NCBI GenBank assembly: GCA_030390025.1
Contig: CM059432.1
Location: 14,944,001-15,008,000, forward strand
DNA: 64,000 nucleotides
Direction of reading: 5' to 3'
DNA from: Squalus acanthias
Lineage: Eukaryota
Numbering within the stretch: position 1 is the stretch's first letter; every line of letters starts with the position of its first letter. This document shows, piece after piece, positions 1 to 64,000 of this stretch. The notes below the pieces were generated by a model. The model worked only from the letters and a program-made list of their open reading frames with translations, did no database searches and had not been told where the DNA came from. The position numbers were made by a program, and so were the translations under genes.

Positions 1-94
1 TGTGGGGTCCTCTATAAGGAATCCATTCCGTATTATCACCCTTCACACCGGAAGCTTTGGCGTAGATATCTGACTTGGATATTGACATTTGATT

Positions 95-1255
95 TGCTTT
101 GCTACTACCATACGAAAGAAGAAGATTGATATAGATATTAAATAGCTGAGGCCCAAGTACTGATCCTTGCGGTACCCCACTAGTTACAGACTGCCAACCT
201 GAAAATGACCCGCTTATATGCAGGCAACACTTATCTTAACCTCTTGCCCTTCTCTTGATTAACTGTGCCATCAGACTGCCAATCTGACACGGATCCCCTT
301 TACCACTCACTTTCTCTTCATGTTTTTATAAAAGCTTTTGCTGTTAGCTTTGGTATCCTTTGCAAGTTTGTTTTTCATATTCCTTTTGTCAACTCATTAC
401 TTTAGTTTATCCCTTTATTGCTTTTTATAGCTCTCCCAGTCGGGTAGATTTCCACTTTTCCTTGCATTTGTTTAAGCCTTTTCTTGATTCTGTCTCTTAC
501 CTCATTGTTCACCATGGTTGCTTAACTACACAAGTGGAGCCTTTGCCTTTTAGGCAGTATGTTATGGTTTTGTATCGTACCAAATACTTCTTTGAATTCC
601 CACTGTTTTGTCCGTGGATTTACCCGTTAACAGTTCAGCCCAATTTACTGTGGTCAATTAATTTCTCATCCCTTCAAAGTTTGCCTTACTTAAATTTAAA
701 ACCTTGGTTTCTGACGCTCCTTCTCAAGCCTAATATATAATTCAATAATACTATGATCGCTATTTGCAAGATGCTCCCTCACCAAGAAAACTGTCCCAAA
801 TACATTCAAGAAATTGATTGCCGTTCCTACTTGAGCTGTTCTGCTTCTCCCAGTCCATAAGAAAATTGAAATCTCCCATTGTAACCACATTGTTTTTGCT
901 ACATTCTTCCTTGATCTCCGTATTTATACATCCCTCCACTACATTACTATCATCAGGAGGTCTGAAGAAAGCTCCTAACAGAGTCTTGTCTGCTTTGCTG
1001 TTCCTTAACTCTACTCATAGCGCTTCAGTGCCCGATCACCCTTACCGAAAACCCTTCTTTCGACCATTAATTTTCTGTAAAAAGTGTAAAGCAGTGGCCT
1101 TGGTGATGGCTCTTGCTGAGGTTCTCTGGTACCTTCCCATAAAGGCCATCATCACGTGTGAGATCCTTCCCTCTCCCCATGGTATTGGACCATGGAGTGA
1201 GGGAACGGGGGTTGGGAAGGAAATCACAGCCAAGCTTATTCTTCTCCCAGTGTTT
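95..1255 (-). mobile_element. Old, fragmented CR1 LINE remnants
   Basis: Reverse complement of GGGGTACCGCAAGGATCAGTACTTGGGCC (GVPQGSVLG) near 150-180; APE-like MGDFN and YRPP remnants at 860-980. Confidence 0.6.
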
Positions 1256-1647
1256 TGAAGTCATTTTTAAAAGAGAAAAGTAGAATTAAAGTTAATTCAA
1301 CAAAACCTGATGTCCATACAATCTGCAGGTGAATTGGATAGTAGGTGGAGAGGGAAAATCAAACTGGTTTCTATTTCTATTTGACCTGCTGAGTGTTGTC
1401 CAGCATTTGTTTTTAATTTCAGATTTCCAGCATCTGATGTATTTTGCTTTTCTGCTCCTGTCTCTTTTAAATACTTTTCATTCTGGATTTTATCATCTCT
1501 GGGGGGGGGGGGAAGAACAAAATGGCAATAGAACAGATCGAAGTAAATAGCAATTAAGAGACAGCAACAGCCCTGTTTTATATCAGGGAATTTAACATTT
1601 ACAGATGCAGAGGGGGAGTCACTATCATTATGCACAGGGTGAAAAGT

Positions 1648-2345
1648 ATAGAATCATAGTATCACAGAATGGTTACAGCACAGAAGGAGGCCATTCGGAA
1701 CGTCGACCCGTGCCGGCTCTCTGCAAGCGCACTCCAGCTAGTCCCACTCCCCCCGCCCTTTCCCCGAAGCCCTGCAAATTTTTTCCCCTCAGGTACTTAT
1801 CCAATTCCCTTTTGAAAGCCGTGATTGAGTCTGCCTCCACCACCCTCTCAGACAGTGCATTCCAGATCCTAACCACTCGCTGCATAAAAATGAGATCAAG
1901 TCTGATCTGCGACCTAACTCCACATACCTGCCTTTGCCCCATATCCCTTAATACCTTTGGTTAACAAAAATCTATCAATCTCAGATTTAAAATCAATAAT
2001 TAATCTAGCATCAATTGCCATTTGCAGAAGAGCGTTCCAAACATCTACCACCTTTGTGTGTAGAAGTGTTTCCTAATTTCACTCCTGAAAGGTCTGGCTC
2101 TAATTTTTAGACTATGCCCCCTAGTCCGAGAATCCCCAACCAGCGGAAATAGTTTCTCTCTATCTACCCTATCTGTTCCCCTTAATATCTTGAAAACTTC
2201 GATCAGATCACCCCTTAACCTTCTAAATTCTGGGGAACACAACCCTAATTTGTGTAATCTCTCCTCGTAACTTAACCCTTGGAGTCCGGGTATCATTCTG
2301 GTAAACCTACACTGCGCTCCCTCCAAGGCCAATATATCCTTCCTA
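1648..2345 (-). mobile_element. Two abutting CR1 3' fragments
   Basis: RRLRGDLIEVFKILRG...RTRGHSLKI and QRVVRIWNAL...FKRELDKYL plus the CR1 3'UTR. Confidence 0.85.
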
Positions 2346-3304
2346 GTTACTTGAATAAACGATGAAGTGGTTAAGCGATATTAGCCTAAGTGATACAAGT
2401 CAAGCCAGCAAAGGGAGGAACGCTCACGACAATTCCTCTTCAAAAAGACAGCGGTTTGAAAAGCTTCGGAAATCTTTCAAAAAGCACTCCAACTGTGATG
2501 AGAAGAAAAGTACTCTTAGACTTGCAAATGTTACTGTAAACTGAAAGTCTTTTAGTGCAAAATTTATTCCGAAATTAGCATGATATTTCAATTGAACTTC
2601 AACATTTCAAATAGTAGTTTAATAAGTGTGTGTTCCTTTTTTTCCCTTCTAGACACGATCTCCAGATCATACGAAGGGGGAGACATGCAATGAAATGTCC
2701 CTGGAGACCAGCTTTATTTCTTCCAAGGAAAAGAAAAGCAAGCTGAAGTGCACTGAACTATCTGAAAGGTTTAATAAGAATAAAAGCCTGGCTATAAATC
2801 AAGTCATATTCTCCATAAGCTGTTTGAACTACTGAAGAGACCATTAGCACTCACTTCTATGCTCCATAGGATAGCCCAATAGCTTCAGCAGTGCCCATCC
2901 TTGGCTCCCAATGCAATGCTCAAAGCCCAATCTTTACTGACATTTGAACTTGCCCACTTGCCTCAGTGCTGATCTCACCAACTCTCAACCACAGCTGATC
3001 GATCCTCCTTAATTTAAAGTCAGAGCAAAATGAAATACTTGCATTTATACAAGAGACTTCCGCGTTATTGAAATGTTGCAAGGTGCCGTGACTGTAGTTA
3101 TATAAAGATAGGACTTAAAGGATAGAGAGGAGAAAAGTGTGTAGAAAAAAATTGTTCCAGGTTTTTTTAGTCATCTTTTCTAGATTTTGGGATTTTTTTT
3201 TTACTTCAATATTTGAAAAGCAGAATTTGCAGTTACATATTAGCCTGATCACACCCCAAAGTGTTTCAAATCCTATGAATATTATGTAAGCAAATACCAA
3301 AGTC

Positions 3305-3972
3305 CACAAGCAGTTAGGAAGGCAAATGGTATGTTGGCCTTCATTGCAAGAGGATTTGAGTACAGGAGCAAGGATGTCTTACTACAGTTATACAGGGTCA
3401 AGGTGAGACCACACCTGGAGTACTGTGTGCAGTTTTGGTCTCCTTACCTAAGAGAGGATACACTTGCCATAGAGGGAGTGCAGCAGAGGTTCACCAGACT
3501 GATTCCTGAGATGGCAGGACTGTCGTATGAGGAGAGATTGGGTCGACTAGGCCTGTATTCACTAGAGCTCAGAAGAATGAGAGGGGATCTCATTGAAACG
3601 TATAAAATTCTGACAGGGCTAGACAGACTGGATGCAGGGAGGATGTTTCCCCTGGCTGGGGGGTCCAGAACGAGGGGTCACAGTCTCAGGATACAGGGTA
3701 GGACATTTAGGACTGAGATGAGGAGAAATTTCTTCATTCAGATGGTGGTGAACCTGTGGAATTCTCTACCACAGAAGGCTGTGGAGGCCAAGTCACTGAA
3801 TATATTTAAGAAGGAGATAGATAGATTTCTAGACACAAAAGGCATCAAGGGGTATGGGGAGAGAGCGGGAATATGGTATTGAGATAGAGGATCAGCCATG
3901 ATCATATTGAATGGCGGAGCAGGCTCGAAGGGCGAATGGCCTACTCCTGCTCCTATTTTTCTATGTTTCTAA
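3305..3972 (+). mobile_element. CR1 LINE 3' end
   Basis: ORF 3331-3882 (RPHLEYCVQFWSP, RGDLIETYKIL, WNSLP), then the 3'UTR hairpin and TTCTATGT tail. Confidence 0.92.
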
Positions 3973-4741
3973 ATAGCGAATCACCAATTAATCAGGGTTT
4001 TATTTTGGTGGTAGTGGTTGAGGGAAGAACATTGGCCGGTACACTGGGAGAAATCATTGCTCTTCCTCAAATAATTCCATGCCATATTTTATATCACCCG
4101 AATAAGCAGGCAGTACCTCCAACAAAACAGCACAGAAGTGTTAGCCTGGATCATGTTCTCAGATGCCGGAGAGGGGTTGAACCCAAAACCTTCTGACTTA
4201 GAGATGAGAATGCCACCTGCTGAATCCAGCTGGCACCAACAAAGAGTTGCAGATACATGGATAATTTTCCATAGAACTTTGATAAATTTAAAGCTGGAGA
4301 AAAAGCTGCAAAATTAACTCACTGCCCTGATAATTCAGTGGCCTGAATTTTATACTGGATGAGATGGTTACACTATCCCCAGTGTAAATGTAGCAGTGCA
4401 AAAGATACGTGTTCCAAAATCTATTAAAAAAAATGTTTCCTTCTGCACCTCCCCCTCAAAAAAACCTCTTGCTTTGGAAAAGGAATATATAGCTCCAGAT
4501 TACATCACCCAGTGTTTATGGACATATCTACAGAAGCAGATATTTTAGAAAGACAAAAAGAGGAAGCCACTTGAAGACTGGTGAAATTCTGTTCAACTAC
4601 TTTTCAGTCAGTCATTGAGGTGGTAAGTTAGCAATGCCAAATGATATGGCATAAACTCCCTGCCTTATCACTAGAATTTACTAGACAATTGAGGTTCTCT
4701 ATTTCTCATTGCAAGGAACTATGGTTAGAGAGTTGGGATAT

Positions 4742-5270
4742 AAACAGATAATGCTGGCAACACTCAGCGGGTCAGGCAGCATCTGTGGAGAGAGAAACAG
4801 AGTTAACGTTTCAGGTCATTGACCTTTCGTCAGAACTGGAAATTGTTACAGGTGGATCATGTTTTAAGCAAGTACAGAGGCGGGGAAAGGGGGGAGGGGA
4901 GGAAAGAACAAAAGGGAAGATCTGTGATGGGGTGGAAGGCATAGAAGTGATAGATCCATCTTTTGTTTCTTTACTTGTCCCATTAACAACACCTTTCGCC
5001 TTGCACCATCATCCTTTTTGTAATTTAATCACTCCTACCTTCTACCCTATCACAGAACTCAGGGAATGAAGAGATATGGGGATAGGGCGGGAAAGTAGAG
5101 TTGAGGTAGAAGATCAGCCATGATCTTACTGAATGGCAGAGCAGATTCGAAGGGCCGTACGGCCTACTCCCGCTTCTATTTCTTATGTTCTTATGGTGCC
5201 TGACCTGCTGAGTATTTCAAGCATTTTGTTGATATTTCAGATTTCCAGCATCCACAGTATTTTGCTTTTG
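4742..5270. mobile_element. Penelope pLTR pieces in inverted arrangement, with a CR1 3' end (~5058-5193) between them
   Basis: 4742-4940 resembles 16161-16340 including the hammerhead; 4958-5056 and 5197-5270 are oppositely oriented pLTR segments. Confidence 0.7.
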
Positions 5271-7142
5271 TGTCAGAGACTTGGGAACTTGCTGTCTGGC
5301 ATCAGGAGTTTGATTGTGCCGTGTTTCACGGCAGCAGTCTCACATTGGGATTGGCCTGGTGATGAAATAATGATTAGCGCAAATAACGATGGTTGAACTC
5401 TGCGTGGCACATGATTGATGTTTCATGAATTTTGGGACCATTTTCAGGAAGGCAGCTTGTCAGGGATGAATAATGTAGGATGCAATGTAGGATAGGCATT
5501 CTGGAGTTTCGCTTTTTAGGGGCAAGGAAGACTTCTCAGAACTCTTCCTCAGGAGACAGAATGGGTCGTGTAGAACCCATAAACCTACAAATTATACCAT
5601 GTTTGTAGTGCAAACAGGCTCAATGGATTAAAAGGCTTTTTCTAGTTCCATGTCTTCTTACATTCTTAAGCCTCAGCTAAAGAGATTATTAATGACAAAA
5701 TAGTTATATTATTCAAGAAAAATATCAAAATAGGGTACTTCAACTTTTTAATTTCTGAAGTACTCATATAATCTTTATCTCAACATTTCCAGTTTAGATT
5801 GAAGTCAGAAATGTATTCAGCTTTGAGCTTCCTCAAAGCAGCTGTCTGAAAGCCCCAGGTAGTGACATTTTGATGCACAGTATGTACTCTGATTATAGCA
5901 CAAAGGGGAAAAGATGTCCATCTGCCACCACTGAAAATAAATTGGATTTAAGCTCTTTGGCATGTTCAGGAATATTTCCTTCTATTTTAGGGCACAGTGC
6001 TATGTTTTGCCACACTTGAAAAGAAAATGTGTTGTCTACGTTTTAAACTGAAAGGTTGTAGACTAGCTAATGCCAGAGAACTTCTTTTCAATGCCGACCA
6101 GATGGATACCCACCCACTATGAAATCAAAATTTGGATGATCACTTTAAGTGAGCTGAGAATCTGAATCCGATTTTGATCTCGTCTCAACTGGGAACACCA
6201 AAGAACACCTTTCAAATAAAGTATACTAAATCCTAGATTACAGCGCCTGTTTGATTAGTGTTCTGTGCATCTTATAAGATGAAAACAAGCTAACATCTAC
6301 ATTTTTTATTGTGCATTCCTAAATTCCATTTGACTTATTTGCTTTTTATTCCATTCTTTAGAAGGCAATATACATGAAGTATTTTGAACAATGAGTTTTC
6401 ATGGACACCGATGGCTCATTGGAGCCAACCACAAATTCAATGCATATAATGTAATAAATCCAAAAACCTCATCAGACTTTGACAGCCACTGACACTGGCT
6501 TATGTTTAGCAAATATTCGTGTATGAAAGTGCTTTTCTGTTAAACATTACAACAGGTTAAGAACCCAGTGTAGTTCATTTATACTTGGCAAAAAACAACC
6601 CTGTGAATTCCATTAACTCTTGGATTGATTTCAACAGACAACCATTTTCAACCAAAGAGTAAATTTGGTTGAATTGCTAGGGGAAATTATCATTCTACTC
6701 CAAAACCATGTGTATATACATTAGAATTGAGTTTATAAAAAAATATTTCAAACATAGGCAAGCGGTGTTCTCACCTTTTGATGAAAAGTTTGCGGGTGCA
6801 AGCTCCCCCAAGGATCTATGCCCTGTTGTTAATATGGTACACGAGATACACGACAGCGCTAAATCATAGAGCAGAAACTGATAGCCAAGTTCCGCACTCA
6901 TGAGGATGGCCTCAATCGCGATATCGGGTTCATGTCACGATACAGAACGTGACTTGACATCATGGCCGGTCTTCCCAGGTGTTTTTTTTGGTTTTTTTTT
7001 TTTAAAAACACAAGAACACAAATTGACAGGATATGCAGCCAGCAGGTGGTTTGACACGCTGGACCCCCTGGGACACATCTCATTGTCTTGGCTGTGCTCT
7101 TTGTTGTAGCGAATAATGTGAATAGATTTTGTCTGGGTTTAA

Positions 7143-7264
7143 ATTGTGAATTCTGGGAGATTCTCTCATTGCTAACTTACCTGACGAAGGAGCGACAGCT
7201 CCGAAAGCTTGTAAAATTAAATAAATCTGTTGGACTATAACCTGGTGTTGTGCGACTTCTCACT
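7143..7264 (+). mobile_element. Short hammerhead-bearing Penelope-like element, copy 1 (single arm, subfamily with 5' extension)
   Basis: TTAC-CTGACGA-A-GGAGC-GACA-GCTCC-GAAA-GC-TT-GTAA at 7177-7214, then AATAAA and TGTTGGACTATAACCTGGTGTTGTGCGACTTCTCAC. No clear TSD. Confidence 0.85.
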
Positions 7265-9831
7265 GTTGTTAATACTGAGTGAGGGAGGGGGGATCTGTTG
7301 AGTTTAGAGATTGTCATATTATTTCAACCCAAGTCCTATCTCCTAATGGCAAGAGAAGCAAGAAACCCAACTGTAACAGTAACACTTGATCCCAAACACC
7401 CAAAGAAACCCAGATAAAGAAATAACTTGCATTTATATTGCACCTTTAACATCCTCAGGATGTCCCAAAACTCTTCATGGCTGACGAAGTACTTTTTTAC
7501 ATGTAGTCACTGTTGTAATGTAGGTAGATGTGGCAGCCAATTTGCACACAGCAAGGTCTCAGATTAATGTGAGATTAATGACCAGATCATTTGTTTTTAG
7601 CGAAGTTGATTGAGGGATAAATATTTATTATTTTTTAAATTCGTTCATGGGATGTGGGCGTCGCTGGCAAGGCCGGCATTTATTGCCCATCCCTAATTAC
7701 CTTTGAGAAGGTGGTGGTGAACCGCAGAGGGCAGTTAAGAGTCAATCACATTGCTGTGGGTCTGGAGTCACATATAGGCCAGACCGGGTAAGGACGGCAG
7801 ATTTCCTTCCCGAAAGGACATTAGTGAACCAGATGGGTTTTTATGACAATCCGGTAGTTGCATGGTCACCATTACTGATACTAGTTTTTAATTCCAGATG
7901 TACTTAATTAATTGAAATATTGACTAGGACACCAGGAAAACTCCCCGGCTCCTCTTCGAATAGTGCCATGGGATCTTTTACATCCAGCTGAGAAAGCAGA
8001 CAGGGTCTCGGTTTAATGTCTCATCCGAAAGATGGTACAACACTCCTTAGTACTCCATTTGCTTACCTGCACCCTAATGTGTATGCATCTGACTGGATTC
8101 TGGTTAAGTATTTTCAATATGAAAACAGTTTAGAAATGCAACCCTACAGCTTGCCTTGTGTAAAAAAAAAATGAACCGCATCGGTAGCAATTGCATGGTC
8201 TCAGTATATGAAAGGGTTGCCAACCAACACTGAACATTACTGAGATCTCAGGCACTTTTTCCAGAGGGCCATATAACATAGCTCTTTGAATTATCTTATA
8301 ATGAACTTCAGGGAACTTACATAAGCAATTTGCACCTCGTTTGCCCATATCTCAGACTGTAAGAATAAAATGCTTAAAATGCTCACACATTCAGTATTTG
8401 TCACTTTAATTCCTCACTATCCCTTCATTATTGGGATTCGATCTGTCATAAATTGCAGTAGAATATTACCTAGACACTGTAAAATGTGCTTTGTGTTCTT
8501 TCAACCATAACTCATTACAGAGAACTTTCACGGCATCAATAACTCACCATCGCCCTTTTGGTTCGGCTCAATACCCTGCCTACTATTTAGTGATAAAATC
8601 TGATATAATAAAATATTAATTATGACCGAAAGGCTGCATTGGAAATATGAACTCAATTATGGCTCACATATTGTGAATGAAGGGCAGGGCAAAAAAGCCT
8701 CACGGTTTTAGAGGACTCAATATATAAAAGAGCCCTCGAAGATTAGAATTAGATTTATCTCATTTTTTTTTTTAAAAAGAGTTTAAGAATGCACTATAGT
8801 CATGATGGAATTCTAACGCTAAGATACATTTTGCCCCTAAATAATGCTTAACTTAGGAAGTTGCTACATAAACTTGATCTGTTCTTGCCTTTCTATATTT
8901 AGCTACCGGTAAAACCACAACCTTTGAAGGAAAAACTTACAATTGGCTTGGGCTAGTCCTGACACTGCTAATCCCCTTGAATCATACATTTGTCACAACT
9001 TGTGCAGTTCCCTGGGGCTGATAGCTAGTAGCTAGTGGCGATGAAATAACAGCAATCCTTGTCTACGCTCTGGGCAAGCAAATATAGAAAACACTAAGAA
9101 AGTGAGGCAGTATCAAGTTTATTCATTCATTTCAATTAGCTATTACCTGATATTGTTTCTATCGCAGCATTACTGCCCTGAAATTGCCTCATTGCAGTGC
9201 TCTTTTCTGTTTTGGTTTTATGCACAGTGAATGAAATCACTCAAATTGTTTCGGATGGATAAAGTCAATGGATAGGGAATTATTCCCAGGATACATTCAT
9301 ACTTGGTTCATTGGAACAAGAAAGCCTCTTGGGAACTGATCCATGTTCTACCGCAGAAACTGCAGAGCTTCACCCCTATAATTGTAGTTGATCCACGCAA
9401 CTGCTCCCAAAATTGTTAAAGTGAAAACATTTGAGGGTTTCATTCCCTCTGCATTATTTGTAGTGTAGCGGTCAACACATTCGAGTTCCATTCCTGTCTG
9501 TGTTATTTTAAAACAACAGTCAATTTGTGTGCAATAAACAAGCTAATGCCTGCATTAAAATAGTGCAGAGAGGAATTTAATGTGAGAATTTAACGTGTAT
9601 ATGGTAACCAGTGTGCTAACAAGACAATTCCCTGGTTCCTACCCGTGCTCTTATTATGTGACCTTAAGTAAGAAAATTATGAATGTCAAGTGTCACTCTT
9701 TTCCAAGTTAATCTTATTTGAGGTAATCATTAATACGCAGTGCAATGACAGACCGGGTTCTCTTTCCTACCCTGTGGCAGCTTAGGGAAGTAACTGTTCC
9801 CCATTGTTAACAGACAGTACAAATTTGTGAC

Positions 9832-10282
9832 GAGTTGGTAGCACTCTCGCCTCTGAGTCAGAAGGTTGTGGGTTCAAGTCCCACTCCAGAGACTTGAGCA
9901 CAAAAATCTAGGACTGACACTCCAGTGCAGTGCTGAGGGAGTGCTGCACTGTCGGAGGTACTGTCTTTCGGATGAGATGTTAAACCAGGTTAAACCTGCT
10001 CTCTCAGGTGGACGCAAAAGATCCCATGGCACTATTTCGAAGAAGAACAGGGGAGTTCTCCCCGGTGTCCTGGCCAATATTCATCCATCTACCAACATCA
10101 CGAAAACAGATTAGCTGGCCATTATCACATTGCTGTTTGTGGGACCTTGCTGTGCGCAAATTGGCTGCCACGTTTCCCACATTATAACAGTGACTGCACT
10201 TCAAAAGTACTTCATTGGCAGTAAAGCACTTTGGGATGTCCTGAGGTCATGAAAGGCGCTGTATAAATGCAAGTCTTTCTTT
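9832..10282 (+). mobile_element. tRNA-derived Deu-domain SINE (SacSINE1/AmnSINE-like) with L2-type tail
   Basis: Box A/B head (AGTTGGTAGC...GGTTCAAGTCC), central GGATGAGA...AAAGATCCCATGGCAC...CCCCGGTGTCCTGGCCAA, tail ATAAATGCAAGTCTTTC. Other copies at ~7420-8050(-), 15497-15810(-), 16080-17330(-), 20150-20740(+), 25228-25790(-), 39415-39670(+), 48280-48660(+), 52378-52750(-), 60455-60820(-). Confidence 0.85.
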
Positions 10283-11208
10283 CTCCTTTTTATCTTTTGG
10301 AGTGATCACCTCTGGGCTGGACCTGCTTGCCCATGTTTGTGGTTCAATCAGTGCAATCAAGTTTCCAACTTTTCCAGACAGCAGCCCCCTTCCAGTCACT
10401 GTGGGAAATTCAAATCTGCTGATTTTAGCATGCATTGCTACTGATCAATTCTGGAACATACCCGCTCCTACTGTCAGACACAATCTTCAAGCATCCTGCC
10501 TGATAAATAGAAGACCAACAGACAAGTAATGCAGCAGAACCCATTGTCTTCAACATCCACCATCTCAGCCACGTAACCTTTCCATTCCACTCAACAAATT
10601 CCAAGGTAAGCTGCTGAGTGGAAAAAATAGGATTCGAGCAGATAGCTTCAGGTGAAGAGCTATCAGCAGCTCAGGTATAATGAGCTGAATAGCCTTCTTC
10701 GCTGCTGCAATTTCTATGATGTCTGTCTCCTCATCCCCATCTGTCACATTACAGAAGCCATTCTGACGTTTGCCTGCTCTCAATGTCTGTAGGCCAAAAT
10801 CATAACACTCTCACTGGAGAGTCATGCTTCTTTTATTGTCATTATTATTGCTACAAAATACATCAGCTTGTAAGGAACCTTCATAAAATATTTATTGATC
10901 GAATCATTATGTAGATTGGGTGAGATCACAAGACTAGGTGTAATAGACCTGCAATGTTCTAGCTGCATCTAACTTTTTAACATTTTATAATTATTATAAT
11001 AATATCGCAGAGGAGGAGACAGAGAGGTAACAAAACAAAAAAAAAAAGCATCCAGATCGAGTATGAAGAGTAGGACAGAAAACTCCTGTAGAAGTGAAGG
11101 AAGATGTGTCAATGTTGTCGTAGGGGCGAATGGAATAATTATTCTGCATGATCTGCTGCTGTTAGGCAGAGCACGGAGAAAGACACAAGAGTTTTTTGGA
11201 AATAATAA

Positions 11209-11485
11209 GAACATAAGAGAACATAAGAAATAGGAGCAGGAGTAGGCCAATCGGCCCCTCGAGCCTGCTCCGCCATTCAATAAGATCATGGCTGATCTGA
11301 TCCTAACCTCAAATCTAAAGAACACAAGAAGTGGGAGCAGGACCCAGCCACTCAGCCCCTGGGCCCACTCCGCCACCCACAGGGCCCTGACCGATCCGAA
11401 CTCAGCCTCGTGTCCAATTTCCTGCCCGCTCACCGTAACCCCTAATTCCCTTTACCTCTAGGAAACTATCTATTTCTGTTTTAAA
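11209..11485 (-). mobile_element. CR1 3' end with tandem 3'UTR
   Basis: GAACATAAGA tail, 3'UTR consensus, then a second diverged 3'UTR and KTEIDSFLEVKGIRGYGERAG. Confidence 0.75.
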
Positions 11486-11493
11486 TTTATAAT

Positions 11494-12140
11494 GGCCCTG
11501 AATTTGCGGTCGGAGGCTTCCTGCGTGGAAATGCCTCCGATCCGTAAATAAAATGCCCGCATACCCAGGGCCGCAGTCCTGGGGCTCCCCGGGTAGAGGC
11601 CCACGTATCCCAGGGGCGCAGGCGGTTCGCAAGATCCCCTGGGATCATGTGGGCCGGACCAACGAATGACAGAAGGGAATCCCCATTCATGCTTATGGGG
11701 ATTCCGGATGTACGTAAACCCCATAAGCATGAATGGGAAAACCCAAAAAAATACACCTAGACATCAAATAATTTTTTAAAAAACCATCACATATTTAAAA
11801 TTAATTAAAATTGTATTTAATTAAATATTTAAAACAAAAATGTAATTTTTTGAAAAATAAATTTACATGTTTTAAAGGGGCTAAAATAAACTTTCCTTAT
11901 TTCACAGGTTTTTAAATGTATAAATTATTGGGAAAATTTTATTTTTCTGTTTTTTAAGACTCTTACGCTGGTAAAAGCAGGCCTTTTCCCGGGGATGCGG
12001 ATCATCTGTCAGATTCTTGACAGATCGTAAGTTCCGGGTTTTAGCGCGTGCGCAGTGCATGCCTAAACCCGGAACTTGCGGGGCCCCTGCAGGCGTGTAC
12101 ACACCTCGTACACACCCGTAGGGGCCGCACATTACGGCCC
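11494..12140. mobile_element. PIF/Harbinger-like MITE with GC-rich ends and AT-rich core; related copy at 61151-61999
   Basis: Imperfect TIR GGCCCTGAATTTGCGG / CCGCACATTACGGCCC with 3-bp AAT on both sides; colinear with 61151-61999. Confidence 0.75.
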
Positions 12141-12804
12141 AATACTGTCTGCACCAAGCAATACAAACCAGAAGGAGTAATGAATTGAGTGAAATTTGCG
12201 TACTGTTAGTTTGAGCTTGTATGTGTTTGGTATCATCAAGTACGCGACAGATTTTTAATTTGTGCAAAATGAAAAAGATCAAGCAGAAGGAAAATTGGAA
12301 TAAGTTTTGCTGCAGTGCGAATGATCAGTTCTAGGAATTAATTTTCATTCTGTGTTTTATCTATTATAGTAGATAAAACACAGAATGAAAGATAATTCCT
12401 TGAGCTTCTTTAAAAAGTGTTTCAATCCTAAACATTTGTTACCAAGGAAGTATCCAATGCTCTGATTGTTTGGCTCAATTAGTATCACTCTTGACTCCGA
12501 ATCAGTTCAAGCCCCATTTCCTATTAACCTGCTCAACATTTGTTCCTCAACCAGCACTGCCAAAATAAAGCAAAGTAACTGGTCATTCATCTCATTGTTG
12601 TTTGTGGGATTTTGCGGTGTTCAAAATGGCTGCCTCTCTATGCTCACATAATAACAATGACTACACTTCAAATATATATCCACTTGATTTAAAGAGGTAG
12701 TGTAGTTGTCATCTGGAGTATCTATGTAATTCTGGGATGGTAGTGTAGTGGTAGAGAATGTCTCATGCCAACACAAAATCTGTAACAGTGGCTTTGCATC
12801 CAGA

Positions 12805-12918
12805 ATTGAGAGGTCGCACAACACCAGGTTATAGTCCAACAGTTTTATTTTAAATCACAAGCTTTCGGAGTTACAACTCCTTCGTCGGGTGAAGTCCAAC
12901 ACCGGCATCTCCGCATCA
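12805..12918. mobile_element. Short hammerhead-bearing element, copy 2 (inverted arm joined to sense tail)
   Basis: TSD TTTGCATCCAGA at 12793-12804 and 12919-12930. The minus-strand arm has a mutated core (CCGACGA) and joins the plus-strand tail GTCCAACACCGGCATCTCCGCATCA. Confidence 0.88.
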
Positions 12919-14534
12919 TTTGCATCCAGAGGCAGTGATGCTTTACTGTCCACCGGTTGCCATAGATACTAAACTGTCTGGTCGAATCCAGTACACATTT
13001 TATTGACTACACAAAGTACAGATGGCCAGAAGGTAGTGTGTAAATTAGCTGTACCAAGACACGACTGCTGTGAGCTGACAGTCAAGTATCATTACCTATG
13101 AGGCTTATCTTCATACTTCCAGTACAGGTCTGGCACGTGAAGATGCATCTTGCCTGGTCTGGTATTTATATTTGCCTGCGCCAACCGCCCCCCCCCCCAC
13201 CCCACCAAAATTCAACTATTTGAACGGTTAAAAATGACCAGTAATAGATAATGGGGCAGGTAAACCAAACTAATTTCTCGGGAGAGATCCTGTGACCCAG
13301 CCTGACACCAATTAGATCTCGCAATAGTGCCCTGCCAGATATATTTCACTATTCAGACTACAAGATGACAACCAATTATGCGGTTTTGACGTGGCCTTGA
13401 CTGAATTGTGACCTGGAAAACAGATTTATTTTTTATGCACTTTGACAGAAAAGGACTTACTTTCAATTTAGACAGTTGAAGAAAAGCATTTAAATCTCAT
13501 TTGTGAGTTTTACTGTTAATCATTGCACCTCTCACATATCACTGCTTCTCGCATATCTCTAGAACATACAGCATTAACTCTCCAGATTATATTTCTATGG
13601 CCCCTGTGTCTTGTTAACTTTAAAGGTCTAGCAGGCAGATACTGCCTGACCCTGCTTGTTCACTTTCAGAATTGCATAATAATTGTCTTTTAGGATTTTA
13701 AATGGATTGGGAAAAACATACAACACAGGCCACTAAAGGAAAATTTTCCATTATCACATAAATCCCACTCTAAGGACTGATAGAACATTTCATGTTTGAT
13801 TCTATTTGATTGGGGTCAAGATTTGCAGAGTTTTAAATGCTTTTTAATTCTACCTGCTCCACCACCTTCTTCAGAAAATGGAATAAGAGATGACTGTCTC
13901 GGTTAGATTATGTGCTCAGAATCCTAACTTTGTCTATCTATTCAAAGAGCGTTCTTGCAGTGTCTGTGTTTTATACAGGGAAGAGGGTACATGACCATCC
14001 AAGTCCTCAATGATGGCAGAGCCCAGCATGTGAGTGCCAAAGATAAGACTGAAGCGTTTGCAACTATCTTTAGCCAAAAGTGCCGAGTGGATGATCCTTC
14101 TCGGCGCCTCCTCCTAAAGTCCCCACCATCATAGATATCAGTCTTTAGCAAATTCGATTTACTCCAGCGACATCAAGAAACGGCTGAGTGCACTGGACAA
14201 AGCAAAGGCTACGGGCCCCGACTATAACCCGGCTGCAGTGCTGAACACTTGTGCTCTCGAACTTGCCTGCAGCCAAGCTGTTCCAGTACAGTTACAGCAC
14301 TGGCATCTACCCGACAATGTAGAAAATTGTGCAGGTGCGTCCTGTCCACAAAATGCAGGACAAATCCAACCCAGCTAATTACTGTCCCATCAGCCTACTA
14401 CCAATCGTCAGCAAAGGTAATGGAAGGAATCGTCAATATTGATTTGTTGCTATTGTCGTCGTTAATGATGGCATCCCGCCACCACGTGTGTCCCAGTGAT
14501 GAGTGTGCTCTAAACATGTGTGTGTCCGAACGAT

Positions 14535-15012
14535 GGGTGTGTGATAACAGTGAGGGTGTGTGATAACAGTGTGGGTGTGTGATAACAGTGAGGGTGTGTG
14601 ATAACAGTGAGGGTGTGTGATAACAGTGTGGGTGTGTGATAACAGTGTGGGTGTGTGATAACAGTGAGGGTGTGTGATAACAGTGAGGGTGTGTGATAAC
14701 AGTGAGGGTGTGTGATAACAGTGAGGGTGTGTGATAGCAGTGAGGGTGTGTGATAACAGTGTGGGTGTGTGATAACAGTGAGGGTGTGTGATAACAGTGA
14801 GGGTGTGTGATACAGTGTGGGTGTGTGATAACAGTGAGGGTGTGTGATAGCAGTGAGGGTGTGTGATAGCAGTGAGGGTGTGTGATAACAGTGTGGGTGT
14901 GTGATAACAGTGAGGGTGTGTGATAACAGTGAGGGTGTGTGATAGCAGTGAGGGTGTGTGATAACAGTGAGGGTGTGTGATAGCAGTGAGGGTGTGTGAT
15001 AACAGTGTGGGT
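14535..15012 (+). repeat. 19-bp minisatellite, about 25 units
   Basis: (GGGTGTGTGATAACAGTGA)n with variants AGTGT and TAGCAG; accounts for the spurious HTPSLLSHT ORFs. Confidence 0.95.
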
Positions 15013-16160
15013 GCCGATGGTGCGCATGTCTTAATAGTCCATGTGCCCTGATGATAGAAATGTGGGTGTCAGATGGTCTATGTGCCTTGATGAGGAGTGA
15101 GAGTGTCTGATAACAGTGTGGGCTCCTGATGGTGCACATGTCCTGATGTTGCATGTGCGCTGATGTGAAATGTCTAGTAACAGTGTGGGTAACTGATGGT
15201 GCACATGTCCTGATGAGGAATGCGTGATGATGTCCTATCCTGACAGCGATGACGTAAAATGGGCAATATAGGTTTGGCCACTTGTTATACACCCCACCCG
15301 ATTCTTCTTCCAACAATGGAACCAATCGGGTTGGGTGTAGAATGAGCGGCCGATCCAATATCGCCTGTTTTAGGCCACTGCCAAAGGATAAAATGACCCC
15401 CCCATGTGTGTTCAGTTTGCCACCAGATGCTGAAGTATTTCTTGGATTGTCCCGCTGTGAGCACATTAGAGTTCTGGCACCGTTTTGAAAAAATAAAGAC
15501 TTGCATTTATATAGCACCTGTCACGTCTTATAGGACGTCCTAAAGCGCTTTACAGCCAATGAAGTACTTTTTGAAGTGGAGTCACTGTTGTAATGTGGGA
15601 AACGCGGCAGCCACTTTGCGCACAGCAAGCTCCCACAAACAGCAATGTGATAATGACCAGATGGTCTGGTTTTTTTTTTAGTGATGTTGATTTAAGGGAT
15701 AAATATTGACCAGGACACCGGGGATAACTCCCCCTGCTCTTCTTCGAAATAGGGCCCTGGGATCTTTTATGCCCACCTGAGAGAGCAGACGGGGCCTCGG
15801 TTTAACATCTCGTTTTGCTGCTATCAACTCAGTTTCCCAAAGAATGAGTGATCTTTGTGCATACAAGGGAAGGACTAGAGATAATTAAACTTATCATTGG
15901 TAATTAAGTTGCTGTAATAAAAATTAAATGCTTTGTCAAACAAACTGAAAACGATGATTAGAATTAAGTACAGTGATAACAAATGAAGCTAATTTAATAA
16001 TATGAAACAAAAACATTTCAAACCTGGAAGACATATCAGATTATATTTTAAAATTCATTTAAGTTTATATATCAAAGAAAGAAAGACTTGCATATATATA
16101 GCACCTTTCACAACCTCAGGATGCCCGAGAGCGCTTTACAACCAATGAAGTACTTTTGAA

Positions 16161-16936
16161 ATAACAACAGAAAACGCTGGAAAAACTCAGCAGGCCAGGC
16201 AGCATCCGTGGAGAGAGAAAGAGAGTTAACGTTTCAGGTCGATGACCTTTCGTCAGAACTGTGAAGAGCCGGAAATCAAATAGATTTAAGGCCAGAGTAA
16301 AGCTGGGAAAAGGGGGAGGGGATAAAAGAACAAAGGGGGAGATGAAGAGACATTAAGAGACATTAAGAGATATGCAAGGCTAGAGGTGGTGTTAATGTGA
16401 CAGATTAAGGCTGAAAGAAGTGTGAAATCCACTGGCAGAATGAAGGACAGCTGCCAGCTTCTAGGAGGAAAAAAAAGGTGGGGGGGGGGGCAAATAAAAG
16501 GATGGAAAAAATAAAATATAAATGTGATTGGAGCTGAGGTTATGATCTAAAATTGTTGAACTCGATATTGAGTCCAGAGGGCTGTAGCGTGCCGAAACGA
16601 AAGATGAGGTGCTGTTCCTCGAGCTTACGCTGCGCTTCCGTGGAACAGTGTAATAGGCCGAGGACGGTGAGGTCAGAGTGGGAGTGAAGCGGTGAATTAA
16701 AGTGACAGGCCACCGGGAGCTCGGGGTCCCCCTTACGGACTGAACAGAGGTGTTCCGCAAAGCGGTCACCCAATCTGCGTTTGGTCTCCCCAATGTAGAG
16801 GAGACCACATCGTGAGCAGCGAATACAGTATACTAAATTGCAGGAAGTACAAGTAAATCGCTGTTTCACCTGGAAGGGGTGTTTGGGGCCCTGGACAGTG
16901 GGAAGAGGGGAGGTGTAAGGGCATGTGTTGCATCAA
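16161..16936 (-). mobile_element. 5'-truncated Penelope-like retroelement with GIY-YIG endonuclease and 3' pLTR
   Basis: ORF 16869-16540 reads FTCTSCNLVYCIRCSRCGLLYIGETKRRLGDRFAEHL...LQPSGLNIEF. TSD AAGTACTTTTGAA at 16148-16160 and 16937-16949. Interrupts a SINE. Confidence 0.92.
16224..16260 (-). ncRNA. Minimal hammerhead ribozyme motif of the GIY-YIG Penelope family (second copy at 4801-4837, minus strand)
   Basis: Minus strand reads AGTT-CTGACGA-A-AGGTC-ATC-GACCT-GAAA-CG-TT-AACT. Confidence 0.78.
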
Positions 16937-19206
16937 AAGTACTTTTGAAGTGTAGTCACTGTTATAATATCGGAAACGGGGCAGCCAATTTGCACACAGC
17001 AAGATCCCTCAAACAGCAATGTGATAATGAGCAGATAATCTGTTTTTGAGGTGTTGATTGAGGGATAAATATTGACCAGGACCCCAGGGAGAACTCAACT
17101 GGTCTTCTTTGAAATAGTGCCATGGGATCTTTCACGTCCACCTGAGAGAGCAGACGGGGCCTCGGTTTAACATCTCATCCGAAAGACGGCACCTCCGACA
17201 GTGCAGCACTCCCTCAGCACTGCACTGGAGTGTCAGCCTGGATTATGGGCTCAAGTCTCTGGAGTGGGACTTGAACCCATGACTTTCAGACTCGGGCGAG
17301 AGTGCTGCCAAACTGAGCCAGGGCTGACACTATGTCAAGTTCCATTCATTTGTATATTACCACAGTGTCCCACTTGTAGTTGAAAAATTGTATTTCTGAG
17401 ATTGGTTAAAACAATTTAAATGTAAGTTCAATTGATATAGTGTGGCCTACATTTCTGATGTAGCAGGAATACTGCTGGACCTTGCACCTCCCCGAGTGCT
17501 GACCCTGCTGGATTTCCTGGGTCGGGCTAATTTAAAATTATTTTTCAGGCTCCTGGCAGAATTCCTGCTGCTATAAAGTCACCTGCCTTAGGTGGGGAGC
17601 ACAGGGGAGAGGAGGGGAAATCGCTGTGCTGTGGCCCACACGGCTGCAATTCATTTTTTTTTTTAAAGCATCTTTTTCCCCAGTGGTCTCTCTGCAATCG
17701 ATTGCACGAGCCTTGGCTGACCATAAATATTTACAGCTCCCTTGCACTGCCTCAGCAACATTGGATGCCAGGAATGGAACGGTAAGGTTGCCAAGGTGCA
17801 AATAAGAGAAAATATTTCAGATGCTGTATTCCCATCGTTAACCTATCATTTGAAGGTGCCGATTGCAAATATTGGGGGGCATGTATGGTGTGAGCCGTCG
17901 CTTCCAGTGGGCAATCGTGGAAGTGTCAGCAGGCACCTGGGAGCCAGTGAGATGGCGTCTCAACCCACTGCCTGCTACTGCCAAAGTCGCGTGGAAAATG
18001 CAGGCCGACACAGTTCACTCATTGGCAATGTCGGTTCATAGGATGGCTGGTGGGGAAACTGGAAAAATGTCAGCCTGGCGCAGTAGCGGGCGCCCTTCTG
18101 CTGTTGGGGTTGAGGCGCATTGCGGGGGGGTTAGCGGGAGTTTTACTCTGCATTTCCTGTGCTGTGCCTGAACGCAGTGCTGACACTGGACCTGTGAAAT
18201 GGGAAAGTAATCCATCCCTCAGCACTTACTCGCACCCTTCATTTTGATGAACACCAAAAATATAAAACGCGCGTTTCCATGTTAATAAGATGACAGCGGT
18301 GGAACACTGCAATTTTCCACTAATCTGCTGCAGATAAAATTCCAATAATTCCAGGTGACATCACAAAGTTAATCGTTCAATAACAATGTCACCACACATC
18401 AAACTGAATGAAACTACTTAACTGCGATATCAGCCATGACACACGCTGGCAATGAGACATTTCTCGGCCTTCAACAGATGACAGCATAATAGATCAGCTG
18501 CTTTCTTTTGTTGTACAACACACTTTAGTAATCAAAGATAATGGGAGCGCGGGAGTGATTATTATATCACCCCAGCTGAACCTGGGAGCAAACGATTTTC
18601 TTGCCGTCACTCGCACTCTGACATTACTCTCCGACGTAATTACAATCTACCATTCCCTTTTGAAATTGCACGGTATTCATTACGAGCGATCACCATGGCA
18701 ACTGTAAAAAGTAACAAAGATACCCGGAGCGAGGACTCTAGGATACTCTCGGAATTCAGAGGATATCATACACCACAGGGGCAAAGCGTGAGCGAGCACT
18801 AATCATCACCTGAGCACGGTGATGGGATCACAGCTTTTGAAATCACTCCATGTTTATGTTCTGGAATGCTAGTGGATCTCCTGTGGTGTTGCGCATGGTA
18901 AGTCTGAGGATACCTTGTCTTACCCTATGTAATATATGATGTAGTATCAGGCCACTGATCTACAGTGACTGAATAAGTCAAATTGCATAGAATTACAGAA
19001 ACAGGCCATTCGGCCCAACAGGCCTATGCCGGCGTTTATGCTCCTCACAGGCCTCCTCCCACCCCTCTTCATCTCACACTATCAGTATAACCTTCTATCT
19101 CTTCCGCCCTTGTGTGTTTATCTAGCTTCCCCTTAAATGCATCTATGACTAAAGTAGGAGTGTTAGTGATATTTTTGGACTTAAACTATATGTTTACTTG
19201 CATATT

Positions 19207-19580
19207 TGATCTTATTGAAACATATAAGATACTGAGGGGGCTCCACAAGGTAGATGCAGGGAGGATGTTTCCCCTTGTGGGGAAATCTAGAACTCGGGGG
19301 CACAGTTTTAGAATAAAGGGTCGCCCTTTTAGAACTGAGATGAGGAGGAATCTCTTCTCTCAGAGGGTCGTAAATCTGTGGAATTCTCTGCCCCAGAGAG
19401 CCGTGGAGGCTGGGTCATTAAATACATTTAAGGTGGAGATAGACAGATTTTTGCAAGATAAGGGAGTGAAGGGTTATGGGGAGCGGGCAGGGAAGTGGCT
19501 TTGTGCCCAAGATCGACCATGATCTTATCAGGCTCGAGGGGTCAAGTGGCCTATTCCTGCTCCTATTTCTTATGTTCTTC
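19207..19580 (+). mobile_element. CR1 3' end
   Basis: DLIETYKILRGLHKVDAGRMFP...GYGERAGKW plus 3'UTR; same subfamily as 41103-41735. Confidence 0.88.
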
Positions 19581-22551
19581 TATTTGTGTGGAGGTTATAA
19601 CCCTGTGGTCTTGATGAGTATTAACAGTAGTTTGACTGTGTGGTTAGCTTTATCTCTTGTTTCTTTTAGATGGTAGGGAAGATGACCAAGATTGTGGATA
19701 GATAGGTTGTTGGAATGGCCTGTAGCAGTAGTGGGTTGTAGGCAGGGGGGTTGGGGGGGGCATGTAGGGTAGTAGTGTTGGGAAGATGGTCTTTGGTTTC
19801 TGAGCAGGGGTCATGGCGTATGGGAACATGGGAGTAGGGAGTGTGCAAGGATTTGAGAGAACTGGGTAGGTGGTTGCAGGATGTGCGCTCATTAGGGGAG
19901 GTGGTCACGTTATTTGAGAGCACCGGGAAGGGAGTAGCTGTGTCTTGTAGGAGTGGAGCAGGGGTATCCTGGTATAGCTACACTGTGGTGTAGGAAGAGC
20001 TGGAAAGTGGTCCAAGGCGTGGGAGCATTTGGAGAGGAGGTCTGGTTGTGGCACTGACAGGCAGGGTGGTCTTGGGGGTACGGCGGCATTGGTATGGTGA
20101 TGGCGGGGTGTGGGCGCGACGGCAGCCACCTGCTCCCCTCCTCTCACCATCAGCCATGGCTCAGTTGGTAGTACCATCGCCTCGGAGTCAGAAGGTTGTG
20201 GGGACTCGAGCACAAAAACCTAGGCCGTCACTCCAGTGCAGTAGTGAGGGAGTGCTGCACTGTCAAAGGTGTCGTCTTTCGGATGAATCATAGAATGGTT
20301 ACAGCACGGAAGAAGGCCATTCGGCCCGTCGAGCCCGTGCCGGCTCTCTGCAAGAGCACCTCAGCGAGTCCCACATCCCCGCCCTTTCCCCGCAGCCCTG
20401 CAAAAAAATTTCCGTCAGATACTTATCCAACTCCCTTTTGAAAGATAAGATCGAGTCTGCCTCCACCACCCTTTCAGGAAGTGCATTCCAGATTTTGAAG
20501 AAGAGCAGGGGAGTTATCCCCGATGTCCTGGCCAATATCAATCCCTCAATCAACATCACTAAAAACAGATTATCTGGTCATTATCACATTGCTGTTTGTG
20601 GGAGCTTGCGGTGTGCAAATTAGCTGCCGCGTTTCCTACATTACAACAGTGACTACACTTCAAAAGAAGTACTTAATTGGCTGTAAAGCGCTTTGGGACG
20701 TCTGGTGGTCATGAAAGGCGCTATATAAATGCAAGTCTTCTTTTCATTTCTTTCACCGCCATCTGAGGTCAAGCTTCCCCACCCCTCCCCCCCAGCCCCC
20801 CAGTGACAAAGGCCGCATCCTCGGCATACATTTCTAAAAGCACTTTTGAAGTCAATACTCTGTCCATGGCTTTTAGCACAGGGGACAGGGAGAAGGTTAG
20901 TTGTCGTTCACCTAGTTACAGACAGAAAAATGAGCCAGAGTCCTGCCCATGATCCCTACCCAGTGACCTGTCCTGGAAATGCACAAGTGGCCAGGTTCAA
21001 GTTTAGCTATGACAGCCCAAGGGCAAAAATAACCCCCCGACACTCACCGTAAAGGCTCACACATGAATACTGGCCACATGGATGGAGATATCAGAAGCTG
21101 ACCTAACATCAGCTTTCAGGAGAGGAGGGACAGAAGAATTACATTCAAAGAACAACAAATCTAGTACACCAAGGCATTTCCCAGCCACAGAATTCCTGCT
21201 CAGTGCATAGCATCGAAACACAAAACCCTGATCCAAATATAAAATAGTCCCCAATTTTCTGCTTCATTCTGAATACTGAGTACACTGAATATAATTGGTG
21301 CGTTGCCAAATGGCAGCTGGAGGCAGCAGTGTAATTTGAAAGTTTAATTAATTTATTAAATTATGTTATTATTAATTTGTTTCCTGTTGATTTTGATCTG
21401 ATTGAATTGCTGAATGAGTGAGGTACAAAGATTTGCAAACGGATTTTCTTTGTGCAGCTTATAGGAATTGTGACTGAAGCACAAAATCTCTCGGTAAAAG
21501 AACTATCAGAATTTAACTGGAAAGCTCCAGCAATTTATACAACCTACATGTGCAATAACACCATGAGGGAAGATGCCTTCTGTGTTCCACGTGTAACAAG
21601 ATTATAAACCCTTTATAAAGCAATTTACGATTTTGTTGCATACAGAGATTTTTGCCCCTGTGTTTGGTTTGATTTTGAAATCTAAATGAATGGCGCACGA
21701 TACAGGAGGACATCCAGAACGTTTGTGGATTGTAAGAGAAAGGGAATGCAAGAAGAAGTCTTGACATGGTGAGGGTAAAAAGACGAGGAAAAATATGTAA
21801 AACACCATATTTGGAGCTTAGGGAGGGAACAAGAGAGGAAAGTTCAGTGGAGAAAAAGCCATAATGGCATCAATAAGCAGAGAGAAAGAGAGATAGATTG
21901 AGATGAGGAGAGGGAAAGAAAGAGGCTAGAGGTGAGGGAAGGATTGGCTATCAGACGAAAAGATTTATCTTTTGCATCCTTACTAGGAGTGTGAGAAAAG
22001 AGCCTTCCCAGATATAGGAGCATTTTTCACGTCTTGAATAAACTTTTATAGAAGGTAATAAGTAGCTGTTATCTAATAGACTAGGATATGGAACTTATTC
22101 CACCCAACTAGAAGTGTTTCCCCGCAAGCCACCAGCAGCTTAAGAAAAGAACATCTCCACTCACTGTCATCATTGAGGTCAGCTGTTACCATAGCAACTC
22201 GCACCATAATAATTGTCATTCCGTTCTCTTTGCCCAAGCACCACAAAGAAAGCACAACACAATACGTAGCTGACAAAATCAAACATCCTCATGCTGAGCT
22301 CCGTCGATGGATCAGTTGTCAAGTCAGCGTGTAACTGAGTAATACAGACCAGAATGTCACAGGTTCTTGATCTGTGCTGAGCTAGCTGATCACAGCATGA
22401 AGTAGCAGTCGGAGTCCAACAAATGACTTCAGCAACCTGGACTACGACGAAGAAAATCAACCTTGTTGGACCTGATTGCTATCGAGTGACCCTTGCTGGA
22501 AAAGCCACCCAACATGATTAAATAGTCTGCCAACACCCCTGGGCTCACAGA

Positions 22552-23202
22552 CCTACACTGACTCCCAGTCCAGCAATGCCTCAATTTAAAAATTCTCATC
22601 CTTCTGTTCAAATCCCTCGATAACCTCGCCCCTCCCTATCTCGGTGATCTTCTCCAGCCCTATAGCCCTCCGAGATCTCTGCGCTCCTACAATTCTGGCC
22701 TCATGCGCATCCCCGGTTTCTTTTGCCACATCATTGGCGGCCATGCCTTCAGCTGCCTAATCCCTAAGCTCTGGAATCGCCTCCCTCAACCACTCTGCCT
22801 CTCTACCTTCATCTTTGGAATTCTCTACTCCAGAGAGCTGTGGATGCTCAGTCGTTGAGTATATCCAAGACGGAGATCAATAGATCTTTGGATCCTAACG
22901 GACTCAAGGGATATGGGGATAGTGCGGGAAAGTGGAAATGAGGTAGAAGATCAGCCATAATCTTATGGAATGGTGGAGCAGGCTCAAAGGGCCGAATGGC
23001 CGACTCCTGCTCCTATTTCTTATGTTCTTACCTCTCTCTCCTCCTTTAAGATGCTCCTTAAAATCTACCTCTTTGACCAAGCTTTTGCTCACCTGTCCTA
23101 ATACCTCTTTATGTGACTTGGTGTCAAATTTTGTCTGATAACACTCCTGTGGAGCACCGTGGGACGTTTTACTATGTTAAAGACGCTATATAAATGCAAG
23201 TT
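22552..23202 (+). mobile_element. L2 LINE 3' end with an embedded CR1 3' end (~22816-23028); other L2 ends at 26445-26890 (-) and 32950-33235 (-)
   Basis: IGGRAFSCLGPKLWNSLP-type C-terminus and GCTATATAAATGCAAGT tail shared with the SINEs. Confidence 0.78.
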
Positions 23203-23992
23203 GCCAACACTAAACTCTTTAGCCTCATACAAGATGAATATCCACAAGGTAACAGAATCTGCCCATCCCCTGTAGATCTGTACTGCAGCCTGAGTCAGCA
23301 ACTTCAGGCAATTAATTTTTGTGGAGTAGGAACAATTAAAAAAAAAAAATTCTTAATGCTGGTTTTCAGCATTCATGAGCATCTTACCTCTCACCATGGC
23401 AACCAAGAGAATAATTTCACATACCTTATCATTACACCTTCATCAGCATCACCACTCAATAAGACTAACATAACATTACCACAGTCTGCTTTTGAAGTAC
23501 AGTATTTAACTAATTAAACCATAGTTGCCCAAATTCCTTTTTAATTTACTGTTATTTGAAAAATCAACCATCAAAATAAAATCAAACAATATAAACTTCT
23601 CAGCTCCATTATAATAATCAGCTGAGGTACAAACAGCCCTTCAATCCTTTCCCAACGGATTACTTCATATGAACTGTCCGGACTACAGCTAAATACTCTT
23701 ACACGTTGCTTCATCATAGTCCATTGTCCTACTACCACGGCACAATAAATTCATTCAAAGTTTCTTCACCCATCCCAGTTCCCCTCCTCTTTTCTCTTGA
23801 ATAGAATGGGGGGAAATTTTCCATTTTGTACCAGTGGCACAATCTCAGAAAATTAGCTCCAGTGGCTCATGCTGACTATAGTTCCATGGGTGTTGGGTGC
23901 AGGGATCCTTGTCTGATGCCTCCTCTCATAACTGAAGCTAATCCTGTCCTCACCTTACATCCACACCTATGCACTTTTCAATGGGTGGTGGG

Positions 23993-24167
23993 CAACGTTC
24001 CCTCTAAACTGTCTTTGTTGTGTGCGGGTCTGTTTATTTCAATGTGCGGTCCCGTTAAAATTCTGCGCATGCGCGGTGTTTCAAACGGAAAAGCTTGTGA
24101 GCGGCCTGCGCGGTACCCTGCAGATTACAGCGCGGCCGCAAACGCGCGCAGCTTAGAGGGTACATTG
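23993..24167. mobile_element. hAT MITE, 175 bp
   Basis: TIR CAACGTTCCCTCTAA / TTAGAGGGTACATTG; 8-bp TSD GTGGTGGG at 23985-23992 and 24168-24175. Confidence 0.88.
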
Positions 24168-26894
24168 GTGGTGGGGGCATCTATGGGAATCAAGGGATAT
24201 GGGAATCGGACGGGAAAGGGGAGTTGAGGTCGAAGATCAGCCATGATCTTATTGAATGGCGGAGCAGGCTCGAAGGGCCGTATGGCCCACTCCTATTTCT
24301 TATGTTCTTATCTCACAGGATACTGAACACTGTTTCATTTACTCTTCATTAGCCCCCGTGGTTGCCCTAAGTGAGTCACCGAGGTCAGCACAGACCAGGA
24401 ATGAAACCTCCGACCCTCCTGATCTACATGAGTCTATCACGTTCAGCAGAGCATTTATCAAGTTAGCTGCTGGATGTATCTTTCAAAGAAAAATTCTAAC
24501 AAAGTAACACGCGAATAAAATACCTGCATCACAGGAAATGAGTGAAGTATGGGGAGGTTTTAAATATAATGGTCTGGGAAATCCGCAGCCAGTCCAAAGC
24601 TCTCCTGCTGTAACTTTGGTGGGTGTCCACTAGAATGGCAGGAAATTAGGCCTCTTCCCAGCTCAAACATGGCCAACTTTGTAAAGAGGGGTTGGGTCCA
24701 GAAGTAGAGAGTCCCTACGTCAGGATTCCTCGCTCCCCAGGTTTACAGTGGGAACCGGCATATGGTTGATGGAGGAATGCCTGGTTGGCGTAACTTCCCA
24801 CAACCAGCTTGTGGGAACCATCTGAGGCTTCGGGGCTGTGATCATGGTTTGGTCCTCCAAAGAACAAGGCCAAATTATTTTTTTCAAATGTTAAAGAATT
24901 TCCTTATAAATGGGGCAGTGGAGGCAGCTCTCTGTTCGTGCCAACGAGGACCCAGCTTTCCCCCATACCCTCACCCTCCCGGCCAGGCAATCTTCATCAG
25001 GCCAGCGCCCCAGATGTGCGCCGAGTGGAACGGGCACCCAACCTTCGGAAACAAATCAAAGAATCTCCCCTGATCCCAGAATGTAGTCCGAGGCCAGTGG
25101 TGGAGATGCGCGGCAGTTACGCAGAGAATGCCCAATTGTGGGTTTTTGGCACCAGTGTTTATTTTGTTCGTAAAGAAGCCCTGTGTAACACACACAGCAC
25201 AGAATTATCCAGTTCAGAAGAATTAAAGAACTTGCATTTATATAGCACCTTTCATGGCCTCAGGATGTCCCAATGCACTTCACAGCCATTAAAGTATTTT
25301 TGAAGTACAGTCCCTGGTGTAATATAGGGAAACAAGGCAGCCAAATATGTACACAGCAAGGCCCCACAAGTAGCAATAAGAAACATTATTTTAGTGATGT
25401 TGGTGGAGGAGTAAATGTTAGCGGGACTGTAGGAGAACTGCCCTACTTTTCTTCCAAAAAGTGCAATGAAATCTTTTACGTCCACCTGAGAGAATAGCCT
25501 CGGTTTAAGGTCTCATCCCAAAGACGGCACCTCCGACAGTGCAGCGCTCCCTCAGTACTGCACTGAGCCGTCAGCCTGGATTATCGGGGTTCTCCTGCTC
25601 ATCCGCTATAGCGTTGGAGGGAAAATTGCAGCAGCTCCGGAAATGTGCCATTTTCCCTGGGATTTCCGTGGCTCTTCCCTCCCAAGTTACACTGGGCGAG
25701 CGGGAGAACCCCAGCGTGGAATATCACCTGCGATGTGCTCAAGTCTCTGGAGTGGTGCTTGAATCCATGACCTTCTGCCTCAGACAACTGAGGCAGGGCT
25801 GGCACCTTTGCTCATCCAGTGACTCCGTTCAAGACGTTTTTGATCTATCTTTCTCCCCATTTCCCTCTCTTTATTCCCTCAAGGGGAGGGCTGAACTTCT
25901 GTTAAGTGCTGGCGCTCTGATCGATAAACTGGCAGCAATTACTTTGTTCTGTATGTTCAAGAAGCAGAACTAAAGTCGCATTGTAAGAATGTAATAAGAT
26001 CGATAAGAAAGCTGTCCTCAATCAAGAGAGGTATAAAAATGAAGTGAGATGAATTTTAAAGGTGAGGATTTACTGACTGATTCACAATAAACCTTCTAAC
26101 TGCAAGGCTGCATCCCTGTTACCATCTCCTTCAGTGTAACAGCCCAGAAAGGTGACAAGAAGAATGAAGTTTTAATAACATGTTAGACCAGTACCATGCT
26201 GATTACTCTAGAGGGTTGGATTTTAAGCATATAAAGGGTTGTATTGTGTACATGGGGTATGGGGGCGGTTGACGTTTGTGCATAGAGGTGTGAATTATTT
26301 GCACAGAGGGATCTGGATTTTTCGTACAGATTGCACTTGGAATCTTAAGTGTAGGAATTAGACCCCGCTGCACCTGATTTTTGGGGGAGCAGAATGGGGT
26401 CCCATGGACCAGTAGCACTGTGGTGAACTTGGGACCTACAATAACAACTTACATTTATATAGCACCTTTAACGTAGTAAAACGTCCAAAGGCACTTCACA
26501 AGAGCGCTATCGAACAAATTTTGATACCGAACCACATAAGGAGATATTAGGACAGCTGGCCAAAAGCTTGGTCAAAGAGGTAGGTTTTAAGGAGCGTCTT
26601 AAAGGAGGAGAGAGAGGTAGAGAGGTTTAGGGACGGAATTACAGAGCTTAGGGCCAAGGCAGCTGAATGCACGGCCGCCAATGGTGGAGTGATTAAAATC
26701 GGGGTTGTGCAAGAGGCCAGAATTGGAGGTGCGTAGAGATCTTGGAGGGTTGTGGGGCTGGAGGAGATTAGAGATAGGGAGGGGTGAGGCCATGGAGGGA
26801 TTTGAAACCAAAGATGAGAATTTTAAAATCAAGTCGTTGGCAGACCGGGAGCAAATGTAAGTCAGCGAGCACTGGGGTGATGGATGAACAGGAT

Positions 26895-29800
26895 TCAAAA
26901 ATCTATCGATCTCTGTCTTGAATATACTCAACGACTGAGCCTCCACAGCCCTCTGGGGTAGAGAATTCCAAAGATTCACCACCCTCTGAGTGAAGAAATT
27001 TCTCCTCATCTCAGTCCTAAATGGCCGACCCCTTATTCTGAGACTGTGACCCCTGGTTCTAGACTCCCCAGCCAGGGGAAACATCCTCCCTGCATCTACC
27101 CTGTCAAGTCCTGTAAGAATTTTGTATGTTTCAATGAGATCACCTCTCATTCTTCTAAACTCTAGAGAATATAGGCCAAGTCTACTCAATCTCTCCTCAT
27201 AGGACAACTCCCCCATCCCAGGAATCAGTCTGGTGAACCTTCATTGCACTCCCTCTGTGGCAAGTATATCCTTCCTTAGGTAAAGAGACCAAAACTGTAC
27301 ACTATACTCCAGGTGTGGTCTCACCAGGGTCCTATATAATTGCAGTAAGACGTCTTTACTCTTATATTCAAACCCTCTTGTAATGAAGGCCAGCATCCCA
27401 TTTGCTTTCCTAATTGCTTGCTGTACCTGCATGTTAACTTTCAGTGATTTGTGTACAAGGACACCCAGGTTCCGCTGAACACCAACATTTCCCAATCTCT
27501 CACCATTTAAAAAATACTCTACTTTTCTATTTTTCCTACCAAAGTGGATAACTTCACATTTCTCCACATTATATTCAATTTGCCATGTTCTTGCCCACTC
27601 ACTTAGCCTGTCTATATCCCCTTGAAGCCTCTTTGCATCCTCCTCACAACTTACATTCCCACCTAGCTTTGTATCATCAGCAAACTTTCGCGAATCTTTT
27701 CCTTTTTACATACGTATAGAAGCTTTTACAGTCTGTTTTTATGTCTCCCGCTAGATTACTCTCATATTCTATTTTCCCTTTCTTTATCAATTTCTTGGTC
27801 CTCCTTTGCTGAATTCTAAAATCTTCCCAATCCTCAGGCTTACTACTCTTTTTGGCAACATTATAAGCCTCTTCCTTTGATCTAATACTATCTTTAACTT
27901 ATCTTGTTAGCCACAGTAGGACCACTTTTCCTGTGGAGTTTTTGTGCCTTAAAGGATTTTATATTTGTTGTAAATGTATTAATTCCTTAAATGCTAGCCA
28001 TTGCTTCTCTACCATCATACCCTTTAATGTAGTTTCTCAATCTACCTTAGCCAACTCGCCCCTCATACCTACGCAGTTTCTTTCATTTAGATTTGAGACC
28101 CTAGTTTCAGATTTAACTAAATCACTTTCAAACTCAATATATAATTCTTCATATTATGGTCACTCTTCCCTAAAGGCCGCTTTACTAAAGGTTATTAATT
28201 AACTCTTTCTCATTGCACAATACTAGATCTAAAATAGCCTTTTCCCTAGTTGGTTCCTCAACATACTGATCTAGAAAACTATCTTGCATACATTCCATGA
28301 ATTTGCCCTCCGCACTATTACTGCAAATTTGGTTTGCCCAGTCTATATGTAGATTAAAGTCCCCCATGATTACTGTATTACCCTTGTTACATGCACCTCT
28401 AATTTCCTGATTTTTACTCTGCCCTACATTACAACTATTGTTTGGGGGCCTATAAACAACTCCCACCAATGTTTTATGCCCCTTGCTATTTCTTAGCTCC
28501 ATCCAAACTGATTCTACTTCTTGATTTTTGGAGCTAAGATCCTTTCTCTCTGCTGTCTTTATCCCATCCTTTATTATCAGGGCTACCCCTCCTCCTTTCC
28601 ATTTTGCCTATCTCTTCTAAAAGGTAAGTATCCTGGAATATTTAGTTCCCACCCTTGGCCACTTTGCAACCATGTCTCCGTTATGGCTATTAGATCAAAC
28701 CTGTTAATTTCTATCTGCGCTATTAATTAATCTTCATGCATTCAGATATAGTGCCTTTAGCTTTGACTTATTTCTATTTTTCCCTAATGTCACCTTAGTC
28801 ACTGATGCCCTATTACCTTTGTTATTCTCTCTGTCCCTTCCTGACTCACTCTGCTTATTTTTACCCAAGACTCTGCTCTGCTCTAGAGCCTTGACATTTC
28901 TCTCGCTGCTTTTAAATTTACTCTTTTCTGAATCCTCCCACCCCCTTCATTAGTTTAAAGCCCTGTCTACTGCCCTAGTTATTCAGTTTGCCAGGACACT
29001 GGTCCCAACCAGGTTTACGTGGAGCCTGTCCCAACGGAACAGCTCCCTCTTTCCCCTGTACTGGTGCCAGTGCCCCATGAACTGAAACCCCTTCCTCCCA
29101 CACCACTCTTTGAGCCACGCATTTAAACCTCTAATCTGTTTGTCCCTATGCCAATTTGCACGTGGCTCAGGTAACAATCCAGAGATTATTACCTTTGAGG
29201 TTCTGCTTTTTAATATGGATCCTAGCGCCTCAAACTCCCTCAGCAGAACCTCATTCCTAGTTCTACCTATGTCGTTGGTTCCTATGTGGACCACAACAAC
29301 TGGATCCTCCCACTCCCACTCCCACACCAAATTCTTCTCCAGCCGCGAGGAGATGTCTTTAACCCTGGCACCAGGCAGGCAAAACAACCTTCGGAACTCT
29401 TGGTCACAGCTGCAGAGAACAGTATCTATCCCCCTGACTATACTGTCCCCTATCACAACTACATTCCCTTTCACTTCCCCACTTGAATGGCCTCCTGCAC
29501 CATGGTCAGTTTGCTCATCCATCTTGCAGACTTTTCCCTCATCCACACAGGCAGCAAGAACCTCATACCTGTTGGACACCTGACGAAGGAGCAGCGCTCC
29601 GAAAGCTTGTGATCTCAAATAAAGCTGTTGGACTATAACCTGGTGTTGTGCGACTTCTCACATTTGTCCACCCCAGTCCAACACCGGCATCTCCACATCA
29701 TGGCTGTTGGACAAAGGCAAAGGCTGAGGCTCCTCCAGCACTGCACCTTGGGTCTCCTTACCTGGGTGAGTTGGAGTCACACCCTCCTGTCCCTGACCAC

Positions 29801-30600
29801 TAACCAGACCTGTACCACTACCTAACCTAAGGGGTGTGACTGCCTCCTGGATCAAAGTGTCCAGGTAACTCTCCCCCTCCCTGATGCCTTGCAATGTCTG
29901 CACCTCAGACTCCAGCTCAACAACTCATCAAGATGCAGGTACTTACTGCAAACGTGGTTGTCCGGGATCACAATGCTCTCCACATAGTGCTACATGCTGC
30001 AGTTGCGGCACACCACCTGCACTGCCATCCCTGAATGACCTTGTGTTATTTAATTCAATGTAGTAAAATTTGTAATTAGGTAACTTAGTTTGCAGTGTAG
30101 TTTCTTGACTACTTACTTGCTCTAGGTTAAGTTATTGGTACTGAAATTAAATAGCTACCTGTAACACAAAGCACTACAAGTAGTTTAGGCAAAAAGCAAC
30201 AACTCCTTCCCCCCTCTTCTCTAAATTCCCACTCTTTCCAAATTCCCAAATAAAACACTCTGCTTAAATACACTCCGTTTTATCCCACTCTGTGCAGTGC
30301 AGAAATATTTACTCTTATACTCTAGGAGCCTCACCCAATTTGCAAGTGTTGACTCAGCTCCCCTGCTCCTGGTGATTAGCGCCTATTCAAGACAAACACT
30401 TACAGCTGACTGACAGTTAACTGCCACAGGCAGGCACCTTCTGTTAACTACAGTTTTTAAAGTTCGAGGTTAAAATCAAAATCTTAAACTAAATTTCACT
30501 TTTTACAGCTTCTGCTTACCCAATACTTACCAGAAATTCCCACTCTTTCCAAATTCCCAAATAAAACACTCTGTTTAAGTATACTCCGCTTTATCCTGCT
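26895..30600 (-). mobile_element. Near full-span, internally deleted CR1 LINE (5'UTR, ORF1 esterase, APE, RT C-terminus)
   Basis: ORF1 motifs GDSIVRG, PGARVKD, VVVHIGTND, DRLH (28983-29900). APE motifs GVVYRPP, MGDFN, ILDLVL (28185-28700). RT C-terminus KCEVIHFG, RPHLEY, RGDLIETYKI. Direct repeat in the putative 5'UTR (30223-30290 / 30534-30605). Confidence 0.88.
29579..29703 (+). mobile_element. Short hammerhead-bearing element, copy 3 (arm plus tail), inserted in CR1 ORF1
   Basis: TSD CTGTTGGACA at 29569-29578 and 29704-29713; splits the CR1 ORF1 motif LSNRYEVL. Confidence 0.9.
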
Positions 30601-30814
30601 CTGTGAAGACTGCTCTGCACGGACTGGTGGAGTAGAGAGGTCCTGGAGCATTGTGGAAGGGGAACGGATGTTTTGGCATTATTGAGGTGAGGGCTGAGGT
30701 CTGGACAATTCAGGAGGGGAGTAGAGGAATAGCAGCATTTAAGGAGAAGCAGCCCAAGTTTTCGCATCTGACTTTCCATGTCCCTTTTGATGCCATTCTA
30801 CACTGTTAACAGAG

Positions 30815-32208
30815 AATCATAGAATGGTACAGCACAGAAGGAGACCATTCGGCTCATCGTGTCTGTGCCGGCTCTTTGAAAGAGCTATCCAATTAGTCCC
30901 AGTCCTCTGCTCTTTCCCCACAACCATGCAAATATTTCCCCTTCAAGTATTTATCCAATTCACTTTTGAAAGTCATTATTGAATGTGCTTCCTCAGCCCT
31001 TTCAAGCAGTACATTCTAGATCATAACAACTCGCTGCGTAATAATTATTTTTATGCCAATTACCTTAAATGTGTGTCCTCTGGTTACCGACCCTTCTGCC
31101 ACTGGAAACAGTTTCTCCTTCATGATTTTGAACATCTCTATCAAATCTCCCCTTAACCTTCCCTGCTCCAGGGAGAACAACTCCAGCTTCTCTAGTCTTG
31201 CCACATAACTGAAGTTTTTCATCCCTGGTACCATTCTAGTAAATCTTTTTTGCACCCTCTCTAAGGCCTTGACATCCTTCTTAAAGTGTGGTGCCCAGAA
31301 TTGGCCACAATACTCCAGCTGGGGACTAACCAGTGTTTTATAAAGGATTAGCATAACTTCCTTGCTTTCGTACTCTATGCCTCTATTTATAAAGCGGACA
31401 TGATGCGGAGATGCCGGTGTTGGACTGGGGTGGACAAAAGTGAGAAGTCGCACAACACCAGGTTATAGTCCAACAGTTTTATTTGAAATCACGAGCTTTC
31501 GGAGCTGCTGCCCCTTCGTCAGGTGAAGGGAGTGGTTGTGGGGAACGAGCAGAGGACTGGGACTAATTGGATAGCTCTTTCAAAGAGCCGGCACAGACAC
31601 GATGAGCCGAATGGTCTCCTTCTGTGCTGTACCATTCTATGATTCTCTGTTAACAGTGTAGAATGGCATCAAAAGGGACATGGAAAGTCAGATGCGAAAA
31701 CTTGGGCTGCTTCTCCTTAAATGCTGCTATTCCTCTACTCCTGACTTCACCTGACGAAGGGGCAGCAGCTCCGAAAGCTTGTGATTTCAAATAAAACTGT
31801 TGGACTATAACCTGGTGTTGTGCGACTTCTCACTTCTATTTATAAAGCCGAGGATCCTGTATGTATTTTTAACAGTCTTCTTAACTTGTCTTGTCACCTT
31901 CAAAGACTTGTGTACGTATATCCCCAGATGTCTCTGTTCTTGCACCCCCTTTCAAATTGTACCATTTAGTTTATGTTGCCTCTTCTCATTCTTCCTACCA
32001 AAATGAATCACTTCACACTTCTCTGCATTAAATTTCATCTGCCATGTGTCTGCCCATTTTACTGGTCTGTCTATGTCCTCCTGAAGTCTGTTACTATCCT
32101 CCTCACATTTCCGAGTTTCGTGTCATGTACAAACATTGAAATTATGCCCTGTACACCCAAGTTCAGGTCATGAATATATATCAAATAGAGCAGTGGTCCC
32201 AATACTGA
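30815..32208 (-). mobile_element. CR1 3' portion interrupted by element copy 4
   Basis: LYKTLVSPQLEYCGQFWAP...RLRGDLIEMFKIMK and 3'UTR; RT sequence resumes after 31848. Confidence 0.85.
31396..31834. mobile_element. Short hammerhead-bearing element, copy 4: two inverted arms around captured local DNA
   Basis: TSD TCTATTTATAAAGC at 31382-31395 and 31835-31848. Arms at 31396-31528 (-) and 31743-31834 (+). Spacer 31533-31741 is the reverse complement of 30718-30926. Confidence 0.92.
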
Positions 32209-34626
32209 GTAGTTATTGCAGTACTCACCCTTCACCCTCCTCCCTCCCCTCCAACCAGCCCTTGGCCTTCCCTGCTGGTTCCCACTATCAGCCAGGGAAC
32301 AGATTCAGGTTTGTTGCTGCACGTTTAGTGTTTTTTAACCAACTGTATACAATCCAGTTCCCAGCTGAAGCTAGGAATTCCTCAGGAAAGCAGTTTTGGA
32401 GCGTCAGGAGGGAGAGCATTCACAGGCAGGAATGTGACAGGGAATTTGGCAGCAGTGGCAACACTGCGGGAGACCGGGAGGGGGCATTGACGCCAAGATG
32501 GCGAGGCCTGTTGGTGGCAGCGGCGAAAGAGAAATCCCAATTGGGGCTGCGAACTCAACTGAGAAAGGGGAAGACTTGATTTTCAGCAAGAACTTTTTTT
32601 AAAAAAAAACATGCGCTAATAACAGACTAGTGGGGGGTCAACCGAACAGCGAGGAGAGGCAGCAGCAACTTGGGTTGGGCGAGAGGCCTGACGTTCACAG
32701 GCCTCAGCTTAGCGCCGTTGGTGAGATCAGCATCACCTACAGCTGAGGAGCTCGGAAGGCCAGAGGGAGGAGCGACCCAGGTGGGAAGAATGATTCAATC
32801 TGAGGTAAGTATAAGAAGTATTTAAGTGTATAGCCAGGTGTGACAGAACTATCCTGACAAAAACGCATGAGAGGAAAGTGTTACAGGGAGTAATGGTTTT
32901 ACTCAAAGAAAGTATGTGCAATACACAAAGCTTTTAATATAGACAACAACAGCTTGCATCAGGGCAGATGACCAAAAGCTTGGTCAAAGAGGTAGGTTTA
33001 AGGAGCATCTTAAAGGAGGAGAGAGAGGTAGAGAGGCGGAGAGGTTTAGGCAGGGAATTCCAGAGATTGGGGCCTAGGCAGCTGAAGGCGCGGCCGCCAA
33101 TGGTGGGGCGAAGGAGATCAGGGATGCACAAGAGGCCAGAATTGGAGGAGGGCAGAGCTCTCATGAGGGTTATAGGGCTGGAAGGGGTTACAGAGGTAGG
33201 GAGGGGCGAGGCCATGGAGGGATTTGAACACAAGTGATAAAGATTTATTAAGGTAGCAGATTCATGGTTACACTAGTAATGATTATCTCTCCAGGCTTGT
33301 CCTACTATCTGAATGGAGAACTGGGTGATCAGACTGTGATCTAATCATAATTTGTAATGGAACACTACAGATTTAAAAATTATACTCCCAAGAATGTCAA
33401 AATCCTGAAATATATTTAAAAAGAGAAAATACTTTGTGGAAATCATTTACGCATACTTTTCGTAAAAAATATATTTTCTGAGTAGATTATTATAGAATGC
33501 AGCACTAAAATATGTAGATCAATTCCAAATTCTGTTTTCCAAAGTGTTAGTGTTGATGATAGTCTAATGTTTGCTTTCCACATTCTAAACGAATAAATAG
33601 AATCCTGCTATGTGGCCCCGACTGCTATTTTAGATAATGTTTATTTCCTGTCCAATTATCTACTGCATGCTGAATTGGAAAACATATTTCCCAAAACTCA
33701 GTCATCTCCAGGCACATTATTGAATATAAAAAAATGTAATTTAGTTATAGAAAACACCACAGTTCAGGCCACATGATCTTTAAGAGAAGTCTTTCTGTTG
33801 GTGAGCGAAACCTATACATTCGATGATATTAGATGCAAGGTTGTAAAGATTTGAAACAAGATGCACAGGAGCAAGACAGCTCTGCTACTTCCTCACCAGA
33901 AATAATGAGTGTAAGGCACACGGATGTGCAGCTGATATGGTGCAAACTATATACTGGAATGCAATCAACTTTAGCATCATTATAATGTGGTCCTTGAGAG
34001 GCAAGCAAGTTACATCAAGCAACAAAACGCACACTAAAGTGATTGCCCCATAACGCAGCATAAAACATGTATCAGCTTTTCGCTTGAGCAAACCAAAAGT
34101 AATCTCATTGCCCTATTCTTTCCTCGTAGACCAATATATTCCTCTGCTTCATGTATTTATCTAGTTTTCCCAGAAAAGAGGCAATGGTCTCTTCCCCTCC
34201 CTGTGGCAGAGCATTGCATGCTCCGACAACCCACTGCATAAAGACCTTAACTGCTCTCCTCACTTTGTTAATGACAATTACTTAAAGACAATTTTAAATT
34301 GATGTTCCTTCATCACCAACCAACCACAATGTAAGCTCGAGGAACAGCACCTCAACTTTCGATTAGGAACTTTACAACCTTCTGGACTCAACATTGAGTT
34401 CAACAATTTCAGACTATAATCCCTGCCCCTATTTTTTCCACATGGCAGCTGTTGATGATTCTGCCATCCCCATTTGCAACATTTAATCTCTCCTGCCTTC
34501 CACCCTAGCACAGACCTTTCCTTTTGTTTTTTCTCCCCCCGCCCCCCGCCCCCTTTCCCTGCCTCTGCACCTGCTTAAAACCTGTTACATCTCTAATTTT
34601 TTCCAGTTCTGACGAAGGGTCACAGA

Positions 34627-37240
34627 GAGGGTTGCAAAATTCCGGGAATTTATAAAAGAGGAAACTTTCCATGGGAAGTTTTGGGAATTTATGGGAATTT
34701 AGAGTTTTTTTGCACACTGATGGTTTTTGTCTCTGACCCTTGTATTATCTTTGTCATCAAAATAGACATACTGTTCCATACAAATAAAAACAGGCTTTCA
34801 AAACTTTATTTAGGTTATAATTTTGAACTTCATTGAACCCCCACAAAAAAGACCCATCTAAAATAAAACAAAAAGAGCGTCAGCTTATTTAACCTGTAAT
34901 TTGTCCTTATTTTGTCCCTTTGAGTCTTCTACTCATGAGTCTTCTGAGTCTTCTACTCATCAGTGCTCCTCCTGATTCTCTGACTCTGGCTCTGACGTGT
35001 CCATTTCCTCCTCTGTGTCACTGTCTAGCTCTGTGCTGGACACTTCTGTATCTGGCTCAATAAGTTGTAGGTTCGCCCGGATAGCCACCAGTTTCTTCAC
35101 TCTCTTTTTAGTCAGCCTGTTGCGCACCTTTGTATGCGTATTCCCAAAAAGTGACCAGTTTCGTTCAGAGGCCGCTGATGAAGCTGGGATTTAGAGTATC
35201 ACCAATGCAATGGGTGACAGGGCCTCAGATGCACAAAGTCCCTTCCACCAGGTATGTGCACTGATATGCTGGCATGATTCCCATATCCTGTCCCCATTCC
35301 AAAGACCTTGCTTGGTAGAGAACTTTGCCAGACTTCCCAGAACTTTGCCCACGTCCAGATTGAGGTGGCGTGAGAGGGTAGAAATCACACTGTAAGCGCT
35401 GTTGATCTGTTCTCCAGAAAGTATTGGTCTCCCAACATGCTTTGGGTCCAGCATGTATGCTGCAGCACGAATCGACTTGACACAAAATTCTTGACGCGTC
35501 TGTATGAATTGAACAATTGCCTTCTCCTCTGCTTTGAGCAGCAGGGATGTGGGTAGGGCAATGCTGATTTGTTCTTTTAAATCAGCAAAACGCCTGAGAA
35601 CATCTGACAAGACAGCGTCATCTCCTTCAATCTGAGCAATTGCAGATGCTACTGGTGAGAGTAGTTTAAGGCTGCTAACCACTCTCTCCCAAAACACATC
35701 ATCCAGCAGTATTTTCTTGATGGTGGTTTCCATATCCCCAGACTGGGATATTGCCATTTCTTGCAGTGACTCCTTACCCTCCAGAAGGCTGTTGTACATT
35801 ATGACAACGCCACCCCATCTAGTGTTGCTGGGCAGCTTCAGTGTGGTGTTCTTGTTCTTTGTCGTTTGCTTGGAGTTGTAGGTTGCTGCAACTACCTGTT
35901 TTCCCCTGACATACTTAACAATTTTGTTGGCTCTCTTGTACAGTGTTTCCATGGTTCTCAAACCCATGATGTCCTTGAGGAGCAGATTGAGCCCATGAGC
36001 TGCGCACCCAATAGACGTAATATGAGGGTAGGCCTCCTCCACTTGAGCCCAAGCAGCCTTCATATTCGCAGCATTGTCAGTAACTACTGCAAAGACCTTT
36101 TGTGATCCAAGATTGTTGATGACCGCTTTCAGCTCATCAGCAATGTATGTGCCTGTGTGTCTGTTGTCCTTCATGTCTGTGCTCTTGAAGAACACTGGGA
36201 GAGGAGTGGAGACGATGTAGTTTATGATGCCCTCCCCTCATACATTTGACCGCCCATCTGAGATAACTGCAACACAGTCTGCCATCTCTATCATTTCTTT
36301 GAGCTTTCCTTCGACTCTGTTATACTCAGCCTCCAGCAAATAACTAGACAAAGCATATCTGGTGGGAGGACAGTATGCAGGGCGAATAACATTGAAAAAT
36401 CTCTTCCAGTACACATTGGCTGTGAGCATGAGGGGTGAGCCTGTCGCATACACAGCTCGAGCAAGGCACTCATCTGCATTCTTCTGGCTATGGTTATCCA
36501 TTGTATCAAAGAACCTTCCAAGTGGGCCAGGAGTTGCTGATGATAAGGAGCCTGATGCTGAATGTGAACCATCATCTTCTTGAATGGAAGCAGAGGAACT
36601 CTGGGCTGACTGCTGTGAGCTTTGAGTGAAGTTGTTGCATTTGGATAAATGCTGCTGCATCTTTGTGGCATTCTTTACATATGGCTTTGTACAGTGTTTG
36701 CACATGTACACAGTCTTTCCATCTTTAATGCCTGGGGTAAAATGCTTCCACACATCCGACGGTAAACGTGGCATTGTTCTATGCAGAGAAATAATGGGCA
36801 TTCGTCTCTGTGTCGAACTGCGGTCGATCAGCACGATTGCAACAGGGTGAGTAAATTTTTCCTGATGCTCCATGTGATGGAAGCATGACCTGTGCACGCA
36901 CGACGCTACATCACCAATAGAGGGAGCTAATCGCTCATCCACTCATCCAACCAATCAGGACACATTTGTTCACAGTCACACACAAAACTTGTAATTATTA
37001 AAACAAGCCAAGTAAGAAGATAAACATATATTGATTAAGAAATTCCTTAATAATTAAGATTCCATCTCTGTTAGTAATTTTAAGAGAGGACCTCTGGAAA
37101 AAAAAGAAAGAAATACAAAAAAAAACAATATTATGCTAGCATGTGCTTTTTTGGGCAAAATTCCCAAAATTCCCAAGCTAAACTTCCCGTGGAAAATTTC
37201 CGGAAATTTCCCGGAAATTTTCCACCCCTTCGCAACCCTA
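34627..37240 (-). mobile_element. Full-length hAT-superfamily DNA transposon (2614 bp)
   Basis: 8-bp TSD GTCACAGA at 34619-34626 and 37241-37248. Terminal inverted repeats (TIRs) GAGGGTTGCAAA / TTCGCAACCCTA, subterminal GG(G/A)AATTT arrays at both ends, and an internal transposase frame. Confidence 0.93.
34960..36774 (-). pseudogene. hAT transposase (BED zinc finger, DUF659-like DDE core, C-terminal dimerisation domain) with two in-frame stops
   Basis: One frame of 605 codons from MPRLPSDVWKHF (C-x2-C...H-x3-C BED finger) through SDGRSNV*GEGIINY, VVTDNAANMKAA, CAAHGLNL, TRWG, LVIL*IPASSAASERNWS to a TGA at 34960. Premature stops at 36238-36240 and 35191-35193; no frameshift. Confidence 0.9.
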
Positions 37241-38436
37241 GTCACAGACCTGAAATGTTAACTCTTGTTTCTCTCTCCACGGATGCTACCTGGCCTGCTG
37301 AATGTTTCCAGCATCTTCTGTTATTTCAGTCTTTCCCTTTCCCTCAGTTAAAAGCCTTCATAATTTTTACAAACCTCCATTTAATATTCTCTTAGTCTTC
37401 TCTGCTCCAATGGAAATAGTTGCAGTGGGGTAGATTTTGGGCCAAAAATTCATCACGGTGTGCGTACTCTCGCGTATTCCCTCTGCAATTGCCGGTTTTC
37501 TGCATGCCCTGCGCATGCGCTGAAAACCGGCAATTGCTCTTTTGAAAAGGGGGCGGTTCCTCGGTGCGCGCTACAGGCTGCGCGCTACAGGCTGCGCGCA
37601 CGCTGTGCACTTAGTGCTTTGGACGCGCAGGGAAGTAGGGAAGATTTTAGAAATGGAAAAAGGAGGAGTAAGACCCACTTTTAAGAAGGTAAGTAGTGAA
37701 TTAAGTATTTTTTTGAATTTTTTTTAACAGGTATATCTTTTTTAGAGACTTTAAAGACAGGTAAGTTTATTTTTATAACTTTTTAAAAGATTTTAAATTT
37801 TTTCAAAAATTTAATTTTTTATTTAAAATAGTTAATTTATTTAACTATACTTATTTTATTAATGTGATGGGGTTTTTTTTAAATTTAATTGAGGTTTAGC
37901 TGTTATTTTGGGGGGGTGTAAGATTCATAGATTTCACAGCACGTATGTGAAACTTATGAATGGAAGATGGTGTGCTGCCATTGGCTCTAACTGAGTCACG
38001 TGATCCCACAGCTCGCACGAATTCACTACGCCGGTGGGATACGCAAGCACTGCCCAGCTGATGTCTGGAACATCAAGTTCGTGCGAGCTGGATCTGAAAA
38101 AGCACAAGCGAGGTGAGAGATCGCGGGGAAGGCTTACCCCCGCGGGAACAGAGCGAGATCAATTTCTGGGCCATTGACTTTGTGCGATTGTGTAAAGCGG
38201 GTGACAGCCAATCAGCAGCCCGTTTTACATTGCTTCCAATTTTTAATTTTCATTGACTTCAAGGTGCGAGGAGGCTTGATTTCTAAACAGTGAGGATATA
38301 GGAGATTATCAAAGTTTTATACAAAACATTACATAGCATTTTTATATTCAGAGCCTATTGGATGGTACTATATTAAAAAGCAACTTTTGCTTTCCAATTA
38401 ATTTCAGTAAGGCTCTATTCTTTAAAACTTATGCAT

Positions 38437-39410
38437 GGCCCGGATTTTACGGTAAGAATAAAGGCGATGCTATCAATGCTCACAGTCATTAAGGAGTAAA
38501 TAGGACAGCAACTTCAGGCGTCCGCACATGTGCAGTTAAATGTGGAAATCGTGAAGTTGCTGTCCGAGTTGCCCTACTCCTCCAGACGCTTCGCTCTAAC
38601 AGTATCTCGCCGAGAGACTCAGCACTGAAACACTTGCAACGCTGTGAAGTTGCGGTACTTACTCACTAGACACCCACTAAACAGGCCAGAAAAAGTTAGG
38701 GCTTGTCCATTCCAGTGTAAGTGAATTTTTAACGGTATGATAAGTCTTAATTACTGCCAAATAACCTCCCTGGCACTGAAAATTAGCTTTTAAAAGTGTG
38801 GAGTTAATTATTGTGATGCGGAGATGCCGGTGTTGGACTGGGGTGGACAAAAGTGATAAGTCGCACAACACCAGGTTATAGTCCAACAGTTTTATTTGAA
38901 ATCACAAGCTTTCGGAGCGACTGCTCCTTCGTCAGGTGACGAAGGAGCAGCAGCTCCGAAAGCTTGTGATTTCAAATAAAACTGTTGGACTATAACCTGG
39001 TGTTGTGCGACTTATCACGAGTTAATTATTGTTGGAGACTTTTAAAAATAAAAATAATTTTTTTTTACTTTTTCTTTCTGTCTCTTTTATCTCTCTCTTA
39101 ATCCCATCTTTCTTTCCCTCTCTTTATTTCGCTTTCTGTACATGATTTGGCGTTGAATTAATAACTGACACTTCCCGGTTTAGACTCTGCATGGTGCAGT
39201 AAGGATTCTGCAATCTGATTGGTTAAGGAGACACACTGTTGCTTGCCCTGTTCACACAGGTCCCAGGTGCCCTGTAGAGGGAGCCGTGCCGTTTTGGATT
39301 TCTAATTACCGCAAGTTGCGGTGCAAATTCCCACAGAAAGTATGTGGGCAAGTGTAAGTGTAATGAACAGCGAGCGTCGCTCGTTCGCCGCTGACCGCAA
39401 AGTCCGGGCC
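38437..39410. mobile_element. Harbinger-like MITE (hosts element copy 5)
   Basis: TIR GGCCCGGATTTTACGG / CCGCAAAGTCCGGGCC, flanked by CAT and AAT. Confidence 0.72.
38815..39018. mobile_element. Short hammerhead-bearing element, copy 5 (palindromic)
   Basis: TSD GAGTTAATTATTGT at 38801-38814 and 39019-39032. Head-to-head arms meet at GTCAGGTGAC. Confidence 0.92.
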
Positions 39411-40700
39411 AATATGTCTCAGGTGGACGTAAAAGATCCCACAGCAATATTTCGAAGAAGAGCAGGGGAGTTATCCCCAGTGTCCTGGCCAATATTTATC
39501 CCTCAACCAACATCACTAAAACAGATTATCTGGTCATTATCACATTGCTGTTTGTGGGAGCTTGCTGTGCGCAAATTGGCTGCCGCGTTTCCTACAGTGA
39601 CTGCTTCACTGACAGTAAATTGCTTTGGGATGTCCTGAGGTCATGAAAGGTGCTATATAAATGCAAATCTTGCTTCCTTCATGGGTTGTGATACGTTGGA
39701 AAAATAACATTTAAGGACAGGTAAGATGATAAAATTTTGAGCAGAAACATCTTCCAAGAATCTCATGACTCCCCGGACTGGCAGGATGCACAGTCCGCTT
39801 CAGAGCTCGTGCGTCCCATACCCCAGCACCCCCACCATCCAACCCTCCCCCCACCCCCCCGCCCCCTTTTAAAGAGGGCCATGATATCACAGTTCACACC
39901 CAGAATCCAAAGCAGTCATGGCAGTATGACAAGGAATTGCGTGGGAAACAAGGAAAAGACTTCCTTTGTGAGCAAAATCATGACCGCCTTCATATAAGAA
40001 CATATTTATGATCTCCTTACAAATAGCAAACAGAGTAAATCCCTCCTCCCCAGAGTTTCCTTACAGAGACAGGGGGAAATTGAGGAGTTACCTCAGGGCT
40101 AACTATAATTCTCCAACAGTGGCCAACTTCTGCATGACACTCAAGCAAGCCTGGAGGCAGAATGCCTGCAAAGAGGTCTTATTTCCCATCATTTAAATAA
40201 ACGATTCCCTCGAATCAGTCTACACATTGTGACAATGATGTTTTATTAATCAACAATTTTCTCATTCCTGATATATTATACAAACCAATGACTGAGATTC
40301 CAGGTCGATAGTCTTTGCTAATGGCTGGTTGCTAGGAGATGAATGGGAGTGGTACATATTGATTAACAGACTAATTTCCCTCCATCTCTACACGTATGCA
40401 CCTAACCCCTACCTCATGAGATTTTCTTCAACAATTACAGCAAATTAAAAAAAAATCATGATAGAAAATTAGAGAGTTGTGTGTCTGTATATCAATGGGA
40501 AGCACAGCAAACAAGTCCTGAAGAGATGCCTAGAAGCCATGAAAGAAATAATCCTCCAACTATTGTTCTCTAAAGCCTCTGACAGTGACATTTGCCACTT
40601 GGATTCCTGCACAAGAATTTCCATTACAACCTATAGCTTTTGATATCTACACAAGCATCTGTACTTTGTTCTTTAAATAACAGCTGTCATCATAAATAAT

Positions 40701-40980
40701 GAGAAGTCGCACAACACCAGGTTATAGTCCAACAGATTTATTAAATTTTACAAGCTTTCGAAGCAGTTCGCTCCTTCGTCAGGTAAGTTAGCAGTGAGAG
40801 AATCTCCCAGAATTCACAATTTATTGTGAATTCTGGGAGATTCTCTCACTGCTATCTTACCTGACGAAGGAGCGAACTGCTTCGAAAGCTTGTAAAATTT
40901 AATAAATCTGTTGGACTATAACCTGGTGTTGTGCGACTTCTCATTTTTGTCCACCCCAGTCCAACGCCGGCATCTCCACA
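40701..40980. mobile_element. Short hammerhead-bearing element, copy 6 (near-perfect palindrome with ~120-bp arms plus tail)
   Basis: TSD TCATCATAAATAAT at 40687-40700 and 40981-40994. Symmetry centre AATTCACAAT-TT-ATTGTGAATT near 40821. Confidence 0.92.
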
Positions 40981-41102
40981 TCATCATAAATAATAGCATT
41001 AAACAATATCGGTAGAATTCTTTTTAGTCAGCACCACAACGTTTGAGAATTGTCAAATGAAGTTGCTAAGAAATCTACATCTACATTTCTGTTTTCCCAA
41101 TA

Positions 41103-41735
41103 TGAACATAAGAACATAGGAAATAGGAGCAGGAATAGGCCACTTGGTCCCTCGAGCCTGCTCCTCCATTCAATAAGATCATGGCTGATCTTGGGCTCAA
41201 AGCCACTTCCCTGCCCGCTCCCCATAACCCTTCACTCCCTTATCTTGCAAAAATCTGTCTATCTCCACCTTAAATGTATTTAATGATCCAGCCTCCATGG
41301 CTCTCTGGGGCAGAGAATTCCACAGATTTACGACCCTCTGAGAGAAGAAATTCCTCCTCATCTCAGTTCTAAAAGAGCGACCCTTTAATCTGAAACTTTG
41401 CCCCCAAGTTCTAGATTTCCCCACGAGGGGAAACATCCTCTCTGCATCTACCTTGTCGTGCCCCCTCAGTATCTTATGTTTCAATAAGATCCCCTCTCGT
41501 TCTTCTAAATTCCAATGAGTATAGGACCAACCTGCTCAACCTTTCTTCATAAGTCAACCCCCTCATCTCAGGAATCAACCTAGTGAATCGTCTCTGAACT
41601 GCCTCCAATGCAAGTATATCCCTCCTTAAATAAGGAGACCAAAACTGTACGCAGTTGTAGCAGGACTTCCCTGCTTTTAAAGTCCAACCCCCTTGCAATA
41701 AAGGCCAACATTCCATTTGCCTTTTTGATTACTTG
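41103..41735 (-). mobile_element. CR1 3' end
   Basis: CVQFWSPYLRRDILALEAVQRRFTRLIP...WNSLPQRA, 3'UTR and tail. Confidence 0.88.
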
Positions 41736-42674
41736 CCCTCTCCTTGTGAGGACTCATTCTACTTATCCAGTTCCAGAGAGCTTAAGCACAAGTTAGCAGC
41801 GTCAAAGCTTCGGGAGCCCTGAGTGTGCCGAGAATCACTGCTACAGTTTAACCAGCTAATACTGCTCAGCTTACCAGAGTTGCTTCTCACTGCTCCTCCA
41901 GCCAGGACCACCACACCCAGTGGAGCATTGGCTTGCAGGAGAAAGCCTAGCCTCCAGATGGCAGGTGGACTGCTCCAGATTGCATTAGTGAGTCTGGCTG
42001 GCTAATCAATCATCAACTTCCGCTGGAATATTGTCAAGTATCGGATTACTTCGTCAGCCATTAAGGGTTGATTTGGTTCCAAGTTTCCATCGCCAGGTAT
42101 CTTATGCTGGAGACATCTCAATCCACTTAACTCTACCCAAAGTTGGTTGTCAGAGGACTGACAAGCATAGGCGTGAGCTCTAACGAGGTAGACAGCAAGT
42201 GCCAAAAGCTCCTGACAACTAGGATGGTGAGCAGTGCAACTCACCAGAAGATGTCCAAGTGCATCCTCCTGACCACAGCAAGGACACACACCATATGCCA
42301 CCGAATAGTGGCTACACTAATTGCAGATGTAAAACTTCAGCTCAAGCCTCTTCCCTTTCCAGCATAAACATCTTTGAGGCTTTGGAACCCAAAACAGCAA
42401 GCTGAGTTAAAGCTTTGTCGAACCACAGGAGAAGTTGCCCAATGTGAGCACTAAGAAGGTCTTTAGCATCAATATACAAGGCACATACATTTTGATCCAC
42501 TGCAGCAACTATGTAAGTTTACAGGAAAACATTTTATAAAACCTCTTCCCCCCCCCACCCCCACCTCCAGTTCAGCTATCATTAAGGAAAATAAGAAATA
42601 ACGGCAATTGTTAGCCAAAGCTATCATCTCAATTAAACATTCTGTAATAGCAAGTGATATATTCTTTCTTCTAC

Positions 42675-42777
42675 CTGACAGGGGCTCCTCTGCTCTGGGC
42701 AGGCTTCAGCAGAACAGTCACTGTGCTGTCGGTCTGGTTCAAAGGTGCATCATAATCATACGCTGGCATGGATGGTG
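42675..42777 (-). CDS. PTPRM: Next coding exon of the same R2B phosphatase (absent from the ORF track)
   Basis: 103-nt exon with acceptor ...gatttttgtag and donor gtagaa. Splices in phase 1 to the 202-nt exon, giving (A)[33 protein letters not shown](S). Confidence 0.9.
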
Positions 42778-43289
42778 CTACAAAAATCAGACAACAAAAT
42801 AAGTATATTGTTAAGTCTTTTCGCTATGTAATTATCTCAAGTACAGAATTTAAAAGCAGTTCATCATCCTTCTCATTATTTCCACCTGCATACAATACAA
42901 CCATGACAGCACATAAGGCAAAGCTGCACGCAGTAACTTTGCAATCATAATCGCCATAACAGTGACGGTAGATACATGAGCATCGCCCCAAAACAAAACA
43001 GGAAAGCAGAAAACCACTGAAAGCTGCCGATTAAGAACTAAAAGATGGGATGCCACGAATTGAAGGTCATTCCATGCTGCTGGATGACTCCATAAGCTGC
43101 TAAAGTTCACAATGTTATCTGAACCTAACCAGCATGGTTCAGAGAGTACTGAATGGCTGGAGTCTAGAATCAGAGTTTGTGGATGACATTATAAACTTGC
43201 GAAAGTGAAAAGGGCCTCAGTGATTTACAGCCAGGTTGCAGTAATTTGTCACAGCAGCATAAACACACACTCCACGCTAAATATTTGCG

Positions 43290-43670
43290 ATGTCACGCAC
43301 TCCAAGCCAATTGTTATTCTCTGTAACACACTTTAGACCAACTGTTATTCTCTCTAACATGTTTCAAACTAATTGTTATTCTCTGTCACAGACTTTAGAT
43401 CAAATGTTATTCTCTCAAACACATTCCAAACCAATGGTTATTCTCTGTAACACATACCAATCTAATGATTATTCTCTGTAATAAGCACTTCACAGAAACT
43501 GCTATTCTCGGTAACACATTCCAAATCAATTGTTATTCTCTGTAACACACACTTCAAAGCAACTATTATTCTCTCACACACTCATAAGTCATCTACTTCC
43601 CCGTATGCAAGAGATGTCCAGCCTCTGTTATTCTCCTTATAGCACACTCCCAGTCATTTGTTGCTTTCTA
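43290..43670 (+). repeat. Degenerate ~31-bp tandem repeat
   Basis: Recurrent AATTGTTATTCTCTGTAACACA at roughly 30-33 bp spacing. Confidence 0.8.
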
Positions 43671-45329
43671 TGTAATTGATGTCAAAGGGTTAATAAGCGT
43701 TTACTGTAATACTTGGATTGCCTTTTCTTTTAGTTCGTTTTGCGCAGTCAGGAAAATCCATTCCATAAAATAAAAATTATTAATTTGCAACATTGAAGAG
43801 GTTTAAACAGTAAAAACGTACTTGATTATAATAAGTGACTGTACAATTCTTGATTAAAGGAACATATCATTGCCTGCTGTGTCTGTGTACCTCTGCACCT
43901 TAACTACTTTGCCTTGTACAACTTCAACTGAAATACTTCATAGAAGCAAAGCTATCTTGACAGCCTCTAAACTCTACATCTCAGTATGGATCCACGTTAC
44001 ATAATAGCAAGTGTCAAATTAATGAATAATTGCAACCACTTAAATCGCTGATTCACTCTATTGTTTAAGGAATCGTCCATGTTTACCACATTTTTCATAA
44101 ACACCTTCCCTGGAAACAGTTAAAAAAAAAGACTGATGTGAATTTGCTATCAGTGACTCCAACCGTACATTGAATATATAAAGTGACTGCACTGTAAACT
44201 CTTTCATCATAGACTGGGAGGTGCCACAAATCAAACGGTTTGCAATAAGCCACTGCTTTGCCAATTTTTCAAAACTCAATTTTTTTCCAAGCCATCCAAT
44301 GTTCTCGCTCCTCGCAAGTAATTGGTAGCAGGATTAGAGGGGAGTTGAGGAGAAATTTTTTCACCCAGAGGGTGGTGGGGGTCTAGGACTCACGAACTCG
44401 AGAGGCAGAATCCCTCCTCGCATTTAAAAACTACTTGGATATGCACTTGAAGTGTCGTAACCTGCAAGGCTACGGACCAAGAGCTGGAAAGTGGGATTAG
44501 GCTGGAGAGCTCTTTTTCAGCCGGCACAGACACAATGGGCCGAATGGCCTCCTTCTGTGCCATACACTTCTATGATTCTATGATTCTCTTCTCTTGAGTT
44601 GTGTTGGCTATGATTCCACGGGTGCCAGGTGTCCGCGATATCTTGTCCAAGTGGCCACTTTTCATATGTGAGTCCAGACAGTGAGTGTGAGCAGAGTATT
44701 CTATTGGGGGCATCATAGCCGTGCCTGATCCTATCCTGAATCCAATCCCCCACCCGCACGCACTTTCACAGCAGGAGTCACTGAATAGTGATCACGAGAG
44801 GGAACACTGATTCATTTTTTTCCCCCCCTCTCCCGAGTCTAAGGCTCCTGCATAATCTACTTGGATGACCTGTATGTTGAAACCAATTGTAAGCCTGTCA
44901 AATTTGTTGACAATGAAAAAACAGTGTCTAATAAAGACAGAGATGAAGCAAAAGATTTGCAACAGGGTTTAGATTGGCTATGTAATTGCACAGACATGTG
45001 GTAAATCAACCGTAACACTGATAAATGTAAAATATTGCACAAAGATTGAAGGAAAAAAATGCTGCACATAAATCAGGATCGGGTACGGTAGTGGTTACGT
45101 TACTGGACTAGTGATCGGGACCAACAACCTGGGAGAACGAGTTCAAATCCCACCATGGCAGCTTAAAGAATTTGAATTCAGTTTCATGCCTAGAAATTGT
45201 TCCTTGCATTTATTTACAATTATTCCACAGGCAAAGACATCGAGAGCACATCATCTACTGTTAGATAAATGCAAGAGAAGGAGGAATTTCAACCCAATAG
45301 AGTAAAACTCCCAAAAATGTCTCTTAAAA

Positions 45330-47340
45330 GGAACATAAGAAATAGGAGCGAGAGTAGGCCGTTCGGCCCTTCGAGCCTGCTCTGCCATTCAATAAGATCA
45401 TGGCTGATCTTCCATCTCAACTCCACCTTCTCGCACTATCCCCATTTCCCTTGGTTCCTTTAGTATCCAAAAATTCTATCGATCTCTGTCTTGAATATAC
45501 ATTTGCTGAAGGGATAATTACTAGTCCTAGCCCCTTTAGGGCTACCCCGGATCAGGCATATTCTTCAGACGTTCACTTTCAACTAAAGTTTGAGGTAGCC
45601 GAATCCTAAAGATGCTTAATTGGGTCTAAAGGTCCAGACTATCTCTCCCTAAACGAAAGGAACAACCTGAAGATGTTACCGTCCTCCAGATAGCACTTTT
45701 AATAAGTTTAGCTAGACTGTAACGTTCCGGATATTATGAGGGTGCAGAAAACTCCCCCAGAATTCTGCAACTCCTCACCAAAGGGCGTACAGAGATTGAG
45801 TTCACGAGTTTGATACAGAAGTATTATGTGAGACAATTCTAAAAATATATAGATTTATTAACGAACCGACATGTAATTACAGTTGGTGATTCAATTGCAA
45901 CATTAACAGTTCCAGAAACAGAAATCTTACAATTCTATTATCAGAGATCCTTATTCTCAAATCTTAACTTCGTTACATTTTTACAGTTCTTAGTCTTTAT
46001 TTCAGGATATCCACCAAAATCAAATACAGTACAATACCTTGATCCCCGAGGTACAAAGAGTTGTAGACTTACAGAGCTTGCCTCTGAAGCCGAGAATCGC
46101 TTTGCCCCTTTACAGCGAGACTATCATCCCATTTGAAAGTTCAATATTTATATCCTTTTTCAGTGGTATGTCCTTTGAAGTTTTCTGCTGATGTAAGCTA
46201 ATTATCTCTAGTCATTTTTCTGCTGACCCCTGCTATTCTTACAGTCAGTTCAGCTGGTAGCATTAAGAATCGTGTCTCTACCCCAGGTGTTCGGAGCTTA
46301 TCATAAAAACGGTGTGACAGCAGATGCATCTATTTGATGTCATTCTGACCAAGGTCTTCTGTTTGTGTCTTTTTACGACATGTAAATTAAAAACACCTCA
46401 ACCGGGTGCACCATTGTCTTCTTAGTTACCTCAACTGGTTGTAACACAGACTCGTGTCTCCTGTATTTCATCTGATGTCATTTTTACGAAGGCATATGTT
46501 TCTTAATTTTATGTGTTTCTTTCCAAGGTGTAATTTAGGACACCTTAACATGTGTTCTTTCCAAAGCTTCAGACTTCAGGAGCTTGCAACCTCCTGTTTC
46601 AATAAGGTTATTGATTCAGTGTCAACAACTTATCTTATCTCAATAGCCTGTATGCTGTTAACAATACAGCTTTTCATAGCCAGGTTTCTAGATTTCCAGA
46701 CCTAGTTTGTCATGTTTTAATAAGGCTAGAATTCTTTCATAGAATGGTGTATTTTTCTGAATATGGCTTATTCCTTCACATTGCAACCTTCCAATCCGCG
46801 GGGACTGTTCCAGAATCTAGGGAATTCTGGAAGATCAAAACCAATGCATCCACTATCTCTGTAGCCACCACTTTTAAAACCCTAGGATGTAGGCTATCAG
46901 GTCCAAGGGATTTGTCTGCTTTTAGTCCCATTAATTTCTCCAGTACTATTTCTTTAAGTTTCTCATTCTCATTCTCACCAGACCCTTGGTTCCCCATTAT
47001 TTCCAGAATGTTATTTGTGCCTCCTTCCGTGAAGACAGATACAAAGTATTTCTTTAATATCTCTGCCATTTCCTTATTCTCCATTATAATTTCTCCTGTC
47101 TCTGCCTGTAAGGGACCCACGTTTACTTTCTTTTTACATACCTATCGAAGCTTTTACAATCTGTTTTTATGTCTCTTGCTAGTTTACTCTCATTCTATTT
47201 TATCTCTCTTTATCAATTTCTTGATCATCCTTTGCTGAATTCTAAAATCCTCCTAATCCTCAGGCTTACTACTCTTTTTGGCAACATTATACGCCTCTTC
47301 CTTTAATCTAATACTATCTTTAATATCTCTTGTTAGCCAC
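45330..47340 (-). mobile_element. CR1 fragments (45330-45506 3' end; 46781-47340 ORF2) flanking the solo LTR
   Basis: EMAEILKKYFVSVFT...KSLGPDSLHPRVLK...VPADWKVA; 3'UTR at 45330-45500. Confidence 0.8.
45507..46780 (-). mobile_element. Probable solo LTR (1274 bp), ERV- or LTR-retrotransposon-like
   Basis: Starts TG and ends CA, with short terminal inverted repeat TGAAGGGATAA / TTATTCCTTCA(CA). 4-bp TSD TTGC at 45503-45506 and 46781-46784; removing the insert restores CR1 sequence ACATTTGCAACCTTCC. TATA-like (~46150) and AATAAA (~46000, ~45856) motifs on the minus strand. Confidence 0.65.
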
Positions 47341-47547
47341 ACAGAAAACACCTTCTACTCTGACATTCCCATTTCCTACACCAGCCATGTTTTTAGCGCT
47401 CTGCATGAGATTCTAATTTAGTGATAAGTAGAGTTTAATTATGTAAGTTTTCCACTGTGGATTCACACATACACTTGGAAGTGAATGTAATCTGCTCCAA
47501 ATTTTCACTTAATTTGGCACACCTTAATGCCATCAGCAAATTAGTGG

Positions 47548-47993
47548 TACAGTAGCATGGTGGTTATGATAATGGACTAGTAATCCAGAGGCCTGGACTA
47601 ATTATCCAGAGACATGAGTTCTAATCCCATGATGGCAGCTAGGGAATTTAAATTCAGTTAATTAAATAAATCTGGAATTTAGAAAAAAAGCTAGTATCAG
47701 TAATGGTAACCATGAAACTACTGGATAGTTGTAAAAACCCATCTGGTTCACTGATGTCCTTTCAGGAAGGGAATTTGCTGTCCTTACCTGGCCTAGCCTA
47801 TATGTGACTCCAGACCCACAGCATTGTGCCCTCTGAAATGGCCTAGTAAGCCACTCGGTAGTACCAAACTACTACAAAAAAGTATACTACCTTCACCACA
47901 TGGATTGCAGCGGTTCAAGACGGGCAGTTAGGGAAGGGCAATAAATGCTGGCCTTTCCAGCAACGCCCACATCCCACACGAATAAAAAAAAAA
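47548..47993 (+). mobile_element. SINE sharing its 3' end with the LINE at 58842-59658 (another copy at ~7627-7915, minus strand)
   Basis: tRNA-like head, and tail GGGCAATAAATGCTGGCC...CCCACATCCCA...GAAT(A)n. Confidence 0.7.
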
Positions 47994-48892
47994 TATTTTC
48001 TCAACAATTGATTTCATAGAAGTAGATCACAACAACAATGGTGTGGGGCTGGAGGAGATTACAGAGATAGGGAGGGGCGATGCCATGGATGGATTTGAAA
48101 ACAGGGATGAAAATTTTAAATCGAGGCATTGGTTAACCGCGAGCACATCTTCTCTATGTCCTTACATTGCCATTGACTACATGGCAGCACCTTGGCTACA
48201 TCACATAAGCTGCTTTCAACACTATGTTTGAGCAAATCTGAATTGTACAATCATCATCCAACAAGACACTAGGGTCAGCCGTCACTCACTTGTAGCACTC
48301 TCGCCTCTGAGTCAGAAGGTTGTGGGTTCAAGTCCCACTCCAGAGACTTGAGCACAAAAAATCTCGCCTAACACTCCAGTGAGAGAATACTGCACTGTCG
48401 GAGGTGCCGTCTTTCAGATGAGACGTTAAATCGAGTTTCAGGTCGACGTAAAAAATCCCATGGCACTATTTCGAAGAAGAGCAGGGGAGTTATCCCCGGT
48501 GTCATGGCCAATATTTATCCCTCAATTAACATCACTAAAAACAAATTATCTGGTCATTATCACACTGCTGTTTGTGGGAGCTTGTTGTGTGCACAAATTG
48601 GCTGCCACGTTTCCTACATTACAACAGTGGCTACACTTCAAAAGTGCTTCATTGGCTGTAAAATATTTTATTTCATTCCTGCACAGGACCAGTTGGAGAG
48701 TGTTAAAAGTATGGGGCCTAGACTTGCTGTGTGGCTTCATTTCTCAGGAAGTTATAAAGTTTGAAACTGCAAAAGTTTTCCAAAAGACAATTTTGAGAAA
48801 TAACCTTAAGTTCTCTGTTCCCTCAAACGAAATATATTTCTGAAACTGCTCATTACCAAACAGCGTAAGATGAATGTAGCGGAAAGCAATAC

Positions 48893-49094
48893 CTGATATC
48901 TTTGTAGTAAACTGTTTGGTGACGGGTAGCCCACAGCCTTTGACAGTGCTGGCCCGGATAGTGAACGAGTAGGTGGTCCCCGGGTACAAGCCAACAAACA
49001 GGTGGTGGGTCTCATTTCCTAACTTGAACACGCGACCACTTTGGTTCGATAAGTCAATCTCAGGGTCAAAGGAACCGATGCCATTGTAGAAGAC
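48893..49094 (-). CDS. PTPRM: Internal coding exon of receptor-type tyrosine phosphatase mu (R2B family), fibronectin type III region
   Basis: 202-nt exon with acceptor ...ctctccaaatag and donor gtattg. Translates as [67 protein letters not shown]. From memory, [15 protein letters not shown] and QFTTKIS are PTPRM-type rather than PTPRT/K/U. Confidence 0.88.
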
Positions 49095-49649
49095 CTATTT
49101 GGAGAGTTAAAAGAAAAAAGAAGTAATGAAAAAGCTGTGCAGATGAAAAGAGATTATATCATTATCCAGTAAACCCTCTTGATGTATGCACTGTCAGGCT
49201 TCTGCTATTGCAGTTTTGTGAAACCTAGAATCAGATGTACAGAATGTAGTGCGAGGCAATAAACCCCAGAAAGTTATTACTAATACATATTCAGACCTTT
49301 TTCCAGGTGGGTAGAGTAGTTCAAGGTTTCCCCTAATAACCTAGCGATTATTTGATGTTACAGTGTCAAATTTCTAATGCATAACGTGTGTTTTTTTTAA
49401 TTCTTCTTCCCATCGAAGGATGTAGGTAAAACGATGACCAGCAGAGGTCATTTCATCAATCAGGATGGTAAGTGGTTGGTTTAACATCTATTCAGCTGCA
49501 GATAATGAGCAAACGATCAGAAATTGATCTCCTTTGAGCCAGCTGCAGTTGTGGAAGAAATAAATATCACTACAGTTACAAAGGCATTTAATACAGAACG
49601 GAACAGGCACAGAATTCCAGAGCAGGCACATCGCAATGCATTTCCTTTT

Positions 49650-49841
49650 GGGGTAGAAATTCATCTCGGGCGCAAAACGGGCGGGATCGGATCGGCCGCC
49701 CGTTACACACAGCGGCTGATATTTAATTCCATTGACTGCAATGAAACTGATTATCAGGCACAGCGTATAACGGGCGGCCGGTCCGATGCCGGTCCGATGC
49801 CAGTCCGATACCGCGCCATCGCCCGAGACAAATTTCTCCCC
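49650..49841. mobile_element. Palindromic 192-bp MITE; possible degenerate relative at ~50109-50213
   Basis: GGGGTAGAAATT...AAATTTCTCCCC with internal inverted CTCGGGCG and CGGCCGCCCGTTA; TTT on both sides. Confidence 0.72.
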
Positions 49842-51461
49842 TTTAAGTCTAAAATTCTGTTTCACGCCTCAGAAAAAATGATTGGCAGGTTAAATTTTTG
49901 CCCTCCGCTGAAAGTGCTGATCACAAACGCTTTGCATTTATTTATTCTTTCTGAATATTTCTGAAAATGGCTTTGCACCCAGGTTTTCTCAGAGCACAGA
50001 GCAGAATCTGCTAAAGTTAAGCTTGGTTAAAGGGACATTCGAGTCTTGGTAAAGTGTCTTGCATTCTGCCAGCTTTATTTTCTTCTCCCCTCATATCTTG
50101 AAGTCACTGGGGATAATTTTTCCAATGGAACTGAAAATGGGAGGAGACGTATAACTTGTGGCTGATTCGATATCAGCCATTTTGCACTATCGCCCAAGGT
50201 CAACATGACCCCCACTGACTTTATGCTGGGTTACGATTTCATGGGCACATGTTGCTCCCGAGAACGGTGCTTACTTTTCATGTATAAGTCTAGACAGTGA
50301 GTATCAGCAGGCTATTTTGTCATGGGGAGCATCACGACCAAGCCTGATGCTATTCTTATCCAACATAAGCATTCAGGAATCCTGGCTGATTTGTTTCCCT
50401 CCCTATTGCAGGGGCACTGAGGCCAATTGTAGTGCCCAAGTGCAAATCACAGATCAGGGACTGAACCTGGGATCTTTCTGGGCTTTAAGGCTCAGTTCCA
50501 TTTGCTGTGCGCTTGTTTGGATGGTCAACTGGCTTTAAAACCAATATGATGTCATATTTGGCACTGTACGTTTACATTTTTTGACCCTTTGGTTTCATTT
50601 TTCCCAAGATATAACGTTGAAAGTCAGAAAATATACACAAGTACACAAAATACTGAGGTAATGTTAAAGAAAAAAATTGTAACATGGACGCATAAAGTAG
50701 CAGCACGAAGGTAAGCAACACAAATGAAGGCGCACGACTGTACAACAAAATGGGGTACTAAGTCAGGGTGCACAGATTCCAATATTACCAGAGCCTCCCT
50801 CAGGCACGACTTCACCTATGAACAGGACAAGACATCCCATCACCGTGCAAATCCATAAAAGCAGGTGGCAGGGCCACAGAGCATTAATCATAGAGTCAGA
50901 GTCATAACGGCACAGAAGGAGGCCATTCAGCCCATTGAGCCTGTGCCGGAAATAGCTCAGCATATTTGAAATCTGCGGGAAAGGCATTCCTGCAGAAATA
51001 CAAGAAATTAAAATCCAATCGAAGCCTCCAAGCAGTTAGCTGGAGCATTAGTGTGTGGCCGCGTGGAGTGACGCAGCACGGGTCTGGTTCCACCACCTTT
51101 CTCCCACCTGCCCCCCCCCCCCTCTCCCCATGGAGTTCCTGATTTTAGTCGCGCAGCGTTGGGGGTGGAGGGTGTTGAAGTGAGGCAAACCCTTTCCCCT
51201 CAGGAAGGGAGGGGGTAAAAAGCAGCAGAGAATCTTCATTGGTCTCTCTTACACAGCTTGTGATGGTTGACCTTAGATCATGCTAGAAAGAAGGGGGAGC
51301 AGGTTGCCTGGCCACCTTCTCAGTTGGAGGGCATGCATGCACCCTGAAGAGCCAGGCAGGGGAGGAGCTCCGAGATACTTTTGCTAAAACCGTGTTGTAC
51401 AGTATGACTGCAGACTTTCTTTGATGGCACCCGGAGTGTATCAACAGCCATGGTTATTGAG

Positions 51462-51523
51462 CATGATGCGGAGATGCCGGTGTTGGACTGGGGTGGACAA
51501 AAATGAGAAGTCGCACAACACCA
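51462..51523 (-). mobile_element. Short element copy 7, truncated (tail side only, no ribozyme)
   Basis: TSD GGTTATTGAG at 51452-51461 and 51524-51533, with microhomology GGTTAT to the element. Confidence 0.85.
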
Positions 51524-52904
51524 GGTTATTGAGTACATAGAAGTGTCAGGACTGGGGGAAAAAAAAGCATTAACGGTCAACTGGCCAGTCCTCAAAGATC
51601 AAAACATATTATTAGATTATTCCATGTTGTTTCAGGAATTGAGCCTGTACACAAACACCCCACTGAGCTGGTAATGTTCCTTAAAGGCACTTAGCACCAG
51701 CTCAAGCTATTGCCCTGATGAGCATCCCTAACACTCATGATGGAAGTAGAATCAAAGAGCCAGCTGCACCATCAGGACCCCAATAAAAATGAAATCGTTA
51801 CAAAGAATGATTGAATGACTTGGACTTTGTTCTTTAATGTTAATTGTGTTGTTTTTTTTGTTGTTGTTGAATATTTAATAGGGAAAACTGATGTGTTTAT
51901 TATGAGAACTGGCTTGGACAGAGCTTATTCAGAAGAGCTGCTAAACCCAACATGGTGAGTAAGTTGAATTCGCACACAACATAACTGGATGATATCACGG
52001 AGGCTCCCTAGGTTAACGACTATCCCAAGCGATATTAATTCAGCTCCCGCATGCTCTCAGATTCAATAACTCCTTCCAACCAGTTCCCTTCAGAATTCGC
52101 TGTTTAAATTTTTTTTTTAATCCGAAGATCAACAGACTGAAAAAGAACAATTAATAATAACTCTTTTTCAGCAAAATCATTTTAAATGGTGAAGCTCCCT
52201 CTTGAAAACAGTGAGAATTCAACTATCCAGCAGCTTAGTGATCAAATGTACCATCCAGGAAATCACTGAACTATGTTGATCAAAAAAGTCCTAGGTTCAG
52301 TCCCGCGTCTGTGTTGGGTTAGCTGAGCCCAGTATGGGTGCGACTATTGACCTCAGCACCATTTGTGCCAGGAAGAAAGAAAGACTTGCATTTATATAGC
52401 ACCTTTCACGACCTCAGAATGTCCCAAATTGCTTCACAGCCAATGAAGTACTTTTGAAGTGTAGTCACTGTTGCAATGTAGGAAACGCGGCAGCCAATTT
52501 GCACACAGCAAGCTCCCACAAACAGCAATGTGAGAGTGACCAGATAATCTGGCTTTTTTTTTTTAAGTGATGTTGATTGAGGGATAAATATTGGCCAGGA
52601 CACCAGAGGTAACTCCCCTGCTCTTCGAATAGTGCCATGGGAGCGCAGACAGGGCCTCGGTTTTAACATCTCATCCGAAAGACGGCACCTGTGACAGTGC
52701 AGCACTCCATCAGTACTGCACTGGAGTGTCAACCTAGATTTCTGTGCTCAAAGAAGGGCAAAAGGCAGATAGGGCTCCCACTCTTAATTGCTATTCTGTG
52801 ACATTCGATGACTCAACATGTGAAGAATGGCCATTTGAGTGAGGTCCCAACATAACCCAGCGTGAATCAGTGTATTCAGGAGGGAGAAGAGAAAGCTGGT
52901 GGCA

Positions 52905-52996
52905 CTTCACCTGACGAAGGAGCAGCGCTCCGAAAGCTTGTGATTTCAAATAAAACTGTTGGACTATAACCTGGTGTTGTGCGACTTCTCACATTT
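52905..52996 (+). mobile_element. Short hammerhead-bearing element, copy 8 (single arm without tail)
   Basis: CTTCAC-CTGACGA-A-GGAGC-AGC-GCTCC-GAAA-GC-TT-GTGA...GCGACTTCTCACATTT. No clear TSD. Confidence 0.85.
52907..52943 (+). ncRNA. Minimal type I hammerhead ribozyme motif (representative copy)
   Basis: Stem I TCAC/GTGA, core CUGACGA(+A), stem II GGAGC/GCUCC, GAAA, palindromic vestigial stem III (AGCU), H17=U. Predicted cleavage after 52939. Confidence 0.8.
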
Positions 52997-55978
52997 GGAA
53001 AAAAACAAGACAGTTGGGTTTTTTTAATTTTGTTTTCGGGATGTGGGCAAAACTAGCAAAGCTACATTTATTGCTCATCCCTAGTTCCCTCAAGAAGGTT
53101 GCGATGGGTCTTTTTGAACCACTGCAGTCCTTGTGTGAATTTATGAGCAATTGATGTATATTCCCTTTAATATGACTCACAGTTACAAGTGTTACCTTTA
53201 TATTGGAAATATTACTCCAACACTAGTCCTCATACATATAATCTGAGTACTTTAGGTATCTATACCTCAATCCTTTGCTGATTACATGGCACTTGGAGCA
53301 TGTTTCTGTTCAGTATATGGGTCCCCTTATGTTAATATAATAATGATTGAAGCTAATGGGTTGCAATGATAAAGCTTCTGTGGTATCAGATATATAAAAA
53401 TCAGTTGAATGAATGTCAGTCAGTAAGTTAATTGGGATGGTAACATAGGGTTCAATTATTGGAGTTTTTAATTTAAGTTTTAGGAATTTGAGGACAAATA
53501 TAAATGTCATAGTTTGTTTTATTTTATCCAAAATTGAGATCAATTAATAAGTCCTCAAACCACTTATAGATGTTAAGTTTAAAAACAAACGTATGGGGCG
53601 GGGGAAGAGAAGGAAGTTGTGATGACTGGGCCCCACCAGGGGTGGATGAAGTACTTCAAAAAAGTGTTTTTCTTCTTTCCTTTTATTTGGTTGTGTGAAG
53701 GATGGAAAGATTACAGCTGGAATCACTTTGGAGCGTTTGTACCACAGTTTATGCATGTTGAGCTGGATACCAGCCAGGGTTTATACAGTGGATGCCTTAG
53801 TTTTGCAGTTTCTAATTCAATCTGAAATAAGTAACATTTTATTTGTAAGAATAACTATAAACAGAGACCCCACCACCCCCCTCCCCAACGTCTTGTTCTC
53901 AGCATTTAACTCAGACTGCTCTATTGGAAAGAGTTCATTTTAGATCAGAGATTCCTTTTCACAAAGGTAACAGATGAGGGAAGCAAATCAGTCTGTCCTT
54001 CCATGGAAAGCTATGGTTCCCCTATAAACCTCACCCCTTGAAACACGGTCACTAACTTCATACGCAGCAAACTGCTACCGCCAAGTCTCTGCCCTGCCCA
54101 GCGCAGCCTCCCTGCTGGCTTCATGCTGACTACTGAGGTGAGGGCAAGCAGCCAAATACAAGCCCGCAATTGGAAGCTCCTGCCGATAGAGCTGGCCCCT
54201 GACAGCATTAAGAAGAATTATTGGCCCTGCTTCTCTCACAGACCTGGCCCACCTGTATATGGATCGAGACCCAGGGATCAAACAGAGAACCCTTGCTGTT
54301 GTACTCCAACTTACTAAAATAGATCAACCAACAGCTACACAATGGCTGGGAGGATGAATGGAATGGCTCCTAGAGTTTTTTGTCTCCACTTCCCTAACTG
54401 GAATATTATTCCAGGTATTAATTTAAGGTGGGCAACTGTTTCCTGCCAACAGTTCTGAACTTGTTTTTACCCGTTTGTACCGACATCCCCCATGCCCTTT
54501 AAATAGTGCTCCAGATATACCTTTTTTTCCCCACTTAGTATCTTATATAAGATTCCCTCTCATTCCCTCATTTTAAGTCTGAAAGAGCCATCGGTCCTTA
54601 TCACTCTGACCTCTGACACAAGGGATGAGCCTTGTGACCTTCTCCGCACTGGCTCCAGGGTTTTGATATTTCCCTTATGCCCGTAGAAGTGTTGTAAGAC
54701 GTGTTTATTCCTTGTGGGAAAGTGCTGAGTGCTGCCCAGTTCACAGCTCTAGCAGGTAACGTCCAGCCGAGGACCCCTGGGAGTCGAGCTTAGCCCGCGG
54801 TCAATAAAATGTCACTTCAAAGACTTGTGTTGACTGACGTCAAATGCATTTCAAATGGACCAACCTGAAACAATAATCCGACTCGAGTTTGCAACAATCA
54901 GCTTTATTACTCCCTGTTAAAAACTGTGAAAGATTCCAGAGAGATTTAAAATGTGCCCTCGGCTTTATAGCGAATATAAAGCTAGCCCTAACACAATGGT
55001 TTATTGCCGTGTCCTTCACTTCTAGGACCTGGAATCAATCAATGTCAGACTTGTGGGATGAAACATTTCCTCTGTCATTCTCAGCTGCGAGGGCACTATG
55101 TGAAATAAATGTGGGCGGTTTTAATATGGTTCCTAGTGAGTGCAAGTGGATGGCATGAAACCATAATTCATAACAAAGCTAGCCATCCCACTCACAAGAG
55201 TCCACAAGGACAGCTGCTGTAGTAAGTGGAACAATTAACACTGGTACAGTGGAGGGAGGTGCACTTCCTCATTGCGTGCAACATTGAAAGAGCGTGATTG
55301 CGAGCCGTGTACATGTGCTGTCAGACCCAATGCCGAGAATGACCTGGTAATTAGCGTGTCTTTATTTGTTTCCTAGCAGTGGTGGGACTGAGTTGGTTGC
55401 AACATAATGCCATTTCTCTCCGTGCTCTCGATTTCTTGATGCTCAACTTAAGGCCTCTGTCCACGTCAGTTTCCTCATGGAGGCCACCTCCACCTCAGCT
55501 GGAAGGGCAGCAATTTCTTGAAACTCACCGGAAGATTGAGGGCGAGCTGTTGCTTTCACGAGGCTAATGGCGGAGCGGCACAAATCATGCAACAACTTGT
55601 GGTGATTCGCAACTGAAAGGGTATCTCTTCCGCATCACCAATTGCTGGACAGTTTACACACTAATAACAGCCTGCACATTAAACTCGACCTTATTTTGCC
55701 AGCAAATTCTGGCCCGTTGTTTTATGCACAGAAAAGGGGGCACTGCGAGCAAACTGCGTCCAGGTACGAGCATTATATGAAAGGGGTGTTCCCTAAATTT
55801 TGGTTACATTTCTGCCCCATGGGCCGGGTGGAAGCTGCAGTTTACACGTCCAGGATGTGTGGGATTGTAAGAAGTGGTCTTTCTGCCTGCTTGCCCGTTT
55901 TAAGAGCTTCAATACGCATCTCAGGTGACCATGGAATGTGAACACGTGATGTCCAGCAATTCATGCAAAGCTTTCCGT

Positions 55979-56253
55979 TGTAGCGGGGCACCGCAAGACA
56001 TCTGTTATATAGTCACATGATAGTCTTGACATGAATCTTGTCATTCATGTGGAAATGACTTATGAAATAATACTGGGCGGCCTGCTGGAGGCGCTGTCCA
56101 GGGAGAGTATAAATACTCGGGCACGGGCCCAGCTTGCGCGGGACATTCTTAGCAGGAACTAGTGAAGGCCACAACTAGACCTCCATGTTGTAAAACAGTT
56201 GTTTAAAGCTTTGTTTAACGCTTAGACCAAGTGCCTAGTAGTTTTCTTACATC
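55979..56253 (+). mobile_element. Possible short Gypsy-like solo LTR
   Basis: TGT... start, TATAAATA at ~56108, ...TTACATCA end. No convincing TSD. Confidence 0.3.
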
Positions 56254-56289
56254 AAGTCTATTAGTTGTACTGTCCCAGAAGGGTACATG

Positions 56290-56810
56290 AAGAATGTTTG
56301 GTGGCATTCCACGTGACAATGCCGCCCCTACTGACCTATTTAAAATGGTGCATCCAATTGCGGCCATTATTAGAAGGGGCTGCTTCTCAGCATCAAGCTG
56401 CACTTTTTCCCAATGCTGCTCATCTTTGGTCACCCAGTGGGCAGGGCGAGCAGGTCAAAAGGACCTCCTCGTGGGGGCTCCTCCTGGCAAAATCCGCAAT
56501 CTATAGGTCAGAGTGCAAGATCGCTGCCGGTGATCTCTCTGCCTGCTTTCCCATGTTTAGAGATCTGGTAAATGCCTGGGTGACCACAGAGTAGGAGCGT
56601 GTGGTGTCCGCCGGTTCACTGAAGCTTTCCATGGCCAGTGGGCACCTCAAGAGGTCACCTGCATAGTCAACCCAAGCAGGAGAGTATTCAATTGACCTGG
56701 AAATAACTATTCTAGTTTAGATCGGCCGCGTGTTATTTTATCAGAGGTGCCCTTCCAAGAGAGTCCTCAAAGGAGGTTTGGTGGCATTCGGCATTTTTAA
56801 TAGAGAAAGA
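56290..56810 (+). mobile_element. Degraded Tx1/L1-clade LINE ORF2 C-terminus
   Basis: LLLAKSAIYRS...ACFPMFRDLVNAWVTTE resembles the Tx1 ORF2 end. Confidence 0.55.
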
Positions 56811-56874
56811 GAGTTCAATTATATTGGGAACTTGTGGACAATTAATCTGATCTTTAAGATTTTTTAGCTTTATA

Positions 56875-57299
56875 CAGGAAACTTTCGTTTATCCGGCATC
56901 GACGGGACCGGCGTGGTGCCGGTTTATCGAAAGTACCGGATAACAGAGAGTTATATCTACCGAGGCTATTTTTAACAAAGAGACTCCAAGCAGCACGGGA
57001 GAATCTACTCATGCTACTGCAGTGTTTCGGACTTGCGACAGCGCCAGGAGGCCGAGTAGTGGCACTTTTGAAAAGTACCCCTACTGACTAAATCGGCGTT
57101 CGCGGACTCGGACTCGGACTCAGGATCGGCAACATTGCCGGTTATTTGAGAGGATTTTTCGGAGCACTCGGCATTCGCGGAGACTCGACTGCGACTCGGC
57201 AACATTGCCGGTTATTTGAGAGGAGTTTTCGGAGGATGATTTTTGCCGGTTAAGCGAGAATTCCGGATATTTGGGTGCCGGATAAACGAAAGTTTCCTG
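56875..57299. mobile_element. Tc1/mariner-pogo (Tigger-like) MITE, 425 bp
   Basis: Perfect 24-bp TIR CAGGAAACTTTCGTTTATCCGGCA with TA on both sides; internal 29-bp direct repeat TCGGCAACATTGCCGGTTATTTGAGAGGA. Confidence 0.9.
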
Positions 57300-58024
57300 T
57301 ACAAAGTAAAGTGAACAGATAATGCCGTTGGTCAGATTAAATCTACAAAATAGAGTCATAGGGCTGGATTTTCATTGACCCATGGAGGCGGGTTTGGAGG
57401 CGTGTGGGGGGTTAAAATTGCGAAAACTGGCGGGCGGGCACAAGTCCGCCTTCATCCCGCCTCCACGCAATTTTCATTAAATCGTGTCTGCTGGTCCCGA
57501 CTCCGTCCCGCCTTTAAGAGGCGGGATAGGCTGTTAAGGCCCTTAACGAGCACTAAATTGGCTCTATAATGCCATTTTGAAAGGCCTTTGTGATTTTAAC
57601 CCTTGTTGTACGTGAAGCACGCCTGTTCTGAACCACGAATGTGAAACCTGGCGGTAACACATTTCGAAAGCTGACTATCAGCTGTAGGTCCACTATTAGG
57701 TCGGAGTAGTAGTAGTAGGAAAAATATATCTGGGAGCAGACCTAGGGCTGATGCTGCTCATTTTGCCTTCAGGTCCTCTCACAGCAAAGGCAAGAGAGTC
57801 TCTCTCTCTCTCTCTCTCTCACAGCAAAGGCCAGGCAGTCTTTGCAGACATTCAATGACATCATCAGAGGCGACTTTCAGACTGAAAACACTAATTGGTT
57901 CATGGGTTCCCACATGCTGGAACTCAATTGCCCAATTAGGTGAAAATCGCATCAATCTCCCACATCCGATTGCAGTCGGGTGGATAACACGAAAAGTGGA
58001 TGACACGACTCCAACCCGCCCCAG

Positions 58025-58645
58025 TCTCCCATGTGAGACTTTGTCAAAAGCCTTACTGAAGTCCATGTAGACTACATCAACTGCACTACCCTCATCCACA
58101 CACCTAGTCATCCCCTCAATAAATTCAATCAAATTGGTCAGACATGATCTCCCCCTGACAAAGCCATGCTGACTATCCCTGATTAATCCCTGCCTCTCCA
58201 AGTGGAGACTAATTCTGTCCCTCTGAATTTTTTCCAATAATTTCCCTACCACTGATGTTAGGCTCACTGGCCTGTAATTCCCTGGTTTATCCCTACTACC
58301 CTTCTTGAACAATGGTACTACGTTAGCTGTTCTCCAGTCCTCTGGCACCTCCCCTGTGGCCAGAGAGGTTCTGAAAATTTGTGTCAGAGCCCCTGCAATC
58401 TCCTCCCTTGCCTCACACAGCAGCCTGGGATACATCCCATCAGGGCCTGGGGATTTATCCACTTTTAAGCCCGCTAAAACCACTAGTACCTCCTCCCTCT
58501 CAATACTAATTTGTTCAAGTATATCACAGTCCCCCTGCCTGATTTCTATGCCTAGATCACCCTTCTGCATCGTGAACACAGATGCAAAGTATTCATTTAA
58601 AACCTCACCCACATCTTCCGGCTCTACACACAGATTGCCACTTTG
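58025..58645 (-). mobile_element. CR1 ORF2 reverse-transcriptase fragment
   Basis: KSPGPDGMYPRLL, VPEDWRTANVVPLFKKG, NYRPVSLTSVVGKLLE, QHGFVRGRSCLTNL, YMDFSKAFDKV. Confidence 0.92.
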
Positions 58646-58841
58646 GCAAAATAGTTGGAATTCATTATCTTAGGAAGGTCATAACAGGAATGCACAGATC
58701 ACTTTTATATTACAGTACTTTCAGAGACAGTGCCATTAAATAAACCATTGACTCTGGAAGGATCAATATGTACTGTACAAATTTACAATAAATGGCTACT
58801 TCCATCAGCATTGGATTTATATTAAGAGGAACCTAGAAATA

Positions 58842-59658
58842 TTCAGCCTGGATTGGGCTGATAACTGGCAAGAAACATTTGCACCACACAAGTGCCAGAC
58901 AATGACCATTTCCAACAAGAGAAAGTCTAACCACCGCCCCTTGACATTCAAAGGCATTACCATCGTCGAATCCCCCACCATCAACATCCTGGGGGTCAAC
59001 ACTGACAAGAAACTTAACTGGACCAGCCACATAAATACTGTCGCTACAAGAGCAGGTCAGAGGCTGGCTATTCTGCGGCCAGTATCTCACCTCCTGACTC
59101 CCCAAAGCCTTTCCACCATCTACAAGGCACAAGTCAGGAGTGCGATGGAATACTCTCCACTTGCCTGGATGAGTGCAGCTCCAACAACATTAGAAGCTCG
59201 ACACCATCCAGGACAAAGCAGCCCATTTGATTGGCACCCCATCCACCACCTTAAACATTCACTCCCTCCACCACCGGCGCACCGTGGCTGCAGTGTGTAC
59301 CATCTACAAGATACACTGCAGAAACTTGCCAAGGCTTGTTTGACAGCACTGCCCAAACCTACGACCTCTACCATCTAGAAGGAAAAGGGCAGCAGGTGCA
59401 TGGGAACACCACCACCTGCAAGTTCCCCTCCAAGTCACACATCATCCTTACTCGGAAATATCTTGCCGATCCTGCATCGTCACTGGATCAAAATCCTGGA
59501 ACTCCCTCCCTAACAGCACTGTGGGAGTACCTTCACCACAGGGACTGCAGCGGTTCAAGAAGGTGGCTCACCACCACCTTCTCAAGAGCAACTAGGGATG
59601 GGCAATAAATGCTGGCCTTGCCAGCGACGCCCACATCCCATGAACGAATTTTAAAAAA
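58842..59658 (+). mobile_element. 3' end of a CR1/L2-group (Zenon-like) LINE; a related upstream ORF2 piece lies at ~13995-14435
   Basis: ILGVNTDKKLNWTSHI...LSTIYKAQVRSAMEYS, ending GGGCAATAAATGCTGGCC...CACATCCCATGAACGAAT and an A-rich tail. Confidence 0.75.
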
Positions 59659-59868
59659 GCCCCTCGAGCCTGTTCCGCCATTCAATTAGATCATTGCTGA
59701 TCTGAATCTTTGCTCCATTCACCCACCTTGGTTCCATATCCCTTAATACCCTTACCTAAAATAAAAATCTGTCAGCTCTGTTTTGAAATTTTCAATTGAC
59801 CTAATGTCAACAGCTTTTTGGGGGGAAAGGGTTTCAGATCTCCACTACCTTCTATGTTACCTACTAAT

Positions 59869-60302
59869 GGGCAACACGGTGGCATAGTGGTTAGCACTGG
59901 TGCCTCACAGCGCCAGAGACCCGGGTTCGAATCTGACCTCGGGTGACTGTCTGTGTGGAGTTTGCACATTCTCCCCGTGTCTGCGTGGGTTTCCTCCGGG
60001 TGCTCCGGTTTCCTCCCACAGTCCAAAAATGTGTGGGTTAGGTTGATTTGGCTATGATAAATTGACCCTTAGTGTTAGGGGGGATTAAATATGTGGGGTT
60101 ATGGGGATAGGATGGGATATGTTAGGGGGAATTAAATACGTGGGGTTACGGGGTAGGGTGGGATATGTGTACTGTGGGGATTAAAGCAGGGACAGGGTAC
60201 TGGATTTGGATGATCAGCCATGATCGTATTGAATGGCGGAGCAGGCTCGACGGGCCGAATGGCCTACTCCTGCTCCTAGATTCTATGTTTCTATGTTTCT
60301 AT
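59869..60302 (+). mobile_element. HE1-type V-SINE with CR1-derived 3' tail
   Basis: GGTGGCATAGTGGTTAGCAC...GGTTCGAATC head; V-domain TGTGTGGAGTTTGCACATTCTCCCCGTGTCTGCGTGGGTTTCCTCCGGGTGCTCCGGTTTCCTCCCACAGTCCAAA; (TTCTATGT)n tail. Confidence 0.88.
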
Positions 60303-61150
60303 GAAGTGCTTCCTGACATCATCCCTGGATGGATCAACTCTAATTTTAAAGTTATACTCCATTGTCCTCGACTCCCCCACCAGAGGAAATAGTTTCTGTG
60401 TAGCTACCCGATCACGCCTCTCACAAATGACACAAATCACTGCACATACAATTAATTACTTTGAAGTGCAGCGGCTGCTGATATGTAGTTAAACAAGGGA
60501 GCTATTTTGGAACAGAAAGATCCTTCAAACAGAAGTGGGATGAATGACCATTAATCTGTTTTAGTGATATTAGTTGAGGGACACTGGGAGGACTCTTGGC
60601 ATATTTTGGCATCTTTAATGTCCACCTTAAATGACGGAGCAGGCAGTCGGAAGCCTTGTCTTAATGTCTCATCTGAAGGACATAACCTCTGACAAGGCAG
60701 CGCTCCCTCAGTACTGTACTGAAGTGTCAGCTCAGATTATGTGCTCAAGTCCGAGTGTGGAGCTGCAACCCACAAAAGCGTCTAAACCCGAGGCGAAAGC
60801 GCTACCCACTGAGCCAAGCAGACAAATGTCAAGACACCACTGAAGCGTGAGGGGCTTTCCAAGTGGAATGCATCACATGATGGGGCCACGGTTAAGCTTT
60901 GTGTGGAATCTAAATGATGAGTTTAACAGATGAATCTGTCAGCGAGCAGTCAGAAACAATGCAATCAGTTCACGGGGCTTTGAAAGTCCCCTCGTCATGT
61001 TACGCTTAAAATCAGCCAGCGGGCACACCACCCTATTTGGCCTTGTAACTTTTCCAAACCAGTATGGCAGCAACTTTCACTACCTAAGAGAAATAATTTA
61101 AGAAAATTATTTTTCAAAAATGAATAGAATTAGGTAAATAAACAAACAAT

Positions 61151-61999
61151 GGGCCTGAATTTGCGGTCGGAGGCATCTCCCCGCAAATAAAGTCCGTGCC
61201 TACCTGATGGTCCCCCGTAGGCACCGACTGTTCCGGTCCTGGGCCTCTATGCAAACGCCTGCGTAAGGCCCACGTATCCTAGGGGTGCACGCGGTTTGCG
61301 AGAGCCCCCTGGGATCACGTGGGCCGACCCGCGGACGGAATCCCCATAAGCATGAATGGAAAATCCCCCCAAAAAAACATTTACACGCCAATTAAATAAA
61401 AAATAAAATTACATGTTTAAGATTAATTAAAATACAATTTAACGAAACATTTAAAACAAAAATGTTATTTTTTGAAAAATAAATGTAAACCCTTTAAAGG
61501 GGCTAAAAAATAACCTAAACTTATTTTACAGGTTTATTTAATAATTAAAAAAAATATATGTTGTATATTCATTTAAACTTTTACCAGGCGTAAGAATTTC
61601 ACGGGCATTCGCTGGGCAGTGTCTCCGCCAGCAAATGTCCTTTTCCTGGGGATTCGTACGGTCTGTCAATAAGATTCTTGAGAAGTCGCACAACACCAGG
61701 TTATAGTCCAACAGATTTATTTAAAATTACGAGCTTTCGGAGCTGTTGCCCCTTCGTCAGGTAGAGGTACAATGTACCTGAGGAAGGGGCAACAGCTCCG
61801 AAAGCTCGTAATTTTAAATAAATCTGTTGGACTATAACCTGGTGTTGTGCGACTTCTCATTTTTGTCCACCCCAGTCCAACGCCGGCATCTCCGCAATAA
61901 GATTCTTGACAGATCGCAAGTTCCGGGGCTTCGCGCGCGAAAACCCAAAACTTGCGGGGCCCTTGCGTATGTGGCCAGAGGCCCCGGAAAATCCGGGCC
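61151..61999. mobile_element. Second copy of the Harbinger-like MITE (hosts element copy 9)
   Basis: GGGCCTGAATTTGCGG ... CCGGAAAATCCGGGCC, flanked by AAT and ATT. Confidence 0.75.
61682..61894. mobile_element. Short hammerhead-bearing element, copy 9 (palindromic), inside a MITE
   Basis: TSD CAATAAGATTCTTGA at 61667-61681 and 61895-61909. Inverted arms with an ~11-nt spacer; the plus arm has core CTGAGGA. Confidence 0.92.
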
Positions 62000-62002
62000 A
62001 TT

Positions 62003-62198
62003 ATTACAGTCCATATAAATAAAAGGGGGCATTATTTTATCCATATCAATAAAGAGGCATTCTACTGTCCATATAAATAAAAGGGGGGATTATACTCTCT
62101 ACATAAATAAAGGGGGAATTGTACTGTCCATATAAATAAAGAGACATTGTTTGTGCATATAAATAAAGGGGGGCAATATACTGTCCCTATAAATAAGT
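62003..62198 (+). repeat. Degenerate ~30-bp tandem repeat
   Basis: Recurrent TACTGTCCATATAAATAAA(A)GGGGGCAT. Confidence 0.75.
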
Positions 62199-62776
62199 AT
62201 ATAAATTCACAGTTGCAGCTGCTACTAAGCTATGTTGGGCCTGTGTGTATTAGGGCACTATGGTATGAGGTACAGGGAACTTGGACTGTCAATACAACAT
62301 TTCCAAACCACAGTTACATCAATTGAGCTTATTGTGAGCATCCTTCTTCATCTAATTCTATCAATCTTGTAAAAAATAATGCGCTTAAACAGTGAAGGCT
62401 GCTGACATGATTGATTTGGAGAAGTTACTGAGCTGAACAGGTTGGTGCGTCTGCTGTCTACTTTTAGAGAGCAGGATGACGAGAGGGCATCCAGATCCTT
62501 CCTCTGAAGTGCCTTCATTGTTTCTGACTGCTCTCTGATAGATTCATCTGTTAACATAACCCAGTTTTAGTGAATCTGCTCATTTATGTTGTCGAGGAAA
62601 CTTGGGGAAAGGCCCACACGTGGTGAAAACACATTGCGGCCCCGTGGGCAAACAGTTGAGTCCATCCATGGCCAGGCTCAAAAATGGTGGAAGAAATCCA
62701 AGTGATGGCGACAGTAGCTGTTTATCTTTGCCTCTAATGGCACCCAGCGGCAGCAAACAAAAATCCCTTCCAAGTG

Positions 62777-63117
62777 GACATAAGAACATAAGGATTAGGA
62801 GCAGGAGTAGGCCATTCGGCCCCTCGAGCCTGCTCCATCACTCAATAAGATCATGGCTGATCTTCGACCTCAACTCCACTTTCCTGCCCGATCCCCATAT
62901 CCCTTGATTCCCCTAGAGTCCAAAAATCTATCTATCTCAGCCTTGAATATACTCAATGACTCAGCATCCACAGCTCTCTGAGGTAGAGAATTCCAAAGAT
63001 TCACCACCCTCTGAGTGAAGAAATTTCTCCTCATCTCAGTCCTAAATGGCCGACCCCTTATCCTGAGACTGTGACCCCTGGTTCTAGACTCTCCAGCCAG
63101 GGGAAACAACCTCTCAG
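62777..63117 (-). mobile_element. CR1 3' end
   Basis: FPLAGESRTRGHSLRIRGRPFRTEMRRNFF...GYGDRAGKWS plus 3'UTR and tail. Confidence 0.9.
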
Positions 63118-64000
63118 GATCCCAGTGGACTTATAGCGCCGTGTTGTTCAATACATTGCCCACTCGCCATATGTGGCTAATTGGGAAACCAGATATGGCT
63201 AATTGTATTTTTGATAATAAATAAAAAATGATTACGAGACACTGTCGTTAGGCATGTGATCTCAATACTTGTATTTGCACAGCGTATGCATGTGTACTTT
63301 AATCTTTTTGAGAGTTTGTTGGCAAGATGGAAAGCGGAGTGTGCGAGTGTTTTTTGTTCGTCTTGTGTGCTTTACGTCTTATGGTTAATTGTTATTGGCC
63401 ATCTGCTAAAATGACGGGTGAAAACAACATTGAAACACCAGCAACGTTGTATGGAGAGGGGGGCAGTCACTGGGGTCAGCTCGACCAATCGGAATAACCG
63501 CTGCAGGCCAGCAGAAGGAATCAGCCCAAGCAATAACGAGCTGCTCCAACAGGGCTCGTCATGGCAACGGACAAGCAGCATCCAAACGTGGTCTGGATGG
63601 AGAGCAGGGATGGGCCTGGTGGGGGTCTCAGTGCGAGTCAACATTCTCAGCAAGCACTCTGATGAAGTCAAAGTACCGCTCGCCACTGCAGCACAAAAAT
63701 CTAGAAGCGGCACTAAGGTGTGCTGTGTCTCATCAATTCACGCCAGAATTCCAAACTTTGGTGTTCGAGAAAGACTGTAAAGTTTCACACTGAATGGATG
63801 TTTATTAGGCAAATATACACCTGAAGTACATATGCCTGTATTGTGAATTTATTAAAATTAGTACATAGGGCTAAAACAGTGTCGAGTAGCTACGGCTGTC
63901 AGCGATTTCTGACTGACGACACCATTACAGTGAAGGTACAGTGCTTCTGACTGCACCCAGTGTTCAGAGACAGCAGGTGAAACACCCTCCCAACAACAAC

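What the first reader, a model, noticed from the sequence alone, without database searches (positions are those of the whole stretch)
7143..61909. Active-looking family of tiny non-coding hammerhead-ribozyme retroelements (nine insertions in 64 kb)
Seen: one unit recurs at 7143, 12805, 29579, 31396, 38815, 40701, 51462, 52905 and 61682. Its order is hammerhead - AATAAA - TGTTGGACTATAACCTGGTGTTGTGCGACTTCTCA - tail TTTGTCCACCCCAGTCCAACACCGGCATCTCCGCATCA(TG). It has no ORF and no poly-A, and seven copies have intact, variable-length TSDs (10-15 bp). It sits inside CR1s and MITEs, so it postdates them. The 5' ends are not random: most start within about 10 nt of the ribozyme core, and copies 1 and 6 share the same longer start (ATTGTGAATTCTGGGAG). 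Established: Penelope-like elements carry minimal hammerheads in their pLTRs and give inverted, tailed insertions; non-autonomous ribozyme retroelements (retrozymes) are known in other taxa. Inference: a defined ~125-160 nt non-autonomous element mobilised in trans by a Penelope RT/GIY-YIG protein. I cannot tell whether this family is already catalogued.
Basis: partly seen in the sequence, partly recalled or inferred. Interest (0 to 1): 0.88.

Follow-up and report, generated by a model that had tools for sequence, protein, structure and literature searches.

The report
Truncated Penelope-like retroelement end copies
The nine short hammerhead-bearing repeats are real, but they are the usual dead-end end-pieces left by a full-size Penelope-like jumping gene in the same genome, and most of them seem to be copies of just the first 130 bases of that gene's messenger RNA.

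Summary
There are nine insertions (13 arms) with the order hammerhead - AATAAA - 35-mer - optional tail, and 8 of 9 have target-site duplications. They are not a separate 125-160 nt non-autonomous family.

The same genome holds a 3.1-kb Penelope-like element (PLE) with an RT ORF. The unit is the stretch just upstream of that ORF's ATG, and it recurs at the element's 3' end. The "tail" is the last ~40 nt before the ATG.

Window copy 1 is really a 427-nt copy (6836-7262) that keeps a coding remnant. In a position-ordered sample of 60 genomic copies, 19 run on upstream into the PLE.

Inverted dimers with a one-sided tail are the canonical PLE insertion anatomy. Published work explains them by two internal RT start sites used on both cut DNA strands.

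The modal end is a single A that lies 30 nt after a TATATAT box, inside an initiator-like motif, and is often preceded by an untemplated G. I infer (about 60%) that these are run-off cDNAs of the capped mRNA leader.

This is a known kind of element with one modest new mechanistic hint.

The parts
6836..7262 (+). Insertion 1: a solo untailed arm of 427 nt from a second PLE subfamily. It holds the end of the RT/endonuclease ORF (remnant), the 3' UTR, the hammerhead (core C3 at 7181), AATAAA and the 35-mer. TSD CTGTTGTTAATA at 6824-6835 and 7263-7274.
12806..12919 (-). Insertion 2: an inverted dimer. The untailed arm lies on the minus strand (about 12806-12893) and is joined head-to-head to a tailed arm truncated to the last 26 nt of the tail (12894-12919, plus strand). 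TSD TTGCATCCAGA at 12795-12805 and 12920-12930.
29579..29703 (+). Insertion 3: a solo tailed arm that starts 1 nt before the hammerhead core and ends at CATCATGG. TSD CTGTTGGACA at 29569-29578 and 29704-29713.
31396..31834 (.). Insertion 4: a tailed arm on the minus strand (31396 to about 31531), 215 nt of unrelated sequence (31526-31740), then an untailed arm on the plus strand (31741-31834) that starts G+ACTTCAC. TSD TCTATTTATAAAGC at 31382-31395 and 31835-31848.
38815..39018 (.). Insertion 5: a head-to-head dimer. The tailed arm is on the minus strand (38815-38938) and the untailed arm on the plus strand (38937-39018). The arms meet at the CUGACGA core. TSD GAGTTAATTATTGT at 38801-38814 and 39019-39032.
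40700..40983 (.). Insertion 6 (second subfamily): a near-perfect palindrome. The untailed arm is on the minus strand (40700-40821) and the tailed arm on the plus strand (40823-40983). Both arms start at ATTGTGAATTC, with 2 nt between them. TSD TCATAAATAA at 40690-40699 and 40984-40993.
51462..51529 (-). Insertion 7: a solo tailed arm truncated inside the 35-mer, with no hammerhead. TSD (GG)TTATTGAG at 51454-51461 and 51526-51533, overlapping the element end by microhomology.
52904..52997 (+). Insertion 8: a solo untailed arm that starts CACTTCAC, at the modal 5' end, and ends 6 nt into the tail. No clear TSD.
61680..61895 (.). Insertion 9 (third hammerhead variant; helix I UAC/GUA, H17 = C): the untailed arm is on the minus strand (61680 to about 61774) and the tailed arm on the plus strand (about 61775-61895). 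TSD AATAAGATTCTT at 61668-61679 and 61896-61907.

Best explanation
The units are dead-on-arrival terminal copies of an autonomous, recently active Penelope-like element (PLE) family of this 3.7-Gb genome.

The full element has a repeat period of about 3.1 kb: pLTR (TATA box, hammerhead, AATAAA, 35-mer) - ~40-nt 'tail' - ATG - RT ORF with a GIY-YIG-like C-terminal motif - 3' UTR - pLTR.

The published model is this. The PLE protein cuts both target strands. On each strand it primes reverse transcription at one of two neighbouring internal sites of the RNA. In this family, one site lies at the end of the 35-mer (untailed arm) and the other at the ORF's ATG (tailed arm). The two cDNAs are then joined head to head, often by microhomology. 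That gives inverted dimers with a one-sided tail and a variable TSD.

My inference for this family: about half of all insertions stop at one nucleotide zone 0-7 nt upstream of the hammerhead core because the template RNA ends there. That zone is the capped transcription start of the pLTR promoter. On this reading the ~95/~131-nt unit is a run-off cDNA of the mRNA leader (cap to ATG). It would be made whenever the RT starts at the first, 5'-proximal initiation site instead of one downstream of an ORF. Such copies carry the ribozyme motif but no promoter and no ORF, so they should not propagate further.
For: Shown:
1. A full-length copy (L061) carries TSD GCATTTAAATA. It is an inverted tailed arm followed by pLTR - tail - ATG - ORF - pLTR, the last one untailed. 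Its direct repeats are spaced 3108 bp. The ORF hits Pfam RVT_1 (3e-9, above the cut-off). Its nearest protein-atlas clusters carry RVT_1 plus GIY-YIG. Tandem arrays with ~3138-bp spacing exist.
2. The sequences between inverted arms are palindromic upstream extensions that reach the ORF end. Window copy 1 keeps an ORF remnant.
3. Abundance: the unit's 35-mer has 102,351 genomic hits at <=1 mismatch, against 676 for a 35-mer of the ORF start. Reversed controls give 0.
4. In 60 tailed copies taken in genome order, 31 have an arm ending at reference positions 505-512, 19 are longer, 9 are shorter and 1 ends at 495-504. Tailed arms end at exactly A505 in 10 of 60 (next commonest position: 3). Untailed arms end at 506 in 9 of 46.
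5. None of the 60 partner arms has a tail. Untailed arms end at 588-604 and tailed arms mostly at 633-637, around the ATG.
6. TATATAT starts 30 nt before A505, which sits in TTCA+1CTTC.
7. In 10 insertions (11 arms: window copy 4, L003, L007 twice, L008, L011, L117, L118, L127, L132, L139), the base directly 5' of A505 is a G. Neither the reference (C504) nor the partner arm templates it. No other untemplated base was seen there.
8. The pile-up is not a property of the sequence itself. Of 20 copies that include the ORF start, about 10 read through the same site in their 5' pLTR, and at most 1 (L079) stops there.
9. The hammerhead is genuine. 97.5% of cells are paired; one helix-I pair switches C-G to U-A in 7 of 35 rows; N7 takes all four bases; an extra nucleotide follows A9; G10.1-C11.1 is conserved; AGCU is palindromic.

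Literature:
- Two internal RT start sites, tail = the sequence between them, both strands cut and extended, hammerhead dispensable in vitro: PMC11167929, main text read.
- Minimal hammerheads in pLTRs, dual motifs on opposite strands, single motifs ascribed to truncated PLEs: PMC4209133, passages.
- Inverted 5'-truncated copy, one-sided 30-40-bp tail, TSS inside the pLTR of Penelope: PMC8557442, passages.
Against: - No RNA evidence. No run is on record as RNA, and only contigs could be laid.
- Pfam finds no GIY-YIG domain in the C-terminal 156 aa. The endonuclease rests on a motif seen by eye (VVYLIRC...YIGET) and on atlas neighbours.
- Only about 1 of 20 ORF-bearing copies starts at the proposed start site, and 9 run beyond it. 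Long copies therefore come mostly from templates that begin further upstream.
- A second subfamily shows no comparable pile-up. About 27 of 40 arms run at least 55 nt upstream of the core, and only about 4 insertions end 4-10 nt before it.
- Identical junctions recur at independent loci: tailed arm from 505 + TG + untailed arm from 524, three times. So junction chemistry also shapes the apparent ends.
- The cap origin of the extra G, the TATA spacing and the initiator consensus are recalled knowledge. They were not tested here.
Confidence: 0.62

Rival explanations
1. The units are ordinary 5' truncation of cDNAs primed at the 3' pLTR of full-length RNA. On this view the cluster of ends arises because the RT stalls or falls off at the folded hammerhead, or soon after initiation. 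No RNA end or promoter is involved.
For: - 5' truncation is the rule for PLEs (PMC8557442 passages).
- Ends are also frequent inside the ribozyme, at 513-545 in tailed arms. Some sit at the helix II palindrome or the AAGCTT palindrome.
- The second subfamily shows a spread of ends without a sharp mode.
Against: - The same sequence is read through in the 5' pLTR of long copies, with at most 1 stop in about 10 passages. In terminal copies roughly half stop there.
- The single-nucleotide mode at A505 carries an untemplated G in 11 arms.
- TATA and initiator-like motifs lie at the right distance.
Confidence: 0.2
2. This is the first reader's view: a dedicated ~125-160-nt non-autonomous, retrozyme- or SINE-like element with its own masters, mobilised in trans by PLE proteins.
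For: - Copy number is very high relative to ORF-bearing copies: 102,351 against 676 hits for the two 35-mer probes.
- About half the copies have a defined length.
- Non-autonomous PLE derivatives are in print: Chlamys/MRC1 in PMC8557442, and non-LTR retrozymes in bioRxiv 10.64898/2026.07.22.740005 (abstract and first part of the Results).
Against: - The unit is collinear with, and 94-99% identical to, the leader/3' end of the autonomous element.
- Copies grade into coding copies.
- Short and long copies share the same helix II, AATAAA-flank and tail variants: G variant in 19 of 37 short against 4 of 15 long copies with a determinable variant. I ran no significance test on this.
- No direct tandem arrangement of short units was seen in the window or in the loci inspected.
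- The TATA box lies outside the short copies.
Confidence: 0.06
3. The units derive from hammerhead-processed RNA, either cleaved linear fragments or circles, so that ribozyme cleavage defines the element ends.
For: - The motif is a well-conserved PLE-type hammerhead.
- A circular-RNA route was proposed for PLEs (PMC4209133 discussion passage).
- One untailed arm (L007) ends at the predicted cleavage site, and one (L002) starts there.
Against: - The predicted cleavage site (after U541) is neither the modal 5' end nor a 3' end.
- In the 60-copy sample, 0 tailed arms and 1 untailed arm start at 542.
- Ends at 536-538 coincide with the AAGCTT palindrome.
- In the one PLE studied, ribozyme mutants insert normally and no reads end at the cleavage site (PMC11167929).
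Confidence: 0.03

Closest known systems
Canonical endonuclease-positive Penelope-like element insertions (Penelope/Poseidon/Neptune type), as described by Evgen'ev & Arkhipova and Craig et al. 2021 (PMC8557442)
   Same: - pLTRs formed by partial tandems
- heavy 5' truncation
- an adjacent inverted 5'-truncated copy
- a 30-40-bp tail at one end only
- a hammerhead in the pLTR
- variable TSDs
- no poly-A
   Different: Nothing structural differs. This family is extreme in the excess of very short copies (a probe ratio of about 150 to 1). Its tail ends exactly at the ORF's ATG.
PAc (Poseidon of Anolis carolinensis), with internal initiation of reverse transcription (Frangieh et al. 2024, PMC11167929)
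   Same: There are two neighbouring RT start zones about 35-40 nt apart that define the tail. Both target strands are used. Targets are AT-rich. Hammerhead cleavage does not define the ends.
   Different: In PAc the start sites lie 111-118 nt inside the ORF, and the hammerhead overlaps the start codon. Here the start zones lie at the 35-mer end and at the ATG, and the hammerhead sits in the leader, 7 nt from the inferred RNA 5' end. Run-off at the RNA's own 5' end as the main source of short genomic copies is not stated in the parts of that paper I read.
Minimal dimeric hammerheads of metazoan PLEs (Cervera & de la Pena 2014, PMC4209133)
   Same: - CUGANGA and GAAA cores
- an extra nucleotide between A9 and G10.1
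- a G10.1-C11.1 pair
- a palindromic AGCU in place of helix III
- a short helix I
- massive occurrence as single motifs, or as paired motifs on opposite strands 100-700 bp apart
   Different: None found. Self-cleavage was not tested. Many truncated copies lack part or all of the 5' strand of helix I.
Non-LTR retrozymes (Cervera & de la Pena 2020; Li et al. 2026 bioRxiv preprint)
   Same: They are non-coding, carry a type I hammerhead, and are related to PLE pLTRs.
   Different: Retrozymes are direct tandem repeats whose transcripts self-cleave to unit length and circularise. These units are solo or inverted, TSD-flanked, and end at RT start sites, not at ribozyme cleavage sites.

Membership tests
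EN+ Penelope-like element (insertion unit) | Full-length relatives encode a reverse transcriptase | tested here: met
   The L061 ORF (4328-5920) hits Pfam RVT_1 at E=3e-9, 37.3 bits against a cut-off of 29.6. Its atlas neighbours carry RVT_1.
EN+ Penelope-like element (insertion unit) | C-terminal GIY-YIG endonuclease in the same ORF | tested here: inconclusive
   Pfam finds nothing in the last 156 aa at E<=10. A GIY...YIG-like motif (VVYLIRC...YIGET) is visible in the translation. The best atlas clusters (score 0.97) carry PF01541 in 23-28% of members.
EN+ Penelope-like element (insertion unit) | Pseudo-LTRs formed by partial or full tandem arrangement | tested here: met
   Direct repeats of 300 and 224 nt are spaced 3108/3104 bp in L061. 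Arrays of ORF starts are spaced about 3138 bp.
EN+ Penelope-like element (insertion unit) | An adjacent inverted 5'-truncated copy, with a 30-40-bp tail at one end only | tested here: met
   5 of the 9 window insertions are inverted dimers. 46 of 60 sampled copies have a partner arm, and 0 of 60 partner arms carry the tail.
EN+ Penelope-like element (insertion unit) | [quoted passage not shown] | tested here: met
   Alignment A1 and the pair counts, together with the trait list from PMC4209133.
Rfam hammerhead families | A score at or above the gathering threshold of an Rfam hammerhead model | tested here: not met
   There are 0 matches at gathering score in the window. There is no hammerhead match at E<=10 in 28000-42000. 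This is expected for a motif without a helix III hairpin.
Non-LTR retrozyme | Direct tandem repeats of a hammerhead-bearing non-coding unit | tested here: not met
   All paired arms in the window and in the 60-copy sample are inverted. No direct tandem of short units was seen.
Non-LTR retrozyme | Unit-length self-cleaved and circular RNAs | not testable with these tools
   No run on record as RNA holds the stretch, and only contigs were available.

The most novel reading that the evidence does not exclude
In this PLE family the commonest retrotransposition product would be a run-off cDNA of the element's own capped mRNA leader. It would be primed at the two internal RT start sites that lie next to the ORF's ATG. 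If so, the tens of thousands of ~95/131-nt hammerhead units are a genomic footprint of two things: internal initiation in vivo, and the exact pLTR transcription start (an A lying 7 nt before the ribozyme core, marked by an untemplated cap-derived G). This would explain why minimal PLE hammerheads litter metazoan genomes as solo or paired inverted motifs. It would also place the ribozyme at the very 5' end of the mRNA, where self-cleavage would remove the cap.
Probability: 0.55. Interest if true: 0.45.

Novelty: new member of a known kind. Interest (0 to 1): 0.28.

Why it matters
For annotation, these units should be masked as PLE fragments. They should not be catalogued as a new SINE- or retrozyme-like family. 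The hairpin 'miRNA' hits they produce in Rfam searches below gathering score are artefacts of the palindromes.

For mechanism, the sharp 5' end with an extra G is a cheap, testable prediction. If it marks the cap site, genome sequence alone could map PLE promoters. It could also show that internal initiation, so far demonstrated in vitro for one lizard element, operates in vivo and wastes most events on the mRNA leader. That would bear on why PLEs need tandem copies to propagate.

Tried and rejected
- Rfam at gathering score and at E<=10 on 14 kb found no hammerhead. The only hits were sub-threshold miRNA models on the palindromic dimers, which I reject as artefacts.
- A 77-nt DNA query (35-mer plus tail) against the genome returned nothing, because very common words are skipped. 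I replaced it with exact-pattern searches.
- RNA evidence: no RNA holder is listed. Laying four runs gave contigs only, with RNA status a guess. Summed word depth was about 150-600 over the ORF start, about 9,000-30,000 over the upstream pLTR, and 170,000-370,000 over the 35-mer and tail. Many contigs diverge right after the tail end. I use this only as a rough echo of the copy-number contrast. It is not evidence on expression.
- I tested whether ATTGTGAATTC is a preferred start in the second subfamily: 0 of 40. I also looked there for a pile-up like that of the main subfamily and did not find one.
- Hammerhead-cleaved templates: I looked for ends at position 541/542 and found only two anecdotal arms.
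- The PDB sequence search with the ORF gave only marginal RT hits (E about 0.4).
- The dimer MFE fold of two leader copies did not reproduce the canonical intermolecular helix III. I draw no conclusion from this.
- A random 400-kb genome sample was not obtainable. Position-ordered pattern hits were used instead.

Full report
**1. The observation**

The tail occurs 6 times. BLAST with two copies as queries resolves 13 arms in 9 insertions. These lie at 7179-7269(+), 12807-12901(-) with a 27-nt tail piece at 12893-12919(+), 29578-29702(+), 31399-31525(-)/31741-31834(+), 38814-38938(-)/38937-39018(+), 40700-40823(-)/40823-40984(+), 51462-51529(-), 52904-52997(+) and 61679-61774(-)/61775-61899(+).

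So the recurrence, the internal order and the absence of poly-A are all real. Reading the flanks gives TSDs of 8-14 bp at 8 of the 9 insertions; copy 8 has none that I could see.

Five insertions are head-to-head inverted pairs, and the tail is present on at most one arm of each insertion.

**2. What the unit belongs to**

The window lies in a 3.71-Gb assembly. Thirty top genomic matches to a 125-nt unit were fetched. In seven of them the two inverted arms were separated by 100-1000 nt. In five of these (L009, L014, L023, L025, L027) the spacers are themselves palindromic and homologous to each other. In other words, both arms simply continue upstream by ~50, 67/125, ~140, ~200 and ~510 nt. 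The longest reaches the end of an ORF.

Walking from there gave a full element, L061. An 11-bp TSD (GCATTTAAATA) bounds the following, in order:
- an inverted tailed arm
- a direct copy that starts inside the ORF's 3' end
- a pLTR with the hammerhead, AATAAA and the 35-mer
- the 'tail'
- an ATG that opens a ~2.7-kb reading frame, broken in this copy into three pieces
- a 3' UTR
- a second pLTR that ends at the 35-mer without a tail

Direct repeats are spaced 3108 bp. The last ORF piece hits Pfam RVT_1 above threshold. Pfam does not call GIY-YIG in the C-terminus. However, a GIY...YIG-like motif is visible in the translation, and the nearest protein-atlas clusters combine RVT_1 with GIY-YIG.

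The 'tail' is therefore nothing special to a short element. It is the ~40 nt between the 35-mer and the start codon (CATCATG).

In the window itself, copy 1 is bounded by the TSD CTGTTGTTAATA at 6824-6835 and 7263-7274. It is 427 nt long, and at about 6836-6949 it still encodes the last ~40 residues of the PLE ORF at 74% identity (tblastn hit 6809-6949).

**3. Numbers**

- The 35-mer has 102,351 genomic matches at <=1 mismatch. A 35-mer from the ORF start has 676. Reversed-pattern controls give 0.
- The window holds about seven times the genome-average density of the 35-mer (12 in 64 kb against about 1.8).
- An exact 38-mer across the 35-mer/tail junction occurs 8,237 times.
- Because that list is in genome order, its first 60 places are unbiased with respect to the 5' end. 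I fetched 318 nt around each and mapped both arms onto a natural reference, L061:2612-3248. On that scale, core C3 = 512, the 35-mer = 559-593 and the ATG = 633.
- Result: 31 of 60 insertions have an arm ending at 505-512, 1 at 495-504, 9 are shorter, and 19 are longer. Twelve of the longer ones run beyond the 220 nt fetched. L085 and L087 look like one duplicated locus.
- Tailed arms end at exactly A505 in 10 cases; no other position exceeds 3. Untailed arms end at 506 in 9 of 46, with a secondary peak at 524 (5 cases).
- None of the 60 partner arms carries the tail. Untailed arms end 3' at 588-604, and tailed arms mostly at 633-637 (range 619-642).
- In the earlier, similarity-ranked sample, 19 of 30 tailed arms started at 495-512. 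L001 there is the window's own copy, and L010/L011 are a duplicate pair.

**4. Comparison with what is in print**

- Craig et al. 2021 (PMC8557442, passages) list the PLE hallmarks: frequent 5' truncation, partial tandems forming pLTRs, an adjacent inverted 5'-truncated copy, a 30-40-bp tail at one end only, hammerheads in pLTRs, and a TSS inside the pLTR of Penelope.
- Frangieh et al. 2024 (PMC11167929, main text read) showed the following for a lizard PLE. The protein cuts and extends both strands. Reverse transcription starts at two adjacent internal RNA sites, and the tail is the sequence between them. An RNA segment in the first 172 nt of the ORF is required. Hammerhead mutants insert normally.
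- Cervera and de la Pena 2014 (PMC4209133, passages) described the minimal PLE hammerhead with exactly the traits seen here. They noted paired motifs on opposite strands 100-700 bp apart, and single motifs 'probably related to truncated PLEs'.

The anatomy of all nine window insertions fits this picture without remainder. Three earlier notes of this scan, on other shark-type genomes, reached the same general verdict. I treated them as leads only.

**5. The ribozyme**

Rfam does not detect it. This is unsurprising for a motif with no helix III hairpin.

Evidence by hand and by pair counts on 35 distinct copies:
- CUGANGA, with N taking all four bases while the rest of the core is invariant
- an extra A after A9
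- a 5-bp helix II with loops of 3-8 nt
- GAAA
- a palindromic AGCU
- H17 = U or C
- a 4-bp helix I in which one pair switches C-G to U-A in 7 rows from at least three subfamilies

Overall 97.5% of cells are paired, against 23-52% when the partners are slid. The monomer MFE fold reproduces helices I and II. Cleavage was not tested. Copies that start at or after the core lack the 5' strand of helix I.

**6. Why the 5' ends pile up (inference)**

Four observations point to an RNA 5' end rather than an RT stall.

First, the mode is a single nucleotide.

Second, in 11 arms of 10 insertions the base abutting A505 is a G that nothing templates. The reference has C at that position, and no long copy has G there. 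I saw no other untemplated base at that place. Cases where the neighbouring base could come from the partner arm or from a fold-back were left out: L002, L004, L012, L013, L018, L030, L089, L108, L111, L113 and L121.

Third, TATATAT begins 30 nt upstream of A505, which lies in TTCA+1CTTC. The usual TATA-to-start spacing, the initiator consensus, and the reading of an extra 5' G as a reverse-transcribed cap (as described for L1) are recalled knowledge, not tool results.

Fourth, the same sequence is not a stop when it lies in the 5' pLTR of long copies. Twenty copies were chosen only for holding the ORF start. Their 5' ends were <=1 (three copies), 127, 229, 259, 454, 466, about 506 (L079), 533, 539, 548, 552, 573-580 (four copies), 596, 630 and 636.

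Combined with internal initiation, the simplest reading is this. An RT bound near the ORF start of an mRNA primes at the adjacent sites and runs off the capped 5' end after ~95 or ~131 nt.

Caveats:
- There are no RNA data.
- Long copies mostly derive from templates that begin further upstream.
- A second subfamily (window copies 1 and 6) shows no sharp mode.
- Identical junctions recur at independent loci with different TSDs (505 + TG + 524 at L117, L118 and L127; GAAG microhomology at L096, L109, L022 and L024). So the joining step also shapes the ends.

**7. Is it a separate non-autonomous family?**

I find no support for this.
- Short and long copies share the helix-II-loop, AATAAA-flank and tail variants.
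- No direct tandems of short units were seen.
- The TATA box lies outside the short copies.

I could not search Dfam or Repbase. My single literature search ('Penelope-like' plus 'hammerhead', 37 papers, 25 listed) does not allow a claim that the run-off idea is unpublished. The supplements of the cited papers were not read.

**8. Verdict**

This is a known kind of element. The residual interest lies in the cap-site/run-off hint.

Noticed in passing
window 16567-16932 (-): A second, unrelated PLE fragment. tblastn with the L061 ORF matches residues 396-519 (the endonuclease region) at 37.6% identity. This is a different PLE family from the nine units.
   Followed up: no
window 31526-31740: 215 nt of unrelated sequence sit between the two arms of insertion 4, inside its TSD. 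The sequence looks to me like the 3' end of an abundant LINE-like repeat (my impression, not tested). It is either a template switch to another RNA during insertion or a later nested insertion. Similar fillers of 109 nt (L124) and 47 nt (L103) occur elsewhere.
   Followed up: partly
L117, L118, L127 (G000:C1 near 12.21, 12.37, 13.89 Mb); also L096, L109, L022, L024: Independent insertions with different TSDs carry identical arm-to-arm junctions: tailed arm from 505 + TG + untailed arm from 524, or a GAAG microhomology joining 517 to 506. This suggests preferred pause or annealing points during joining of the two cDNAs.
   Followed up: partly
L007 (G000:C2:87897846-87898015): The untailed arm spans only positions 505-542, so its outer end coincides with the predicted hammerhead cleavage site. 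This is a single case. It could reflect priming on a self-cleaved capped 5' fragment, or it could be chance.
   Followed up: no
G000:C2:211213586-211223033; C1:223722534-223725706; C3:129328239-129331412: ORF-start probes recur on one strand at ~3138-bp spacing (four in a row on C2). These are true tandem PLE arrays of the kind thought necessary for producing full-length copies.
   Followed up: no
whole window: The window holds 12 copies of the 35-mer in 64 kb, against a genome average of about 1.8 per 64 kb. That is a roughly seven-fold local enrichment of PLE insertions. Most TSDs are AT-rich.
   Followed up: partly
window 40759-40884 and 38878-38993: The palindromic PLE dimers give sub-threshold Rfam hits to several plant and animal miRNA precursor models (best 55.7 bits against a gathering score of 87). 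These are hairpin artefacts that could mislead automated miRNA annotation.
   Followed up: yes
L061 7064-8967 (-): Two adjacent ORFs on the minus strand (392 and 253 aa) lie next to the full-length PLE copy. They look to me like a LINE reverse-transcriptase gene (impression from the translation; no family search was run).
   Followed up: no

Follow-up and report, generated by a model that had tools for sequence, protein, structure and literature searches.

The repeated hammerhead motifs in a 64,000-nucleotide stretch of the Squalus acanthias genome (here, the window) belong to the pseudo-LTR (pLTR) ends of a Penelope-like retrotransposon with a linker of the Neptune/Nematis type. We conclude that selection on the element's source subfamilies has probably preserved the fold and core of this minimal type I hammerhead, likely as a slow, conditional self-cleaver. 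A first-pass annotation of the window had identified the hammerhead motif correctly but missed its parent, the Penelope-like pLTR. The class is already known and the family is a further member of the Penelope elements with minimal hammerheads, an ordinary finding whose value is quantitative.

The repeated motifs of the window are nine insertions of the terminal repeat (family 1) with 11 complete hammerhead motifs, and TSDs of 10 to 15 bp flank eight of the nine. All of the letters listed earlier are found in the sequence, with copy numbers 1 to 9 read as the nine insertions. Insertion 1 (6838 to 7263, plus strand, 12-bp TSD; motif position 7181) is a 5'-truncated element in which ~36 codons remain from the end of the GIY-YIG ORF, followed by the 3' UTR, a TATA-like box, and a hammerhead at 7177 to 7214 whose stem I is TAC/GTA. 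Insertion 2 (12807 to 12919, minus strand; motif position 12888) is a short arm with a CCGA (U4C) hammerhead at 12855 to 12892 and an inverted tail fragment at 12893 to 12919. Insertion 3 (29577 to 29704, plus strand, 10-bp TSD; motif position 29580) comprises a hammerhead from 29576/7 to 29612, the 5' UTR, and a tail ending at the ORF ATG.

Insertions 4, 5, 6, and 9 are inverted arms with no single orientation. Insertion 4 (31400 to 31833, 14-bp TSD) carries hammerheads at 31489 to 31526 (minus; motif position 31522) and 31747 to 31784 (plus; 31751), and its arms enclose an inverted copy of host DNA from 30718 to 30926. Insertion 5 (38814 to 39018) has a complete hammerhead at 38902 to 38939 (minus; 38935) and a sister plus arm (38937) truncated at C3. 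Both hammerheads of insertion 6 (40700 to 40984), at 40748 to 40786 (minus; 40782) and 40857 to 40895 (plus; 40861), belong to the GGAGC/GCTTC lineage. Insertion 9 (61679 to 61896, 15-bp TSD) pairs a CTGACGA hammerhead at 61727 to 61764 (minus; 61760) with a CTGAGGA hammerhead at 61774 to 61811 (plus; 61778). Insertion 7 (51462 to 51529, minus strand; 51529) retains only the 3' end and tail, 5' truncation having removed the hammerhead. In insertion 8 (52903 to 52997, plus strand), the hammerhead lies at 52907 to 52943, with C3 at 52911 and a predicted cut after 52939, and the arm starts at most 1 nt from a putative transcription start, the A at 52904.

A full-length relative, L121, carries a single 891-amino-acid ORF with RT and GIY-YIG. 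The ORF matches RVT_1 (E = 1e-8) and contains DKG, YIDD, YIG, and CCHH motifs. Its linker between RT and EN holds a CX4CxxC motif (CHGNLCKTC at residue 753), fitting the Zn-finger-like CX2-5CxxC linker that marks Neptune and is common to Nematis (PMC8557442). A Pfam search gave a GIY-YIG match on the sister lineage L061 and none on L121 or L052 themselves. L121 consists of an inverted partial pLTR, a direct 5' pLTR, the ORF, and a 3' pLTR, placing direct and inverted pLTRs around the ORF as in EN+ Penelope-like elements. The optional tail and frequent 5' truncation of the family are likewise those of EN+ elements; the 3' ends of family 1 arms fall into two groups, and exactly one tail is present in 98 of 101 head-to-head arm pairs. 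The hammerhead sits within the pLTR, with the 3' UTR on one side and, on the other, a 91-nt leader ending at the ATG of the ORF that encodes RT and GIY-YIG. An apparent second hammerhead just after the L121 stop codon was rejected, as it is degenerate, lacks G8-A9/GAAA, and is missing from other lineages. A non-LTR retrozyme was also rejected, given the dispersed or head-to-head arrangement of the window copies and the presence of an ORF in the family.

The family anchor has 97,107 matches in the genome (genome counts here are exact-pattern matches). The family is also present in other organisms, in contigs of four sequencing runs, and the sequencing-run search listed no RNA run as carrying it. 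A search limited to the literature on Penelope elements in sharks did not return a description of the family.

The window also contains a second Penelope-like family. One fragment (16162 to 16934, minus strand) includes the end of a GIY-YIG ORF (16932 to 16567) and a hammerhead at 16224 to 16260 with stem I AGUU/AACU, stem II AGGUC/GACCU, and the palindrome ACGU; another terminal fragment (4743 to 4921, minus strand) has a hammerhead at 4801 to 4837. The ORF is 32 to 42% identical to that of family 1. The core and its extra A are identical in the two families, whereas the stems are wholly different, and A/G10.1-U11.1 and ACGT occupy the min-HHR positions.

Family 1 hammerheads have helices I and II and the min-HHR core (C3 U4 G5 A6 N7 G8 A9, G12 A13 A14 A15.1, and U16.1 H17), which carries U4C in one subfamily. 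They also show the further min-HHR features, namely an extra nucleotide, a G10.1-C11.1 pair, and palindromic 15.2/16.2 positions: A9.1, between positions 9 and 10.1, and G10.1 occur in 124/124 insertions, and AGCT is kept. Stem I, stem II, loop II, the AGCT palindrome, and the restriction of H17 to T or C are as described in the first-pass annotation, with the exception of a fourth, T-A pair in stem I, which is not kept (of 124 insertions, 12 have C.A, 7 have G.A, and 3 have A.A). Some of these broken pairs are junction truncations; CTAC and GTAC lineages, in which the pair is broken, also occur in long copies. N7 varies between invariant single-stranded neighbors. Its G state, noted earlier from CTGAGGA at 61778, is a lineage trait elsewhere (28 of 124 insertions), although the sister arm of that very copy reads CTGACGA. 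An Rfam search gave no match at the gathering score in the window and no hammerhead match at E ≤ 10 in 52800 to 53100.

Selection for RNA structure in several source lineages, as proposed from the window copies, is borne out: fold and core are retained among lineages, and inserted copies decay at the core. All 11 variant types found in at least three insertions are tolerated by hammerheads, versus none of nine rare non-CpG types (124 insertions from 169 arms, with five junction-truncated or misparsed arms dropped and the fourth stem I pair excluded; Fisher p = 6e-6; permutation, 4/200,000). Lineage-level changes thus fall only at tolerated positions, and inserted copies decay at random. Selection works on source elements, and the activity once implied for individual genomic copies does not fit the core decay that these show. 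An invariant core is shared by lineages with 3' UTR identities of 55 to 78% in distant pairs and 90 to 93% in two close pairs. Because conservation is about as high in the downstream leader as in the core, invariance alone is no proof of catalysis.

Covariation contributes less than had been proposed. The copies are related rather than independent, and the two-sided compensatory changes in family 1 trace to only two independent events on the tree; the two-sided pair count, for family 1 only, does not exceed that of shuffles (149/500). When the tree is based on the 3' UTR and leaves the hammerhead out, the U.G state of stem I falls between the U-A and C-G lineages. U.G has 1,784 genome matches, mostly of one haplotype, and C.A, searched with a shorter pattern, has 324 scattered ones.

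The CCGA core had been regarded as damaging to insertion 2. Instead, CCGA marks a successful subfamily, to which insertion 2 belongs: the haplotype CCGA/GGAGT-TGTA-ACTCC has 845 exact genome matches, compared with 223 for the same haplotype with T, A, or G at position 4 (T in 98 of the first 100 listed). CCGA is the derived state on the tree. CpG decay was rejected as the source of the 21% T at position 4, since neighboring N7 decay, in just 6/115 arms, is too low. According to PMC9608096, which cites Ambros and Flores 1998, U4C remains active in viroid-type hammerheads, and the hammerheads of peach latent mosaic viroid and CtaHVd-LR1 have CCGA variants with the identical CUGA-to-CCGA core change. 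In those RNA replicons the variant is in the minority, whereas here it marks a genomic retrotransposon subfamily.

Spontaneous cleavage as a dimer is not supported by the computed folding energies, which are nearest-neighbor values that ignore tertiary contacts and protein: the double-hammerhead structure lies above the co-fold minimum in 12/12 motifs (e.g., -19.5 versus -29.3 kcal/mol). Monomer z-scores are weak (-0.64 for 52900 to 52996), with one of eight folds beyond -2. For Xenopus retrozymes, eight of nine dimers failed to cleave.

The 5' ends of the arms bear on the state of the RNA that was copied. No arm begins at the predicted cut site (0/115), where there is no 5'-end pileup, and 110/115 span it. 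Thirty of 115 start 0 to 9 nt 5' of the core, with a peak 30 nt below the TATA box and an extra G; these are probably copies of capped, uncut RNA, and uncut RNA is likely the source of many of the short copies. Relative to the putative start, the hammerhead spans +8 to +44. A start ~13 nt 5' of C3, predicted for TAC lineages, gave no clear peak among 53 arms. Another position, searched genome-wide as a control for the extra G (1,923 matches), had 88 G and 12 A among the first 100 listed; this G-rich control is confounded by sister arms and microhomology, so it speaks neither for nor against a cap.

These results are consistent with the following scheme. A TATA/Inr-like promoter would start transcription ~7 nt 5' of C3 in CAC lineages. 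RT would begin at either of two sites within the leader, often copying just the capped, uncut 5' end and so generating tens of thousands of short hammerhead arms. Self-cleavage is predicted to be slow and conditional on a second copy or the element's protein. It would be limited to RNAs with two hammerheads, from read-through or tandem transcripts, and would yield unit-length RNA that, circular or tandem, could template more-than-unit cDNA, rebuilding the promoter upstream of the start site. On balance, we lean toward reading the genome as a fossil record of the ribozyme's in vivo state, which, with the U4C subfamily thriving, would be that of a slow, conditional cutter selected at the mRNA 5' end. 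Under such a reading, transcription of a capped RNA would begin from the pLTR promoter 7 nt ahead of the hammerhead core, internally starting RT would copy the uncut 5' end with the cap as an extra G, leaving thousands of solo hammerheads, and cut RNAs would leave almost no copies.

It is unlikely, though the most serious alternative, that the fold persists because it binds protein or positions RT at the RNA 5' end, with cleavage vestigial or unimportant. The arms that span the cut site, with none starting at it, the equally conserved leader, and the ~4:1 excess of the U4C subfamily over its CUGA sisters are in line with it, as are the normal in vitro insertion of PAc hammerhead mutants (PMC11167929) and the success of Naiad elements without canonical hammerheads. 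Against it, the variation of N7 and H17 stays exactly inside catalytic tolerance while the single-stranded catalytic bases do not vary, in two families whose stems are unrelated, and viroid-type hammerheads with U4C are reported to be active. A feedback switch, in which a protein-triggered cut ~36 nt from the cap decaps the element's own mRNA and limits expression, cut RNAs never serving as templates, is less probable still and is compatible with conditional self-cleavage rather than exclusive of it. It would suit the putative capped start 7 nt 5' of C3, the lack of arms starting at the cut, and the protein requirement of PAc cleavage (PMC11167929), but the palindromic helix III of both families (AGCU and ACGU) points to two-hammerhead pairing. 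Shared descent with only a DNA-level promoter constraint just below the TATA/Inr, covariation arising by chance, would accommodate the few two-sided events and the motif's position near the start but is very improbable and largely refuted by loop II, whose 3 to 9 nt displace the 3' half of the hammerhead, the disruption of the TGACG word in lineages with G or A at N7, the tolerated-variant test, the excess of U.G over C.A, and the identical geometry of the second family on different stems.

In a young family with ~10^5 arms and many subfamilies, lineage-level change is separable from decay. The genome thereby gives direct evidence of catalytic tolerances being maintained by selection, which bears on whether Penelope hammerheads function or merely ride along, a question raised in PMC8557442. 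Natural variants suited to assays (U4C, N7 A/C/G, and U.G in stem I) come with the family as well. Copying of capped, uncut 5' ends is a candidate mechanism for solo hammerheads; if true, the fossil-record reading would explain the masses of solo minimal hammerheads in metazoan genomes and make their function testable.

Minimal hammerheads with covariation in metazoan Penelope-like pLTRs were described by Cervera and de la Peña in 2014 (PMC4209133), and the main-text portion of that paper covered here does not name cartilaginous fish. Compared with that description, helix II has 5 bp here versus 7 to 8 bp in the Schistosoma min-HHR, with helix I reliably 3 bp; the ~10^5 arms exceed the 4,000 to 9,000 motifs of coelacanth and Xenopus; and the large U4C subfamily is unlike the min-HHRs reported. 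PAc, a Poseidon element of Anolis carolinensis, likewise has a pLTR hammerhead, is copied mainly from uncut RNA, and has two internal start sites for RT, which give an optional 30- to 40-nt tail (Frangieh et al. 2024, PMC11167929), comparable to the single tailed arm of most pairs here; its cleavage is protein assisted, and none of its reads terminate at the cut site. Its ORF begins within stem II, on the upstream side of the cut, whereas the ATG here is 91 nt downstream of the cut and marks the end of the tail; in addition, the ORF here has the CX2-5CxxC linker that Penelope/Poseidon lack. Animal non-LTR retrozymes (bioRxiv 10.64898/2026.07.22.740005) are similar as short noncoding units with type I hammerheads related to those of PLE pLTRs, but they form head-to-tail tandem arrays, whereas the arms here are dispersed singly or head-to-head with TSDs, in a family with its own ORF.

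Scanning the whole window for the core and searching it with BLAST identified 11 complete motifs of the type described in the first-pass annotation, plus two truncated arms (pieces derived from the pseudo-LTR, or pLTR, of a Penelope-like element), in nine insertions. All the stem, loop and H17 letters listed there were correct, and the predicted cut in copy 8 falls after 52939. Two inverted arms are present in four of the nine insertions, so those arms are not independent, and target-site duplications of 10 to 15 bp occur at eight of the nine. No Rfam model matched the hammerheads in a search of the window. Between its arms, insertion 4 carries 209 nt of nearby host DNA duplicated perfectly in inverted orientation (30718-30926 and 31533-31741), which suggests a template switch onto flanking sequence as the element integrated. 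The window also contains tandem arrays at 14433-15108 and 43291-43602 (19-bp and about 31-bp units) and many other dispersed-repeat fragments (e.g., 3307-3933, 15487-17249, 25218-25587, 26844-27420, 41111-41655, 52372-52745, and 62783-63130), which we take to resemble CR1/L2-type LINE 3' ends and SINE-like elements. In the genomic loci compared, Penelope arms are frequently nested within repeats of these kinds.

Exact-match searches of the 3.7-Gb genome returned 13,224 matches for a copy 8 35-mer and 97,107 for a 26-nt anchor 3' of the motif. Upstream of the motif, longer copies carry a 3' UTR of about 240 to 340 nt and then a GIY-YIG domain; insertion 1 extends into the last 36 codons of this ORF. 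At the protein level, 48,901 candidates yielded 150 scored matches. The full-length relative L121 consists of an inverted partial pLTR, a direct 5' pLTR with a hammerhead, an ORF, a 3' UTR, a second hammerhead, and a tail, the Penelope-like layout described in PMC8557442 and PMC11167929. Its ATG lies 91 nt 3' of the predicted cut and opens an ORF of 891 aa with RVT_1, DKG, YIDD, a CX4CxxC linker, YIG, and CCHH; the linker assigns the element to Neptune or Nematis. Among 101 head-to-head pairs, exactly one arm is tailed in 98, both in 2, and neither in 1. Close pLTR relatives appear in contigs from four sequencing runs of four organisms (aligned to L121:6640-6980), indicating that the family is common to related species.

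The hammerhead is under constraint at the level of lineages. Our survey covered 301 arms in 200 insertions, and the test set comprised 124 insertions found independently of the core, via anchor, linker, protein, or random region. In these 124, stem-I pair 3 is C-G in 89, U-A in 33, U.G in 3, and C.A in 0, with the linker pattern fixing the stem-I 3' strand in one stratum; the inner stem-II pair is C-G in 117, U-A in 5, U.G in 2, and other in 2. Established hammerhead tolerances are any base at N7, any base except G at H17, and stem changes that keep the pair. With U4C (CUGA to CCGA) also counted as tolerated, following PMC9608096, we divided non-CpG variant types into those common to at least 3 insertions and those restricted to 1 or 2, leaving out five truncated or misparsed arms, four CpG-type variants, and the fourth stem-I pair. 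Tolerated types make up 11/11 of the shared class versus 0/9 of the rare (Fisher p = 6e-6), and random reassignment of types reached 11/11 in 4 of 200,000 trials, values that are only indicative because the tolerance rule and threshold were chosen after the haplotypes had been seen.

The first-pass annotation proposed a four-pair stem I and compensatory changes across copies. The fourth pair is broken in the CTAC and GTAC lineages, evidence against a stem of four pairs. Stems do pair in 98.8% of cells across 18 haplotypes, a level reached in 0/500 shuffles, but only two independent two-sided changes remain, since a phylogeny of 96 long copies, computed solely from their 3' UTRs, puts the U.G state intermediate between the U-A and C-G lineages and restricts U-A in stem II to one clade. 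The count of pairs with two-sided change is unremarkable (149/500 shuffles of the 18 haplotypes, a control that ignores kinship). Genome-wide, U.G has 1,784 matches, mostly of one haplotype among the first 100, and C.A has 324 over many haplotypes with a shorter search pattern. The leader 3' of the hammerhead shows roughly the same conservation as the core, and inserted copies have lost core bases (G12A, G8A, A13C, and U16.1A), which cautions against over-reading core conservation.

The CCGACGA core of copy 2 had been considered damaged and instead marks a subfamily: its haplotype has 845 exact matches with C at position 4 and 223 without it, and some U4C members retain ORF stretches of 518 to 696 codons. 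CCGA reportedly preserves self-cleavage in viroid-type hammerheads (PMC9608096); either the ribozyme would tolerate U4C or fast cleavage would be unnecessary. In another large subfamily (L025, L042, L153, and relatives), loop II is lengthened to 8 to 9 nt with the palindrome ATCGAT, which could permit loop-loop pairing between two hammerheads.

A second Penelope-like family, with 8,454 genome matches and an ORF 32 to 42% identical to that of the first, is present on the minus strand at 16162-16934 (ACGU-palindrome hammerhead, motif at 16256) and 4743-4921 (terminal piece, motif at 4833), and as plus-strand fragments at 34331-34419 and 37241-37325. Its hammerhead keeps the core and an extra A; stem I is AGUU/AACU, stem II is AGGUC/GACCU, and the palindrome is ACGU. 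This comparison between families is the strongest covariation, and the first-pass annotation had overlooked it. Directly 3' of the second-family motif, a pyrimidine tract ending CACAG|ATG resembles a putative 3' splice site. In L121 (4066-3700, minus strand), directly 3' of the stop codon, a hairpin after CTGACG looks like a decayed second-family hammerhead; it is not conserved in other lineages.

Where copies begin was read from 115 arms collected irrespective of the hammerhead. The cut site is spanned by 110, and no arm has its start at that site or 1 nt to either side. Thirty start 0 to 9 nt 5' of C3, where about 7 would be expected from the 66 arms whose ends fall between -30 and +60. The most frequent start, with 8 arms, is the A of ACTTCAC, which lies 30 nt below a TATA box, and a TATA-like word lies 35 to 45 nt 5' of C3 in 22 of 24 listed cluster representatives, the other two being internally deleted. 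A TATA/Inr pair has been noted in rotifer-element pLTRs (PMC3846280), and an internal promoter lacking TATA is described for Drosophila Penelope (PMC2377424). G immediately precedes the start A in 8/8 peak arms versus 19/73 elsewhere, and in 5/8 versus 11/31 of a second, biased set. Genome-wide, 2,934 arms show a purine at this position, which is a pyrimidine in the parent; the first 100, counted by hand, gave 81 G and 19 A, and 91 junctions read at 90 of those places gave 73 G and 18 A. An antisense donor ends exactly at the extra base in 21 G and 0 A cases; 11 of the 21 are one recurrent palindrome needing no extra G, and the 10 left still give an excess (p about 0.001, by hand). L338 and L360 carry the extra G on both arms. 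In full-length L1 insertions, an extra G is a sign of capping (PMC11702581), and arms starting at this A with an extra G are probably copies of capped 5' ends. Against this reading stand a control position that is likewise G-rich, though confounded, the lack of a clear peak in TAC lineages, and the misplacement of some arm ends where a close reference is lacking. Four of 30 loci (L265, L266, L271, and L273) share an identical head-to-head junction with two extra bases 5' of the start A, which may reflect either a small non-autonomous element that is copied whole or a way of joining that recurs.

We propose that transcription would begin just 5' of stem I and that reverse transcriptase would start at two leader sites, as at the two sites demonstrated for Anolis PAc (PMC11167929), often copying only the capped, uncut 5' end. 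The 5' pLTR of L121 reaches 121 nt further upstream than the putative start, implying a template longer than one unit. Such templates would be supplied by cleavage and circularisation of two-hammerhead transcripts, on the 2014 proposal, and equally by uncut tandem transcripts. For cleavage, a lone hammerhead without helix III would need a partner or protein help. A 2014 study described minimal hammerheads in the pLTRs of Penelope elements, together with a dimer model and covariation (PMC4209133); a search of openly accessible papers (for the 2014 study, its main text), outside Repbase and Dfam, found no description of this first family and no publication on capped short copies. Folding predictions favoured the double hammerhead as the dimer for none of 12 motifs, and monomer z-scores were weak. 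These predictions fit the low activity reported for minimal Penelope hammerheads (PMC4209133) and the inactivity of 8/9 Xenopus dimers (bioRxiv 10.64898/2026.07.22.740005).

Follow-up and report, generated by a model that had tools for sequence, protein, structure and literature searches.

The window analysed here is a stretch of 64,000 nucleotides from Squalus acanthias (GCA_030390025.1, contig CM059432.1, positions 14,944,001 to 15,008,000 of the forward strand). A host-gene search of the 100 longest of its 256 non-repeat open frames identified two coding exons of PTPRM, which are 97% and 100% identical to a shark protein over residues 519-619; the next PTPRM exon is not within the window. 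The window to the left of exon 42677-42778 appears to be one intron. The insertion described here, downstream of the second exon, would thus be intronic, and its locus, together with that of the copied donor, is expected to be transcribed on the minus strand. The features on which the following account is based are, by coordinates and strand:

6835-7262, plus strand: sister copy with a 12-bp duplication, joining arm sequence to the C terminus of a reverse transcriptase (RT) / GIY-YIG open reading frame (ORF)
30710-30716, plus strand: donor continuation whose reverse complement, CTCCTGA, equals the right junction at 31738-31744, with a 5-nt skip
30718-30926, plus strand: donor segment, about 92 bp of unique flank and about 117 bp of LINE 3' end
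30810-32200, minus strand: host LINE fragment interrupted by the insertion, right end approximate
30939-30945, plus strand: donor continuation whose reverse complement, TGAAGGG, equals the left junction at 31524-31530, with a 12-nt skip; candidate priming site
31382-31395, no strand: left copy of the 14-bp target-site duplication, an exact direct repeat
31399-31528, minus strand: left arm, a terminal repeat end with a 40-nt tail (31399-31438); three extra bases (31396-31398) separate it from the duplication
31489-31526, minus strand: predicted minimal type I hammerhead motif of the left arm
31529-31532, plus strand: left junction bases GGAG
31533-31741, minus strand: captured inverted copy of the donor, by sequence comparison
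31742-31743, plus strand: right junction bases TG
31744-31834, plus strand: right arm, a tail-less end of the same terminal repeat; its hammerhead motif spans 31747-31784
31835-31848, no strand: right copy of the 14-bp target-site duplication, an exact direct repeat
42677-49094, minus strand: PTPRM coding exons 48891-49094 and 42677-42778

Other features of the neighbourhood are recorded here for completeness. On the minus strand, a GIY-YIG coding fragment at 16543-16932 belongs to a second, more distant Penelope-like family; long open frames at 35194-36942, with matches to a BED zinc finger and DUF659, are likely a hAT-type transposase; and 28188-29657 is the 5' region of a LINE with matches to a GDSL-esterase ORF1 and an endonuclease. 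This LINE carries an inserted Penelope arm (29577-29703), of which public contigs contain the empty form. A 75-bp direct duplication (30223-30297 and 30534-30608) is 91% identical over copies 311 bp apart, and 32300-32800, about 500 bp from the insertion, is single-copy and mildly CpG-rich.

At the centre of the composite, 31533-31741 and the reverse complement of 30718-30926 agree at 208 of 209 positions, the sole mismatch being a T in the donor at 30913 and a C in the copy at 31546 (plus strand). Within 29500-33500, exact inverted runs reach 195 nt, whereas 100 shuffles gave no more than 18. This spacer sits between two head-to-head arms, and everything lies inside one 14-bp duplication. The original prediction had described such an inverted copy with one mismatch, and our alignment upholds it. 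The donor had also been placed about 455 bp from the target site and across a border between flank and CR1 3' end; we count 455 bases from its end to the left repeat, and its measured makeup of non-repeat flank and host LINE 3' end agrees. The composite structure is real in the assembly, and very likely real in the animal.

The insertion site itself is well defined. The sequence TCTATTTATAAAGC is present as an exact direct repeat on either side of the insert. With the insert and one repeat taken out, the sequence aligns through the site without a break to a paralogous LINE copy, and the reverse-transcriptase frame is restored, with FINR on either side. Similarly, among other genomic copies of this LINE, the consensus of the loose ends at 31395 continues as the window does after 31848. 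The interrupted LINE, which we take to be CR1-like, matches RT-domain proteins from birds, alligator and sharks. The exact repeats, as had been proposed, enclose the composite, and they mark one insertion site. The further step from one duplication to a single event is weaker than stated, because later repair of a plain head-to-head copy, by a centre break and synthesis on the flank, leaves the same single duplication. The composite insertion is young, with 1 difference in 209 between copy and donor, 1 in 80 between the arms and 0 in 14 between the duplications.

A local origin of the spacer, as originally claimed, is supported by several comparisons. In the non-LINE part, 14-mers taken every 6 bases over 30718-30808 each occur exactly twice in the window (both strands). 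In the LINE part, two paralogues agree with each other against the donor at 21 columns, and the spacer carries the donor's variant at all 21. Two related species, about 5% different from the window in unique DNA nearby, have contigs that run across 30718 at single-copy depth (7.57 vs 7.59 and 14.7 vs 18.2). These unbranched contigs, assembled from a set of four public runs, fit a duplicate that is missing in both species, although contigs cannot show the absence of a duplicate. Because they cross 30718 at single-copy depth, the donor is old at its place, and 31533-31741 is the derived copy. Over 30594-30839 there are 10 gap letters of difference between the window and the contigs of these species.

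The same evidence bears on the possibility that the 209 bp are a dispersed repeat, or cargo of the arm family, that lies near its twin by chance. Such a reading could draw on the 117 of 209 bp that are a high-copy LINE end. It has to contend with a non-LINE part found only twice in the window and single-copy across 30718 in two related species, with the sharing of all donor-private variants, and with the other copies of the arm family in the window, 0 of 8 of which carry the spacer. We regard it as close to refuted.

An assembly or consensus artefact is also very improbable. Neither junction is among the 15 joints listed, of 1323, in contigs of the four runs; the two closest runs (2 and 4 differences in 818 bases) barely cover 30640-30773 and are uninformative. 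A mis-join would, however, have to account for an exact 14-bp duplication with a restorable empty site, and for a base substitution and skips at the junctions in agreement with the donor's continuation, which would be unusual for mis-joins.

Each arm carries a putative type I hammerhead of the kind found in Penelope-like elements. The core (CUGANGA / GAAA) is present in the arms, and helices I and II are paired in 96.2% of 105 cells; two-sided changes occur in 2 of 9 pairs, in sequences so related that they represent few independent events. In place of helix III, the arms have the palindrome AGCU, and a minimal hammerhead of the AGCU type has been described for Penelope-like elements (PMC4209133). 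A search with Rfam returned no hammerhead match at E≤1; a match to mir-3524 was dismissed as chance, at 21.6 bits versus a threshold of 99.

Endonuclease-bearing Penelope-like elements have a single ORF in which a C-terminal GIY-YIG endonuclease follows the RT. Protein evidence for this is indirect and comes from the sister copy at 6835-7262, the copy at 31399-31834 being without an ORF. This sister, which belongs to another subfamily (8-9 differences in 80 columns), encodes 38 residues with one stop, the end of an ORF. The peptide matches the C termini of 25 library proteins at E≤0.001; on its own it matched no Pfam family. Among five of the matched proteins that were scanned, one of 881 amino acids has an RVT_1 domain above the cut-off, and one RVT_1 and one GIY-YIG domain fell below it. 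The 305 bp upstream of the arm at 7140 were considered as captured flank and rejected, as they are the element's ORF end. No RT of the arm family lies within the 64-kb window, and scans for motifs of the family found 0 loci in metagenome contigs, viral contigs and prokaryote genomes. Based on the hammerhead motif, the 40-nt tail on one arm and the sister copy with its ORF end, we assign the arms, whose element the original prediction had left unnamed, to the ends of an endonuclease-bearing Penelope-like element.

The family of the arms has 9 copies in the window, 8 of which have a target-site duplication of 10-15 bp; for the single arm at 52904-52997 there is no convincing duplication within 2.5 kb. 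Joining this arm with 51462-51529 into one large composite was rejected, as a separate 10-bp duplication encloses the latter. Five copies have two head-to-head arms, and in all five the tail (35-40 nt) is on exactly one arm. Their centres comprise three direct joints, one joint with an 11-nt filler and the one long spacer at 31533-31741; joints with 3-4 nt of microhomology are found at 12893-12896 and 38936-38938. The filler at 61763-61773 forms a small hairpin and repeats a short stretch of the arm end in direct orientation, and the right arm of that copy has a changed hammerhead core base. Between the arms of one copy there are 0-2 differences in 80. This agrees with the anatomy in print (PMC8557442; PMC3846280). 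The arms at 31399-31834 are thus ordinary for Penelope-like elements, and the centre alone is unusual.

Arm starts are clustered: 9 of 12 aligned arms begin within 8 nt of the hammerhead core (for example 29577, 31528, 31744, 38937, 52904 and 61762), and contigs from the public runs have a recurrent joint at the same spot. The hot spot may reflect the 5' end of an RNA or a stop of the RT. The arms of 40700-40982, a near-perfect palindrome of 254 bp, end outside the region where arms usually stop, at 40 and 38 nt upstream of the core. This is the one copy informative for arm coupling, the others stopping in the shared hot spot, and we did not accept coupling as proof that the arms arise by fold-back. 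The similarity of the arms within a pair was set aside as proof for the same question, since one source RNA gives it too. In the copy at 12805-12919 the arms do not overlap (about 90 nt for the tail-less arm and 27 nt for the tail end); they are joined through 4 nt of microhomology, and the duplication is 12 bp long. It looks like classic twin priming, and its non-overlapping arms favour twin priming over fold-back.

Two of the copies, at 38815-39018 and 40700-40982, are near-perfect head-to-head palindromes without a spacer. Palindromes can break at their centres. It is conceivable that a plain head-to-head palindrome with arms of about 90 bp was inserted first, and that a later centre break was repaired by the same fold-back synthesis inside the old duplication; the final sequence would be identical. 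We consider this order of events unlikely. Both arms at 31399-31834 retain 6-7 nt upstream of the hammerhead core, at least as much as the directly joined copies, which leaves little room for loss at the centre. Nor do the differences between arms, copy and donor, and duplications given above carry a sign of two ages, with counts too small for a test.

The junctions of the spacer suggest how the copy was made. At the left junction, the last 5 bases of the arm and 2 more equal the donor's reverse complement 12 nt ahead of the 209-bp match; at the right junction, the last 4 bases of the copy and 3 more equal the donor 5 nt past its end. Matches of 7 nt were reached by 230 of 24578 control stretches on the left and 234 of 24578 on the right (about 1% each), in tests that were picked after inspection, involve few bases and use a window-wide null that underweights the short purine repeat at the donor edge (30710-30721). 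Within 1.5 kb, the left top strand offers only two 5-nt pairing sites, and the candidate priming site at the left junction is one of them. There are at least three other explanations for GGAG: family upstream sequence minus one base, the donor's other end, and a pairing site at 31118. DNA folding of the two stretches of donor that were skipped revealed no structure to explain the skips (z 0.75 and 0.27), and to read 31743 as a cap-derived G is speculation. Based on the 7-nt continuation of the donor at both junctions, copying was likely primed by microhomology and slipped near both ends, over a stretch that possibly ran from about 30710 to 30945.

We tentatively favour the reading that fold-back synthesis on the resected left flank, during integration, made the inverted spacer. 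The geometry is one of 3' overhangs at a 14-nt staggered cut, at which the top strand is extended by the left arm and the bottom strand by the right arm. By analogy with the biochemistry of PAc, an element from Anolis, the element's endonuclease would nick both strands 14 nt apart, and each 3' end would prime reverse transcription, with the tail start site serving one of them and an inner start site the other. Resection of the left end over at least about 670 nt would then leave the top strand single. The end of the left cDNA, TGAAG, matches its complement at 30941-30945 on the same strand and could have primed there; two bases would be added, 12 skipped, and copying would continue leftward as far as about 30710, incurring a substitution and a 5-nt slip on the way. 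The new strand would be freed and joined to the right arm via 1-4 nt of microhomology, or alternatively would re-prime on its own left arm. Final fill-in would leave the 14-bp duplication.

Identity, orientation, side, duplication and junction matches are observed in the sequence. Several of these fit fold-back synthesis. The inverted orientation is what fold-back on the same strand yields, and snap-back SD-MMEJ, in which same-strand copying gives inverted insertions, provides a precedent (PMC5728401). A continuous top-strand path needs the donor to be on the same side as the arm with the tail, which is where it lies. The centres of sister copies have joints of repair type (3-4 nt of microhomology, or the 11-nt filler). 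The one-tailed arms in 5 of 5 two-armed copies match the report that PAc in vitro nicks both strands and extends them from two start sites bounding the tail (PMC11167929). Against this, the microhomology at two ends fits either direction of copying and does not separate fold-back from a template switch, minus-strand transcription of the locus could expose the other strand, and 209 bp copied at 455 bp exceeds yeast foldbacks and the typical distance of L1 templated insertions. The reading is built on one case.

The fold-back extension would probably have been done by a host repair polymerase. Insertions by POLQ alone are described as typically up to about 30 nt (PMC11724301); the spacer lies outside this range of polymerase theta-mediated fillers, and a length of 209 bp compared with about 30 nt argues against polymerase theta alone. 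The original prediction had named a template jump during reverse transcription or templated repair. Templated joining of two cDNA arms holds as a class of event. On the element's RT as the copier the sequence is silent, and microhomology and inverted orientation fit host repair synthesis equally well or better.

The closest competitor, which we hold to be somewhat unlikely, reads the same junction matches in the opposite direction. The cDNA end of the right, tail-less arm would have switched template, through the element's RT or by strand invasion, to the bottom strand of the donor or to minus-strand PTPRM pre-mRNA, copied rightward from about 30710 to 30945 and then been annealed to the left arm via the 5-nt match. 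The PTPRM exons are on the minus strand with the next exon outside the window, and a transcript of the right polarity should cover the donor; any gene orientation suits one of the arms, however, so that the polarity match is no evidence. Switching of L1 to nearby DNA (10.1101/2024.08.27.596794) and to other RNAs (PMC13174262) has been proposed, and the clustering of arm starts near the hammerhead core could mark a point at which the RT stops or jumps. Yet resection takes away precisely the bottom strand of the left flank, strand invasion on 2-4 nt of homology is hard, and a jump to a very long pre-mRNA alone does not predict a donor at 455 bp.

A broader proposal, which we think doubtful, is that head-to-head Penelope insertions in general arise by one strand folding back as the element's own RT switches template. 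The present copy would be a misfire in which the strand went first to flank DNA or nascent host RNA and then to its own arm, and shark Penelope elements would be a recurrent, genome-wide source of local inverted duplications. If true, such spacers would record the strand, direction and order of the Penelope integration pathway.

The structure at 31382-31848 is best read as a repair accident at a Penelope-like insertion. As a single and seemingly intronic event without a sign of function, it is of little consequence alone. It does extend local inverted duplication from somatic human L1 to a germ-line event of another class of retroelement. The origin of the inverted arms and one-sided tail of Penelope elements is called unresolved (PMC8557442; PMC11167929). 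A local spacer has a side, an orientation and junctions, so that, even without a cell system, a genome-wide set could test fold-back against twin priming and repair by the host against copying by the element's enzyme.

Local templated and inverted duplications are already published for L1, and in the literature searched, which did not extend to subscription papers and supplements, we found no Penelope case of local inverted capture. The shark spacer has the marks of a local templated insertion: it is a copy of DNA near the target with the donor intact, and it has microhomology at its junctions. L1 insertions with a local inverted duplication or inversion share a preserved target-site duplication and an inverted copy of the flank (10.1101/2024.12.14.628481, with an earlier version as PMC11702581), and the model proposed for the duplications likewise consists of resection, self-annealing at short homology and synthesis (10.1101/2024.12.14.628481). 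As far as that account goes, in the L1 duplications a small hairpin at the reciprocal end provides the primer and no cDNA is involved, whereas the shark copy, in a Penelope-like element, is flanked by cDNA arms on both sides and begins at a distance of 455 bp from the nick. L1 templated insertions, of which 22 cases are described and for which a figure legend counts 3,598 insertions, similarly copy in a genomic piece of less than 250 bp at integration, but from templates typically within 15 bp of the site rather than 455 bp away (10.1101/2024.08.27.596794). Canonical endonuclease-bearing Penelope-like elements have the same head-to-head, 5'-truncated arms with a hammerhead motif, a 30-40 nt tail confined to one end and a short duplication of an AT-rich target; the portions available to us of these descriptions do not mention a local genomic spacer between inverted arms (PMC8557442; PMC11167929). 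In Adineta vaga, Penelope pLTRs and one target-site duplication also enclose non-element DNA, but this is an NRPS cargo between two direct pLTRs that moved elsewhere, and a local or inverted donor is not described in the available text (PMC3846280). Yeast foldback inversions (PMC11724301) and snap-back SD-MMEJ (PMC5728401) share copying on the same strand primed by microhomology, release and end joining; the yeast foldbacks, at 2 to about 150 bp, adjoin the break and occur without a retroelement (PMC11724301).
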